Shown here piece after piece: positions 1 to 64,000 of a stretch of 64,000 nt of DNA. The position numbers and the translations under genes are program-made. The DNA is from Eledone cirrhosa. Lineage: Eukaryota. The notes beneath the pieces are model-generated. The model saw only the letters and a list, made by a program, of their open reading frames with translations. It ran no database searches and was not told where the DNA came from. The stretch spans positions 232,004,001-232,068,000 of the forward strand of contig OZ024741.1 in NCBI GenBank assembly GCA_964016885.1. Direction: 5' to 3'. The number at the start of each line of letters is the position of its first letter. The stretch's first letter is position 1.

Positions 1-3000
1 CGGGGGAGACTTCCGAGGGACATTCGTGGAGAAAGCCCATTAAAAAGCCACAGTGACCCTGACCACCAGGGCAAGTGCCCTCTTTCAGTTTTCCACCTTT
101 AATTTACAGACACATACTCAGAGTAGGCCAATTCACTCGGGCCATTCTTGCTTCTCTCACCCATCTTTCAACAAAATGCTGGGAAGAGAACACTTCCCTC
201 TCTACCCTGATTTTCCTTTTCAAATGAAATTTGAAAAAGTTAATCAGGGCATCACCGAAGAGGTAAGTGCTCGTCTTCAGCCCTTTCAAACGTGTCCACC
301 ATACTATCTCTTTCGCCATGGCCACCAGACAGATAAAAACTGCCTGCACTTCCCGGCTGAAGGAAGAGGGCGGGGCAATCCTCACAATGGACTCAGCTGA
401 TAGCTGGATCCGTCCTACCCGCGACAGCAGGTGTTCGACATAAACCCACAAGTCAGCAATGCTCGGACACTGGACGAGTGCGTGCAGGACGGTTTCGTCG
501 CCCTGCGCGCATCTCAGACATTCTCGGCTGACGACACCTCCATGCCTGTAGAGTTTATCCCGAACTGGCAAACCTCCTCGGTAGCACTGCCAGGCCAGGG
601 ATTTCTGGAAGTTGTCCATAGGCCCCGAAAGTTCTTCCGAAGAGATTGGCTAGTCGATTTTCGTCGACGTCTAGAGTTTCCCCAAGTACTGTGAGCGCCT
701 GAAGACATTCCAGTCTCCAAGCGCTCCCTTTCGGTCTTCGCTTCACCCAGGACTGCAGCTCCGTCAAGGAGACGAGCTGGGGAAAGACGCGTCTAGCAAA
801 CGGCAACCACACCTGATCACCGTCGAGGAAGTGGTGGAGATATCGTAGCCTGAGCGCGTGTCTGCGCATTATCAGCCACGGCATGGCGGGTGTTGACATC
901 AGATGGACCGCCTGTTCATCGCAGTGCGTCCCTTCCACCAAAAGGAAAGAGCAAACGCTCCAGCGCAGTCAGGTGGGGTTTAGGACAAGGTACGACGGTC
1001 AGGCGGTACTACATGACGGACGTGATGTACGCGTTGGTAACCTCCGCTCGACCTTTCAGGGATAGCTTACTCTCCGCCCATTTCTGGGTGAGAGAAGCTA
1101 TCCTGCTCGTCACCTCGTCCCAGTTTTTGTCCGTCTGGAGGTCCGGACCGAACCAGATCCCTAGCAATTTAACCGTCCGTCCGTCCAGCGCCCCACGACG
1201 CGGTTGGACGACATGGACCTTCCTCTCCTGGTGCCGAGCTGCAGGCCCACTGACTTTTCCTGGTTGATTATTGCACCTGTCACCGCTTCGTATTCTCTTA
1301 GTGTAGTGCCGATCGCCTCGATGTGTTTGGCGTTCGACACCACTAAGGTGACATCGTCCGCATATGCTGACACGGATCTTCCGCATCCTAGTTCGCGCGG
1401 GATCCCCCTCAACGTCTCCAGTTTGTGCAGTAATGGCTCGAGAGTCAATACGTACAAGAGGGAGGAGAGGGGACATCCTTGGCGGACCGAGCGCATGATG
1501 TTGAACGGTTCCGAAAGGTGACCGTTCACTCTCACCACAGAGTAGATGTCGCTGTATATGGCAGCGATCCAGCCTCTGAAGACGGGCCCAAAGCCAGCCG
1601 CCTTCAGGACTGCCGCTAGGTAACGATGGTCGACCCTATCGAAAGCTTACGACTGATTTAATTGATCAAAGGACAGACCCGTGCCAGGTTCCCTAGCTAC
1701 CCTCTCTACGATGTATCGCATGAGTTGGAGGTTGTCGTGGATGGATCTGTCGGGAATGGCGCATGTCTGCGCCTCTCCCACCAGACCACCAACGACAAGC
1801 GCCAAACTTTTTGCTAGCCCCTTGGCCAAAATCTAGAAATCTGTGTTTAGCAAAGTTATGGGCCTGAAATTATCTATGTTATCCCCCTTGTTCGGATCCT
1901 TTCTCAGCAGCGCCACCGCTCCTCGGCTCACAGAGCTGGAAATTCTCCCGTTCTGTTGCCAGTTGCAGTAGACGTCCGCAAGAGGCCCCCGAACAAGCCT
2001 GGCATCTGTACGTAAAGTTCATAGGACAGACCATCCAAACCAGGCGATTTACCCCTTGTGCAGCCAGTCATTGCCTCCCGTACTTCAACGGCTGTTATCG
2101 GCTTTCGCAACACTCCCCCTCAGTGGCTGAGAGCCGCGGCAGTCCGTCGAGGTAGACACTAAAGTCCATCCCTCGCTCTGGCCCGGCGCTGCCCCCGAAC
2201 ATTTGTGCGAAGTGTCGCGGAAAGGCTTCACACATTTGCCCGGGATCGAGTAGCATGCGCCCGTCGTGGTCCACCAAAGACCGGTGGTGGCTTTGTTGCC
2301 ACGACGCGCCTCCGCCACTCGGGCCCATTGAACGGCTTTCGTTCCCTCGTGTCTGAGAGCACGCACCCTAGCTCTGACAACGCAGCCTTCGTGCTTTGCA
2401 TTGTAGAATTGGTCAAGGGCCAATTTCGTCGAAAGTACGTCGGTCGCGATGCCTCTGCTAAGCGCCTCGTCTAATTGTCTAACGAGTTCACCCTCGGCTC
2501 TATTTTTTTCTATTGTTCAAGCCTTACTAAACATAATGGACTCTATTCTAATCGCTCTTTTCAGAGCAAACCACCACTTGTTGTTGATGATGGCCCCCGT
2601 CAACGCCCGCTTAACTGGTTCGCTAATCCGGTCTCTGTAGGCCTTTGCGCTGGTAAGGACGCGTTTAGCTTCCAGTAGCCGGGTCCTCGTCTATCAAGCC
2701 AATCTAACTCACGCACACAGATCAGGAAATTGTGGTCCCTGTAGCTGACTATCTTGAATTGTGGACAGCCTATGCTAGACCTATATATTTCCCTACAAAA
2801 TACTCTATCTGGATATGAACTGGATGACCCTATGCGGTTTGTCCAAGTCCACATTGACACATTCGGGAAATCCAATTGGTACGTCTCAGAGAGTTCAAAA
2901 CGCCTGAGCAGGTTGGTGAGGCTCTTGCACCCTCCTCCCCTATCCGCTAATCCCACACAGTCACAGCGTGCATGTAAGATTCCGTTACAGTCGCCTACTA

Positions 3001-5460
3001 ACACGAAAGAGCGGGACGTTCCAAGAAAGGTCTCCAGACGCCGGAAGAAATCAGGCCGCCCTGCTCCTGTCGGGGCATAGATGGCCACTAGCTTGAAAGC
3101 TTGCCCGTTTCCGTTGGTCACATCCAGCACCACCAACTTACCGTTTTGGTCCAGGATGATGGCCCGTATGGAGAGATCCAAACCCCTCCGAAATAGCACA
3201 GCAACTCCACCCCCGATCCTGGACGGCTGGGAGATGCGTACACATCGTAGCCGCCGAAGATCGGTGCGAAAGCACGTGTTTCGGAGATTCTGGTCTCGCT
3301 GATGGCCACTACATCTATGTTTAGTGACCTGAGGTCGTTGAGCAGGTGGCCCTGCTTCCATGACGACCACAAGCCATGCGCATTTAGGCTGCCTATTCTG
3401 AGTAAGGTCATGTTGAAATGGAGTGGAAAAGATGGGAAAGACCACATACCTTACTTCTCGTAGAGGAAGGATGGTATCTCCATCCTTTTCACCGCTTGTG
3501 GCCTCCTCCGGAAGGATGTCCTTATAAATCTTCCTGGAGAGTGATTGTCGGAAGTCTCCGATGTCTTTGGGGAATTTTTGTTTTAGTGTGGTGTACGTTT
3601 TCTGTGTGATGCGAGTGATTTGTATGTGTGGAGGTGGTGTGAACTTTTGGGGTGTTTTGTCGTCTTTTTCTGTGATGCTGGTGTTGTGTTTGATGTAGTG
3701 TAATAATTGGTTGTTGTTCAAATATAATGCTGTGTCGTGTGTATCGTTTTGGTTGTTTTGTTTTTTTTGCGTTTGTTGTGGGTTTGTTTCTGTTTCGCTT
3801 TTTGGTGACTTCTTTGGTGTTGGTGATGGTGGTGTTGGGGTTAATGATGGTAATGGGGTTGGTGATGCTGGTGTGGATGTTGGAATAGCTGTCCTAACTT
3901 TTTTGTTTGATAGCTTATTTGATTCCCTCTGTATTTTGTTTTTTGGTTGGGGAAGGAAGAGGATTTTTTCTTTTTCGGCTTCTTTTTCTTTTTTCTTTTT
4001 CCTGATACCGTTTCCCACTCCTCGTCGTCACAATCTGTCTCCAGTCGCGATAGGTCGGGAGTGAAAAATCCTCTACAGGCATTGGTTTTGGTTGTGGCGT
4101 GGTGGATGGTGTAGGCGCTGGTGCTAGTTCTGGCGCGTTGGGTGTTGGTGGTGTTGGTTTTGCTACTGTTGTTGGGATTGTTGCTGTTCCAGTTGCTTCT
4201 GTTGTTGCTGTATCAGTTGTTGCTGCCATTTCCGCTGCTGGTGTTGTTGATGGTTGAGTCACTGGGGTGGATAAGAGACGTGGCCTCAACCTTTTAGCCT
4301 GAGGGCCCTCGACGATTACGGTGAGGTGACTGCCGTCAGTGAGGTCTATTACCTCTGGGATCTCCTCAATCCTTTTTTAGTCCGCTTGGATCAGGAGCTC
4401 CATCCCAGATCCGGACCAGTTCTCCTGCTTTTCTTTCGCTATTTCGATTATCTTGGTGTTGTCCTCGATGCCGGCGAGGACGGCAGCCATTAGCCAGGGA
4501 ATTTCGATTGCCGGTGGAACGTGGGTCACCCTGAACTTTACGAGTCTCTGGCCACAATAGCTTGGGACGAGTGTGAAGTCGTCACTTCTTAAAGGGGCCA
4601 TGGAGTGTTCTCTGGTCTCCTGTGGTGTTCCAATGAACACGGCCACGGTTCAATATTTCTGCCCACGTCTGATGTGGGTTTTTTTTGCCCACACATGTCC
4701 CAAAGCTTTTTGGATCTGGGACTCGGATGCCCGTTTCACTCTGCGCAATTTTATGTTAAACGTCTGATAAGACACAGTGCATAGGCGCCGATGCTCCATT
4801 TTATTAGATGCGGGTGGGGGGGGGGGGGGGGTAGCTGACTCTGTACCCATCTTTCGTTACCATTCTCTTGGCTTCATCTAATTCCTCCTGAGTTACCTGG
4901 ATTGTTTCGCATTTTTTGGCTGCCTTCGCAAATGACACGATGTTATTCTCATTGTTGCTGTTGCTGTTGTTGTTATTGTTATTTTTGTTATTGTTATTTT
5001 TAATTTCAGTTGTGGTGGTGGTGGTGTCAGTGGTGTTCGGTGTGGAAGAGTCCATTCTGGGTGAATCCATTTCGTTGTCACGAGATAATTTATTTTCTTC
5101 TTTTGTTTCTGTTGTCGCTGTGGTGGTGGTGAGGGTGGCGGCTTCAACACCTGCAGTGATTGGTAATGGCAGGAAATGAATGTCTGCATGAGACAAATTT
5201 AAAATATTGCTACTGCTTATATTTTTAGTGTTGGCAAACGTAGTAATATTTACAATTGTGGTGTCGGTGTGAGGTGTTAGTTTGTGAGGAAGGTGTGACT
5301 GTGAGTCGTTCATGGTTTTTTCAAAGAAACTTTTGTTTGATAATTATAAAAGTTTAAATTTTGGGCTCAAGGGACCAATCTTTTTGAGTGTCCTTTTCAG
5401 AAAATAATGTATGTGCACTTATATACAGTTAACAATAAAAAATCTCCATAAATGGCAATT
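1..5460 (-). mobile_element. Near full-length Tx1/L1-clade non-LTR retrotransposon, frameshifted
   Basis: The minus-strand ORF fragments run in canonical order: low-complexity ORF1 (5313-3915), APE endonuclease (IGSLNAHGL, AISETR, AIYAP, LVGDCN, YWKLN; 3447-2600), RT (GKSPGLDGL, RQGCPLS, SAYADD; 2423-1000) and a C-terminal zf-RVT-like CLRC...ETVLHALVQC (104-619). The 3' end runs off the window. Confidence 0.92.
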
Positions 5461-5526
5461 TTAAACTACTGAACACAACAAACCTTCACGCAGCTCACGA
5501 TAATACGATTTCCTACGTAGGTCGCC

Positions 5527-7021
5527 AATAATAATAATAATAATAATGGTTTCTTTATTGGGCACAAGGGCTAACATGAAGAAAAACAGTACAAGCGGCA
5601 CAGAATGGTACAGGACGATACCAAGTGGGTTTTGGCCCTGTAAAAAGATTATAACATGCATCGGTTTTGGTCAGGCAAAGACCGTATTGTTGCTTTGTTG
5701 CCAGGTCCCGCCTCCAAAACCCGAGCCCATTGACGGCTTTCGGCTCATCGCGTCTCAGATCCGGCGCCCTAACCCTGACAACGCTGCCTTCGTGCTTTGC
5801 GTTGAAGAATTGGTCTAGTGCCAATCTCGCCGCAAGCACGTCGGTTGCGATGCCTGTCCTAAACGCCTCTTCTAGTTTTCTATCTAGCTCTCCCTCTACT
5901 CTATTTTCCTTTATCACTACGCCTTTGCTAAACCTTATCGATTCGAATCCGATTGCCCTTTTCAGGATGAAGCACCACCTATTGTTGACGACGCATCCGT
6001 CAAGGAATGCTTAAATAATTCACTTACTCGGTCTCTGTATGCTTTGCGCGCCGGGAACGACGCGTTCAGCTTCTTATAATCAGGTCCTTGCTTATGAATT
6101 CTATCTAAGTCTATTTCACAGATCACACATTTTTGGCTGACTACTTTAAATTGGGGACAAGCCACACTAGCCTTATCTGTTTTCACTACAGAATACCATA
6201 TCTAAATACGATCTAAATGACCCGATGCGGTTTGCCCATGTCCACATTGGCACATTCGGATAATCCAGTCGATACCTGTCAGACAGTTCAAACCGTCTGA
6301 GCAGGTTGGTGAGGTTTTTGCATCCTCCTACTCCTCTATTAACTAGCCCTACATATTCCCAGCGTGCCTCTAGGATACCGTTACACTCACCCACTAACAC
6401 TAACACTAAAGAGCGTCTGAAGAAATCTGGCCGTCCTACCACAGTTGTAGCGTAGACAGATACTAACCTGAAAATATTGATTCGCTGCCGACTTACCTTC
6501 TGGGTCCAGGAAGATGGCCTATATGGCGAGATCCAAGCCTCTCCGAAAAATCACAGCAAACGGCTGGGAGATGTATATACATCGTGGCCACTGAAGAATT
6601 CTGGTCTCACTGATGGCTACCACATCTATGTTTAGTGACTTGAGGTCATTAAGCAGACAACCCAGCATCCAAGATGATCACAGGCCACGTACATTTATAC
6701 TGCCTATTCCAAGTAAGGCCATGTTGGGTGAGGAACGGGGTGGGGAAGGGACAGTTGAACCGTCCTTTTAGCTGGCCATGTGTGTTTCCAACATATTATC
6801 CGTGTATATTATCTTGGTTAGCGAGCCTCTGAATTCCACCAAATACGTTGGGATTTTTTTGTTTTAAATGTTTATATTGTTCCATTTTAATCTCGACAAC
6901 ATTTATATCTTTTGGTAATATTCTTGGTGTTGGAGGGATGTAGTAATTTTTGTCTGTAATATCTGCGTGCTGCTTTATATGTTCTAAGAGTTCTTTATTT
7001 GCCATGTTTACGACGGTGCAT

Positions 7022-7052
<31 letters not shown>

Positions 7053-7860
7053 ATTATGTTTTGTTCCTGTTTTCTTGTCGCTGCTGTTGGGTGTGAGTGC
7101 CTTGTTGTATTTGCGATGATGTTTGTGATGATGCTGGTGGCGGTGTGGTTTCTGTTGGTGGTACTGCTTGTGGTGGTGATGATGATGGCGGTGGTGTTGC
7201 TGCAAGTCGCTTTGCAGCCTTAACCCTTCTTTGATTGCCCTCGCTTTTAAGGGTGAAGCTAAATGTTTTTTCTTTTATTTTTCTGGCAGAGCTTTTGCCA
7301 CTCCACTCCCGCCTCACACTCCATGTCGAACACTGTAATATCTGGGAAGGGTGTGAGCTCCACTGCTGTTGGTGGTAGTCGTGCAGCCAATTCCGGTGAT
7401 ATTGCCACCGGTGTAGCTACTGCAATTCTTTCCTGTTGCCGCCGCTGTTATAGTTGTACGCGTTCTAGGTATGGGTTTCACGGACGTTACCCTCTTGCTC
7501 TGACATCTCTGCTACCTGTCCTACTTCTGGAAGCAGCGGACGAGGCGTTGGAAGGAGGGAGGCCTTTTCCTTTGCTGTCTTCTGCTGGCAAAAGGCCCTG
7601 AAGTAACCCTTTGACCCACAGGCATAGCAACTTGGGCGTCTATCTTCCACACTTAAGTGAGTGAACCACCTTTGAGGTCTATGACATCCGGGATAGTAAC
7701 CATACAAGCCAGGTCAGTTTGGAATAACATTTGCATTCCAATAGCTGACCAGTTCTCCCTCCATATCCTCTGCAGTTGCAGTGTGGTCGTCTTGTCCTCA
7801 ATTCCGACAAGGACAGGCAATGGACGTTTGCGGCATTCCATGTCTGTAGAGTTAATCTCA
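5527..7860 (-). mobile_element. Tx1/L1-like LINE, internally deleted (RT missing)
   Basis: An (ATT)n tail with AATAAA on the minus strand (5527-5562) is joined almost directly to the EN-RT linker (FNAKHEG). The endonuclease lies at 6173-6720, and ORF1 contains a degenerate zinc knuckle CYACGSKGYFRAFC (about 7590-7630). Confidence 0.85.
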
Positions 7861-10200
7861 AACTGACAAAGCTCCTCGATAGCAGTGCCATGTCATGGGT
7901 TTCTTGAAACTATATATGGCCCTGGAACGGAAAGTCCTTTCGAAAAGTGTGGCTAGTTGAATTTTGTCGATGTCATGAATTTCCTTAAGAACATTCTCAC
8001 TTTTATCTGCCACTATCCTACTATATAACGTTAAGGTGGTGTTTTCACCTATCATATTGCCTGTTTCGTGAAAGGATGTAAGCTCCTGGAGACATTCCAG
8101 TTTCCAAGCGTTGCCCCTCTGTCTCCGCTTCACCCAGGACTGTAGCTCCGTTAAGGATACGAGCTGGGGCAACATGCATCGGGTGAACGGTGACCACACT
8201 ATTTCAAGAAGAGATAAAGAGATGGAGATGTCGTAGCCTAAGCACATGTCTGCGCATCGTTAGCCACGGCATTCCCAGTCCCCAACGCAGGTGCTGTTGA
8301 GAGTAGATGGAGCGCCTACCAATCGGAACGCGAGCTTTCCAAAATAATTCGAAGAGAAAACGCTCCAGTACATTCAGATCGGGTTTAGGACAAGACACGA
8401 TGGTCAAGCGGATTTAGATGGCGGACGCGATGAATGTGTGCGCCACCACTGCCCTACTTTTTATGGACAGATTTCCCTCGGCCTATTTTTCGGTGAGATT
8501 GGCCACTCTGTTAACTCATCCCAATTTCGGTCAATTTATAGGTCAGAACCAAACCAGAGAGCAAGTAATTTTCCGGCCCGTCCTTCCAGCACCCGACAAC
8601 ACCGTTAGACTGCATGGACTTGCCTCTCCATGTGCTAGATGTAGGCCCACGGCGTTTTCCTTGTTGATTTTCGCTCCTGTCAGCGCTTCGTACTTTTTCA
8701 GAGCAGTGCCGATCATCTTAATGTATTTGGTGTTGGACACTAGGAGTGTGACGTCGTCGGTATAAGCTGATACAGATCTTCCATGTCCTATTTCATACAG
8801 GATGCCCTCCTGTAAGAGCATAGATAGCCACTAATCTGAATTCGTCCTCTCTTCCTCTGGTCAGCACCGGTACCACCAATTTACCCCCAAGAATATGGTC
8901 CGTATTGCATGATACATGCCCTTCTGGAACAACACGGCAACTCCACCTCCAGAACCTGTACAGCTTGGGGATGCGTACACCACGTAGCCACCGAAAATGT
9001 GTGCAAATGTTCGTGCGTTGAAAACTCTTGTCTCGCTAATGGTCACCACATCTATATACATTGACCTTAGTTAATTGAGCATGTGCCTCTGTTTCCAGGA
9101 TGACCCCAAGCCCCGTGTATTGACTCTACCTAATTTGAGTGAGGCCATGATTGATTTAGAGAAGATGAAAGTGGGAAAAGCCACTTATCTTAGATTTGGG
9201 GGAGGAAGGCCAGTAGTTGCATCCATCAGTGGTCTCTTGTGGGGCTCAAAAGCCGAAATATCTGTGTAGATTCATTTGGAGATTGTTCCCTGAAGTCTCC
9301 AATCGAATGTGGGAATTTTGTTTTTAAATATATGTGTTTTCTATGTTATAATTAATATTTGTATGATTTTTGGTAATGCTATTTTTCCTGGTTTTATAAA
9401 ATGTCACTGTTTGACGTACCGTATTTTGGATAGTTTCGCAAGGGTTCTTGAGACTAAAGATATGGTCATTGCTTTCAACAAGACTCCTTGCTTTTTCTAT
9501 TTCATCCTCAGAAAAGTTTAGTTTTCGGAAGGATGAATTGATAGAACCGGCCAAAGAATCTTTCTAGGTGCTATTGTTCAGTGTGGATAGTGTGTTGTTC
9601 TGGCTACCGCTGAGATCGCTGTTACTGTTATTGATGCGGTTGTTGTTATTGTTGTTGCTTTCATTGATACTTTTGCTTCTGTTATTGTTGCTGTGGCTGT
9701 TGTTGTTATTTTTTACTGTTATTGTCTTTCTCAACCTTAACGCTGTTATTTTCGTTGTTGTTATTGATGGTGTTGTTGTTGGCGTTATTGTTGGTGTTGT
9801 TTGTATAAGAACCATTTGACTGCTTTTAGTTTGAAACAGTATCATTAATAACGATAATGTTTTTTCTTTTTCTTTTCTCGAAATATCGGTATTTTTCTAC
9901 CTAGAACGCTGTCTTGTTGAACTGTTCACAGCGTCTTCCTATCTCTATGTAGTCTTACAGGGCTCTCTCACTTTCTAGTGGTATCCATTTTTGACGTAAT
10001 GATTGAAAATATTTTTCTCAGTGAAATTTTACAAAAGATGACACCCCATAACGGGGTATCGTATTATTTGCGAGTGCACCCCCTGTGTTAAGTGGATCAA
10101 TTGCTCGAAAATCTTACCCAGTTTAAAACTTAAATAATAGGTTAGAAGCGGCCAAAATAAGTATACACAGTTGACAAAATTTGGAGCTGACATGAAGCGT
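7861..10200 (-). mobile_element. Tx1/L1-like LINE, fragmented
   Basis: RT C-terminal part (SAYTDD, PQLVSLTELQSWVKRR as in copy 1; 7858-8821), endonuclease N-terminus (8861-9150) and an Asn/Thr-rich ORF1 5' region (9324-9845). Confidence 0.82.
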
Positions 10201-10799
10201 GACTTCATCCTCCATAATGATAGTAATAATGATTTTTTTTATTAACATCAAAGGTTTTACACCAACAAAAACATTATGTCAGTACAGGACGAAAACATAG
10301 AGTGTGTGTGTGTGTGTGTGCGTGTGTTGGTGTGTGGGTATCGCGTGTAAATAAATTTCAACAATGTTAAAAGTAAAAAACGACAATGAAATTAAATCAA
10401 AGAAGGTTCCTCAATACGGAGGAGACGTTTGACGGACATCCGTGGACAAAACACCGTAAAGCCATGGATGCACTGATAATTGGGGTAAGTGCACAGTCCC
10501 AGTTTTGCTCCTCTAATCTACAGGCTCAAACTCCGAGAGGGCCCATTCACTCGGGTCATGCTCGCTTCTCTCACCGACCTTTCAACAAATTGCTACGGAG
10601 GCAGCACTTTTCTCTCTACCCTTATATTCCTCCTCAAGTGGAATATGGTTCTTTATTAGCAACACAGGGATCACACTAAGGAACCATTAAAGACGATAAA
10701 AGACGGCACAATGTGCGTTTTTATTTGTGTAAAATAAAATTTATCAAAGAGTCTAAGAAAATAAACATGTAAAACAAACATAACAAATTCCCTAAAGGT

Positions 10800-12250
10800 G
10801 AGGAGTCTCCAAGGGTCGTTCTAGACGCTAACACCACCAGTTATGTGATATTTTCTCCACAATGTTCGATTAGTAGGGTTTAATGAGTAAAGGTCAATCC
10901 AATCAATCAGTTGACATTATCAAGCCATCATTTTGGCTGTCGACCTCTGCTTCTCTTACCAGCCAACTTTCCTTCTAGGCATAACTTACACCAAGAATTG
11001 ATCTAATGATATGACCATATAGGTTTAAGCACTCTTGACCTTGAAACCGATGTGATTGGTCTAAGCCTGGTGATGTTGAACAGCCTATTGATTCAGATAC
11101 GGTCGCTGAGTCGCTTGCCAGTCATAAATCTCATGATGGGATTCTGGAATGCTGGTAGGATGTAAGTATCGAAGATATTAGCCTTCAAATGATAGGAGAC
11201 TCGTTTTGATGTTAGTACTACCTTTTTCCTGTTGAAAGCTGCTTAACCTAGAGCAATGCGATATTGGACAGCGGCCATTCCTTTGTTGTTTGATGGTAGG
11301 TTGTGACCGAAATATACAACTTCCGATACTTCAGCAAGTTGCTGGTTGTTGATTGTGAGTTGGAGATTGGCATTGTTTTTATTAGCTGTCATATATTTTG
11401 TTTTGGAGATGTTGATGTATAAGCCAGCCTCCAGTGAATGTTTGGCCAATACATTCAGAAGGTTTTGCAGATCAGTTCTCGAGTAACTCATGTTCGCCAG
11501 ATCGTCTGCATAGCTAAGATTTGATAGGACTTTACCTCCTATGTGATAGCCGGAGGAGCATTTTCTTTAGTTTGGTAGATAAGTATAGCCATAACTATAC
11601 AGAAAAGAAGTGCTTATAGTACATCCCCCATCCTTTAAGATCTATATACACCGTGTCGTTCCCAAACCTATTTTGATATATGTTGTTGATTTGGTGTAAG
11701 TCACTTTCAGTTCGTTTATGTATTTTTTGTTAATTGAGGTTTTGTTTAAGAGTTGCCACAAGCTGGGTAGTTTCACGTCAAAAGTTTTGTGAAGTCAAAG
11801 AAGGTGATGAGCACAGGGTTGTTGAATTCTATTGCTTTTGATATTTTATATAGCTAGGATCTGCTCAATGATGCCTCTTCCAGGTTGATAAGCAGCTTGT
11901 GTTTCAGGAAAGGAGACGTAGAAGTCTGACTTCAGTCGTGCTGCAATGATACTCAAGAACTGTTTATAGACATGACTCAATAAAGTCTGCTACTTTTTTT
12001 TGTAGACTACAACTATCAATGCTTTCTTGAACATGACTGGACTTTTTTACTGTAAATGCTGAAGTGCTTTGATAATTGGTTCACCCCCAGCTTCGATGAG
12101 TTCTGAGTATACATTGAACAGTCCAGGGCTTTATTCTCGCTTCACATTTTTGATGGCATGAGATATCTCGCTAGATAAGGTAGATGGAATGGCATATGAG
12201 GGTGAATAATGATTGGGTGTTCGTTCTAAATTGCTGCTAGTACAGTTCTT
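10800..12250 (-). mobile_element. RTE-clade LINE RT remnant
   Basis: Minus strand reads NLSYADDL (about 11500-11522), GLYINISKTKYM and YFGH, with many stops. Confidence 0.75.
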
Positions 12251-13105
12251 CATTGAATTTATCTCAGCGTTCAATGGACTTGACCGGAATTGCACATTTC
12301 TGTCCCTTCACTACCAGATCACCGACAACAAGCGGCAACTACGTTGCTAAATGTTTGGATAACATTTTAAACTCTGCGTTTAGCATAGATATGGGCCTGA
12401 AATTCCTCATATTGCCCCCCCCCCCCCCTGTTCGGGTCCTCTAATAGCAGTACTAACACACATCGACTCATTTTACTGGGAATACTCCTGTATTACTGCC
12501 TGTTAGCGTAAACATCCGCTAAGATGTCGCCGAACAAGTCTACCATGTTTCTATAAAACTCGTAGTGCAGACCATCTAACCCAAGCGATTTTCCCATCGT
12601 GAAGCTTTCCATTGCGTCCCATATTTCCTCGGCTGTTATAGGCTTTTCGAAACACTCATACTCCCTCGTCAACAGCCGTGATAGGCAATCGAAGAAGGCT
12701 CTGATATTCATTCCTCGATCCGACCCACCACCGCTCCCCAACATTTGCGTAAAGTGTTACTGAAAGACCTCAAACATCTGCTTGGAATCAAGTACCATGC
12801 GCCCGTCGTGATACGCCAAAGATCGGTTTGTAGTGTTGTTGCCACGCCTCGCTTCCACCCTTCGGGCTCATTGACCTGCTCTTATACCCTCGTGTCTAAG
12901 ATCACGCATTTTGCTCTTACATTGCAGCCTTCATGGTTAGCATTTGAAGAATTGTTCCAGGGCCAAACTTGCTACTAGCACTTTGGCTATGGTGATTTCA
13001 GTATTTAACACTTCCGGTTTTCTAGTTAGGTCTCCATCTACTTTAGTTTTCTTTATCATTTCATCCTTAGTAAAACTCATCGATTCTACTATAATAGCCC
13101 TTTAT

Positions 13106-13222
13106 ATAATTGTTTCTACATTTTGGCACAAGGCCAGCAATTACCCAGTGCAATACTGGTACTTTATTTTAACGACCCCGTAAGGATGAAAGGCAAAGTT
13201 AACCTCGGCGGGATTTGAACAG
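13106..13222 (-). mobile_element. SINE, 3' part (same family as 15016-15207)
   Basis: The sequence ttggcacaaggccagcaattacccagtg...ggatgaaaggcaaagttaacctcggcgggatttgaac matches the reverse complement of the full copies. Confidence 0.85.
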
Positions 13223-14361
13223 CCCTTTATATAATTTGTTGTTTTTGATTGCTCCCGTCGAGGCTCGACTAACTAATATACTGATCCGATCTTTGTAGTC
13301 TTTTCGCGCCGGGAATTACGCACTTAGCTTCCAGTACGCAGCTGCCTGTTTATGAAGCCAATCTAGATTGACCACACAGATTGACTACAGATGTGTGTTC
13401 TGTGTAATAATTGACTACTTTGAATTGTAGACAACTTATACTATACTTATCTAATTCCCTACAGAATACCGTATCGAAATACGATCTGGATGACCCGATT
13501 TGTTTTTTCTATGTCCTCATTGGCACATTCGGTAAATCCAGTCGGTAGCTGTCAGAGAGATGGAAGCGTCTGAACAGGTTTGCAAGGCTTTTAGACCCTC
13601 GTCCCCCTATCTGTTAGTCCCACACAGTCACAGCATGTATCTAAGATACCATCCTAGTCCCCCATTAACACTAAAGAAAGGGACGTTCCTAGAAAGGTCT
13701 CAATGCGTCTGAAGAAATCAAACGCTCCAGCCATTGTCGGGGAGTAGGCAGCTACTAGCCTGAATGCATAGCCGTCGCTGCTGGTCACGTCCAGCACCAC
13801 TAATTGGGGTTCTGTATCCAGGAAAATGGTGCGTATTGCAAGATCCATGCCTTTCCGAAGTAACACAACGACTCCATCTCCAGATCCGAGACTGCTTGGA
13901 GAAGCATACACCTCGTAGCCGCCGAAGATAGGTGCAAAAATTCATACGTTTCAAATTCTGGTCTCGGTGATGGCCACCATATCTATATTTAGTGACGTAA
14001 GGCCGTTGAACAGGTTTCCCTGCTTCCAAGATGATCCGCAACTGATTTCCACCTATAATTTACTCAGAGAATAACCTAACGAACACAACCAACTGAGCCC
14101 ACCTAATCATCTAACAAAATACCTACTAAACCATCAATTTAAATATTCACTAAACCAACCGCATAACCTTTCACTAATACTGCCAGGAAACTATCTACCA
14201 AATCACCCACCAAAGTAGCCATTAAACTACCAACACATCACGCAACTAACACCACATTTAACCATATACCATGCCATCCACCAAACCACTAAAAAGAAAC
14301 AGCACACCAAATCAACCACAAAAGTCCACGATGTATACTTTTATTTTCCTTTTTCTTTTAG

Positions 14362-14622
14362 TAAATATTGCCGAGGGTCAACCTACGAATCAAACCTCTA
14401 CCCATCATGACGACACAGTATACATTTTTAGCCCTTCCGGTGATTGTAAGCCAATGATTACAGAAATGACATCTGACCGTGCTGTAGATGGGAATGTGGA
14501 TCCCGAAATTAGACATCAGTCATGCTCGAATACAAATGAAGGAGGAACAAATTCCTGGCAAGTCAAACTTGACAAAATACGCAACATATCTCTAATGGTG
14601 ATTTACAACATAAACACACCAA
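14362..14622 (+). CDS. Host gene exon A: N-terminal half of an F-type lectin (fucolectin/F5-8 type C-like) domain
   Basis: Polypyrimidine tract with AG at 14360-14361 and donor GTAAGT at 14623. The exon is 261 bp, phase 1-1, and encodes NIAEGQPTNQTST...SDRAVDGN...SCSNTNEGGTNSWQVKLDKIRNISLMVIYN, matching the FTL pattern NxAxGKxxxQSS/AVDGN/C.HT/W.VDL/I.N. Confidence 0.88.
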
Positions 14623-15015
14623 GTAAGTTCTGATATCATTTCTACATTGTTGTTGTTGATGTTTTTTAATTTATAATGAAAAACATCCAGCCTCTTTTCA
14701 GACGCATATACAATATTTTATTTAAGAAGCTACAATATGCCTCGTAGAATTACTGTTTCCTTTTTCCAGCAGGTGGTGGCATAATTTGGATGGTGCCACT
14801 TTAACTCACAATGAAGTGTGTTAAAGTAATCGACGTTCATATTTCTACAAAACATGCATCATTTAGATAATAGCTTAAACCATTATGCAGTATATCTTCA
14901 CGGTCAAACACTCTCACACTCAAAATCAGAGAAGCACAATCACATATACAAACACACGCACATGCATACGGATGCAGAGACGTACACATAGGATTATTCT
15001 CCTATTATTCTAAGA

Positions 15016-15207
15016 GGGCGGTGGATTGGCAGTAACGGTAGAGGGTCGGACGCCATGCTTTGACGCATAGAGTTACGGTCGTTGCCATTCTGAGTTAAAA
15101 TCCCGCCGAGGTTAACTTTGCCTTTTATCCTTACGGGCATGATAAAATAAAGTACCAGTAATGCACTAGATAATTGCTGGCCTTGTGCCAAAAGTAGAAA
15201 CAATTAT
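15016..15207 (+). mobile_element. tRNA-derived SINE, full length
   Basis: A-box-like TGGCAGTAACGG, B-box-like GAGTTAAAATCC (GAGTTCAAATCC in other copies) and an AT-rich tail. At least 8 full or partial copies lie in the window. Confidence 0.85.
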
Positions 15208-15449
15208 TCTATGTAAAAATGAAAGCTAATTAGTTTCTGTCAGATTCTCTAGAACAACTTATAAAATATCCTCCGGTATTCGATTACCGGAGAAGACAAT
15301 TTCGCCATTCATCCTAATGGGGTTGATAAAATAATGTCCGAGGCAATTACTGGTCTCAAGGCAATCAACTTTGCCCTGTTCACAAACTTTTTGTCGTGTC
15401 TTGTCTATGAATTGTCCCCATCGTCCCGGGTCCTATTCGCCAATAAAAA

Positions 15450-18290
15450 ACATTCATCATCATCAGCATTATCATCCTCATTATCATCACTTTCTATCCG
15501 CTTTTCCTTGCTTGCAATGGTGGGACGGGTCCGATTCAGCACATCATCTCTCAACTTGTCACGGTCCACTGCCATCTTCTCCGTGAGTCAGCGATCTCAG
15601 GTCATCTCTCACCACCTCCGCCCATGTTTTTCGTGGTCTTCCTCTACTGCGACTTCCTTCTACTGGGATTTCTTGGCACTTCTATACCCAGTGGTCATCC
15701 TCCATGCGCATCACATGTCCATACCTATGCAGTCTACTCTCCCGCACACTAAAACTTATCCCTCCTATGCACAGTTTCTCTATCAACTCATCTATCCTTG
15801 GTCGTTCATGCACATTGACAATGCACATCCAACGGAGCATTTTTGCTTCATTTCTCTCCAGCAGTCGCATATTCTCCGCAGTTGCTGCCCTTGTCTCTCT
15901 ACCATGCAGCATTGCGCATCTCACACAGGCAATATATAACCGGCCTTTCTTTCGCAGGGAGAAACCCTTCTTTGTCAACAGAGGAATCAACTACCTAAAC
16001 TTCATCCAACCTGTACTTATTATAGATACTATGGCCTCCGAACACCTCCATCACATGCTAATCTGATCACCTAGTTACCGGAAGCTATCAACCACTTCTA
16101 TTGAACACAACTGCATTTGCAAAAATGTGTCTATCACTGCGAACTCTACTGTTAAATTTCCCTGTACATGTACTGCATATGTAGTTTTCCCTACCTTGTA
16201 GTTTGCCTGCTATCCCCCTACGTCTCTTCTGTACCCAAGATCTGCATTGTGTAAATTTTATGGAATTTACGCCAACTCCTTTTCTACATATCTAACATGG
16301 CCATTTCCCTGATGGAATCAGAGTTTTGTCCACTTTTATATATATCAACACTTTAGTCTTAGCTAGGTTCACTCTCAGTCCTTCTGATTCCAACTGCTGC
16401 TTCCATAACCAGAATTTAACCTCTAACCCCTCCACTGATTTTGCTATAAGTACCAGATCATCAGCATAGAGAAGTTCCCATGGGCAGCCAGTCTTAAACT
16501 CCTCTGTTATGGCTTGGAGGACTATAATGAACAAGAGCCGGCTGAGGACCGAACACTGATGTACTCCTACTTGTATCTGGAATTCCTCACTAAACTCCAT
16601 TCCTACCCTCACTTTACTTGCATACTTACAGCACCCTTGTATACACCATGCATTGATCTCAAAAGAAATACCTCTACACCTAGTTCCCTTATGGAGGACC
16701 AGATGACAGATCGGGGTACCTTATCAAAGGCCTTCTCTAGGTCCACAAAAGCTAAGTATAGTGGCTTATTCTTTTCTAAGAACCTCTCTTGTAGTTGTCT
16801 CACTAAAAAGAGGACATCTGTTGTACTTTTCCCATGCATAAAACCAAACTGCATCTCCTCTAGTTTGACCCTTTCTCTAATTAGTTGCGCTATTATTCTT
16901 TCTGCCACTTTCATAATCTGATCCACCAGATTTATGCCCCTATAATTGCTCCTCTACAGAGAATCTTCTTTACCTTTGTAGCAATTTATAAGAATACTGC
17001 TGCACCAATCTTTGGGTATCACTCCGCCATATATAACTCGATTGACGATGCATGCAACCAGTTTAGTTCCTACTTCTCCTGATGTCTTCAGCATCTCAGC
17101 TGGACCGTCGGGGATAGTTATCTCCGACAGTCCAGCGGCCTTACCACTTTTCATTTCCTTAATTGCCTCTTGGACCCTATAGTCGTCAATCTCAATAGCT
17201 GGTCCCTCTGTCGGGTCTGCTGGGGGTAGTTTCTCTCTCTCACATTCGTTCTCCACCTTCATCAGTCTCTCATAATGACATTTCCAAACCTCCTTTTTCT
17301 GATCATTACAGACACTAAGTACACCAGCATCATTTCGGGCACACTTATCTCCAACAACATCCTGATTTACACTGACATACCGTCTTTCAATGTGGAACAC
17401 TGCACGTCTCTGATCTTCCAGTCGCAGATCATTGGCAAACCTTCTACTCTCAGCCTCCATGCATGTTAAGTACACCTGATGTCTAGCTTCTATTTCAGAA
17501 GCAGTGTATTGTTCTCTATACTCCCCACTTTTCCAAGCCTTCCATTCTAGTCTTTTGTCTTTAATGGCCCTATCTACCGTGCTGTTCTTCCACCAGGTCA
17601 CCCTCTGTCTGGCCGGAGCTCTGGTCCAGTCACAAGTTTCTTCAGTGGCCTGCAGTAAGTTGTCACGTAAGAAATTCCAGTTATCATCTATGTCATACGA
17701 TTCTAACTCGTCTTCTTTTTCGTCATACATATCTTAAAGGGCTTTCGCAAATTTATATTTTAGTGAAAGGTCTTTTAGCTTCTAGATCATCCTCTCCCAC
17801 ACCTTCCTGTATGGCTCATTCTTCGTTTCGTGAGCCATAACCATGAGGACCGTGCACCCAAGTGTATCCATACTGGAGCTGTCCAACACGACCATTGAAG
17901 TCCCCTGCTAGTATAACTATGTCTATGTCTTCTGTCAGTGTGGCTGTTTCTAAAAGTTGCTCATAAAAGCAGTATTTCTCTTCTTTACCTAGGCCAGCCA
18001 CGGGAGCATAGGTAGAGATGATTGTCAGCAGTCTCTTGTCTACAACTAATGTAATCCTAATCATTCTATTACTGCCTGTAACTACCTCTATTTTCTTATT
18101 GATCCACCTCTCAATCAGTAAAATGCCTATCCAAACTAACCCATCATCATTACCTACCCAGAAAAGCTTATAACTAAGATGTTTGCCCGCGATTAGTCTT
18201 GCTGAGGCACCTCTCCATCTCACCGCTTGCACGCAGTACAAATCTACATGTCTTCTCTCTCGCATCTCCACTATTAACCCAGATCTACCT
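15450..18290 (-). mobile_element. RTE-clade LINE, near full length, degenerate
   Basis: APE endonuclease (17816-18271: STYAP, AGDFNG), RT (MQFGF, FVDLEKAFDKV, LLYADDL), C-terminal RVRESRLHRYGHV, and a (GAT)n-like tail at 15451-15490. Confidence 0.92.
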
Positions 18291-18291
18291 G

Positions 18292-18485
18292 TCGGATTGG
18301 CAGTATCGGTAGAGGGTCGGACGCCATGCTTTCCAGCATAGTTACGTCCCTTTACGATCTGAGTTCAAATCCCGCCGAGGTTGACTTTGCCTTTCATCCT
18401 TACGGGGTCGATAAAATAAAGTACCAGTAATGCACTGGGTAATTGCTGGCCTTGTGCCTAAAGTAGAGACCATTATTATTATTAT
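18292..18485 (+). mobile_element. tRNA-derived SINE
   Basis: Near identical to 43177-43367 (reverse) and similar to 15016-15207; (ATT)n tail. Confidence 0.88.
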
Positions 18486-18699
18486 AATTGGTTTCTGAAG
18501 TACACATTACGCATGCTCTTGATCCAAATGTTTTATCATGTTCACTTGTTTACTGACTGTTCATCGTTATTTTTTGTTATAATCTGTATACATTGGCCAC
18601 ATAAACGCAACCACATAATAATTGGTCCTTGGACACAAATAATGCAATTAGATTTCTGAATTACGTTCCTAAAATTCTAACAAAACGGAAACGATAACC

Positions 18700-21600
18700 C
18701 CTCGTCATTCGAAACAGAGTACAAACAATATTTCGCATATACAAAACATAATTCACGATTTCAGCAAATGTCGAAAGTACAACCACAACAACGTCACCGT
18801 CAACAAAAACACTGTCACCTCCATCCCTATCGAAACTACCAACGAGGCTGCCCCCGCTGATGAGGACAATAACAAAAGTAACAACAGCAACAATAATAGC
18901 CTCAACAACCAATACAAACAACAGCAACCACAATAACTCCGCTAACAAAAGCAATAGATACAAAAGCAACAGCAGCAACAACAACAACAATAAAAAATAA
19001 AAAACAACAACAAGGTTAATGGAAAAAATAATGACACCAACGTGGAGAACCTTTTCGGAAATCGTGAGTACAATTATAAGAAATTGCTTCCATTAACACC
19101 GGAAAACAATTCAAGAGTATGCCGCAGTTAGCGGAAGAAAGCCAGATAAAAACACTAGGAAAGATGTACGGGAACTACGACTCAACATCCAGGGTGCTCG
19201 AATCTCACCAAAACATAACATTGAACCAGCCTTCACTATCGACGAACTACTGAATGCATTGAACCAAATAAAAGCCAGGAAAGCGGCTGCTCCCGCAGAC
19301 CAGATAGCAACAGATCTCCTCAAACACCTACCACCAATGGCCTTAAAAACATTGTTAGACCTACTAAATTTCAGCTGATTGGAGAATTCGTGCGTGCCCA
19401 CAAGATTGGCGAATGGCAACTATCGTTCCCTTAAAAAAAAAAGCGAAAGATCCGGCGGTAGTGGGGAGTAATCGACCAATTGCGCAAACCTCAACGATAG
19501 GGAAGCTCTTAGAGCGTTTGATTGCGAACAGGTTAACGTGGTGGCTAGAGGAACACTCCATTCTTAGTCCCTAGCAAGCTGATTTCAGAAAGGGCCGCAG
19601 CACCACCGATCAGTGCCTCAGATTGTCCCAGTTCATTTCAGATGGGTTCCAGTCGTTGGATCAAAACCGCATCGCTGCTACATTCTTCGACTTTAGCCGT
19701 GCGTATGATCGTGTGTGGAGAACAAGACTGTTGCAAGATATGATGAGGTTTGGCATTCCCCTGCATTTCGTCGAGTGATTATCCGCCTGCTTTACAAACC
19801 ATATAGCAAGAGTCCGAATTGATGGAACCACTGGTCGCAGTCGCGTTTTTAAAGACGGGCTACCGCAAAGTTCCGTCCTTTCACCAATGCTTTTCACAAT
19901 CTGCATAAATGGTCTACTCGATCAATTCGACAACACAACACATGTCAACCCATACGCCGATGATCTTGTTATCGCATGCTGCGGTAAGAAAAAGGAGGAA
20001 ATAGCGCAACGGTTACAAAAGGAAGTGGATAAAGTGATAGCATGGAGTAAAGAAGTTAAACTCCCACTTAACAACAAAATGCGAGTCAACCATCTTTGGA
20101 ACATCCAGTGCAGAAGCGAGGTGGCAACCAAATATTACTATTGACGGGGTAAGACTATCCTTTAACTCTAATTCCGTCTGTTTGGGCGTCACATATGATA
20201 GAACACTCTCCTTTGGGGAACATGTTAAAAAGATCTGCTAAAAACTTCAACAGCGCGTCAACATCCTGCGCACCCTTGGGGGCACCTCCTGGGGTTGGCA
20301 TACCGCAGATCTTCGTCAAGTATACATCGCAGTGCACCGCAGTCTGGCTGAGTACGGCTTCCAAGGCTGGGCTCCCTGGTTGTCAGCCACTAACATCGGC
20401 AAGCTTGAAAGAACACAACTAGAAGCAGTTCGAGCGATCACTGGACATGTGCGCACAACACCAACTGAGGCTATCCTACCTGAAGCTCACCTTCCACCGT
20501 TGGAATGCCGCTTTCATGCTCTCTCCCTCTTGAAAGCAGATGAATGGGTGCACCACCCCAAATCCGATCATCGAAACCAATTACTCAATGTTAACGTAAG
20601 GCGCCGACTCCGCCGTCTTGATTGGCGATGTAGACAGCTGCCAGCCCTTACTCGTCTTGGCATACCCTCGACAACAGACACCCAACTACCACATAAGGAG
20701 CCGCTGTGAAAATTACCACCACTAATCCCTGCTACCTTTACCCCGGTGAGCAAATCAATGTTAGTAGCACTACAACTTAAAGCGGCACTGGATCATCTAT
20801 CGACACTCCCCCCGGCCGACATTGGCGTGTATACAGATGGATCAACATGCGACGGTACAACCAATGGCAGTGCCGGTCTCGTAATCATCCAAAATGAAGA
20901 GGTAGTTCATGAGTGGCACACTCCGACGGGCGCTCGTAGCAGTTCCTTTCATTCCGAAATAATTGCATTCAAACAAGTACTACTACGGTTACAGGCAGAG
21001 ACCAGCTGGGAGTACTCCAATGTCATCTGTGACTGCAAGTCATTACCGAGCTGCAAGGGATCGATCGCTAACAAAATCATAAAGGTGAGAACATTAGCAG
21101 CTGTCTGGGTCCCGGGGCACTGCAACATCAAAAGGAATGAACTGGCAGATGCCCATACGAAACAAAACTTAGCATCTACTCAACTGGAAAGTTCAATCGA
21201 TGCCGCCACCCGACGCGCCGTCATACACCGGGAATTTCGCCCACCTCCGATCCAGCATGAACGTCTACAATCAGTCTTTAGCCGCCACGCAAATGAAGAC
21301 ACTGAGAAAACTCTCTCCAAAGCAGATAGGAACCATCTCTTCCGCTTCCGCAGTGGACATCACACGTCATTAAGGAGATGGCTCCATATGATCTGCCAAG
21401 CGGAAATAAACACATGCCGTCTGTGTGGAGAGGAAGAAGAATCCTCCGAACATCTTTGGATGAGATGTCCGGTCTTGATGGTGGATTGTTATCACCACCA
21501 ACTCGACTCCAGCATGGATGAATTCGTGCGTCTCCCTCAAGCCAGTCTAGCGCTACTGAGGCGCCTGCTCTAAGAAAAAGGAAACACCAACAACAACAAC

Positions 21601-22010
21601 AGACTCGACTGGAACACAACCACCACAATCACCAACATCAACAATAACTACGACATGACCATCTGTATATCCAACAGAACTAGCAGCTGCAATATCAAAA
21701 TCAAAAGTAGCTGAGAGAAAAACAGCCCCAACATCATTATGAACACCAATGGAAGACATACCTTTCCCCCATATCACACATTAGAATATTGGTCGGGACA
21801 AAGTAAGGGTGTGACATCGCATCGGTCACTAGAACAAAAAGAAAAAAGAAAATGCGACATGTTTTCGCCACAAATAACGGAGGCGAATATGAAGGCAAAA
21901 AATAAAATACAGCGATGGAACAACTAATGCCAACATCCACACAATCCTCCCAATCATCACCACCAGCTAGGGGAGGCGAAAAGATCCATCCACGACCACC
22001 TGCACCTTAA
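18700..22010 (+). mobile_element. Tx1-like ORF1/5' fragment split by the RNase H LINE (18700-19140 and 21600-22010)
   Basis: The (AAC)-rich Thr/Asn low-complexity region and a PMED-type segment resemble the ORF1 regions of the minus-strand Tx1 copies. Confidence 0.5.
19140..21600 (+). mobile_element. 5'-truncated non-LTR retrotransposon with RT, RNase H and C-terminal zinc finger (I-group-like)
   Basis: RT motifs FFDFSRAYDRV, GLPQSSVLSP and NPYADDL; RNase H VYTDGS...SEIIA...WVPGH...NELAD (20746-21200); CRLCGEEEESSEHLWMRC; (CAA)n tail at about 21586-21600. Confidence 0.9.
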
Positions 22011-22167
22011 GTGATATATAATAGAGATAATAACAGAGAAACCTGGCACGATGGTCGTTTGTTTGCCTTTGATTTTTGCTGATGATTGGTATATGACGTT
22101 AGTCACTACCTTCAATTCATAGCGAAAGGCCTTCAAAATGTTTCTAAAAACAACCTACACTATATAA

Positions 22168-23925
22168 CACTGGTCAACAAGTATTTTACATCAAGCATAT
22201 GTCAGGGTGTACTTAGTGTAATTTTTAATGCTCATTTCAAATATACAATTAGATTTACATCACGTACAGTTTTCAAGATGACAAAGTATTTTGGTTTTAG
22301 CTCAAGCATTATATAGAAATTCAAATTAATGACGTGTATGCATGTATATTATTTACATCATGGAAACATATCTTTAAAATAAACTACATGATTCATTGCT
22401 GCATATTTCAGATGCAATATTTCATCTTCTTAAATTAACCAATTAAGTTTTGTCTGATGAAATAGATATTTCAACATCTCAAATTATCCAGTCATAATTG
22501 GTCTGATGAAATATTTCATCATCTCAAATTCCATATACGTATAACCGTTTGTATCTATTTCCTTACTTGTTTTACAGTGTTAAGAATGTCAAGATAGTGT
22601 AGAAATCGTCCTGATGTGTTTTTTTAATCTCTGTGGACAATTTATTGTGAAGGCTCCAAAACGTACAATAACACCAGAGATGAAGATTTATAAGCTATAC
22701 GTTGACTGTCCTCTTGGAGATCAAGACAAGTTATGGGCACCACATTTTATCTGCCCAGCTTGCTCAAATGGCTTACGTGACTGGTTCAATAAGAAGTCCG
22801 TGCCTTTTGCCATTCCAATGATATGGAGGGAGCCGAAAGCCCATTTTAATGACTGTTATTTTTGCAAAGTAAATGTCACAGGATGTTCTATGAAGAATAA
22901 ACACAAAATTATGTTACCCAATTCGGATTCTGCAATGAGACCTGAGCCTCACAATGGACGTCGGCTTATTCCAGTTCCACCAAATGATGGTATTCAAACA
23001 TCAGGTGATGATGCTGACTGTGACGATGGTGCTCCTGAGGAAAATTACGTGGCTGATGACGATAGCTTTGAACCTCAGAAATTTTCCCAAGCTGAACTGA
23101 ATGACTTTGTCAGAGACATATTCCTCTCAAAAGATAAAGCAGAACTGTTGGCATCAAGACTGAAGGAGAAGTATCTGCTAGAACACGGTGTTCGTATAAC
23201 TTATTTTCGGCAGAGAAATGTGGTTCTACAAACGTGTTTTTTTCTGTTGAAGGCCCGCATTGCTTTTGCAGTATCATCGATGGACACTTTTCGAATATTT
23301 ATCACAAAAGCATGATCCTGCAGAGTGGCGTTTGTTTATTGACTCTTCAAAACGAAGTTTAAAAGCTGTACTTTTCCATAATGGTAATTTGAAGCCTACC
23401 ATTCTTATTGCACACTCCGTTTATCTTCATGAGTCATATGAGAATATAGAACTTTTATGTGATGCCTATGAAAGATACTCATAGAGAATATGTGCAGATT
23501 TAAAATTCACTGGAATGTTAACGGGAATGCAGTCAGGTTCCACAAAATACTGTTGTTTCTTGTCTCTATGGTATATTCGGGCAACTGACAGACATGTTTC
23601 GGAATCAAACTGGCAAACAAGAACATCATACCATCCAGGACTGTCTGGCGTCATGAATACACCTCTTGTAGATCCATGTAGTGTTTTATTGCCTCCTTTG
23701 CACATAAAGCGTAGACTGATGAAACAGTTTTTATAAAGACACTAGGGAAGAAAAAGACCAGAGGGTTGGAGTATATTGTAGAAAAGTTTCCCAAAATCTC
23801 ACAGGCGAAATTGAAAGAGGGTATCTGTGTCGGACCTCAAATTAGAGAAGTACTCAAAGATGTTAACTTCAAGATAACACTGGATGAACTAGAACTGTCT
23901 GCCTGGAATGCTTTCAATTGGATGT
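22168..23925 (+). mobile_element. Chapaev-like (Chapaev3-type) DNA transposon, 3'-truncated pseudogene
   Basis: Begins TAA|CACTGGTCAAC. The transposase fragments read GDQDKLWAPHFIC, PMIWREP..H..DCYFC, EWRLFIDSSKRSLKAV, TKYCCF and LPPLHIK. The superfamily assignment is from motif recall, not a search. Confidence 0.65.
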
Positions 23926-24147
23926 TTATCTTATTACATTAGAATAGGTTATATGTATATAAATATCTAAATATATGTTGAGAAGTTGCGTATGTATTGA
24001 TTGTTTATATATCAAATATGAGTTACGAAGGATGTTGAAATTTTATTTTCAACTTGTGAGATTAGTATAATTTGTGGATTCAAAAATTGTGTTCAACATT
24101 GAGAATGTTTTCAGAATATTGTTAATTTAACGAAGCTATATAAATTA

Positions 24148-25943
24148 CACCGTGTAACAAAAAATCTTTTTTTCTCTGATCCTGGCTCGTAATCTCTTTT
24201 TTTGTGTGTTGCTTTGGTCCCAAATAAATAAAAAAGTGCTATTAAACAGTTAAAAGTTTGGGTTTGTAAATATTCTAAGCTATTCACTAGAATTATTTGT
24301 ATGCTGGATTTTACGTTGTATGTAGGTTTCATTTTCTTAGGTTAAATGATTCTTTTTATATATGTTTCAAGTTAAATTAAAATTATAAAATAAAGAGTAA
24401 TACCTAAAGAAAATTATTAAAGTGCAATAAAGTATAAAATTGTTAAAAAGTGGATTAAAGAGATTTATTGATACTGGGGTTCCAGAAAACGTTCCTCACT
24501 TCCGAAACCAAAAAGAAGTCAATGACTTGGTCAGGGATATGGGTCTGACCAGGTCCAATGCAGAGCTATTCGTCTCCAGGATGAAGCAGTGGAACTTGGT
24601 CAAGGAGGAAGTGCAGGTGACAAATTAAAGAAGTCGACACCAACATTTCTCAGGTTTTTGCACTCTTAAGGGTGGTCTCTGCTTCTGCCATGACGTGCCT
24701 GGACTGTTTGACGTTATTGGGGTGCCGTTTATGCCCAAGGAGTGGCGGCTATTTATAGACAGCTCCACCGCAAGTTTGAAGGCTTTCCTCCTCCACAATG
24801 GAAACACGTTCCCGACACTGCCCCTAGCTCATTCAGTCTGCCTGAAGGAAGATTACTACAGTGTGAAAGTCCTCTTGGAAGCTCTGCAATACAACGAGTA
24901 CAATTGGGAAATCATTGGAGACTTCAAGATGGTGGCTTTCCTGCTTGGACTCCAAGGAGGCTTTATCAAATTCCAATGCTTCCTCTGCCTTTGGGACAGT
25001 AGAGCCACCTCTGACCACTACAAAAGAAATAACTAGGAGCAGCGAACATAATTTGTAGTTGGGACCCGGAACGTCATGTGTGAGCCACTGGTTGATCCCA
25101 GGATTGTGTTCATGCCGCCACTGCACATTACGTTGGGGTTGATGAAGCAGTTTGTGAAGGCTCTCAACCAAGAATCAGCCGCTTTTAAGTACGTTCTTGT
25201 GTTCTTCCCAAAGTTATCTGAGGCCAAAATCAAAGGTGGAATTTTTGTTGGACCTCAGATAAAGAAGGTGTTTGAGTCTACCGAGTTCTCCAATAAGCTC
25301 AATAGGATTGAGAGAACAGTATGGAACTGTTTCAAGGCAGTTGTTAATGGCTTCCTGGGCAACTACAGAGCTGAAACTACCAGCAACTGGCGCAAGATCA
25401 GATAAAGGCTTCTGGCACCATGGGATGCAGGATGTCGCTTAAACGCTGTATCGCTAGACGCTCACCTGGAAATATTCAAGGACAATATGGGCGCCTACTC
25501 AGAAGAACAAGGCGAACGATTCCACCAAGATGTGAAAGAGATAGAGCGGAGGTACCAGGGCCACTACAATAAAAAGAATGATGGGGGACTATATCTGGGG
25601 GCTAGTGCAGGAATGCGACATGGACTACAACGGCAAATCCAGGAAATCCAGTCATTTCTCACGTGTATAAGTTGCTTTATAAGTGTTATTTGTTTTTACT
25701 TGTTTGCTTTTGATAAGCTTGTGTAATAAAATAAATATATACTCTGTTGATTTAATTATATAAACTGATAAATTTAAAACAAATGTGTTTTTTCTTGAAA
25801 AATATGAACATTTCGAAATATCAAACTCCTGACCACAAACACAAACTTCTAATGAAATAATAGTGTTTTTTTTATAATAATGGGATATGACAAACCAGTA
25901 AATGATGTGTAAAACCGGGGAACAAAATATCTTTTACACGGTG
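24148..25943 (+). mobile_element. Second Chapaev-like DNA transposon with both termini, internally deleted
   Basis: Terminal inverted CACCGTGTAA (24148) and TTACACGGTG (ends 25943), flanked by TTA and TAA. Transposase C-terminal fragments: EWRLFIDSS, CFLCLWDSR, MPPLHITLGLMKQFVKAL, SEEQGERFHQD. Confidence 0.7.
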
Positions 25944-25944
25944 T

Positions 25945-27450
25945 AATCAAACAAATAATCTTTAAAGAAGGAAGATAAAAAGTGGGAAAAGGAAGACCAC
26001 TTAAACGTTATTTGGGGGAAATATATTCAAACATTTGTCTATATTTATATGGAGAATTATATATCTTATTATAATAATATATAAATATCTATATATATTT
26101 TAATAATAGCATATGTATTTTTATTAAAAGGATTGTTTGCTTATAATATGAGTTAAGAGGGATGTTGATTTATAAATAAATAAATAAATAAATAGGTAGT
26201 TCAAGTTATAGATGGTTGTTCATAATATAAGTTACTAGGGATGTTGATTTTGTATTTTATGTAAATAAATAGGTAGTTAAAATGTATAAAGTGTTAAATT
26301 AAATTAACGGAGTTATGTATAAAAAGTGTTTATGGTTGAAAAAAGGAAAGATAACTCCGATTTTTTTGTTAATGGCTAGTGTGGGATTAATTATTTAGTC
26401 TAAAGAAATATGAATATTTAAACATCATCTGGAATAGGATCCATTTTACTAAAAACAGTTAATGGTTATTAATCTACATTTAAAATTAGCTTTAGAGGGT
26501 GTCATTAGAAAAATAAAGAATTAAGAAAAAGTAATTAACAAATTGAAAAAATTAAAATTAAAATTAGAATTATATAGAAGTACATAATATAGAAGTACAT
26601 AAATATAAATAAATATCTCTACACATACAGACGCACATATATATTATAATATATTTTAGAGATATTATGATTTAGAGATATTATTATATTAAAAGTATTA
26701 AAAATATAAAATGTTAGAGCAGATAGGATCCTTTTGGAGATTAATAGGAATATTATAAGTATATCATAAGTTACATATAGTTCTAAATGTAGAATGTTGG
26801 CGATCTCTGCATGAACTAAATATCTCTGATATAAGACCCCCAAAGAAACTTTGAAACAGAACTAACAGTCAGACTTATAGCACCATCCAAATCAGACTTA
26901 GGTATAATTAGTAAAAATATATTAGATAGAATCATACCGCAACTTAAAGAAAAATAACACCTGAAGCTATGGAACGGTTGTTGAACCAATCTATAACTTC
27001 ATTAGTAATGAAGTTATAGATTGGTTCAACAACATAAAATTTAAACATAACAAAAAATTCATTGAAATGGATATTGCAAATTACTACTCTTCTATTACTC
27101 CTAGTTTACTTAATAGGGCTCTTATCTATTCATCTAAACATACAGACTTATCTAGTGATTAAATGCATATAATTCTAACTGCACGGAAAACTTCAATTGA
27201 ATTCAACAATCATCGCTAGACAAGAGCCGATAGAAAAAAATATTTTGATATCACTATGGGATCATCTGACTCGGCGCAAATAACGGATCTTGTGGGCTTA
27301 TTTATTAATAATACACTGTATAGAAAATGCCAGAGATGGCCGGTGGTTTATATCGTGATGATATGTTACTTTTAATTGAAAACCATAGTAATTGTGAAAT
27401 TAATAGGAAAATAAAATCCATAATACAATTCTTCAATAATTATAACCAGC
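25945..27450. mobile_element. Penelope-like element remnants (RT on + at 26830-27450; AT-rich decayed part before it)
   Basis: The + strand gives RLIAPSKSDLGIISKNILDRI, NEVIDWFNN, FIEMDIANYYSSI, DITMGSSDSAQITDLVGL and YRDD, typical of PLE RT. Confidence 0.75.
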
Positions 27451-27616
27451 ATATATATGTGTAGGTATGTATACTCCCTCTGATAGTTTGTAAAAATTTT
27501 ACATAGATCTATAGGATATGCATACCAACACTAACATATATATCCTAGAAACGATCGTAAAATGATGATTTTTTTAATATAAGGAACTGTTTCTTTGTTT
27601 ATTCATTATTTTATTA

Positions 27617-27689
<73 letters not shown>

Positions 27690-27817
27690 TGCATCTATGT
27701 ATGTATTTATGTATGTAGATGAAATCTCTAGACAATTTCAATATATTTCGTCTGGAAAGTTGTTGCGTGCTGGATTTAGATATTGACACGTCTCTTTTAT
27801 CATTCTTCTATTAACAG

Positions 27818-28015
27818 AGTGGAGGTTTGAAGGCTTTTATGTTTCTGTTAACTCAGGTCCTAATGGTGAGCTAGTAAAAACGTTTGAAAGTTCAGGGGAT
27901 ATACACTTACAAGGACGCATCGTCCTTAGATTTGATAAACCAGCCCTAGGTGATACTGTCACCATCTCTAATCTCCTCGGTCGCAAACTTACTTTGTGTG
28001 AAGTTAAGGTTTTAG
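27818..28015 (+). CDS. Host gene exon B: C-terminal half of the F-type lectin domain
   Basis: TTAACAG acceptor and GTGAGT donor; 198 bp, phase 1-1, no stops. It encodes WRFEGFYVSV...GDTVTISNLLGRKLTLCEVKVL with the FTL-terminal LCEV motif. The ORF track misses it. Confidence 0.9.
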
Positions 28016-28912
28016 GTGAGTAAATTCACCCATTTAATTAACTAATCTGTCGAATATTGTATTACTTTAACAGGTTTTAATCATTGGACTTCAGCGACAG
28101 CAATTAATGGGGCACACCAACATACAATGCCAGTAAATATTTATATATGCTACTTATTTCATAAATATATATTAGTGCTTCGTAAAACAGGAATGAGGGG
28201 AGCTGAGAGGCGGAGTTAAGAGAGTGAGAATACAATTCTTTGACCCCGGCAACTATCCATGTGGTATGTGTGTTTGTCTCTAGACATCGAGCGGCGTTTT
28301 TGTTGATTATTTGTGGGTCATAATCTTTGCCGCCAGGTGGTAAATTTGTTTAAGGTTACACCTCTAGTATTATTTCAACCAAGATTAATGACTTGTCCTT
28401 CCCATGAAACAGGATGGTGAAGGACAGAAAAAAGGAGAGACACAAAATAACAAATTAATCACTAAGCAGGTAACAGAATTTGTGACAAAAAAGCTTTGAC
28501 AATAAATAAACACACATCCGTTTAATAGACCAACCATCTGGAAATTTGTAATAAATTGAAGGGAAAACCAACAGGTGTATGTGTATGTATTGGCAGTATA
28601 ACCCTTCCAGTGTATAGCAATATCTGTTCCAACACACGTTTTCAGATAAGATATCTTGCAAAACAAATACAAAAATGAAATGTATATACATATTATACAC
28701 AATCACACAAACACTCACACACACACAACGTATGAAATAAATTAGTGTGTAGATCGGTTTATGGTACAAAGAACGCGGAAGCGGTTTATGTATATCTGGC
28801 AGCCTCCTTCCCCCGAAAAATCCTCAGTAAACACGAACTTTGACATGAGTTGACATTTTATTGTGCCTGAAGGCTATCTGCTCTAACCTTGCAAAGCTTC
28901 CAAATGAGGATC

Positions 28913-28988
<76 letters not shown>

Positions 28989-28999
28989 TATATATATAT

Positions 29000-29149
<150 letters not shown>

Positions 29150-29174
29150 GATAGTTTTCTATTCTTTTTCACAG

Positions 29175-29318
29175 AATGTAAACCCGGATATTACGGATAT
29201 ATGTGTCAAGAGAAATGTACAGATTGTGTAAATACGGCATGTGAAAGTTATTATGGTGAATGTGATATTGCTTGCAAAAATGGCGTAATTTGGAGTGACG
29301 AAATTAAAAGATGTCCAA
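29175..29318 (+). CDS. Host gene exon C: 8-Cys EGF-like module 1
   Basis: CACAG/GTAAGT boundaries, 144 bp, phase 1-1; [48 protein letters not shown]. Confidence 0.92.
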
Positions 29319-29791
29319 GTAAGTAAAATTTCGTTGGTAACATATTACTTTTTACCTGGTCGTTTTATAAATGCTGTATGTCGTAGGCGTTGGTAGAGCG
29401 TAGTACAAAATGTGTTGGGGTACTTGCTCCGTTTTCTGTGTCCATCCAGGGCAGGAATTGTTTAAGAATTTAGATGACATGTGTGGGGCAATATTTGTCT
29501 TGGAATTACCAATTCTGAGCTTAGATTCCAACATATCCTATTAGGGTGAATTGAGACTAAAATTTTCACTCAGTTTATCTCAGCCCGACCCTTGGTTGAT
29601 TTTATTGGAGTTTATTCTCTCACAAGAATTTGAACATGCCTCTGGTTTCACAATACATTCAATTGTATAACAAGTCAACTTGATTTTTAATGCAATGAAA
29701 TACCTATGACCGTTGGTAAATCACTGATGAGGGACTCATTTTATAACATGTTATCCATGTGCAACCATGCAGTATTCTTCTCCCCATTTTT

Positions 29792-29851
<60 letters not shown>

Positions 29852-29893
29852 ATAATATTAATAAATGGAAAATATATTTATAAAAGCATATTT

Positions 29894-29952
29894 ATTTAAT
29901 TATACGTATTTCAAGGATACTAATATTTAAGGACGCTTTCGTCAGATAAAAT
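29894..29952 (-). ncRNA. Type I minimal hammerhead ribozyme motif
   Basis: Minus strand: AUUUUAU CUGACGA aag...cuu GAA AUACGUAU A AUUAAAU. The core is intact, stem III is palindromic and stem II is weak. Confidence 0.6.
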
Positions 29953-30501
29953 ATAATAATTGGTGTTACGTTAGTGACATATCTTCATATGAACTTCATG
30001 TTATAAGTTCTGTGAGGATAGTGAATAGAACTTTTCTAAACTCAGGGGAAATATTCTAAGGAGTATAACGTTAAAAGCGAAAAGATCCGGTAGGTTTATA
30101 CGCTAGATAAATTTAAAATATTTAGTCATTTTTTGTTAAGGTTTGCTATTAAATTCTAAAAGTTGATTATGCCTGAATATAGATCTTATTTAAGTATATA
30201 TATACCCATAGAATTACAAATGAGCAATAATATATATGCATTTTTTACATATACTTTAAGAATGTGAAAGCAATTATATTTTTTAAGTAAAGATGTATAG
30301 TGTTATGTATAATCTATTGTTGTATATGTTTAGTAATATCAAATTTAAACATTTATGTAAGTTGGAATGTATCGTATATGTGAATTGTAAACAGAAAAAA
30401 AATTAAGGGAAGATAACTCTATTATTTAGTAATTAAAGGAATCTATACGATAGATATGTAAAATATATTGTTTTATGTAATGTTTAACATAATAATTAAT
30501 T

Positions 30502-31070
30502 ACAGTATCTAGAATAAGGACGGGCTGGAAGAGGTTTAGGGAGCTGCTTCCTTTGTTGACAAAGAAGGGTTTCTCCCTGCATACGAAAGGACGGCTATAT
30601 GATGCCTGTGTGAGATGCGCGATGCTGCATGGTAGTGAAACATGGACGGCATCTGCAGAGGATATGCGATGGCGGGAGAGAAATGAAGCAAGTATGTCCG
30701 TTGGATGTGCATTGTCAATGTGCGTGAACGACAAAGCATGGACGAGTTGAGAAAGAAACAGGGTATAAGAGGGATAAGTTGTGGTGTGACGGAGAGAAGG
30801 CTGAGATGTTATGGGCATGTGATGCTCATGGAGGATGACCGCTGGGTAAAGAAGTGCCAAGATATCCCAGTAGAGGGAAGACGCAGAAGAGATAGACCAC
30901 GTAAAACATGGGCGGGGGATCTAAGAGCAGACCTCAGATCGCTGAAACTCACCGAGGAGATGACGAAGGACCGTGACAAGTGGAGTGATGCGGTGCTGAA
31001 TAGGACCCATCCAACCCTTGCAAGCAGGGAAAAGCGGATTTAAAAATGATGATGATGATGATGATGATTA
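30502..31070 (+). mobile_element. RTE-clade LINE 3' fragment
   Basis: KGRLYDACVRCAMLHGSETW and ERRLRCYGHV with a (GAT)n tail; same family as 15450-18290. Confidence 0.9.
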
Positions 31071-31141
31071 TAATATAAGTGAACATTTCTATAATAATTT
31101 AGAGCCCCATATAGTAAATATGGTTTTGATAATAATAAATG

Positions 31142-31230
31142 AATAAATATTTCTATGTATAAATTGTCATAAAAATAAATATTTCTATGTATAAATTGTC
31201 ATAATAATAAATATTTCTATGTATAAATTT
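31142..31230 (+). repeat. About 32-bp tandem repeat, roughly 3 copies
   Basis: aataaatatttctatgtataaattgtcataa repeated. Confidence 0.85.
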
Positions 31231-32406
31231 ATGAACATTTAAACACAACCCAAAATATATATTGTACATATGCAACTTATATATACCATAGTGTAGTAGT
31301 TTCTATAAATTATAAATATCGTGAAATGTTCTGGTGTATCAAGGCAAACAAGAATTACGTATTTCTTTTTTGTTTTTAATAATATTACCAGGATTGGTAA
31401 TAATATGAAAGATTTCTTCAATACAGAGATGACAAATACTTGAGAGAGCCATATTTTAATAAACTGGTAAACTGTATCGATTCTCCAGAACATTTCACAA
31501 TATTTATAATTAGGTTAAACATTACATAAAACAATATGTTTAAATATCTATAGTATACATTCCTTAAATTACTAAATATTAGAGTTATCTTCCCTTAAAC
31601 ATATTTTTGTTTACAATTCACATATACGATACGTTCCAACTTACATAAATGTTTAAATGTTATATTACTAAACATATACGATAATAGATTATGCATAATA
31701 CTATACGTCTTTACATAAAAAATATAAGTACTTTCACATTCTTAAAGGATATGTTAAAAATTAATATATAATATTGCTTGATCTATCTTACGCTCATTTA
31801 TAATTCTATGTCTATATATATATATACTTAAATAAGATCTATATTTCACGCATAATCATTTATGTACTAAATAATTTTTTTTTTTAAATAACGATATACA
31901 ATATTGTCTTATACTACAATACTATTTATAACTGCCCTGATGATAATATTGAAATATATGCGAAAAAGTATGTCCACTCGTATATCTAAATACGGCGTAT
32001 CTTTCACGTATTATATAGTTCTCAATTTAATGCAATACATTATAATTATCATCTAAATATTATAAATACATCCATAATATATTAAAAAAGTAAATAAATA
32101 AATAAGTATAATTATATCATTCTTTCTAAACCCATTTATATATATTTGGGTGTATATATGCATATTTCTATAAATAATTCTAAAATAACTCTACAATATT
32201 GTTATCAAATTTAATAGCAAAACTTTAAAAGAATAATTTTAATGAATATTCAAAATGTATCTAGCATCTAAACTTAACGGATCTTTTCAGTTTTAACGTT
32301 ATCTTCATTAGCACATTTCCCCTGAGTTTTGAAAGATCTCTTCACCAATCTCACTGAACTTATAACATGAAGTTCTCATGAATATATGTCACTATCATAA
32401 CACCAA

Positions 32407-32469
32407 TTATTTTATCTGACGTAAGCGTATTTAAATATTAGTACCCTTGAAATACGTATAATAAAATAA
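32407..32469 (+). ncRNA. Hammerhead motif with mutated core (CUGACGU)
   Basis: UUAUUUUAU CUGACGU aag...cuu GAA AUACGUAU A AUAAAAUAA; paralog of 29894-29952. Confidence 0.5.
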
Positions 32470-32566
32470 ATATGGTTTTATAATGATATTTTCCATTCAT
32501 TAATATTATTGATATATATTTATATATATATATATATTTATCATAGTTTTGTATCCTCTTTCACAG

Positions 32567-32710
32567 GATGCAAAGCTGGATTTTATGGAACTCTGTGTGA
32601 AAACAATTGTGTAAATTGTATACGCTTGTCATGTGAATCTGATCATGGTAAATGTCTCAAAGGTTGTCACATAGGTATGGATTGGGATGACAAAACTAAA
32701 AAATGTGAAG
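32567..32710 (+). CDS. Host gene exon D: 8-Cys EGF-like module 2
   Basis: CACAG/GTAAGT, 144 bp, phase 1-1; CKAGFYGTLCENNCVNCIRLSCESDHGKCLKGCHIGMDWDDKTKKCE. Confidence 0.92.
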
Positions 32711-33690
32711 GTAAGTGAAATTTTCCTGGTGAAGATATTACTTTTTACCTGGTCCTCTTACAAATGATGTGTGTCGGCAATGTTGTTAGAGTGTAGAACA
32801 AAATGTCTTAGGAGTACTTGTTCCATTTTCTATATCCATCTAGGACTGGAATTGTTTAAGAATGTTGATGACTTCTGTGGTGGCAATATTTGTCTCGGTA
32901 TTACGCATTCTGAGCTTACATTCCAATATATCCTATTAGGGTAAAGTGAGACGTAACATTTGACTCCGTTTATCTCAACCTGGCCCTTGGTTGTTTTAGA
33001 AGAGTTTATTCTCTTGAAAGTATTTGAAGAGGTCTCTAGTTTGAAGATAAAGTCATTGGTATAACAAGTCAACGTACTGATAGTTAAACTTAATCATCTC
33101 TGTTAACACAAGTCCCAGATTTTGTTTAGTTACTTTGCGGATGATATTCACTGTAAGGATAACATAACACTTAATCTTATAAGTGCGGGAAAACATGACA
33201 TGGATCATGGGCTATTTCCGTCATGCTTTGATTATGCGTAAAGAAGAAAAATATGTTGCAAACCATAGCTTATCAAGAGGGCTCCCCAGAAATCATCACT
33301 CTGTTCAATATAATTTTCATCTCCTTTTGAAAGCAATACACTTTACATGCATCATACATTTTACCATACATAATACATAGAGTTTCTAAAACTAGTAACA
33401 TAGACACTAATTATATGTATCACCAGCTGAAATTCGGTCTGCTCCTATTTCAGTTGCAACTTGAAGACGTTCAAGTCAACAATATTGTTAAATGTTGTTG
33501 ATTTGGTCAGCCAGGAAGAACCTTCTTTCAGCCATTTTATTTATAGTTTTTATGACTTGCTTTCCACAGAATTCTTCTAGGAGTAAACTAGGTTCGCCAG
33601 GTTATCTTGTTTAATATTTCTGAGGTACACTTGATAGCACACGTTTAGCTTTCTGGCAATATTCGCTGTGATTTCAGGTCGCTTTGGCAT

Positions 33691-33845
33691 ACAACATCAA
33701 TTAAGAAGCCGCATGAGGTAGTCCAACAATAGGAACAATAAAACTGAATGTCATCAGGAGAATTGATAATCAATTCTCCTGATGACATTCAGTTTTATTG
33801 TTCCTATTGTTGGACTACCCCATGCGGCTTCTTAATTGATGTTGT
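33691..33845. repeat. Near-perfect fold-back palindrome (77-bp arms, 1-nt centre)
   Basis: 33691-33767 is the reverse complement of 33769-33845 with one mismatch. Confidence 0.95.
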
Positions 33846-34279
33846 TGCCCACCATTGTCAACTAACCCAATATTTAGCTGCTACAGATTTGAACTGTTTT
33901 CTGCTAAGTAGGCGATGTTTGCAGATCTGTCTTTTCTCTCGGTGGAATCTATTGGCTGGTTCCACCATGTGTGTGCATGCCTGTGTGTTGGTGCAAATAT
34001 GAGTTTTCAATTTTTACTTAGCACAGTTTTCATGCTTGTTTAGTCATACGCTATCCCTTTGAAAAACAGTATTTTTTTAATTGCGTTATGGTCCAGAACC
34101 CTGAAGAGGTCTGTGTGTATCTGACAGCCTCCTTCTCCCGAAAATCTTTCAGTATTATGAACTTTGACATGAGTTGACCTTTATTGTGTCCTAAAGCTAT
34201 CCCCTTTAACCCTGTAAAGCTTCCATCAGAGGAAATCAGTATGTATATATTTATGATAGTTGTGTATTCTCTTTCATAG

Positions 34280-34423
34280 ACTGCCCTAACGGATATTACG
34301 GATTTTTGTGTGATTATAATTGTTCAGAATGTCTAAACATGTCATGTGGAAATATTAATGGTGAATGTCACTTTGGTTGTATGTCTGGAATGGAATGGGA
34401 TGAAGAGGCTAGTAAATGTAAAG
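34280..34423 (+). CDS. Host gene exon E: 8-Cys EGF-like module 3
   Basis: CATAG/GTAAGT, 144 bp, phase 1-1; DCPNGYYGFLCDYNCSECLNMSCGNINGECHFGCMSGMEWDEEASKCK. Confidence 0.92.
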
Positions 34424-35967
34424 GTAAGTGAAATTGGTGAAGATATTACTTTTTACCTAGTCGTTCTATAAATGCTGTGTGTCGGAAATATTGTTAGAGT
34501 GTAGAACAAAATGTGTTCCGTTTTCTGTATCCATCTAGGACAGGAATTGTTTGAGGATGTTGTGACATGCGTGGGGGGGCAATATTTGTCTCGGCATTAC
34601 GCATTCTGAGCTTACATACCAATAAATCCTATTACAGTAAAGTGATAATTAGACTTTCACCCCGTTTATCTCAACCCGGCCCATGGTTGCTTTTAGCAGA
34701 GTTTATTCTCTTGCAATTATTTGAACATGGCTCTGGTTTGAAGATACATTCATTGGTATAACAAATTAACTTAATAATAGTTAATCAAAATCCTTCTCTA
34801 AGTTAACAAAAGTCCATGATATTATTTTAGTTCGTTTGCTGCCGATTTACTCTGAAATAATAAATTACAACTTAATCTTGTCCGGTAAACCTCGACATGG
34901 ATCATGGGCTCTATACTTCATGCTTCAATTAAACGAAAAGAAGAAAATATGTGGCAAACCATAGCATATAAAGAGTGACCTTCAGAAACCATCACACTGA
35001 TAATATAATTCTCATATCATTTTGAAAGCAATAGACTTTATTTGCATCATACAATTTAGCATACATAATACATAGAGACGCTAATACTAGTAAAATAGAC
35101 ACTAATTAAATGCATCGTCATCCGAAATTTGGTCAGCTTTTATATCTGTTACATTATGTCTTTGATCTGTTAGACGGAAAATACGATCAGCCAGATAGAA
35201 CCTTCGTTCCGCAATTTTACTTAGGACGATTGTGATTTGCTCTCCACGGCATTTGTTTTATTTGTAAACGAGGTTCACCATTTGATCTTTTGTAATCGTT
35301 CTGAGCCATCTTTGATGGAGCACATTCAGCTTTCTGGAAATCTTTGCTCTGTTTTCAGGTCGCTTTAGCATACACGGCTGTATGGAGAATGACTGTCTCG
35401 TATAGACAAAGTTTGACATCTGCACTCATAGTTAAGCCTGAGCAAACAAAGCGCATACACTGGAACACCTTCACAACCTTTCCAATTCTGCTCATAACGT
35501 CCAGTTCATTGTTGCTTTTGTTGGATCACTTCACTGCAGCTTCCTTAAATGGTGTTGTCTCAATCCATCATCAACTAACCCACAATTTTGCTGCTACAAA
35601 TTTCAACTAGTTCCTTCTATTAATGCGATGTTGTCAAATTGTGTGTTTTCTCCATGAAATTCATTTGATGGTTACACCATAACCGTGCGTCTTGGTGCAT
35701 ATATGAGGTTTTAATTGTAATTAAGCAACATTTTCGCGCTGGTTTAGGCATACGCAATCCATTTGAAAGACACTAATTTGTACATCGGTCTATGGCCCGG
35801 AGAACGCTGAAGCGGCTTGTGGCAGACTCCTTCTCCCGGAAAACCCTCAGTAACCATGAACTTTGACATAAGTTGATTTTTATTGTCCCCGAAAGCTATC
35901 CCTTCTAACCTTGCAAAGATTCCATCGTAGGCTATCTCTCTCTCACCCCATCGCTCTCTCTCTCTCT

Positions 35968-36034
<67 letters not shown>

Positions 36035-36041
<7 letters not shown>

Positions 36042-36797
36042 CGTAAAATAAGAAAACATTTTTTAAAAAAATGTTTTAACATTTTTTACTTACTTACTTA
36101 AATTTTCACTCCAACTAATTAGTTTCTGCAATGGGATAAAGACAGTTACGTAATCCAACTGTCGAGAATTCATTGCGTCATCAGGGAGTCTATTCTCAGC
36201 TAAGTCTCCAGGCAATGCGCGGACACTGGCGGCTCATATAAAAATAATAATAATTCGGTAGATAGAACAGCTGGCGAGGACTGGATTCCATGTACTGAAA
36301 TTCTCACTGCTTCTAGTCAAATGGCCGATTCTAAAGAATCAATCACGTGACACAGAGGCTAGTTAGAAGGAATGGGATGGTAAGATGACTGACGCCTACT
36401 AACACCCCAAAAAATTTAGAAGTGGTTTTGGCAGGTTTGCTCGACAAATCAGTGATTTGGAGATAAATATAGATAATTTAATATATCAACTAACAGCAGC
36501 GCACAGATGCACGTCCATGCCAGCAAATACACAGGTTATGTCATAGTACCTAGGTGGTTCAATGCAGGAGGATGCAGAACAATAATATAAAAGACGTAAA
36601 ATAAGAAAACATTTTAAAAAAAATTTTTTTTTAAATTTTTTACTTACTTACTTAAATTTTCACTCTTATTTTACGTCTTCTATATTATTGTTCTGCATCC
36701 TCCTGCATTGAACCACCTAGGTACTATGACATAACCTGTGTATTTGCTGGCATGCACGTGCATCTGTGCGCTTCTGTTAGTTGATATATTAAATTAT

Positions 36798-36800
<3 letters not shown>
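36035..36800 (-). mobile_element. Non-autonomous Penelope-like/retrozyme-like unit with direct and inverted repeats, inserted in (TA)n
   Basis: Direct repeat 36035-36111 vs 36587-36665, inverted arms about 36472-36606 vs 36664-36799, and an internal hammerhead. Confidence 0.65.
36108..36189 (-). ncRNA. Type I hammerhead ribozyme
   Basis: Minus strand: ACUCC CUGAUGA cGCAAUG...GACAGUU..AACUGUC...CAUUGCa GAA ACUAAUUAGU U GGAGU. Stem I is 5 bp, stem III is a 10-nt palindrome and the cleavage triplet is GUU. Confidence 0.8.
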
Positions 36801-36843
<43 letters not shown>

Positions 36844-37059
36844 CACAAGTATCAAAGTTATGTTCACATCATTTAATCGCTGACAATTGTTTCTTCCAAT
36901 CTTTCGTTTGGAGTATCGGAGCATTATCAATGTTACTATTCTTTTACTGGTAATAATGTAACTATTCCCTTACTGTTAATAAGGTAGTAATTAATTACTG
37001 ACCTTTCCTCTTTATAGTTATTTATAGTATAGTATATACATAACTATAAATACTATCTT

Positions 37060-37098
<39 letters not shown>

Positions 37099-37103
<5 letters not shown>

Positions 37104-37879
37104 TAAAATATATGATAAACACAAAACGTGTTTGCATTGCAACAGACAAACTTAGCTATTAATGAAATAAACTAATTAAAGTGAATACAATTTGTCTGTC
37201 TCGATATAAGTCAATAAAGACAAGTTTATATTGGCAATGGCCATGGTTCCTGGACATATTAACATTTCAAAATCCAAACCTGTTCCGTAGACGAATTTGA
37301 ACCTCGAAACCCAAATACGTTTCGCAAAGGTGGTACGTGAATTGAAAAATAAAGAGAATCGAAATGGAAATGAAATATAATATAATATAGTATAATATAA
37401 TATAGTATATTGCTCCTTAACTGTAGAGCTGATCTTTAATCCCGCATAAACGGCTGTTATTTCTAGCACCGGGAATGCGGGACGTCTAATTTGGCCTGGT
37501 TGCACACGTGTAGTCAGACCTGCTAAATTTGTGATGTGAAATGTAATAATTTTACTGGGTTCCTGTTGATAAGCACAGAAGATTTGGATATTTCACTTTT
37601 TATATCATTTCCATTTCGATTCTCTTTATTTTTCAATTCACGTACCACCTTTGCGAAACGTATTTGGGTTTCGAGGTTCAAATTCGTCTACGGAACAGGT
37701 TTGGATTTTGAAATGTTAATATGTCCAGGAACCATGCCCATTGCCAATATAAGCTTGTCTTTATTGACTTATATCGAGACAGACAAATTGTATTCACTTT
37801 AATTAGTTTATTTCATTAATAGCTAACTTTGTCTGTTGCAATGCAAACACGTTTTGTGTTTATCATATATTTTAATGTA
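37099..37879. repeat. 275-bp near-identical inverted repeat (MITE/fold-back-like)
   Basis: 37099-37373 vs 37605-37879 with about 3 mismatches seen. The mirrored ORFs 37176-37505(-) and 37536-37802(+) are nearly the same peptide. Confidence 0.92.
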
Positions 37880-37959
37880 TTTAACTGCTCGGAAATGCCC
37901 CTTTTCTCAGAGCTGGATTATTGTAAACGACTGAGAGATTATTCTCAAAATATAGTATA

Positions 37960-38021
<62 letters not shown>

Positions 38022-38052
38022 GTTTATGATAAATGTGTATTCTCTTTCACAG

Positions 38053-38196
38053 AGTGCCAACCCGGATATTACGGATTGAAGTGTGCAAATAATTGTTCAG
38101 ATTGTGAAGGCATGGCCTGTGATAGTTATATTGGTAAATGTGAAAATGGTTGTATCGATGGTATGGCTTGGGATGACGGAATTAAAAGATGTACAG
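38053..38196 (+). CDS. Host gene exon F: 8-Cys EGF-like module 4
   Basis: CACAG/GTAAGT, 144 bp, phase 1-1; ECQPGYYGLKCANNCSDCEGMACDSYIGKCENGCIDGMAWDDGIKRCT. Confidence 0.92.
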
Positions 38197-39479
38197 GTAA
38201 GTGAAATTTTCGTGGTGAAGATATTACTTTTTACCTGGTCCTCCTATAAATGGTGTGTCGAAGGTGTTGGTAGAGTGTAGAACAAAATGTCTTGGGGTAC
38301 TTGTTCCGTTTCCTGTATCCATCTAGGGCTGGAATTGTTTAAGAATGTTGACGACATACGTATTTGTCTTGGCATTACGCATTCTGAGCTTACATTCCAA
38401 TATATCCTATTAGGGTGAATGAGACTAAAACTTTCACTCAGTTTATCTCAGCCTGGTCCTTGGTTGCTTTTAGCGGAGTTTATTCTCTTACAAGAATTTG
38501 AACATGCCTCTAGTTTCACGATACATTCATTTGTATAACAACTCAACTTAGTGATAGTTAAACTTAATCATTCTCCCAATTAACAAAAGTCCCTGATTTT
38601 TTGCTTTCTATTGCATCTGATCTTCTTCGTAAGGGTAACTCCCAACTTAATCTTGTAAGTCCGGGAAACCCTGACATGGATAACGGGCCCCTATCTTTCA
38701 ATATTTGATTAAGCGAAAAGAAGAAAAATGTGTTTCAAACCATAGCTTATAAAGAGAGCTCCCCAGAAATCATCATTCTGGCAATAACATGTTCATCTCC
38801 TAATGGCATCATACAATTTATCATATATAGTACATAGAGGCGCTAAACCTAGACAATAATTAAAGCTAGACGAAAAATAGACGCTAATTATATGTATCAC
38901 CAGCTGAAATTCGGTCTGCTTCTACTTTAGTTGCATCTTGGAGAAGTTCATGTCATCACTATTGTCGAATGTTATTGATCTGGTGGACAGAAAATACGGT
39001 CAGTCGCGGAAAACCTTCTGTCCGCCCTTTTTACATGCAGCGGTTGTGATTTGCTGTCCACGGATTTTTTTTATTTGTAAACCAGGTTGGTCAGGTGATA
39101 TTTTGAAATCTTTTTGAGGCAGCTTTGTCGGAACACATTCAGCTTTCTGGCAATCTTTGCTTTGTTTTCAGGTCGCATTGGCATACAGAGCTATGCGGAG
39201 AACGATTGAGTCGTGTAGAAAAAGTTTGACAACTTCACTCATAGTTAAGCCTGAGCAAACAAACCGCATTCACTGGAAATCCTTCACAACCTTTCCAATC
39301 CTGTTGATGACGTCCAGTTTCAGTGTTGTAATTGTTGGATTACTTTTCTCCGGCTTCGTAATTGGTGTTATTGCCCACCATAATCAAGTAATCCAACAGA
39401 TGCTACATATTTGAACTATTTCCTACTATTAAGGCAACGTTGCAGACATGTGTGTTCTTTCCACTGAATTCATTGCAAC

Positions 39480-40330
39480 CAGTAGTACAAGAGGGGAGAG
39501 AGGAAGCACTCTTCGATTTCTTCACAAACAATGTTAACTTAATTGATGCTATTAAACCACTAGTGGTTTCTGGTATTCGATACACTGTTTAATGATGCTA
39601 GTCAGAATGAACATTTGATCAAGGAATATGCTGCTCTTTCGAAAGCAATAAGAAATACCCGCGGTACAGAATCTACAGCATGGTGTAGTATTCTAAGTAG
39701 CACTATGCAGAACAATATGTATGGGAACAAAACATGTGATTCCTGGTCAGTCTTTGCAAGCTACCAGATTACCCTTCTTTAGTAACTTCCAAATAATCAC
39801 TTGCTGACTCTCCGGGGGTAGTGGCCCTTAATTCCAGCAGTTGTTCATCAGCTTGGTCATTGCTGAAATTATTCTGCTGTCATCAAACTTCAAAAGCTTC
39901 TTTGAGTTCTCATTCAACCCAACAGATTTGTTATTCTTCAAAGAATTTCGTGCAATTATCATCTCCCCTACTATAATGTTTTCCCTGGCAGATATACAGA
40001 GATGTGTCGGCTGCTGGTCTATTAAAGCTGAATTCATACAAAGTAACTGGGGCTGGCTAGTTTATCTCCTGGAAGTGTTAGATCTAACTATATCTTGCTC
40101 TTTACTTGTCACCAGCCTTTACATTCTTTTCATTTATTCTCATGCTCACATTTCATCGGACGCCTGTTAACTCTCTTACAATGTTACACAGGGTTGTTGA
40201 TACATTTCTACACGCCACTTCCTCAACCTCCGTGCGCGTGTTCTCTCGCGAGGGCAATTTATTTTGACTCTTTATGCAGCATCTGTTTTTCCTTCGTTTG
40301 TTTTCTTGCTATGCCCCTTAAGAATTTTTG
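39480..40330 (-). mobile_element. Old LINE (RTE-like) remnant
   Basis: Minus strand LKNNKSVGLNE...LLKF, matching the K(S/A)xG segment before RT; heavily decayed. Confidence 0.5.
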
Positions 40331-41699
40331 TATTCAATCTTCCGAATATGAAAATCAGATTTGATGGAATTTGTACAATACAACAAATATAATATTATTT
40401 CTTCGAACGTGGGACTAGACGGTACAATGTTCTGCGGAGCCCAATAGGGAGAAGATTTAGTGAGGCTTATATTTGAAATATATAGATCCACATAGAAAAG
40501 TTTACCCATAAAACGCAGGAAACATAAAAACACTTTAAACAAATAACAAGACGATTAGTCAGGTCATGTATCCTCCTTTCTTCCCCTCCTTTCCTTAATG
40601 CTGTTATGCATCATAATTGCATAGTGCGTGGGGTCGGCATGGAAACAGAGACGTCTGCCCAACGACCTTAGTTAATTACGTCTGGACGTGGTGCACCATT
40701 GTGTAGTCGCTTACATTCATTCTCGATTATTACAAATATAGGCAACGTTCTGGACGTGAGAATAGCGACAGAAGTGCTTTTAAACTGATGACAATCTATG
40801 CCCTAGCACCAGTAGGGTGGTCACTCATTCAGAGTCTTAGTGACAACCCTAAACCATATCACTCATTAGTAATAGAGGGCGATATATTTTGTATGAACCG
40901 ATTCTGTAAGAATAAAAGTTAGACGATTTGAAGGCAAAATCATCGTTAACCTGTTCAGTTTTATCCAATTGTCTGACAGGATTGATTTCGAAATTTTCAG
41001 AAGGGGCGTTATGAACTTGTCAAATAGCAGTAACTCTTGCATGTAGGACTTACTTAGAATGTTCTTTAGGTTTCATTTAGAAATAGTGTAGTAAATTACT
41101 CAAAACATGTTATCATTGGCTGCACATTATAGATTCAAGTGAGGAACATCTCTCAGTCTGATATCTTATCTATATATAATATCCACACATTAAGGTGTTT
41201 AAGTATTAGAGACTAATTTGTGCCGTCAAATTAAACCTGATCATATGCCAGCGAGCCTCTTTCTGGAGCTGCACGCCTCATCCACAGCGCAGAAATATTT
41301 AAAAGACGAATGACCGAACTAGTTAGGAAGGAATCGAAGGCGGTGGTCAATAAGGATCAACAATAAGGGGTGGGTTTCACTGAAAAGATAAAAATAAAAT
41401 TTACATCAGTTATCTTTAGCACAATTAACCAAAAGTAGAGGTACCCTAACCTTTCACAATCTATGTACATATCTCTTTCTTGAACTGGCCATTTGCAACT
41501 CCTGTTTCCATCAGAAGAACGCTCATAAGGTTTCAGCAAAGATAGAAACATGGGCATATTATTGATTATTCCATCTTCTGTCGTAAACGGGATTTCAGGT
41601 TGTCTGCAATATTTGGGTCATGTGAGGAACAGACAATGATCCAGTGTGTGGCAAATGGACTCGAGAACATTGGAACACGTGATGAATCAGGCTTTTGGC

Positions 41700-42570
41700 T
41701 CTAAAGACCACGTACAGGATACCACTCAGGTCTAAGGGTGAGTCTGTCCTTTTTAAAGATTCGAAAATATACTGAACACTGGAGCGAGCAATTTACGCAT
41801 CCTCTCTATAATCCCTCGGAGTTTTGCGGAGGTATCTTTAATAACTTGCCTTAATTGTATATAATTCAAGAAATGTCAGATCATCCTAATCTGGCAGATG
41901 TCCAACAGACTGTAGGGAAGATTGATAGGTGGAAGGCACCGGGTCTTGATGGTCTTGCTTCATAGATGTGACGAAATTGCTGAGGATATTTACCATTTGA
42001 TTGCTGATAATCGGAGACGTACGCCTGTTTCTCAACTATGGATGCATGCGATACTTGTTTCCTTGTTCAAGGGGAATAACTGTTCTTAGAACAGGGGGTA
42101 ATGTATTGCAAAACATCTCTTTAATAAGGTTACCAAATGTATTTGCCCTTGAGTGATTAAGTAGACACAATGTAGCTTTAGATCGGGCAGGAGCACAATG
42201 GACGTAATCGTTCCGGCTCAGCAGCTGCAGGTAAAATGTTTAGAACGTGGCTTTAGCCCAGGATTTTATTGACCTACACAGGATTTTGACTCCGTTAATA
42301 CGGATGATCTGTGGACCATTCATGGTTAGGTGGAATGCACTTCGGGTTTCGTGAGATTGTTAAAACAACTACATCGAGGGAAGAAAAGGAGGGTTTACTC
42401 TGCAGGTTGTCTGTCTAAACCCATAACCATTAAAAATGGAATTCAAACAAATAGACATCCCAGCACCGACTCTGTTCTCCTTGTTCTTCGTCGTGATACT
42501 CAAAGAAGCTTTTCAGAATTGCGATATATGTGTGTACCTACATTTCAGAACCACGGAAAGAGTGGAGAAT
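41700..42570 (+). mobile_element. Old RTE-like LINE remnant
   Basis: GKAPGLDG, FRSGRSTMDV, FIDL...FDSVN and YLHFRTT motifs in broken frames. Confidence 0.6.
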
Positions 42571-42676
42571 TAACAGAATATTATATTTTGACAATTTAAT
42601 ATGCCGTGAGTTAAAATATACATATGTATATATATGATTCTTTACAGACGAGGGCCATCTCTTCAACAATGTTGTT

Positions 42677-42678
<2 letters not shown>

Positions 42679-42751
<73 letters not shown>

Positions 42752-42755
42752 GGAG

Positions 42756-42798
<43 letters not shown>
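42679..42798 (+). repeat. (GA)n microsatellite
   Basis: Direct inspection. The many (TA)n/(CA)n/(GA)n tracts elsewhere (e.g. 27620-27686, 28917-29143, 50917-51035, 62113-62286) are not listed individually. Confidence 0.95.
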
Positions 42799-43003
42799 AC
42801 GGGTTAAAAACCGCTCGGTAAAACGTGCGTACTCGAGTACGGTTTGCTAATTTGCTGTGGAACTAACTCTATATCGAGATCGTCCTCTGGACTGGGTGCT
42901 CTACTTCCTACATATTTAACTCCCATTTTTTTACCACTGTATATATATATATATATACATATATGTGTGCGTGTGTGTATATATTTATATTCTCTTTGAT
43001 CAG

Positions 43004-43094
43004 ATGCAAATTCCAGTATTAAGATGATGATACTTATAATTGTAATGATCCTGTGCCTCTTTTTCATTGGAGCGGCGTTAGCATTTTACGCCTG
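43004..43094 (+). CDS. Host gene exon G: transmembrane helix
   Basis: Acceptor tctctttgatcag and donor GTATGT; 91 bp, phase 1-2. It encodes DANSSIKMMILIIVMILCLFFIGAALAFYA(W), about 23 hydrophobic residues, in frame with exon F. Confidence 0.85.
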
Positions 43095-43176
43095 GTATGT
43101 GATTTTCTTTTTCTTTTATCCTTATTATTTTTCTAATACTTTACTTTGAATGAGTATGAGGTGTAGTTATATAATC

Positions 43177-43367
43177 AATAATTGTTTCTACTTTAGGCAC
43201 AAGGCCAGCAATTACCCAGTGCATTACTGGTACTTTATTTTATTGACCCCGTAAGGATGAAAGGCAAAGTCAACCTCGGCGGGATTTGAACTCAGATCGT
43301 AAAGGGACGTAACTATGCTGGAAAGCATGGCGTCCGACCCTCTACCGATACTGCCAATCCACCGAGG
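43177..43367 (-). mobile_element. tRNA-derived SINE
   Basis: Reverse complement of the 18292-18485 family. Confidence 0.88.
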
Positions 43368-44182
43368 GTAATGGAACTCAATAGATTTCAGCGATGAGTT
43401 TTCAAATTATTTGGTGACTAAAATGACCTCATATTTAAAGAACTCTTTAACTCAGTTTCATTCATAAACCTTAATTGTAGCCAATGGTTATGTTAACAAA
43501 CACTAATACATAATACCATGCAGTGGGAGCGATATCGGGACAGCATGACAGGGAATTAATATTTGCTGCAATTCGTTCATGCTGCGCTCATTGAGACATA
43601 AACCTAACTTGAATTCCTAAGTCATAAAATTAGAACGATTTATATATATAGGAACACATATTTTCCCCTTTACGTTGCTTGGTGAAAATTAATTACCAGT
43701 TATATTGATATTAAATAAAATAAGTGCCATGTCATTGCAATAAATATTCGACTAATCATTGCTTCATCTTATTTGACCAGGGAATTTTGTTAGGTTTCTT
43801 TACTTGACACCGACTCAGTATTTGTCTTGATATTGAAACGATGACAAAAATATTTGCCTCAAAGACATTTGAACACAGAGACACCAGTCAAAAAGCTATA
43901 AACTTTAAATTATCTAATTATATAGGAATATAAACAATTGTTACTATAGTTAGAAATGTCAGTGGTGTGAATGTGTGCGAGTTTAACAGCACTGTATGTA
44001 TATATATATATATGCTCTGTAGGCGTATTGCTTATAATAATATATTTCTTACATAGGTAACCTCATATAAACTAGCATGACATATTTATTATGAAATTTA
44101 AACGTAAGAGATAAAGTAAGCGAGATAAGTTTCTATTACGTGACACACTGGTTGTTAGTAAAATATTTACATGATGTTTCAG

Positions 44183-44312
44183 GAAAAAAATACGAGATAA
44201 TAAACAAAAAAGAAAAGAAGAAGAAGGAGATGAAGGAGAAGAAGAAGATGAAGAAGAAGAAGATGAAGAAGAAGACGAAGAAGAAGAAGACGAAGAAGAA
44301 GTCTCAAATTAA
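44183..44312 (+). CDS. Host gene terminal exon H: basic stop-transfer plus poly-acidic cytoplasmic tail
   Basis: TTTCAG acceptor, and phase 2 completes TG+G = Trp. It reads KKIRDNKQKRKEEEGDEGEEEDEEEEDEEEDEEEEDEEEVSN-stop (TAA 44310-44312). Basic residues follow the TM as the positive-inside rule predicts. Confidence 0.78.
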
Positions 44313-44451
44313 TCAAGACACTCTGGAAATATCGGGAAGTTAACGCAATGAGGGTATTCCGCAAGATACGCGTGCGTTGCTTCTTAGTGACGCTTCATTT
44401 TCTATATTTGTTTTTTTTTATTTTGTGACACGAGGATAGTCGCGAAAACAA

Positions 44452-44457
44452 AATAAA
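44452..44457 (+). promoter_or_regulatory. Candidate polyadenylation signal of the host gene
   Basis: AATAAA 140 bp after the stop, followed by GT/T-rich sequence. The region is AT-rich, so a chance match is possible. Confidence 0.4.
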
Positions 44458-44717
44458 TAATTGTTTAGTCTCTGTTATGGTGTATTTTATACATTTTATG
44501 ATTTCCCAAAATATCATAAAAGACAATTGATAAACATTGTAGATAATAAGGACACCAACCTATGGAATTAAATGAGGCAGGCATCATTTTGAGGAACAAC
44601 AGGTGTACTGCCATATGTTGGCACTATTTTGTGGGATGAGACTCAATATTGCGTACATAGACACACACACACACACACATACTTATGCATATACACATAA
44701 TAGCGTGTGTATATATC

Positions 44718-47400
44718 CTAGCAGAGGCATCCGGTGTTGCCCGGGATGAAATTGTTCCTTATATATTAAAAGAAAGAAGCAAAATATGTTGTATAGAAAG
44801 TTATTATTCTAAATTCAATGTATTCTTCAAGTGGTATAAATGATGAAATCAATTCTGAATTCATAATACAAGAAAAAAATAAAATACAAAATTTACCACT
44901 TTTATGAAGCGAGATAAATTGAATCACATAGAAGGAAATTATGCAAGAGCTTCTGGGTAAATATCATTCTTTGTTTTCTGGTTTGGTGTATACACGAATA
45001 AGTATTTTAAACTACCCACTCTGGAGCAACCAACATAAACTTGACCATGAGAAAGGCAAGGCTCAATTAAGTGCAAACCAGTAGATTTCAAAGTCTGACC
45101 TTGAGAGTTATTTGTAGACATCGGTAAGAAAATCGCAATTGGAATTGTGTTCGTGTGAACTCAAATGACATGTCTGTTGGTCTTATTTGAATTCTTGGAA
45201 TGAAAATATCTTCTTCAGGGGCACATCCAGTAATTATTGCAGCTTCTATCACATTATGTGATAGTGTCTTCACAATCAACCTTGTCCCATTACATAATTT
45301 AGGAGAATCTAAATTTCTTAGAAGCATTATTGGGACTTTTACCTTAAGAAAAAGTTTATGTGGAGGCGATCCAGTGGCTCAAGTGAATTAAGGAAGTCTG
45401 CTGGGCTGAATCAACTGATATAGTACTTCTTAATGATTGTTGGAATCTTATTCATTAATTCATGGTTAATGATTGCTACTCTCTCGTTTTTATTTAACAA
45501 GATTTGCCCTTTCACACAACCATTCATGTGAATTATAATTATTACTGAAGTTTGGAAATACCCTGGCCTTCAATTCAGCTGTGGGGATTTACCATGACAA
45601 TATGAGCAAAATTGATATCAACATTCCCATCAACTGCTACTTTCTCATTTTCTAATTGGAGAAGACCGGTTGAAAACTGTTCTGAAAATTGGTCCCCATG
45701 TAATAAACCTCGCATGTTAGTATTGAAGGAGAATTTATGTACTTTATTCCATAGGGATGAAGACTTAATTCATGCTTTTATTTCATCAGCTCTTGTTGGT
45801 CTCGGAATGACTAGTAATATCTGTCTGAAGTTTCCTGAAGAAACTAATGTAACTCCTCCCAGAGATTTATTGTTGCCTCTTATGTGGTGGAGGCACGTAG
45901 CCTAGTGGTAAGGGTGTTGGACTTACGATGATAATGTCAAGGCTTCGATTCTTTGGTTGCGTGTTGTGTTCTTGACCAAAAGACTTCATTTCACGTTGCT
46001 CCAGTATACTCAGCTGAAATGAGTACTAGTAATAGCTGGTGTGTTAAGTATGTGATGGACTGGTGTCTTGTCCAGGGGCGAGTCTTGTACTGTCAGTCGC
46101 TTCATAGCATGAAACCGTAAGGACTTAACAAGTTTTTCTATTGCAACTCTATGTAACATGGTCTATTCCTCCCAAACGACCAGGTGGCATTGGCGCAACA
46201 CTCCTGCCGAACCTGAACATTTGCTTATGTTATAAATTGGACTGTCATTTAAGAATAGGTTTAGCGGTAATTTAAAACCAGGATGAATGGTTTGTCCTCC
46301 TTGGAAATGGTGGCAGCAATGCCAGATGATGCTACTGCAACAGATATTCTTTTTTGTTGCCTTACCTTGATGAGAAGAAATGTTGTTACAAACGTTTCAC
46401 CTGTACCACCTGGAGATCTAGAAAGAAACCCAACCCCCCGCTTTTTCTCTGACTGACGAAATAGTTATGTTATATGAAAAGCGTTGTTCTGGAAGAAGTT
46501 TAAGTTCATGTTCATTCACAAATGCAGCCAAATCTGTGATGTTATAATTTGTTTCTCTTGCTATATCTCTTGAAGTTAAATCACTAATTTAACGGTTTGC
46601 CTTTAGCAGACCAGAGATACACTCTTGCAATTTTGTGTCTCCCATGGCCAAAACGTGATCTTCAATCTCAATCAGTGCTTGGTAGAAATGTTTTACAGAA
46701 AACTGTATATTGATATCTGGGTTTGCCTTTTGAACTGCATACATTAATCCTCAGCATCTCATGATGTTTCAACAAAGCTGTAGAATTCAACATTGATATG
46801 AGTTTTGAAAGCTTTTGTAAGAAGAGGACAGTGGAGTAGAACACACCGATTGTCTCGATGAATTCTTGCCCATTTCTCTTTTTTCCTTTTCGAAGTAAAT
46901 CCACCATGCCCAGGTTTTCTTATCCTGTAAAAGGGATAGCCACCTTCTCTAGTTTGAGTTTCGTGTACAGAGGAACGCGTTTAGTTCTTGGTACACTTAT
47001 TATCCATCATGCATGGGGAATATGGATTAATTAAACCGTAGCGCCCATGAAACAAATGTGACTTGTGAATTTCATGCAGCAAAGGATCAGACAGTTCAGC
47101 TGAGATAAATAAATCAATATAATTTGGCCGAAGTTGTTCATATGACCAAATTAAAATGTGGGAAATTTGTTGCCATTCAATTGTGTACATGTCACATTTG
47201 ACTGGTCCAAAGACTTCACTTTTTTTTAGGCGATCCATCAGCTTTATGACTTAAAGTCAGAAGAAACTAGTTATAATATCGTGACGATCTTAAAGTCTTT
47301 ATTGATGATAAAGCTCACTCATCATTTCATACCATGTTACATGTGAATGTAATGAAGAGGTATGGCCGTTTTGTAGTCTACATTTAGTAAAATCACGTGC
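44718..47400 (-). mobile_element. Helitron (Rep/PIF1 helicase) pseudogene with intact 3' terminus
   Basis: Rep fragment IEWQ..HILIW; helicase [39 protein letters not shown] and QGQTL...SHGQVYVGCSRV. A 3' hairpin CCGGGCAACACCGG is followed by CTAG at 44721-44718. Confidence 0.9.
45886..46125 (+). mobile_element. Second-family tRNA-derived SINE inserted in the Helitron
   Basis: Head GGAGGCACGTAGCCTAGTGGTAAGGG (A box) ... GGCTTCGATTC (B box); it interrupts the helicase coding sequence. Confidence 0.7.
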
Positions 47401-47404
47401 CTAA

Positions 47405-48500
47405 AATTATCGATAAAATCCCCTTTCTATGAATCGTTTCTCAGCATTGCATTCACTCCTCGGCTGACAGAAACGGTGAATTCTCCTGTTCTGCTTCTGC
47501 TGCCAATTGCAGAATACGTATAACAAGATGTCGCCAAACAAGTCTTCAATATGAACACAAGACCCGTAGGGCAGTCCATCGAAACCGGGTGATTTACTTC
47601 TCGTGCAGCTGTTCATTCTGGTATGACCGCGGGTTTTATTGCCGTTCCGAAACACTCCGCTTCCGTCACCAATATCAATGGTTGCCCGTCGAGATGAGCA
47701 GTGAAGTACATCACGTGATCCCGCGTGCTGCTGTTCAAGGACAATCAGGCAAAATGTTTGGTACTGAAAAGCCGTACATGGTGCATCAGAGACCGGTTTT
47801 AGAATTTTGTTCCCAAGCTGTTCCTCTGCCATTCAAGCCTACTGAACGGCCTTCGTCTCTTGGTGTCTAAAAGTACGTGCCTTAGCTCTGACCAAACAGC
47901 CTTCGTGCTTAGCATTGAAGACTGTCCAGGTCCACTCTCTCCGCCAGAAAGTCGCTTGCGAAGCCTTTGCTAATAACCGCTTCTATATGTTTAACTAGTA
48001 CTCTCTCCTATCTAACTTCCTCTAATGATAAGAAGATGGTCCATATTGCGAGATTCTGGTCTTTCCGGAACAACACGATAAATTCGCATCTATATTCCGG
48101 ATGGCTCGTAGTTGAGTACAACATTCAGCCGCCGAAGATGAATGACACAGTACTTGCGTAAGAGTGCCTGGTCAGAGAAATGACGTTAACATATATGTCC
48201 AATTACCTGAGGTCCTAGAACAGGTGGCGTTGCTTCCAAGACGACCCGAGTACATGTGCATTTACATTGCCTAACTTGAGTGAGGCCATGATCGTCAAGG
48301 AGGAGGAGGAAGTGGGAAATACCAGTTACCTGAGATTTGTTCAATACGGACTGTTGTTCCTTCCTTCCCGTTGCTTGTGGTCTGTTCTTTCGAATTGTTT
48401 GTATAGATTATTTTAGATAGCGACACTCGGACAAATCCAAAAGAAACGGGGAAATGTGTTTTTAGGTGTGTGTATGTGTTTTGTGGCAAACCATGTACTC
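47405..48500 (-). mobile_element. Tx1/L1-like fragments (EN start, linker, RT start)
   Basis: RSKSPGFDGLPY and segments similar to 1930-2420 and 3180-3420. Confidence 0.75.
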
Positions 48501-48934
48501 TAGTGTAATTTGACGTCTTGCAGTACTGTTTGTACGTAAGGGTTACATCATGACGTCTCGTTGATAACAGGTTTAAGCAGGTAAGAGCCCTCTCCCTACG
48601 TTGTATCCATCCATCTTATAGGTGGCTATCAAATGATCGGAATAAACGTTTAAACAGAAGTTACATAGTCATATCGTATTTCTTTGAAAGCGGCGTGGAG
48701 CTGTTTTGCAATCATCACTAAGCGACCTGCATCAGTTTGACATCATCAGATGTTAACACAATTATGTGGATAAATCGATCTGTTGTTTGCTAATATGACC
48801 ATGTTTGCGAAGTCCGGAAAACACAGGTCGCTGCCGTCACGATTGTTTAACAGCACCAAGCTTGTATAACAGTAGTGTGTATAATAATTATGATTATGTA
48901 ACATGTATGAATGGACTCAACGCCTGTAGATCAT

Positions 48935-49190
48935 ATAATTATTTCTACTTTTGGCACAAGGCCAGCAATTACCCAGTGTATTACTGGTACTTTATTTTAT
49001 CGACCCCGTAAGGATGAAAGGCAAAGCTAACCTAGGCGGGATTTGAACTCAGAATGGCAAGGGCCGTAACTCGATGCGTAGATTATATAATTGTTTCTAC
49101 TTTTGGCACAAGGCCAGCAAATACCAAGTGTATTACTGGTACTTTATTTTATCGACCCCGTAAGGATGAAAAGCAAAGTTAATCTCAATG
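48935..49190 (-). mobile_element. Two tandem partial SINE copies
   Basis: Two successive tttctacttttggcacaaggccagc...cgaccccgtaaggatgaaa units. Confidence 0.85.
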
Positions 49191-49963
49191 ACGTCAAAGT
49201 GTGGATATTGAATAAACACCACAAACAAACCACACAATTCGCGTTCTAAGTTCTCAAATTTTCTTCGTGTTTCTAAGCGCCTCCCAAATAATCGATTTAT
49301 ATATTTCTTAGAATTTCGATTTATTTTTAGTCCCCTAGTTATTTTATTATGTGTTTGTTCTTTTAGGTCAGATTCTCTCCCCTAAATCTATCCGGATTAT
49401 CTGTCCATTGTTTGACTCTCCACACTTTATTTTAGTCCCCTTGAGTAAACACTTCTGTTCATTTTTATAGACAGAATGAACAAAAGCAATCGCCGTTCTG
49501 TCTCAACTTGCTCAGTTTTCTCAGGGAATTTTTCCGAATTTGGATGCAATAGTATCTGCATAACCTTTCCTTTCTTCATTATGCACCAACTCTTCGCACT
49601 TTATCCTGTATTTCGTCTTGGACCTGATAGTTTTGTGGAAATCTTTGGCTTTAGGCTGTCTCAAGTTGCAGATAACTAGACGGTGATAAGGCGAGAGCTC
49701 AGCCCCTCTGTAATCACGAAAATCTTTTCTACACAAACCCTCTTGGCAGCTACTATGTGTCAGTATGTATGTATATGTAGAAATGCATACACATTTTTGT
49801 ACAATTCCTCACGTTCCAAGACCCATCCTTCAAACATAAGAACACACCTACACTAACACAAACCAAAGAGTAATTGTGTTTAATTTCATATTTACGGCAA
49901 TTTTATAACAACATAATCCTCCCCAAATATAACTATATATAGGTGTGTGGTGTACGTTTGTGA

Positions 49964-50071
<108 letters not shown>

Positions 50072-50076
50072 TAGTG

Positions 50077-50700
50077 TATTAGTAAAATTCATCTTGTCAA
50101 ATGTCGAGTATTACAATTATAAAAGATTGATAACAATTAAAAACTAAAAATTAAAGATTTCGAATTAAGAGATAAGTTTTTTCATCTTTCTTATTGGGAT
50201 GGAGACTTGAAAATGAAGTCTTGTGTATAGAGAGAGAGGTGTAGTCATAAAGTAGCAGCTACAGTTGTGGTAGGTGTGTTTCTTCACAGAACAAATTGTT
50301 TTTTGGGACAAAGGAAATATTCTTTAAATATGTGTGTGTATCTCAATTGTATTAATGGACTGGTCAAGAGTTCAGATGGGCGAAAAGGGGAGTTGTAAGT
50401 TAGAGACAAATCCTACGGGATTGGCAACAGTAGGGCTGTAAAAGTAATTCTGTTTTAGGAATATGGTTTTAGAGAGAGTGTACATGTGTATTTGTATGTA
50501 CAACACACGTAGCACAACGACTGCTGCTACTTTATGATTAGACCTCTCTCTCTGTACATTAGAGTTTATTTCCAGTCTCCTTCTCAACAAGGAAGATGAA
50601 AAAACTTAATTTTAAATCTTTAATTTTTAGTTTTTAATTCTTATTAATTCATTTTAATTGTAATACTCGACATGTGACACGATGAATTTTACTAATACAT
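50077..50700. repeat. Diverged inverted repeat (about 180-bp arms), probably Penelope-like termini
   Basis: 50077-50260 resembles the reverse complement of 50524-50698; related sequence lies near 61825-61860. Confidence 0.6.
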
Positions 50701-50908
50701 CGAAACCGGCAATATAGATTATATACATTATAAAACTCTTTTTTAAAAGAATTGTCTCTCATTTTTCTAATAATGTCCAGTTGACAAATCAAAGAAAGGA
50801 AAAAAAAGAAAGACAGCGCCTAAAATATATTTTGCGTTCTATTTCCAAATTCACCTTTTCTCTATAACCACTATTTTGTATAGAACCATACTTTCCTTTT
50901 CATATATA

Positions 50909-51067
<159 letters not shown>

Positions 51068-51109
51068 CGTGTGTGTGTGTATGTGTGTGTGTATACATAT
51101 TTTAAAGAC

Positions 51110-52830
51110 ACATTACTTGATGGTTTTGACAATAAGGATCAACAATTACAGACGTCCAATATAGAGGAATAGAGAGAATTCCTGAAAGTTAACTTGCTGA
51201 AGGCGGAAAATGTAATATGTGGCTGGAGCAGAACGTTAGGTCTGAGGAGAGGAACTTGGTTGTGGAACAGTAGGGTGGATGAGACAATCAAGTCGGATTG
51301 GCAGCCTTGGAAAGAATGGTCGATTGGGGATAAAGTTCATCGAACAGAGGGAACAACTGTGCAAGTTAATGATAGTATAGTAAATAAGGCAATCAAAGAT
51401 ATCAAGACAAGTAAGGCAGCTGGGCGTTCGCATATAGTTGCTGAGATGTTGAAAGCATCTGAAACGGTGGGGCATACTCTGGTCACACGCATAGTAAACC
51501 AAGTAATACAGAATGAGTTCATACCAAATAACTGGCGTAGCTACATCGTCGTTCACTGCTACTCGGGAAAAGGAGACGCTCTAGATAGAGAAACCTAGAG
51601 ACATTAAGTTAGTTGACTAGGTCATGAAGGTTACAGAAAGAATTATCAAACAACTGATTAGAAACCGAATTCATCATGATAAAATGCAGTTTGGTTTTTT
51701 GCAAGTTGAGAGTACCACAGATGCTCTGTTTATTGTACTTCCACCACAGGAGAATTACCTAGCTAAAGGTAAACCTCTCTACTTAGCTTTTATTGGCTTG
51801 GAGAAAGTCTTTGACAGAGACCCGCGCTCCATTATCTGTTGGGCTCTTAGAAAACTAAGAGTAGATGAGTGGCTTCTGAACGCTGTACAAGCCATGTATA
51901 GAGGAACAATCAGCTAGATTACAATTAGCAATGAATATATTGTAAGTAGTAAGTGCCCACTGGATACTAGCCCATTCAACTGCCCAGATGGCTCTATAGA
52001 AATAGTAGACACTTCCGTTACCTGAGTAACAAAATCAAGAGTGGGGGAGGGTGTTCTGAAATTACAGTAGCCAGAGTTAAAACAGGGTGGAAAAAGTTCA
52101 GAGAGCTAATACCACTGTTGGCCACAAAGGTTTCCTCGCTAGAAATGAACGTCAGATTGTTTGATGCTTGTATGCCACCACTAATATTACATGGTAGTGA
52201 GTCATGAGCATTGTGTCCAGAATATCTGCGCAGATTGGGATGAAATGAAGCATGCATGCGCCGATTGATGTGTAATAGTAATATAAACGAACGGGAAATC
52301 GTTAGCGAACTAAATGAAAATATAGGCATAAGACGGATCCGATACAGTTTACCAGAGAGGAGATTACGTTGGTTTGGTGATGCGTATGAAGGGCGACAGC
52401 TTAATAAAAATGTGCTGGGCGATAAAAATTAATGGAAGCTACGGAGTAGGTAGACCCAGAAATATCTGGCATGCGGTGATAAAAGCTAACCTTGCACACT
52501 TGCACCTATCTAAGACATTGTGATAGGATCGATATCTTAGACGCTATATAGTAATACAGAAGACCAGCTTTCCCTTGCGTATGGATTTAAACCTACTCAC
52601 CCACGTCAGCCCACACCACGCCATCTCTTTAAATTTATGTTGCTACCACAGAATATCCAGCCCACACTCTAAATGTGTTTGGCGTTAGAAAGTGCATCCA
52701 GTCGTAGATATCCAGCCAGAAACAGTTCTATACGAGTAAGACACTGTCACCCGACCCAACTTGCCTCAAGTAGGACGAATCCGTCTAACCTATGCTAGCG
52801 TGAAAGATAGACGTTAAACGAAGATGATGA
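51110..52830 (+). mobile_element. RTE-clade LINE, internally deleted
   Basis: KTSKAAG, MKVTERII...MQFGF...LEKVFDR and LRWFG; same family as 15450-18290. Confidence 0.85.
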
Positions 52831-54536
52831 ATATATATACATATATATATAGAGAGAGCGAATGAGAGAGAGCGAGAAAGAGAGAGAGAGAAAGTGAGAG
52901 AGAGAGAGGGAGTGAGAGGAAGAGAGGGAGAAAGAGAAGAAGAGAGGGTTAGAGATAGGAAGAGAGTGAGAGAGGGTGATTTGAGAGAGAAGATAAAAAT
53001 TGTATCCGTACTTTATTTTTCAACTTCAAAGGAAGTTGACATGTTGCTCATAGTGCTGTGAATTCGAAGCCATAGTGCTATATTTTTCTGGGGTTTGAAC
53101 TCTAGCGATTCCACGAATTTTCACAGAAAATGTAAAAATACCAAAAATGTTTTGCTTCTATAAACAGTCACTGATGTCCGCTACATCAGCCATTCTACCA
53201 CAGGGAGTTCCTTTCGTAGGTGATATAATGTTACGATAACGCCACCTAAACGCCATATATTAAATGATGTCGAATTTTAACACAAGGAACGCTCGAGGTG
53301 ATTCTCGACCAAGCAGAAGTTCTTTGGGGTTTTGCTTCAAATCTATAAGTACCGCTCTTTTTGTATTGACGTACACTATATGTCCTTGCGGAGTCGATAA
53401 AATAAAGCACCAGTACGCAGGGGGATAAGTGCTGGCCTTGTGCCAAAAGTAGAAAGAATTATGCTTTTCTCACGCAACTCTCTTCTTGGGCGAGAATTTT
53501 GGGCGAGAATTTTGTAGAATGCTGCATATGTTTCGCAGCGAAATCATTTGATATTTGGCGTTAACAAGGGGCCTTTGTAACATATTCATTTTTCAATTCG
53601 GTGAAGAAGATTGGCAACCTGTGTGTCAATGGCATGAGGGGATTATACAGCAACCGTTGCAAAATAAAATGTATTTTATTTTTGTAAACAATGAATATTT
53701 ATCTAAATATTGATTGTGAAAATGTTTCTTTTACATACATATTATTCCATATAATAAGGTTTTGCAAGCCCTCAGCGATCGGTGAAGTACGGTCTTAAAT
53801 AGCTGCAGATATAGAGTTGTATAAATTAACAACACCTACATTTTGGTGGCCAATACCAGACTCCACTGTGTTGAAAATATTCAGAATATGTCTTCCACGT
53901 AAAGGTACCTTTCTCCCACATACTTTACCTCGCTCTTGGCTGCCTCAGACGCCATGAAAATGCATATGAGCACTACTCACCACTAATTGCCTAAATGACT
54001 GAAGAAACAAAAAGTCAGATATATGGATGAATAAAGAAATAATACAAAATCTAAAAAAAAAAATCGCCAAATCAATTCCAATCCTAAATATCTCGTGAGT
54101 GATATACTAGAAGTTAATAGAATGGGAAAACACGACGTCTCGTGACACTGAACGTGTACGATTGTTCCGTTGGCATCGTCATCATGATGAACGCCTCTCC
54201 GATAACAAGTTTCAGATCCAGGAAATCAGATGCATTTTCTAACTTTCGATTTAAAGTGTGTTAACCTGCCTTGCAATGCCTCCACATTCTATTGCTGGAA
54301 TTATTATTTTATTAACGTTGGAGTCAGCATTAGCCATTGGTAAGTAATAACATCCTTGCTAACTTATTTACATATTGAATGTTTTCTTTGGCTGTCTGTC
54401 ATGAAATGCTTTACCCTCATTGTTATTAAATGAGTACATCTTAATAATTAGGGCAGTATATTCTACCATTGTATCAATTGAAACAACATCTAAGATCAAC
54501 ACTATGTGTATTTTCACATACACACACACATTAATA

Positions 54537-54597
<61 letters not shown>

Positions 54598-54860
54598 TAT
54601 TCCGGGTTGAATCGGAGGTAACCACAGTAAGTAAGGTACTCAATACATTGCAGAGATTAAATCTCTCTCTATATATATATATATTAATACAATATCGGAG
54701 AAAGCTTTTTAGCGATGCTCCGGGCAAATTCCAACTCACTCAACAAACATCAGGACATGAGTGATTATATTCCCAATTATACGTTTGGGGTGCTAACTAA
54801 AAGTATTGCGTGGAAAATTGGCTGTATTATTTCATATGAGACATATCTAATATATCTCTT

Positions 54861-54968
54861 CCCAGACGGACGTCTCGTTTCATTATAGAATTCCTACAAT
54901 TTGGGTGAAATTATACCAATTTATTAATAGATATATATTCAAGGGGGCTCTTATAATTCATCAGTGGG
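54861..54968 (-). ncRNA. Type I hammerhead ribozyme
   Basis: CCCA CUGAUGA AUUAUA...UAUAAU GAA ACGagacgucCGU C UGGG on the minus strand. Confidence 0.75.
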
Positions 54969-55187
54969 TGCCCCAATAATACTAATATTGATAATCTAAC
55001 CAACATCAGTATTTAGCGATAATCATCATCCTCTGTGCCTGAGGTATCTGTCAGGTTGCCAATCCAGCAGTTTTAAAGAAGTGCTCAAACTGATTAAAAA
55101 AAATGAGGAAGTAAATTACCGCCAAAAAAACAATACATGCGCATGACAATGAATTCTGAAAGGAATTCAGGCCACATGCTAAGTACT

Positions 55188-55223
<36 letters not shown>

Positions 55224-55225
55224 AT

Positions 55226-55299
55226 GCTGTGATATATATTTCAATGGCGACACTGGCCACACTGTTCTGTGTGCGAGTGTCGTGACATCATCAGACAGC
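55226..55299 (-). ncRNA. Type I hammerhead motif
   Basis: Reverse-complement copy of 55850-55923. Confidence 0.6.
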
Positions 55300-55849
55300 T
55301 TGTTACATAATAAGGTTATGTTTCCGAGGCAATCCAAATTGGGAACGGATGAAATGCGTGCTTTTGGGTTTCTCACCCATTCCCCTGTGAGTACCAATTC
55401 GCCTCCACCGGTCTGCGCGTGCCCATGTCCGAAGGAAGTTGACCATTAGCTACTGCAGATTTCAACGAAATTCGCTTAGTCAGTTCACCCTCTCAGTCAC
55501 ACAATGGCCCGTACCATAGTTTACTGCTACCCATCTCGACTGTGGTAGTCAGTCGAAAGCCAGAGGGGATGGGAAAGTGTTAGTTTTTAGAGGTCATAAT
55601 ACTACCTGTCACCTAGCGTGGACAGTACGACTGACCATCAACTCAAAGGGAATAATCATGGTTTTACATTGGAAGTTATGAGTGAGAGTTGGAAATAAAA
55701 ATTAAAGTCCTAAATCAAGTATCAGAAATTATAAATTAAACAATTAAAAATTAACAATTAGAAATTAAAAGTTAGAAATTTTTTTCAAGTGAGAATTCAT
55801 GTCGATTCAATTTGGATTGCCTCGGAAACATAACCTTATTATACAACAA

Positions 55850-55923
55850 GCTGTCTGATGATGTCACGACACTCGCACACAGAATAGTGTGGCCAGTGTC
55901 GCCATTGAAATATATATCACAGC
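55850..55923 (+). ncRNA. Type I hammerhead motif
   Basis: GCUGU CUGAUGA uguca CGACACU...AGUGUCG ccauu GAA AUAUAUAU C ACAGC. The base of stem II is poorly paired. Confidence 0.6.
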
Positions 55924-56698
55924 ATTATTATTAAAGGACTTGAACATATGAAACTACTTCGCTTTTCCTTATTCGATATTTACTCCGTCACTCCTATGTG
56001 GAAAAAGTACGTAGAGTGCTTGAATTGAATTGCATCAATATTTACCCTAATAATTTAGCTCCAAATAGTTGAGCGCTCTATGATGTAACCGATACGGTGG
56101 AGAAGAGAGGAACCAACCATGAGCTGCCCTGGAAATTCCCTCTACCATGGGGATGGACACCTCTGAAACTGGACGGACATAATAGTAACTTTCGGCAGAA
56201 TAAATACACAGAAACAAAAAATAAGATAAACCCCTATTTCCCTGCACCATATCGCATTTGAACAGAAGCCCCCTCAATTCAATATATACATGGACAGATT
56301 GACAATCATATGGATCATTTTGCATATATGTACTCTGTGTTTTTGCATTTTTTCTTCTATGTTTTTTTTTTTCTTCTATGTCTGTTTCCCTTTGGTATTT
56401 TCCATGTGATGGAAATTATGACTGTGTACCAGATTGACTAATGCCCTGAATGCTGTAGCTTACCCTTCGTTCTAATGTACGGCACTGTCATTCAATATGT
56501 GGATAGAGTAACTGTGACACTAGAACCCCTCTCAGAACTTCTTACTTAAACATCTCTCTCCATATTATTTACTCACTTCAATCTATATTTTTAGCGAATA
56601 ACTATGTGTATACTCTAGGAATGTATTCTACATTACCTATTGAGTGCGTAGAGATACAACCGGTCATGGCATTGATAAATATGCTGGGTACATCAACT

Positions 56699-56782
<84 letters not shown>

Positions 56783-56893
56783 CAAGATTCAGGGCCCGGA
56801 CGGCTAAGCGCCGTTCGTCTCGATGGCTAGATCCGAACATTAGGATCTAACAGTCGGAACGGCCGAGCTCAGTCTGTATTTTAACACAACCTA

Positions 56894-56972
<79 letters not shown>

Positions 56973-58332
56973 ATATAGAAAAGGCTTCTACCGGACTAGA
57001 ACTGTTTTATTCAGGAGAAATCATCAGGAATCCGACTGTCCAAATAATATGGTGGTATTTATATCTTTTCTGGTTGTAGCAGAGGGTGATGAGTGGGATG
57101 GGTGGAGGTCATTCGTTGATGGGTTTAAAGAAAAGGAAATCACTCAGAAAGCGCGCTCATACATGGGAAGTCACAAGATTTGCGACTTTTGTATTTCTGA
57201 GAGCTAGGAAATAATATTTACCAAAGGCTCGACACTGAACACACTCTCTGAACACTGCCCAAATTGCATGCACAAAAGCTTTGCAAATTTCAAATACCTT
57301 CAGCCAGTGTTAAAGCCAGTTGGATAAAATTAAAATTAAAATACTCGGCAATACATGTATGTATATATATATATATATATATATTGTTATGCTTTACGAG
57401 GGTCATGTTGCCAATAAGAAACACACGCACCAGCTGATTTCACTTCAATTTATTATAAATTAAATTTATAAATTTCCGGTTGATTGGTTGGTTCCACAAC
57501 CAGAAAATTGTTCATATATTGTCAAAGTTCTTTCCTCACACATTCTGTGACCTCTTCAGTGACTGGGGATTATTTTCTTTGTTTTTGTGCCTCTCCTTTG
57601 TTCTGTCCTACGCCATCTTGGAGAGTAGGTTGTGTTTTTTTTTATCCAACTTATATATATACACTTGAATATATATCTATTGATGGTATACAAGCTTCTA
57701 CATAAATTAGTATAATTTCACCCAAATTGTAGGAATCTTATAATGAAACGAGACGTCCGTCTGGGAAGAGATATATTAGATATGTCTCATTTGAAATAAT
57801 ACAGCCAATTTTCCACGCAATACTTTTAGTTAGCACCCCGAACACATAATTGGGAATATAATCACTTATTTCCTAATGTTTTTTGAGTGAGTTGGAATTT
57901 GGCCGGAGTATCGCTAAAAAGCTTTCTCCGATATTGTATTTATTTATTTACTATTTGGAAAAAATTCCCAGTATAAGGTTACCATTTCTTTGTTTATTTT
58001 TTATATATGAATATTGATTGTTCCTTGTATCTCATTCTGTTATTTTGCCCGAGAAAATATATGTGTGTGTCATCAAATGTTGTACACACATATATATTTG
58101 TTCAATTTCCAATTGAGTTGTTAGCACGTGGCCTGAATTCCTTTCAGAGTTCATTGTCACGCGCATGTATTGTTATTTTTGGCGGTAATTCACTTCCTCA
58201 TTTTTTGAATCAGTTCGAGCACTTCTTTTTGAACTGCTGGACTGGCAACCTGACAGATACCTCAGGCACAGAAAGTGATTATCGCTAAATGCTGATGTTG
58301 TTTAGATTATCAATATTAGTATTATTGGGGCA

Positions 58333-58459
58333 CCCACTGATGAATTATAGGAGCCCACTTGAATATATATCTATTGATGGTATACAAGCTCCTACATAAA
58401 TTGGTATAATTTCACCCAAATTGTAGGAATCCTATAATGAAACGAGACGTCCGTCTGGG
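58333..58459 (+). ncRNA. Type I hammerhead ribozyme with extended stem II
   Basis: CCCA CUGAUGA AUUAUAGGA...UCCUAUAAU GAA ACGagacgucCGU C UGGG. The core is complete, stem II is a perfect 9 bp and the GUC site is at 58453-58455. Confidence 0.82.
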
Positions 58460-58638
58460 AAGAGATATATTAGATATGTCTCATTTGATATAATACAGCC
58501 AATTTTCCACGCAATACTTTTAGTTAGCACTCCGAACACATAATTTGGAATATACTCACTTATTTCCTAATGTTTGTTGAGGGAGTTGTAATTTGGCCGG
58601 AGTATCGCTAAAAAGCTTTCTCCGATATTGTATTTATT

Positions 58639-58735
<97 letters not shown>

Positions 58736-59004
58736 TTGGCGAGTAGGTTGTTTTTTTTTATTTTATCCAACTGGCTTCATCACTGGCTTAAGGTATTTCA
58801 AATTTGCAAACCTTTTGTGCATGCAATTTGGAATAAAAAATAAGTTTCGCTCTACATGGCTGAATACAATAAATGTAATCTGAGTTTTTCGAATATTAAT
58901 AATAACATTCGATTCGTTTGGAATTATGCACACAAGCCTCAATTTTATAGCCATGTCAGTAGAATGAACACTTCATTCTTGCTCTTATGTTGGCATGCGA
59001 ACAG

Positions 59005-59052
59005 AACTGCAGACACTAATATTTCTGGGTATCACCCTTCATCAGTACAGCT
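59005..59052 (-). ncRNA. Minimal type I hammerhead ribozyme
   Basis: AGCUGUA CUGAUGA aGGGUgauACCCa GAA AUAUUAGUGU C UGCAGUU on the minus strand. Confidence 0.72.
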
Positions 59053-60297
59053 TACTGTTCACCTGCCAAACTGTCAGAGCTTGTGAAAATATATGCTATT
59101 TTCAAAAGTTCATAGTGACTGATCGGCCTGATTTGCATATAAGCTGACTGGCTGATCAGTCAGATGTGCATATTAGCCGGCCATTTATCGCTCGTATGGA
59201 AGAAACTCACTGGCCAGTTTGCTGATATGCAAATCTGGCTGATCAGTGGATCTGCTAATATGCAGAAATAGATCGTACCTCGAGCTGTTCTCCGTAAAAT
59301 CAATTGAAATATGTTAATAAATTGTGTTTCGATGCATCACTGATTCTTCGTTTTCAATAATATACATACATATATATACATATGTATACACAAATACATA
59401 TCCACATACGTAAACACACATATACATAAACACATACATATATACATGCATAAACTGGCATATGTGGAAAAGCATATGCACGTGGACGTAGGTATGCATG
59501 CATTAGTAGGCACACATGTGCATACGTATACACGTTAACGTTCGTAAATTCATACATATAGACGTACACACATTTAAATATACATACACCCACGAAACTG
59601 GACACACGTATACACGCATACATACAAACTCGTACTGAGGAGGGCAACGTGTATATAAGGAAGTTTTGACTAATCCCGCAATAAACATAGAAGGAAATAT
59701 ATTCATATATATCTATGAATATATTAGGTAAAGTGAGGATCACGTTGTTACAGTAAAGAATTGGTAAGGTGTATATATAAAGAGCATAACTGTTAGGTAG
59801 AAAGAAAAAGGTTTCTAAAGACTTTGAATGAGTATAAGTGTTGGATGGAATGAGGGTAGTCAGTGTGTGTGTGTTAAGAGGATGACAAAGGATATGAGAT
59901 TATAGTGAATATGTGAGTATTTTTGTGTGTTGTGGTTGTAATTAATAGTTTGGTTGAAGTTTAAAAGGAAAGAAGGAGTATTCAAAGCCTCTAATATATT
60001 ATGAAGGGTGTATATATATTTATATGTGTGTACGTCTATATTTTTGCATTCACATGCGTCTGCGTGTATACGCATGCAGATATACGCCTACTGATGCATG
60101 CATGTGTATATCCGCGTGCATATACTTTTCTGCATATGCCAGTTTATGTATGTATGTATGATTGTATGTATGTATGAGTGTATGTATGTATGAGTTTATG
60201 TATATTCGTGCATACGCATGTGATATGTGTTTGTATATGTATATACATATATGCATGTATATATATATATATATATATATATACCTATACATATATA

Positions 60298-60960
60298 GAA
60301 TAGAATGAAACGAAATTTCATTTCTGACTCTTAGTACGGCACTTATTTAAATGTAAGTATGTATGTATGTATACGTACATACATATATGTATACACACGT
60401 ACAGTAGTATGTATATATACACACATGCACACATACATATATGCACGTATCGGTTTACCGAACATTTATTATAATGCTCGGTTTGTTTGTTTGTAAACAA
60501 ACAAACAGCCCAAATTACGCCGTACAGTGTTTAGGGAACCACGTCATCTTTTTGTTCAACACTGACACAGGAACGATGTACTAGTTTCAAGCTTATTAGC
60601 TATCGTCATCATCGTATACCTTCCTGCCAGATGATTGAACGTCTGAAAGTATATACTTTCCTTATGCATATTAACGGCTTGAGCCTAATTTGCATATCGA
60701 GTGAGTTCAGTCGGCCGGGCTCACCGAAAACGATAAATGGAATAGAATGAAACGAAATTTCATTTCTCACTCTTAGTACGCCACTTACTTAAATGTAAGT
60801 ATATATGTATGTATGTATACAGAGGTGCAGTAGTATGTATATATATACACACATGCACACATATATATGCACGTATCGGTTTACCGAACATTAACTATAA
60901 TACTCGGTTTGTTTGTTTGCAAACAAACAAACAGCCCGAATTACGCCGTACAGTGTTTAG
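60298..60960. repeat. About 230-bp direct repeats (60298-60534, 60740-60960; period 442 bp) flanking a hammerhead
   Basis: gaatagaatgaaacgaaatttcatttct...ccgtacagtgtttag occurs twice. Confidence 0.85.
60573..60615 (-). ncRNA. Minimal hammerhead motif with C3A change
   Basis: ACGAUG AUGACGA uAGCUaauaAGCUu GAA ACUAGU A CAUCGU on the minus strand. Confidence 0.6.
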
Positions 60961-60971
60961 TCAACCATACA

Positions 60972-61009
<38 letters not shown>

Positions 61010-61560
61010 ATAAGGATATTTGTATTTATATATGTTTAATACAACTATAAATATGAAGGGTAGTACTAAGTACCAGCCGGTTACGGGTATGACAAAAGGC
61101 TCAATGCAAATTTTCAAGCGTTTTACAGAGCCGAGATACAAAGTGTTAAAAAGATCAAATTTTAATCTAGAACATTTATTTGCTGACAACTGTTTCTTCC
61201 AGGGAGAAGTCTGGATTCATCGGAGCATGCGTTATTGATTGTATTGACTCCTGAACTGTACACCTTGCTTGTAACTTTTTTGCCTGTACTTTTTGCTTAT
61301 ACCTCTTACAATTTCAATCAGTGCTGCCTGCAATTGTGTTCTCTCAAGCATAACATCTTTTTAACTCCTGACTCCCCAAATCATGCCTTTGACACTAAAC
61401 ACAATTATGCAACAAAAAGGTTCTGAATGACTAGGATTTTAGTCACATGTTTCGACATTCCCTACGCTCCGATAAATCGAGACTTCCCTCTAGAAGAAAC
61501 AAGTGTCAGCAAATGAATGTTGTAAACTAAAATTTGATCGTTTTAACACATTGTATATAT

Positions 61561-61612
<52 letters not shown>

Positions 61613-62107
61613 TGGTTTATGTATGTGTATGTGGATATAGAGAAAAGGAGAATTTGGAAATAGCACGGAAAATATATTTAAGGGTCTGTGTTACTTTTGT
61701 TCTTTTCCTATTTTTTCCTTTCTTTGATTTATCAAAGAGACATTGAGAAGATGATATTATTGAAAACACGAGAAGGATAATGGTTTTAAAAAAAGGTTTT
61801 ATGATGTATATAAAGTATATAAAGTATTGCCGGTTTCGATGTATTATTAAAATTGATCTTATTTTTTTTATTTTAAGAATTATTTAGGTTTTGATGATCT
61901 TTGATTCTGAAAAATGTTTTTAGTTTTCCACCACGTGTGTGCATTGTTATACACACATACACGCGCGCACAAACACACCACAAAATAAAAGAGAAGAAGC
62001 TACTCATTCCAGAAGTTTCTATTTTTCAATGATCTCAATTTCACGAATCAAAGATAGGAAAAAAAGGAAAAGATAAAGAAAGTATTTTCCGTGCTATTTC
62101 TAACTTC

Positions 62108-62289
<182 letters not shown>

Positions 62290-62486
62290 CATATGTATAT
62301 GTATATATATGCGTGCCTGTATACATATGTGTGTCTATGTACGCATCTATATGCATTGTGTATATGCGTATATACGGGAGTATATATATATCTTCAACTA
62401 TATGCATGTGTTTGCGCATGTATCTACGCATTTATCTGATATGCTTTTCCATATCTCTATGTCTACGTATGTATGTACTCTGTATG

Positions 62487-62523
<37 letters not shown>

Positions 62524-62528
<5 letters not shown>

Positions 62529-62646
62529 AACAAGTATAACCCCGACGGCAGAGCTCAAGCCGTTTCGAAGGCTATTTCTGGACTGAGTCCAGAAATACCC
62601 GTCGAAACGCCTTGATCTCTGCCGTCGGGGTCACACTTGTTCCTAT
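62524..62646. repeat. GC-rich palindrome (61-bp arms, 1-nt centre, about 6 mismatches)
   Basis: ataggaacaagt...tttctggact G agtccagaaa...acttgttcctat. Confidence 0.92.
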
Positions 62647-63105
62647 TTCCCACTCTACTACCCTAAGTATTGAGTACTCTGGTACTAAAGCTGACACATT
62701 TTTTGCCCAACGGCTGAACCAAAAAGCACCAAATTTGCACCATAGATTTAACTTTTGGCAAATAAAATTTCGTTAAAAGATTAAACATATGTAATCGTTT
62801 ATTTAAATATTCACTTCTTTAAAATGTTCAAACGTCAACACTTCCGGTTAAACGCCATTCCTCTCTCTATCTTTGACTGTCTTTTTAGATAGATACAGAG
62901 CCATAACGTCGGCCCTTATAATATGTCTCTGTATGTCATGCTGTCTGCATTAGGTACATAGCTATAACGTCGCACGCTTATAATATCTGTCTCTCTGTCT
63001 TCGTTTCTAACCAACTTTTAATTAATTCAGTGCAAAGGTACCACACGCCCTCTCAATTAGTAATTATATATATATAATTTAACATCTCAGGGTATGTCAT
63101 GTATC

Positions 63106-63168
63106 ATTATATTTTGTCTGATGAGGACGTACTGTTTTACATCTGAAATATGTATAATAAAATGTAAT
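63106..63168 (+). ncRNA. Type I minimal hammerhead motif
   Basis: AUUAUAUUUUGU CUGAUGA GGACGUA cuguuu UACAUCU GAA AUAUGUAU A AUAAAAUGUAAU; stem I is 12 bp including two G-U pairs. Confidence 0.7.
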
Positions 63169-63824
63169 TGATAAAACTAGCATCTATTTTATTAATATTT
63201 GTATTTTAATATTAATAACTCTGGAAAATTATTTTTCATAGAGTGCTTCCAATCTATTGTAAAACTCATTCTCTGATATACTGATTGAATATTGTTTAAC
63301 TCTTTAATATATATATATATATATAATTAGTAATTGTTTCTACTTTTGGCACAACGCCAGCAATTACCCCAGTACATTACTAGTACTTTATTTTATCTCT
63401 CTATATATAATTAGTAATAATAATAAATGTGAAGTATAAAATCCAAAGAGGATAAATATATGTAAGATGAAATTTAAGCAAAAATCGCTGCTTTCACCCT
63501 TAACGGGATCTGCTGATACTATAAAAGTCAATCTGTGAACGCATAAATAAATATTTCCAAAAAACGTTGCAACCGAAGGAAGACAGGAAGACGATACTTT
63601 GGTTCGTGGAAACGTTCCTTGGCAAAGAACGGAAAAAACGAGTATAATACGTCATTATTTGGAGCGGGAAAAACAATTACACGCAAAAACAAAACCACGT
63701 TTATGGTATAAATGAAGTCGTAGACTAATATTCTATTAGGTGGTACATGTAGACGTTCTCTGGCAATGAACTGAAAAAACGATTTCTTTGAGGCTTTCCC
63801 GTCTATCTACAAACGTGCATATTT

Positions 63825-64000
63825 TCAACATATTACAATGAAGCTCTTGCTCGGAGTGGATTTTTCGATAGGGTAGCATATACAGAGTACGAGAATAGAC
63901 CTAGGAAAAATAGATCCCGACGCATTATATGGTATAACCCACCATATGATATAGATATGGCCACACCATTAGCTAAGATCTTTCTCTCCCTTATTATGAA
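63825..64000 (+). mobile_element. Penelope-like element RT/GIY-YIG linker fragment (runs off window)
   Basis: YYNEALARSGF...RKNRSRRIIWYNPPY...LAKIFLSLI, matching the PLE linker motif IIW(F/Y)NPP. Confidence 0.8.

What the first reader, a model, noticed from the sequence alone, without database searches (positions are those of the whole stretch)
14362..44312. Hidden 8-exon membrane receptor: F-type lectin + 4 EGF-like modules + TM + poly-acidic tail
Seen: eight exons with GT-AG boundaries splice without a stop (phases 1,1,1,1,1,1,2) into about 417 aa spread over 30 kb of transposon debris, and the ORF track shows only two of them in frame. Known: molluscan FTL+MEGF10-like EGF ectodomains commonly lead to receptor tyrosine phosphatase or longer signalling tails. 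Inference: this protein instead ends in a 42-aa tail with no enzyme or Tyr motif, so it may be a lineage-specific adhesion, scavenger or decoy receptor.
Basis: partly seen in the sequence, partly recalled or inferred. Interest (0 to 1): 0.75.

Follow-up and report, generated by a model that had tools for sequence, protein, structure and literature searches.

The report
Octopus lectin-EGF receptor lacking its phosphatase
The eight exons are real and form the back half of a 14-exon gene, likely from an octopus, for a fast-changing cell-surface receptor that ends in a short repeat-derived tail where its neighbours carry a phosphatase, so it is likely a non-signalling recognition or decoy receptor of a kind already described in snails, and this copy may be broken.

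Summary
Observation confirmed: eight AG/GT exons, phases 1,1,1,1,1,1,2, 417 aa without a stop. They are the 3' part of a 155-kb gene (A) with six more exons upstream of the window, including a signal peptide. The next paralog's first exon lies in the window, 10 kb after the stop, and the nearest downstream phosphatase exon found is over 500 kb away, so the short tail is very likely the true end. A sits in a tandem cluster that holds all four combinations of lectin head or none with short tail or phosphatase tail; trees indicate head/tail swapping. A versus B shows dN/dS 1.58. The acidic run is a GAA microsatellite in a last exon shared by 19 loci; only 2 of 13 tails are acidic. Two of three fucose-binding residues are missing. 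An upstream exon carries a 5-nt deletion, so A is about as likely a young pseudogene as a rescued gene. No RNA data. The architecture matches Biomphalaria 'scavenger class F-like' subgroup 1B, and this scan already read paralog B the same way.

The parts
14362..14622 (+). F-type-lectin-fold domain, first exon (gene exon 7 of 14); calcium motif kept, fucose His and first Arg replaced
   Evidence: (PF22633 E 2.8e-5, below cut-off)
27818..28015 (+). F-type-lectin-fold domain, second exon
29175..29318 (+). 8-Cys EGF-like module 1 (144 nt, phase 1-1)
32567..32710 (+). 8-Cys EGF-like module 2
34280..34423 (+). 8-Cys EGF-like module 3
38053..38196 (+). 8-Cys EGF-like module 4
43004..43094 (+). Transmembrane exon (phase 1-2), no charged residue in the helix
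44183..44312 (+). Coding part of the last exon: basic stop-transfer residues, acidic run, stop
44210..44301 (+). GAA microsatellite (31 copies, 82% matches) that encodes the acidic run
44313..44600 (+). 3' UTR shared with 18 other loci; AATAAA at 44452
54276..54339 (+). Signal-peptide exon of the next paralog (B); bounds gene A downstream

Best explanation
The exons are the 3' half of a 14-exon gene for a single-pass receptor with a lectin-fold head, an EGF stalk and a short enzyme-free tail, one of a tandem cluster whose heads and tails were likely swapped by recombination, and it likely acts as a fast-diversifying recognition or decoy receptor that binds without signalling by itself. Shown: gene anatomy, end of the gene, phosphatase-bearing neighbours with the same head, excess amino-acid change against paralog B, repeat origin of the acidic run, loss of the canonical fucose site. 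Inferred: all coding introns from the signal peptide to the membrane exon are phase 1, so unequal crossover can join any head to either a short tail or a stalk-plus-phosphatase tail; short-tailed copies would bind foreign or allelic ligands and hold, clear or divert them from phosphatase-bearing copies; the tail mainly anchors the helix. Whether copy A is still translated in full is about even.
For: Splicing and frame. Upstream exons and a 677-aa frame (through an alternative acceptor). End of gene: B's signal exon at window 54276; no phosphatase exon outside E and F in 1.66 Mb of fetched cluster DNA. Cluster: head+short tail A, B, D, G; head+phosphatase F and decayed E; no head+short tail C; no head+phosphatase J. 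F's head groups with short-tailed D (AU test rejects A+B+D+G as a clade, p=0.001; informative sites 31:1:0 at exon x3), its signal exon with B (11 vs 3 vs 1), its stalk and phosphatase exons match J at 74-92% DNA. A-B dN 0.241, dS 0.153, ratio 1.58 (bootstrap 1.21-2.19), aligned introns 0.09-0.11. No in-frame stop in 677 codons; simulated neutral chance 0.012 at branch length 0.05. Tails 3-299 aa, acidic in 2 of 13. Snail counterparts sit in resistance-associated clusters (PMC13712769 section 20; PMC12297450 passages).
Against: No RNA, ligand or expression data. A has a 5-nt deletion in upstream exon x3 that gives a stop at aa 172 from the canonical acceptor, confirmed by a short-read contig. 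The other 5 of 6 pairwise dN/dS intervals include 1 (0.89-1.29). A+B+D as a clade is not rejected (p=0.064) and the tree carried a long-branch warning. F's general-acid loop reads WPG, and J lacks the catalytic Arg, so the phosphatase-tailed partners may themselves signal weakly. J was only partly fetched. The immune role is borrowed from snail association studies in which no gene is proven causal.
Confidence: 0.6

Rival explanations
1. Copy A is a young pseudogene: the x3 deletion sends most transcripts to decay, and the eight window exons are intact only because the loss is recent. (Compatible with the family-level reading.)
For: 5-nt deletion absent from B, D, F; stop at aa 172; the rescuing AAG acceptor lies between two CAGs and is the weaker type (splicing rule recalled); neighbours E and the 231.84-Mb fragment are decayed.
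Against: An A-specific base change creates an AG exactly 7 nt downstream, which restores the frame; skipping the exon also keeps the frame; the loop is shorter in O. bimaculoides P0045; no stop elsewhere.
Confidence: 0.45
2. The acidic tail is itself functional (sorting signal, binding surface for a basic partner), making A and B a distinct signalling class.
For: A and B both keep an open acidic run, 27 of 42 and 41 of 66 D/E, with stops at matching positions.
Against: The run is a GAA repeat, which keeps frame by nature; C, D, G have 3-12 aa tails; of 8 distant tails 7 are basic and 1 is balanced; no Tyr, no Ser/Thr within the run.
Confidence: 0.12
3. The family serves self/non-self, gamete or neural cell recognition rather than defence against parasites.
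For: Diversifying ectodomains and tandem clusters fit any recognition role; F-type lectins also act in fertilization (PMC5712786 passage).
Against: The closest described clusters are tied to parasite resistance (PMC13712769, PMC12297450); no data here on tissue.
Confidence: 0.25
4. The window's last two exons are an alternative 3' end of a longer phosphatase gene.
For: Symmetric phase-1 exons allow skipping; phosphatase exons exist downstream on the same strand.
Against: The nearest lie over 500 kb away, behind the signal exons of B, C and E and the last exons of B and C; no EGF exon between A's stop and B's upstream EGF exon.
Confidence: 0.03

Closest known systems
[quoted passage not shown]
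   Same: Signal peptide, EGF-type repeats, galactose-binding/fucolectin signature, one membrane helix, small cytosolic part without a domain; clustered with forms lacking the lectin (1A) and forms with two phosphatase domains (1C).
   Different: Octopus-type genome; longer head with a second beta-sandwich and long-loop EGF modules; repeat-derived charged tail; orthology to the snail genes not tested.
Biomphalaria sudanica SudRes1 MEGF/GBD receptor-like PTPs (PMC12297450, passages)
   Same: MEGF plus galactose-binding ectodomain, paralog cluster, EGF number varies.
   Different: Those carry tandem PTP domains; A has none.
Octopus database proteins: O. bimaculoides XP_014769031.1 / A0A0L8HVM8 ('MEGF10'), O. 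vulgaris CAI9733300.1 ('RPTP T-like'), O. sinensis XP_029644740.2 ('draper')
   Same: Same order of head domains; models both with and without a phosphatase.
   Different: About 33-47% identical per exon for P0045 and in separate clades; no direct ortholog of A was found.
F-type lectins (eel agglutinin 1k12, striped bass FBP32 3cqo, lectinolysin lectin module) (PMC5712786, passages)
   Same: Fold (Z about 12 for the homolog's model) and calcium motif.
   Different: Fucose triad not kept; membrane-bound.
Vertebrate paired receptor families (KIR, LILR, Siglec; recalled)
   Same: Similar ectodomains on different tails, exchange between paralogs, fast change.
   Different: No charged membrane residue for an adaptor and no Tyr motif; the signalling partner is a phosphatase domain; shared ligand untested.

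Membership tests
F-type lectin | F-type jelly-roll fold | tested here: met
   Window exon hits F-type modules in PDB (best E 3.3e-6); model of homolog P0045 aligns at Z 12.2, rmsd 2.6, 113 residues. A itself was not folded.
F-type lectin | Calcium motif h2DGx | tested here: met
   AVDGN in exon 14362-14622.
F-type lectin | Fucose motif His...R-x-D-x4-(R/K) | tested here: not met
   His aligns to Asn and the first Arg to Ile; the His is absent in all 8 members of A's clade in the tree.
Biomphalaria scavenger class F-like subgroup 1B | Signal peptide, EGF-type repeats, galactose/fucolectin domain, one TM helix | tested here: met
   signal peptide judged by hydrophobicity and conservation, no predictor run.
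Biomphalaria scavenger class F-like subgroup 1B | Small cytosolic region without a domain | tested here: met
   42 aa, no Pfam hit.
Biomphalaria scavenger class F-like subgroup 1B | Common descent with the snail genes; InterPro signatures IPR052108 / IPR042635 | not tested
   No snail sequence was put in a tree; InterPro is not available.
Receptor-type protein tyrosine phosphatase | Cytoplasmic PTP domain(s) | tested here: not met
   No PTP exon between A's stop and paralog E; present in E, F, J.
MEGF10 / Draper / CED-1 | Tyr-based tail motifs (NPxY, ITAM; recalled) | tested here: not met
   No Tyr in the tail.
Paired receptor system | Related ectodomains on different tails, exchanged by recombination | tested here: met
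   one tree test significant, one not.
Paired receptor system | Shared ligand with opposite outputs | not testable with these tools
   Needs binding and signalling assays.

The most novel reading that the evidence does not exclude
The cluster is an invertebrate paired-receptor system built by exon shuffling: phase-1 recombination mounts the same diversifying lectin-fold heads either on a phosphatase tail or on a short anchor, so short-tailed copies such as A act as decoys or dimer partners that tune phosphatase receptors, and A has survived a frameshift by gaining a new splice acceptor.
Probability: 0.25. Interest if true: 0.7.

Novelty: new member of a known kind. Interest (0 to 1): 0.4.

Why it matters
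It shows that the receptor clusters tied to schistosome resistance in snails have a counterpart in an octopus-type genome, with the same four head/tail classes side by side and readable recombination between them. That gives candidates for cephalopod immune or self recognition and a testable model (short tail versus phosphatase tail on the same head).

Tried and rejected
Word-based protein searches with the lectin exon and an alignment of exon x1 found nothing; with P0153 only 3 proteins: weak evidence, no ortholog. Pfam did not recognise the four EGF-like exons singly (0 of 4 EGF hits; one weak defensin hit); they were identified by cysteine pattern and a local profile. Domain X (exons x2-x3): model is all-beta at pLDDT about 70-80, Atlas features point to F5/8-type domains at 0.88, a lead only, and it aligns to the first half of tandem jelly-roll proteins at high rmsd: inconclusive, not folded alone. 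Idea that D has two alternative ends: rejected, two signal exons follow D's last exon and start gene J. Idea that the conserved post-stop sequence is a phosphatase relic: no match. One search used the wrong stretch and hit an unrelated repeat. Paper searches for an octopus description of this family listed none; supplements of the snail papers were not read and may hold tail sequences or trees.
Full report
Observation. The eight exons are at 14362-14622, 27818-28015, 29175-29318, 32567-32710, 34280-34423, 38053-38196, 43004-43094 and 44183-44312. All acceptors are AG, all seven donors GT, the phases are 1,1,1,1,1,1,2, and the join reads 417 aa to a stop. The first two exons encode an F-type-lectin-fold domain (PF22633 E 2.8e-5, below its cut-off on the half domain; PDB hits), four 144-nt exons encode 8-Cys EGF-like modules, then a membrane helix and a 42-aa tail without Tyr. 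No spliced reads could be obtained.

Setting. The window is G000:C2:232,004,001-232,068,000 of a 3.0-Gb genome. The single-domain, full-length hits I looked up are Octopus proteins (9 of 10; one abalone), so an octopod is likely; the species was not determined. The first exon has 40 matches in the genome, a group of them between 230.4 and 233.1 Mb on the same contig.

The whole gene. Comparison with the next paralog (B) gave six more exons upstream of the window: a signal-peptide exon at C2:231,893,734, x0 (231,902,217), an EGF-like x1 (231,917,591), x2 and x3 (231,968,174; 231,970,230; a beta-rich domain of uncertain type) and an EGF exon (231,996,626). The same order is seen in annotated Octopus proteins. 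All introns up to the membrane exon are phase 1. The gene (A) spans about 155 kb and could encode 677 aa.

A defect. Exon x3 of A lacks 5 nt present in B, D and F. From the shared CAG acceptor the frame ends at aa 172; an AG unique to A 7 nt further on restores it, and skipping the exon also keeps it. A short-read contig spans the site with no difference, so it is not an assembly slip, although that sample may be the assembly's own. The rest has no stop in 677 codons; simulated neutral change gives this with probability 0.087, 0.012 and 0.003 at branch lengths 0.03, 0.05 and 0.07. A was therefore under constraint until recently or still is; I put the odds of a full-length product at about even.

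Where the gene ends. B's signal-peptide exon lies in the window at 54276-54339, 10 kb after A's stop. Probes from phosphatase exons found nothing between A's stop and paralog E, over 500 kb away. B, C, D and G end in the same last exon, and its post-stop sequence has 19 matches in the genome, 14 of them outside this cluster; ten membrane-type exons were found upstream of those distant matches.

The acidic tail. It is a GAA repeat of 31 units. I could translate 13 of the 19 last exons (5 in the cluster, 8 of 14 distant): lengths run from 3 to 299 aa, and only A (27 D/E, 7 K/R) and B (41, 13) are acidic; one is balanced, the rest are basic. What is kept is a few basic residues after the helix and a purine-rich, low-complexity stretch. 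The acidic run is best read as a repeat expansion in the A/B lineage.

The cluster. On the + strand: G, D, A, B have head and short tail; F has the same head, one EGF exon of A's type, other EGF exons, a different membrane exon and two phosphatase domains with the catalytic Cys and Arg; E is a decayed F-like gene; C has a signal exon, EGF exons and a short tail but none of the head exons; J has a signal exon, F-like EGF exons and phosphatase exons, with no head exon between its signal exon and first EGF exon, and lacks the catalytic Arg (J only partly fetched). F's head is closest to short-tailed D from x3 to the lectin (informative sites 31:1:0, 25:1:1, 21:3:2, 23:2:2), its signal exon to B (11 of 15), while x0-x2 are unresolved. 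A tree of the EGF-plus-lectin part rejects A+B+D+G as a clade (p=0.001) but not A+B+D (p=0.064), with a long-branch warning. F's stalk and phosphatase exons match J at 74-92% for the best-matching copies. The simplest reading is that F joins a D-type head to a J-type tail; an ancestor with both ends followed by reciprocal losses is not excluded.

Selection. A versus B over 614 codons: dN 0.241, dS 0.153, ratio 1.58 (bootstrap 1.21-2.19), with aligned introns at 0.09-0.11, a figure biased low by alignment. The five other pairs, on 397-408 codons, give 0.89-1.29 with intervals that include 1. This supports diversifying selection at least on the A/B pair.

The lectin. The calcium motif is kept, but the fucose-binding His aligns to Asn and the first Arg to Ile (motif from PMC5712786, passages). 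A model of the O. bimaculoides homolog confirms the fold (Z 12.2, rmsd 2.6, 113 residues). Canonical fucose binding is unlikely; the ligand may be another glycan or a protein.

Mechanism. Inferred: short-tailed copies display a variable head on an EGF stalk, bind ligand and have no motif to pass a signal (no Tyr, no charged membrane residue). They would capture or divert ligands, or pair with phosphatase-tailed relatives. Rivals are a young pseudogene for this copy, a functional acidic tail, a non-immune recognition role, and read-through to a phosphatase, weighed in their own sections.

What is known. PMC13712769 (abstract, sections 20 and 32 read) describes in Biomphalaria glabrata a resistance-associated cluster with subgroups 1A (no lectin), 1B (lectin, small tail) and 1C (lectin, two phosphatase domains); PMC12297450 (passages) describes the phosphatase forms in B. 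sudanica. A matches 1B in every architectural feature I could test; common descent was not tested. Four searches (listings only) showed no description in octopus. Earlier notes of this scan read paralog B the same way (e1-9561064, e1-9544111); one note gives D a phosphatase-like tail (e1-10353788), which my data assign to the separate gene J.

Verdict. A real gene fragment, a new member of a known molluscan receptor kind; the stressed acidic tail is probably incidental, the head/tail shuffling in the cluster is the more interesting result. Interest 0.4.

Noticed in passing
window 54276-54339 (+): Signal-peptide exon of the next paralog; its region has 28 matches in the genome, many on C2 310-314 Mb, C10 and C1149, where the shared last exon also occurs.
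   Followed up: yes
G000:C2:231,970,230-231,970,428: 5-nt deletion with a copy-specific AG 7 nt downstream of the acceptor that would restore the frame: possible splice-site rescue of a frameshift.
   Followed up: partly
G000:C2:231.05-231.80 Mb (L206-L219): Gene J: about 740 kb, two signal exons, an array of near-identical EGF exons at 258-nt spacing near 231.113-231.116 Mb, phosphatase with a degenerate active-site loop.
   Followed up: partly
G000:C2:310-312.7 Mb, C10:26.5-26.8 Mb, C1149 (L190-L203): Short-tail relatives whose last exon holds long purine-rich repeats encoding basic tails up to 299 aa; purine richness might act as a splicing enhancer (untested).
   Followed up: partly
G000:C20 3.5-5.3 Mb, C27 13.1-15.4 Mb, C16, C23: More than 25 near-identical copies of a distant lectin exon (33-36% to A), a recent segmental amplification.
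   Followed up: no
G000:C2:257.5-257.6 and 261.7-261.9 Mb (-): Two near-identical lectin genes with phosphatase exons downstream, 4.2 Mb apart.
   Followed up: no
window 43177-43364: Very high-copy short repeat in intron 7 (summed contig depth above 10 million), probably a SINE; absent from B's aligned intron was not checked.
   Followed up: no
window 22584-25723 (+): Broken Cys-rich transposon-like reading frames with no Pfam match.
   Followed up: partly
window 107-4027 (-), 16295-18364 (-), 19779-21570 (+), 45091-45378 (-): Retroelement remains (reverse transcriptase, RNase H, endonuclease) and a Pif1 helicase fragment, likely Helitron.
   Followed up: partly
G000:C2:232.584-232.590 Mb: Tandem repeats in the juxtamembrane region of decayed paralog E, a charged low-complexity insert before the phosphatase.
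   Followed up: no
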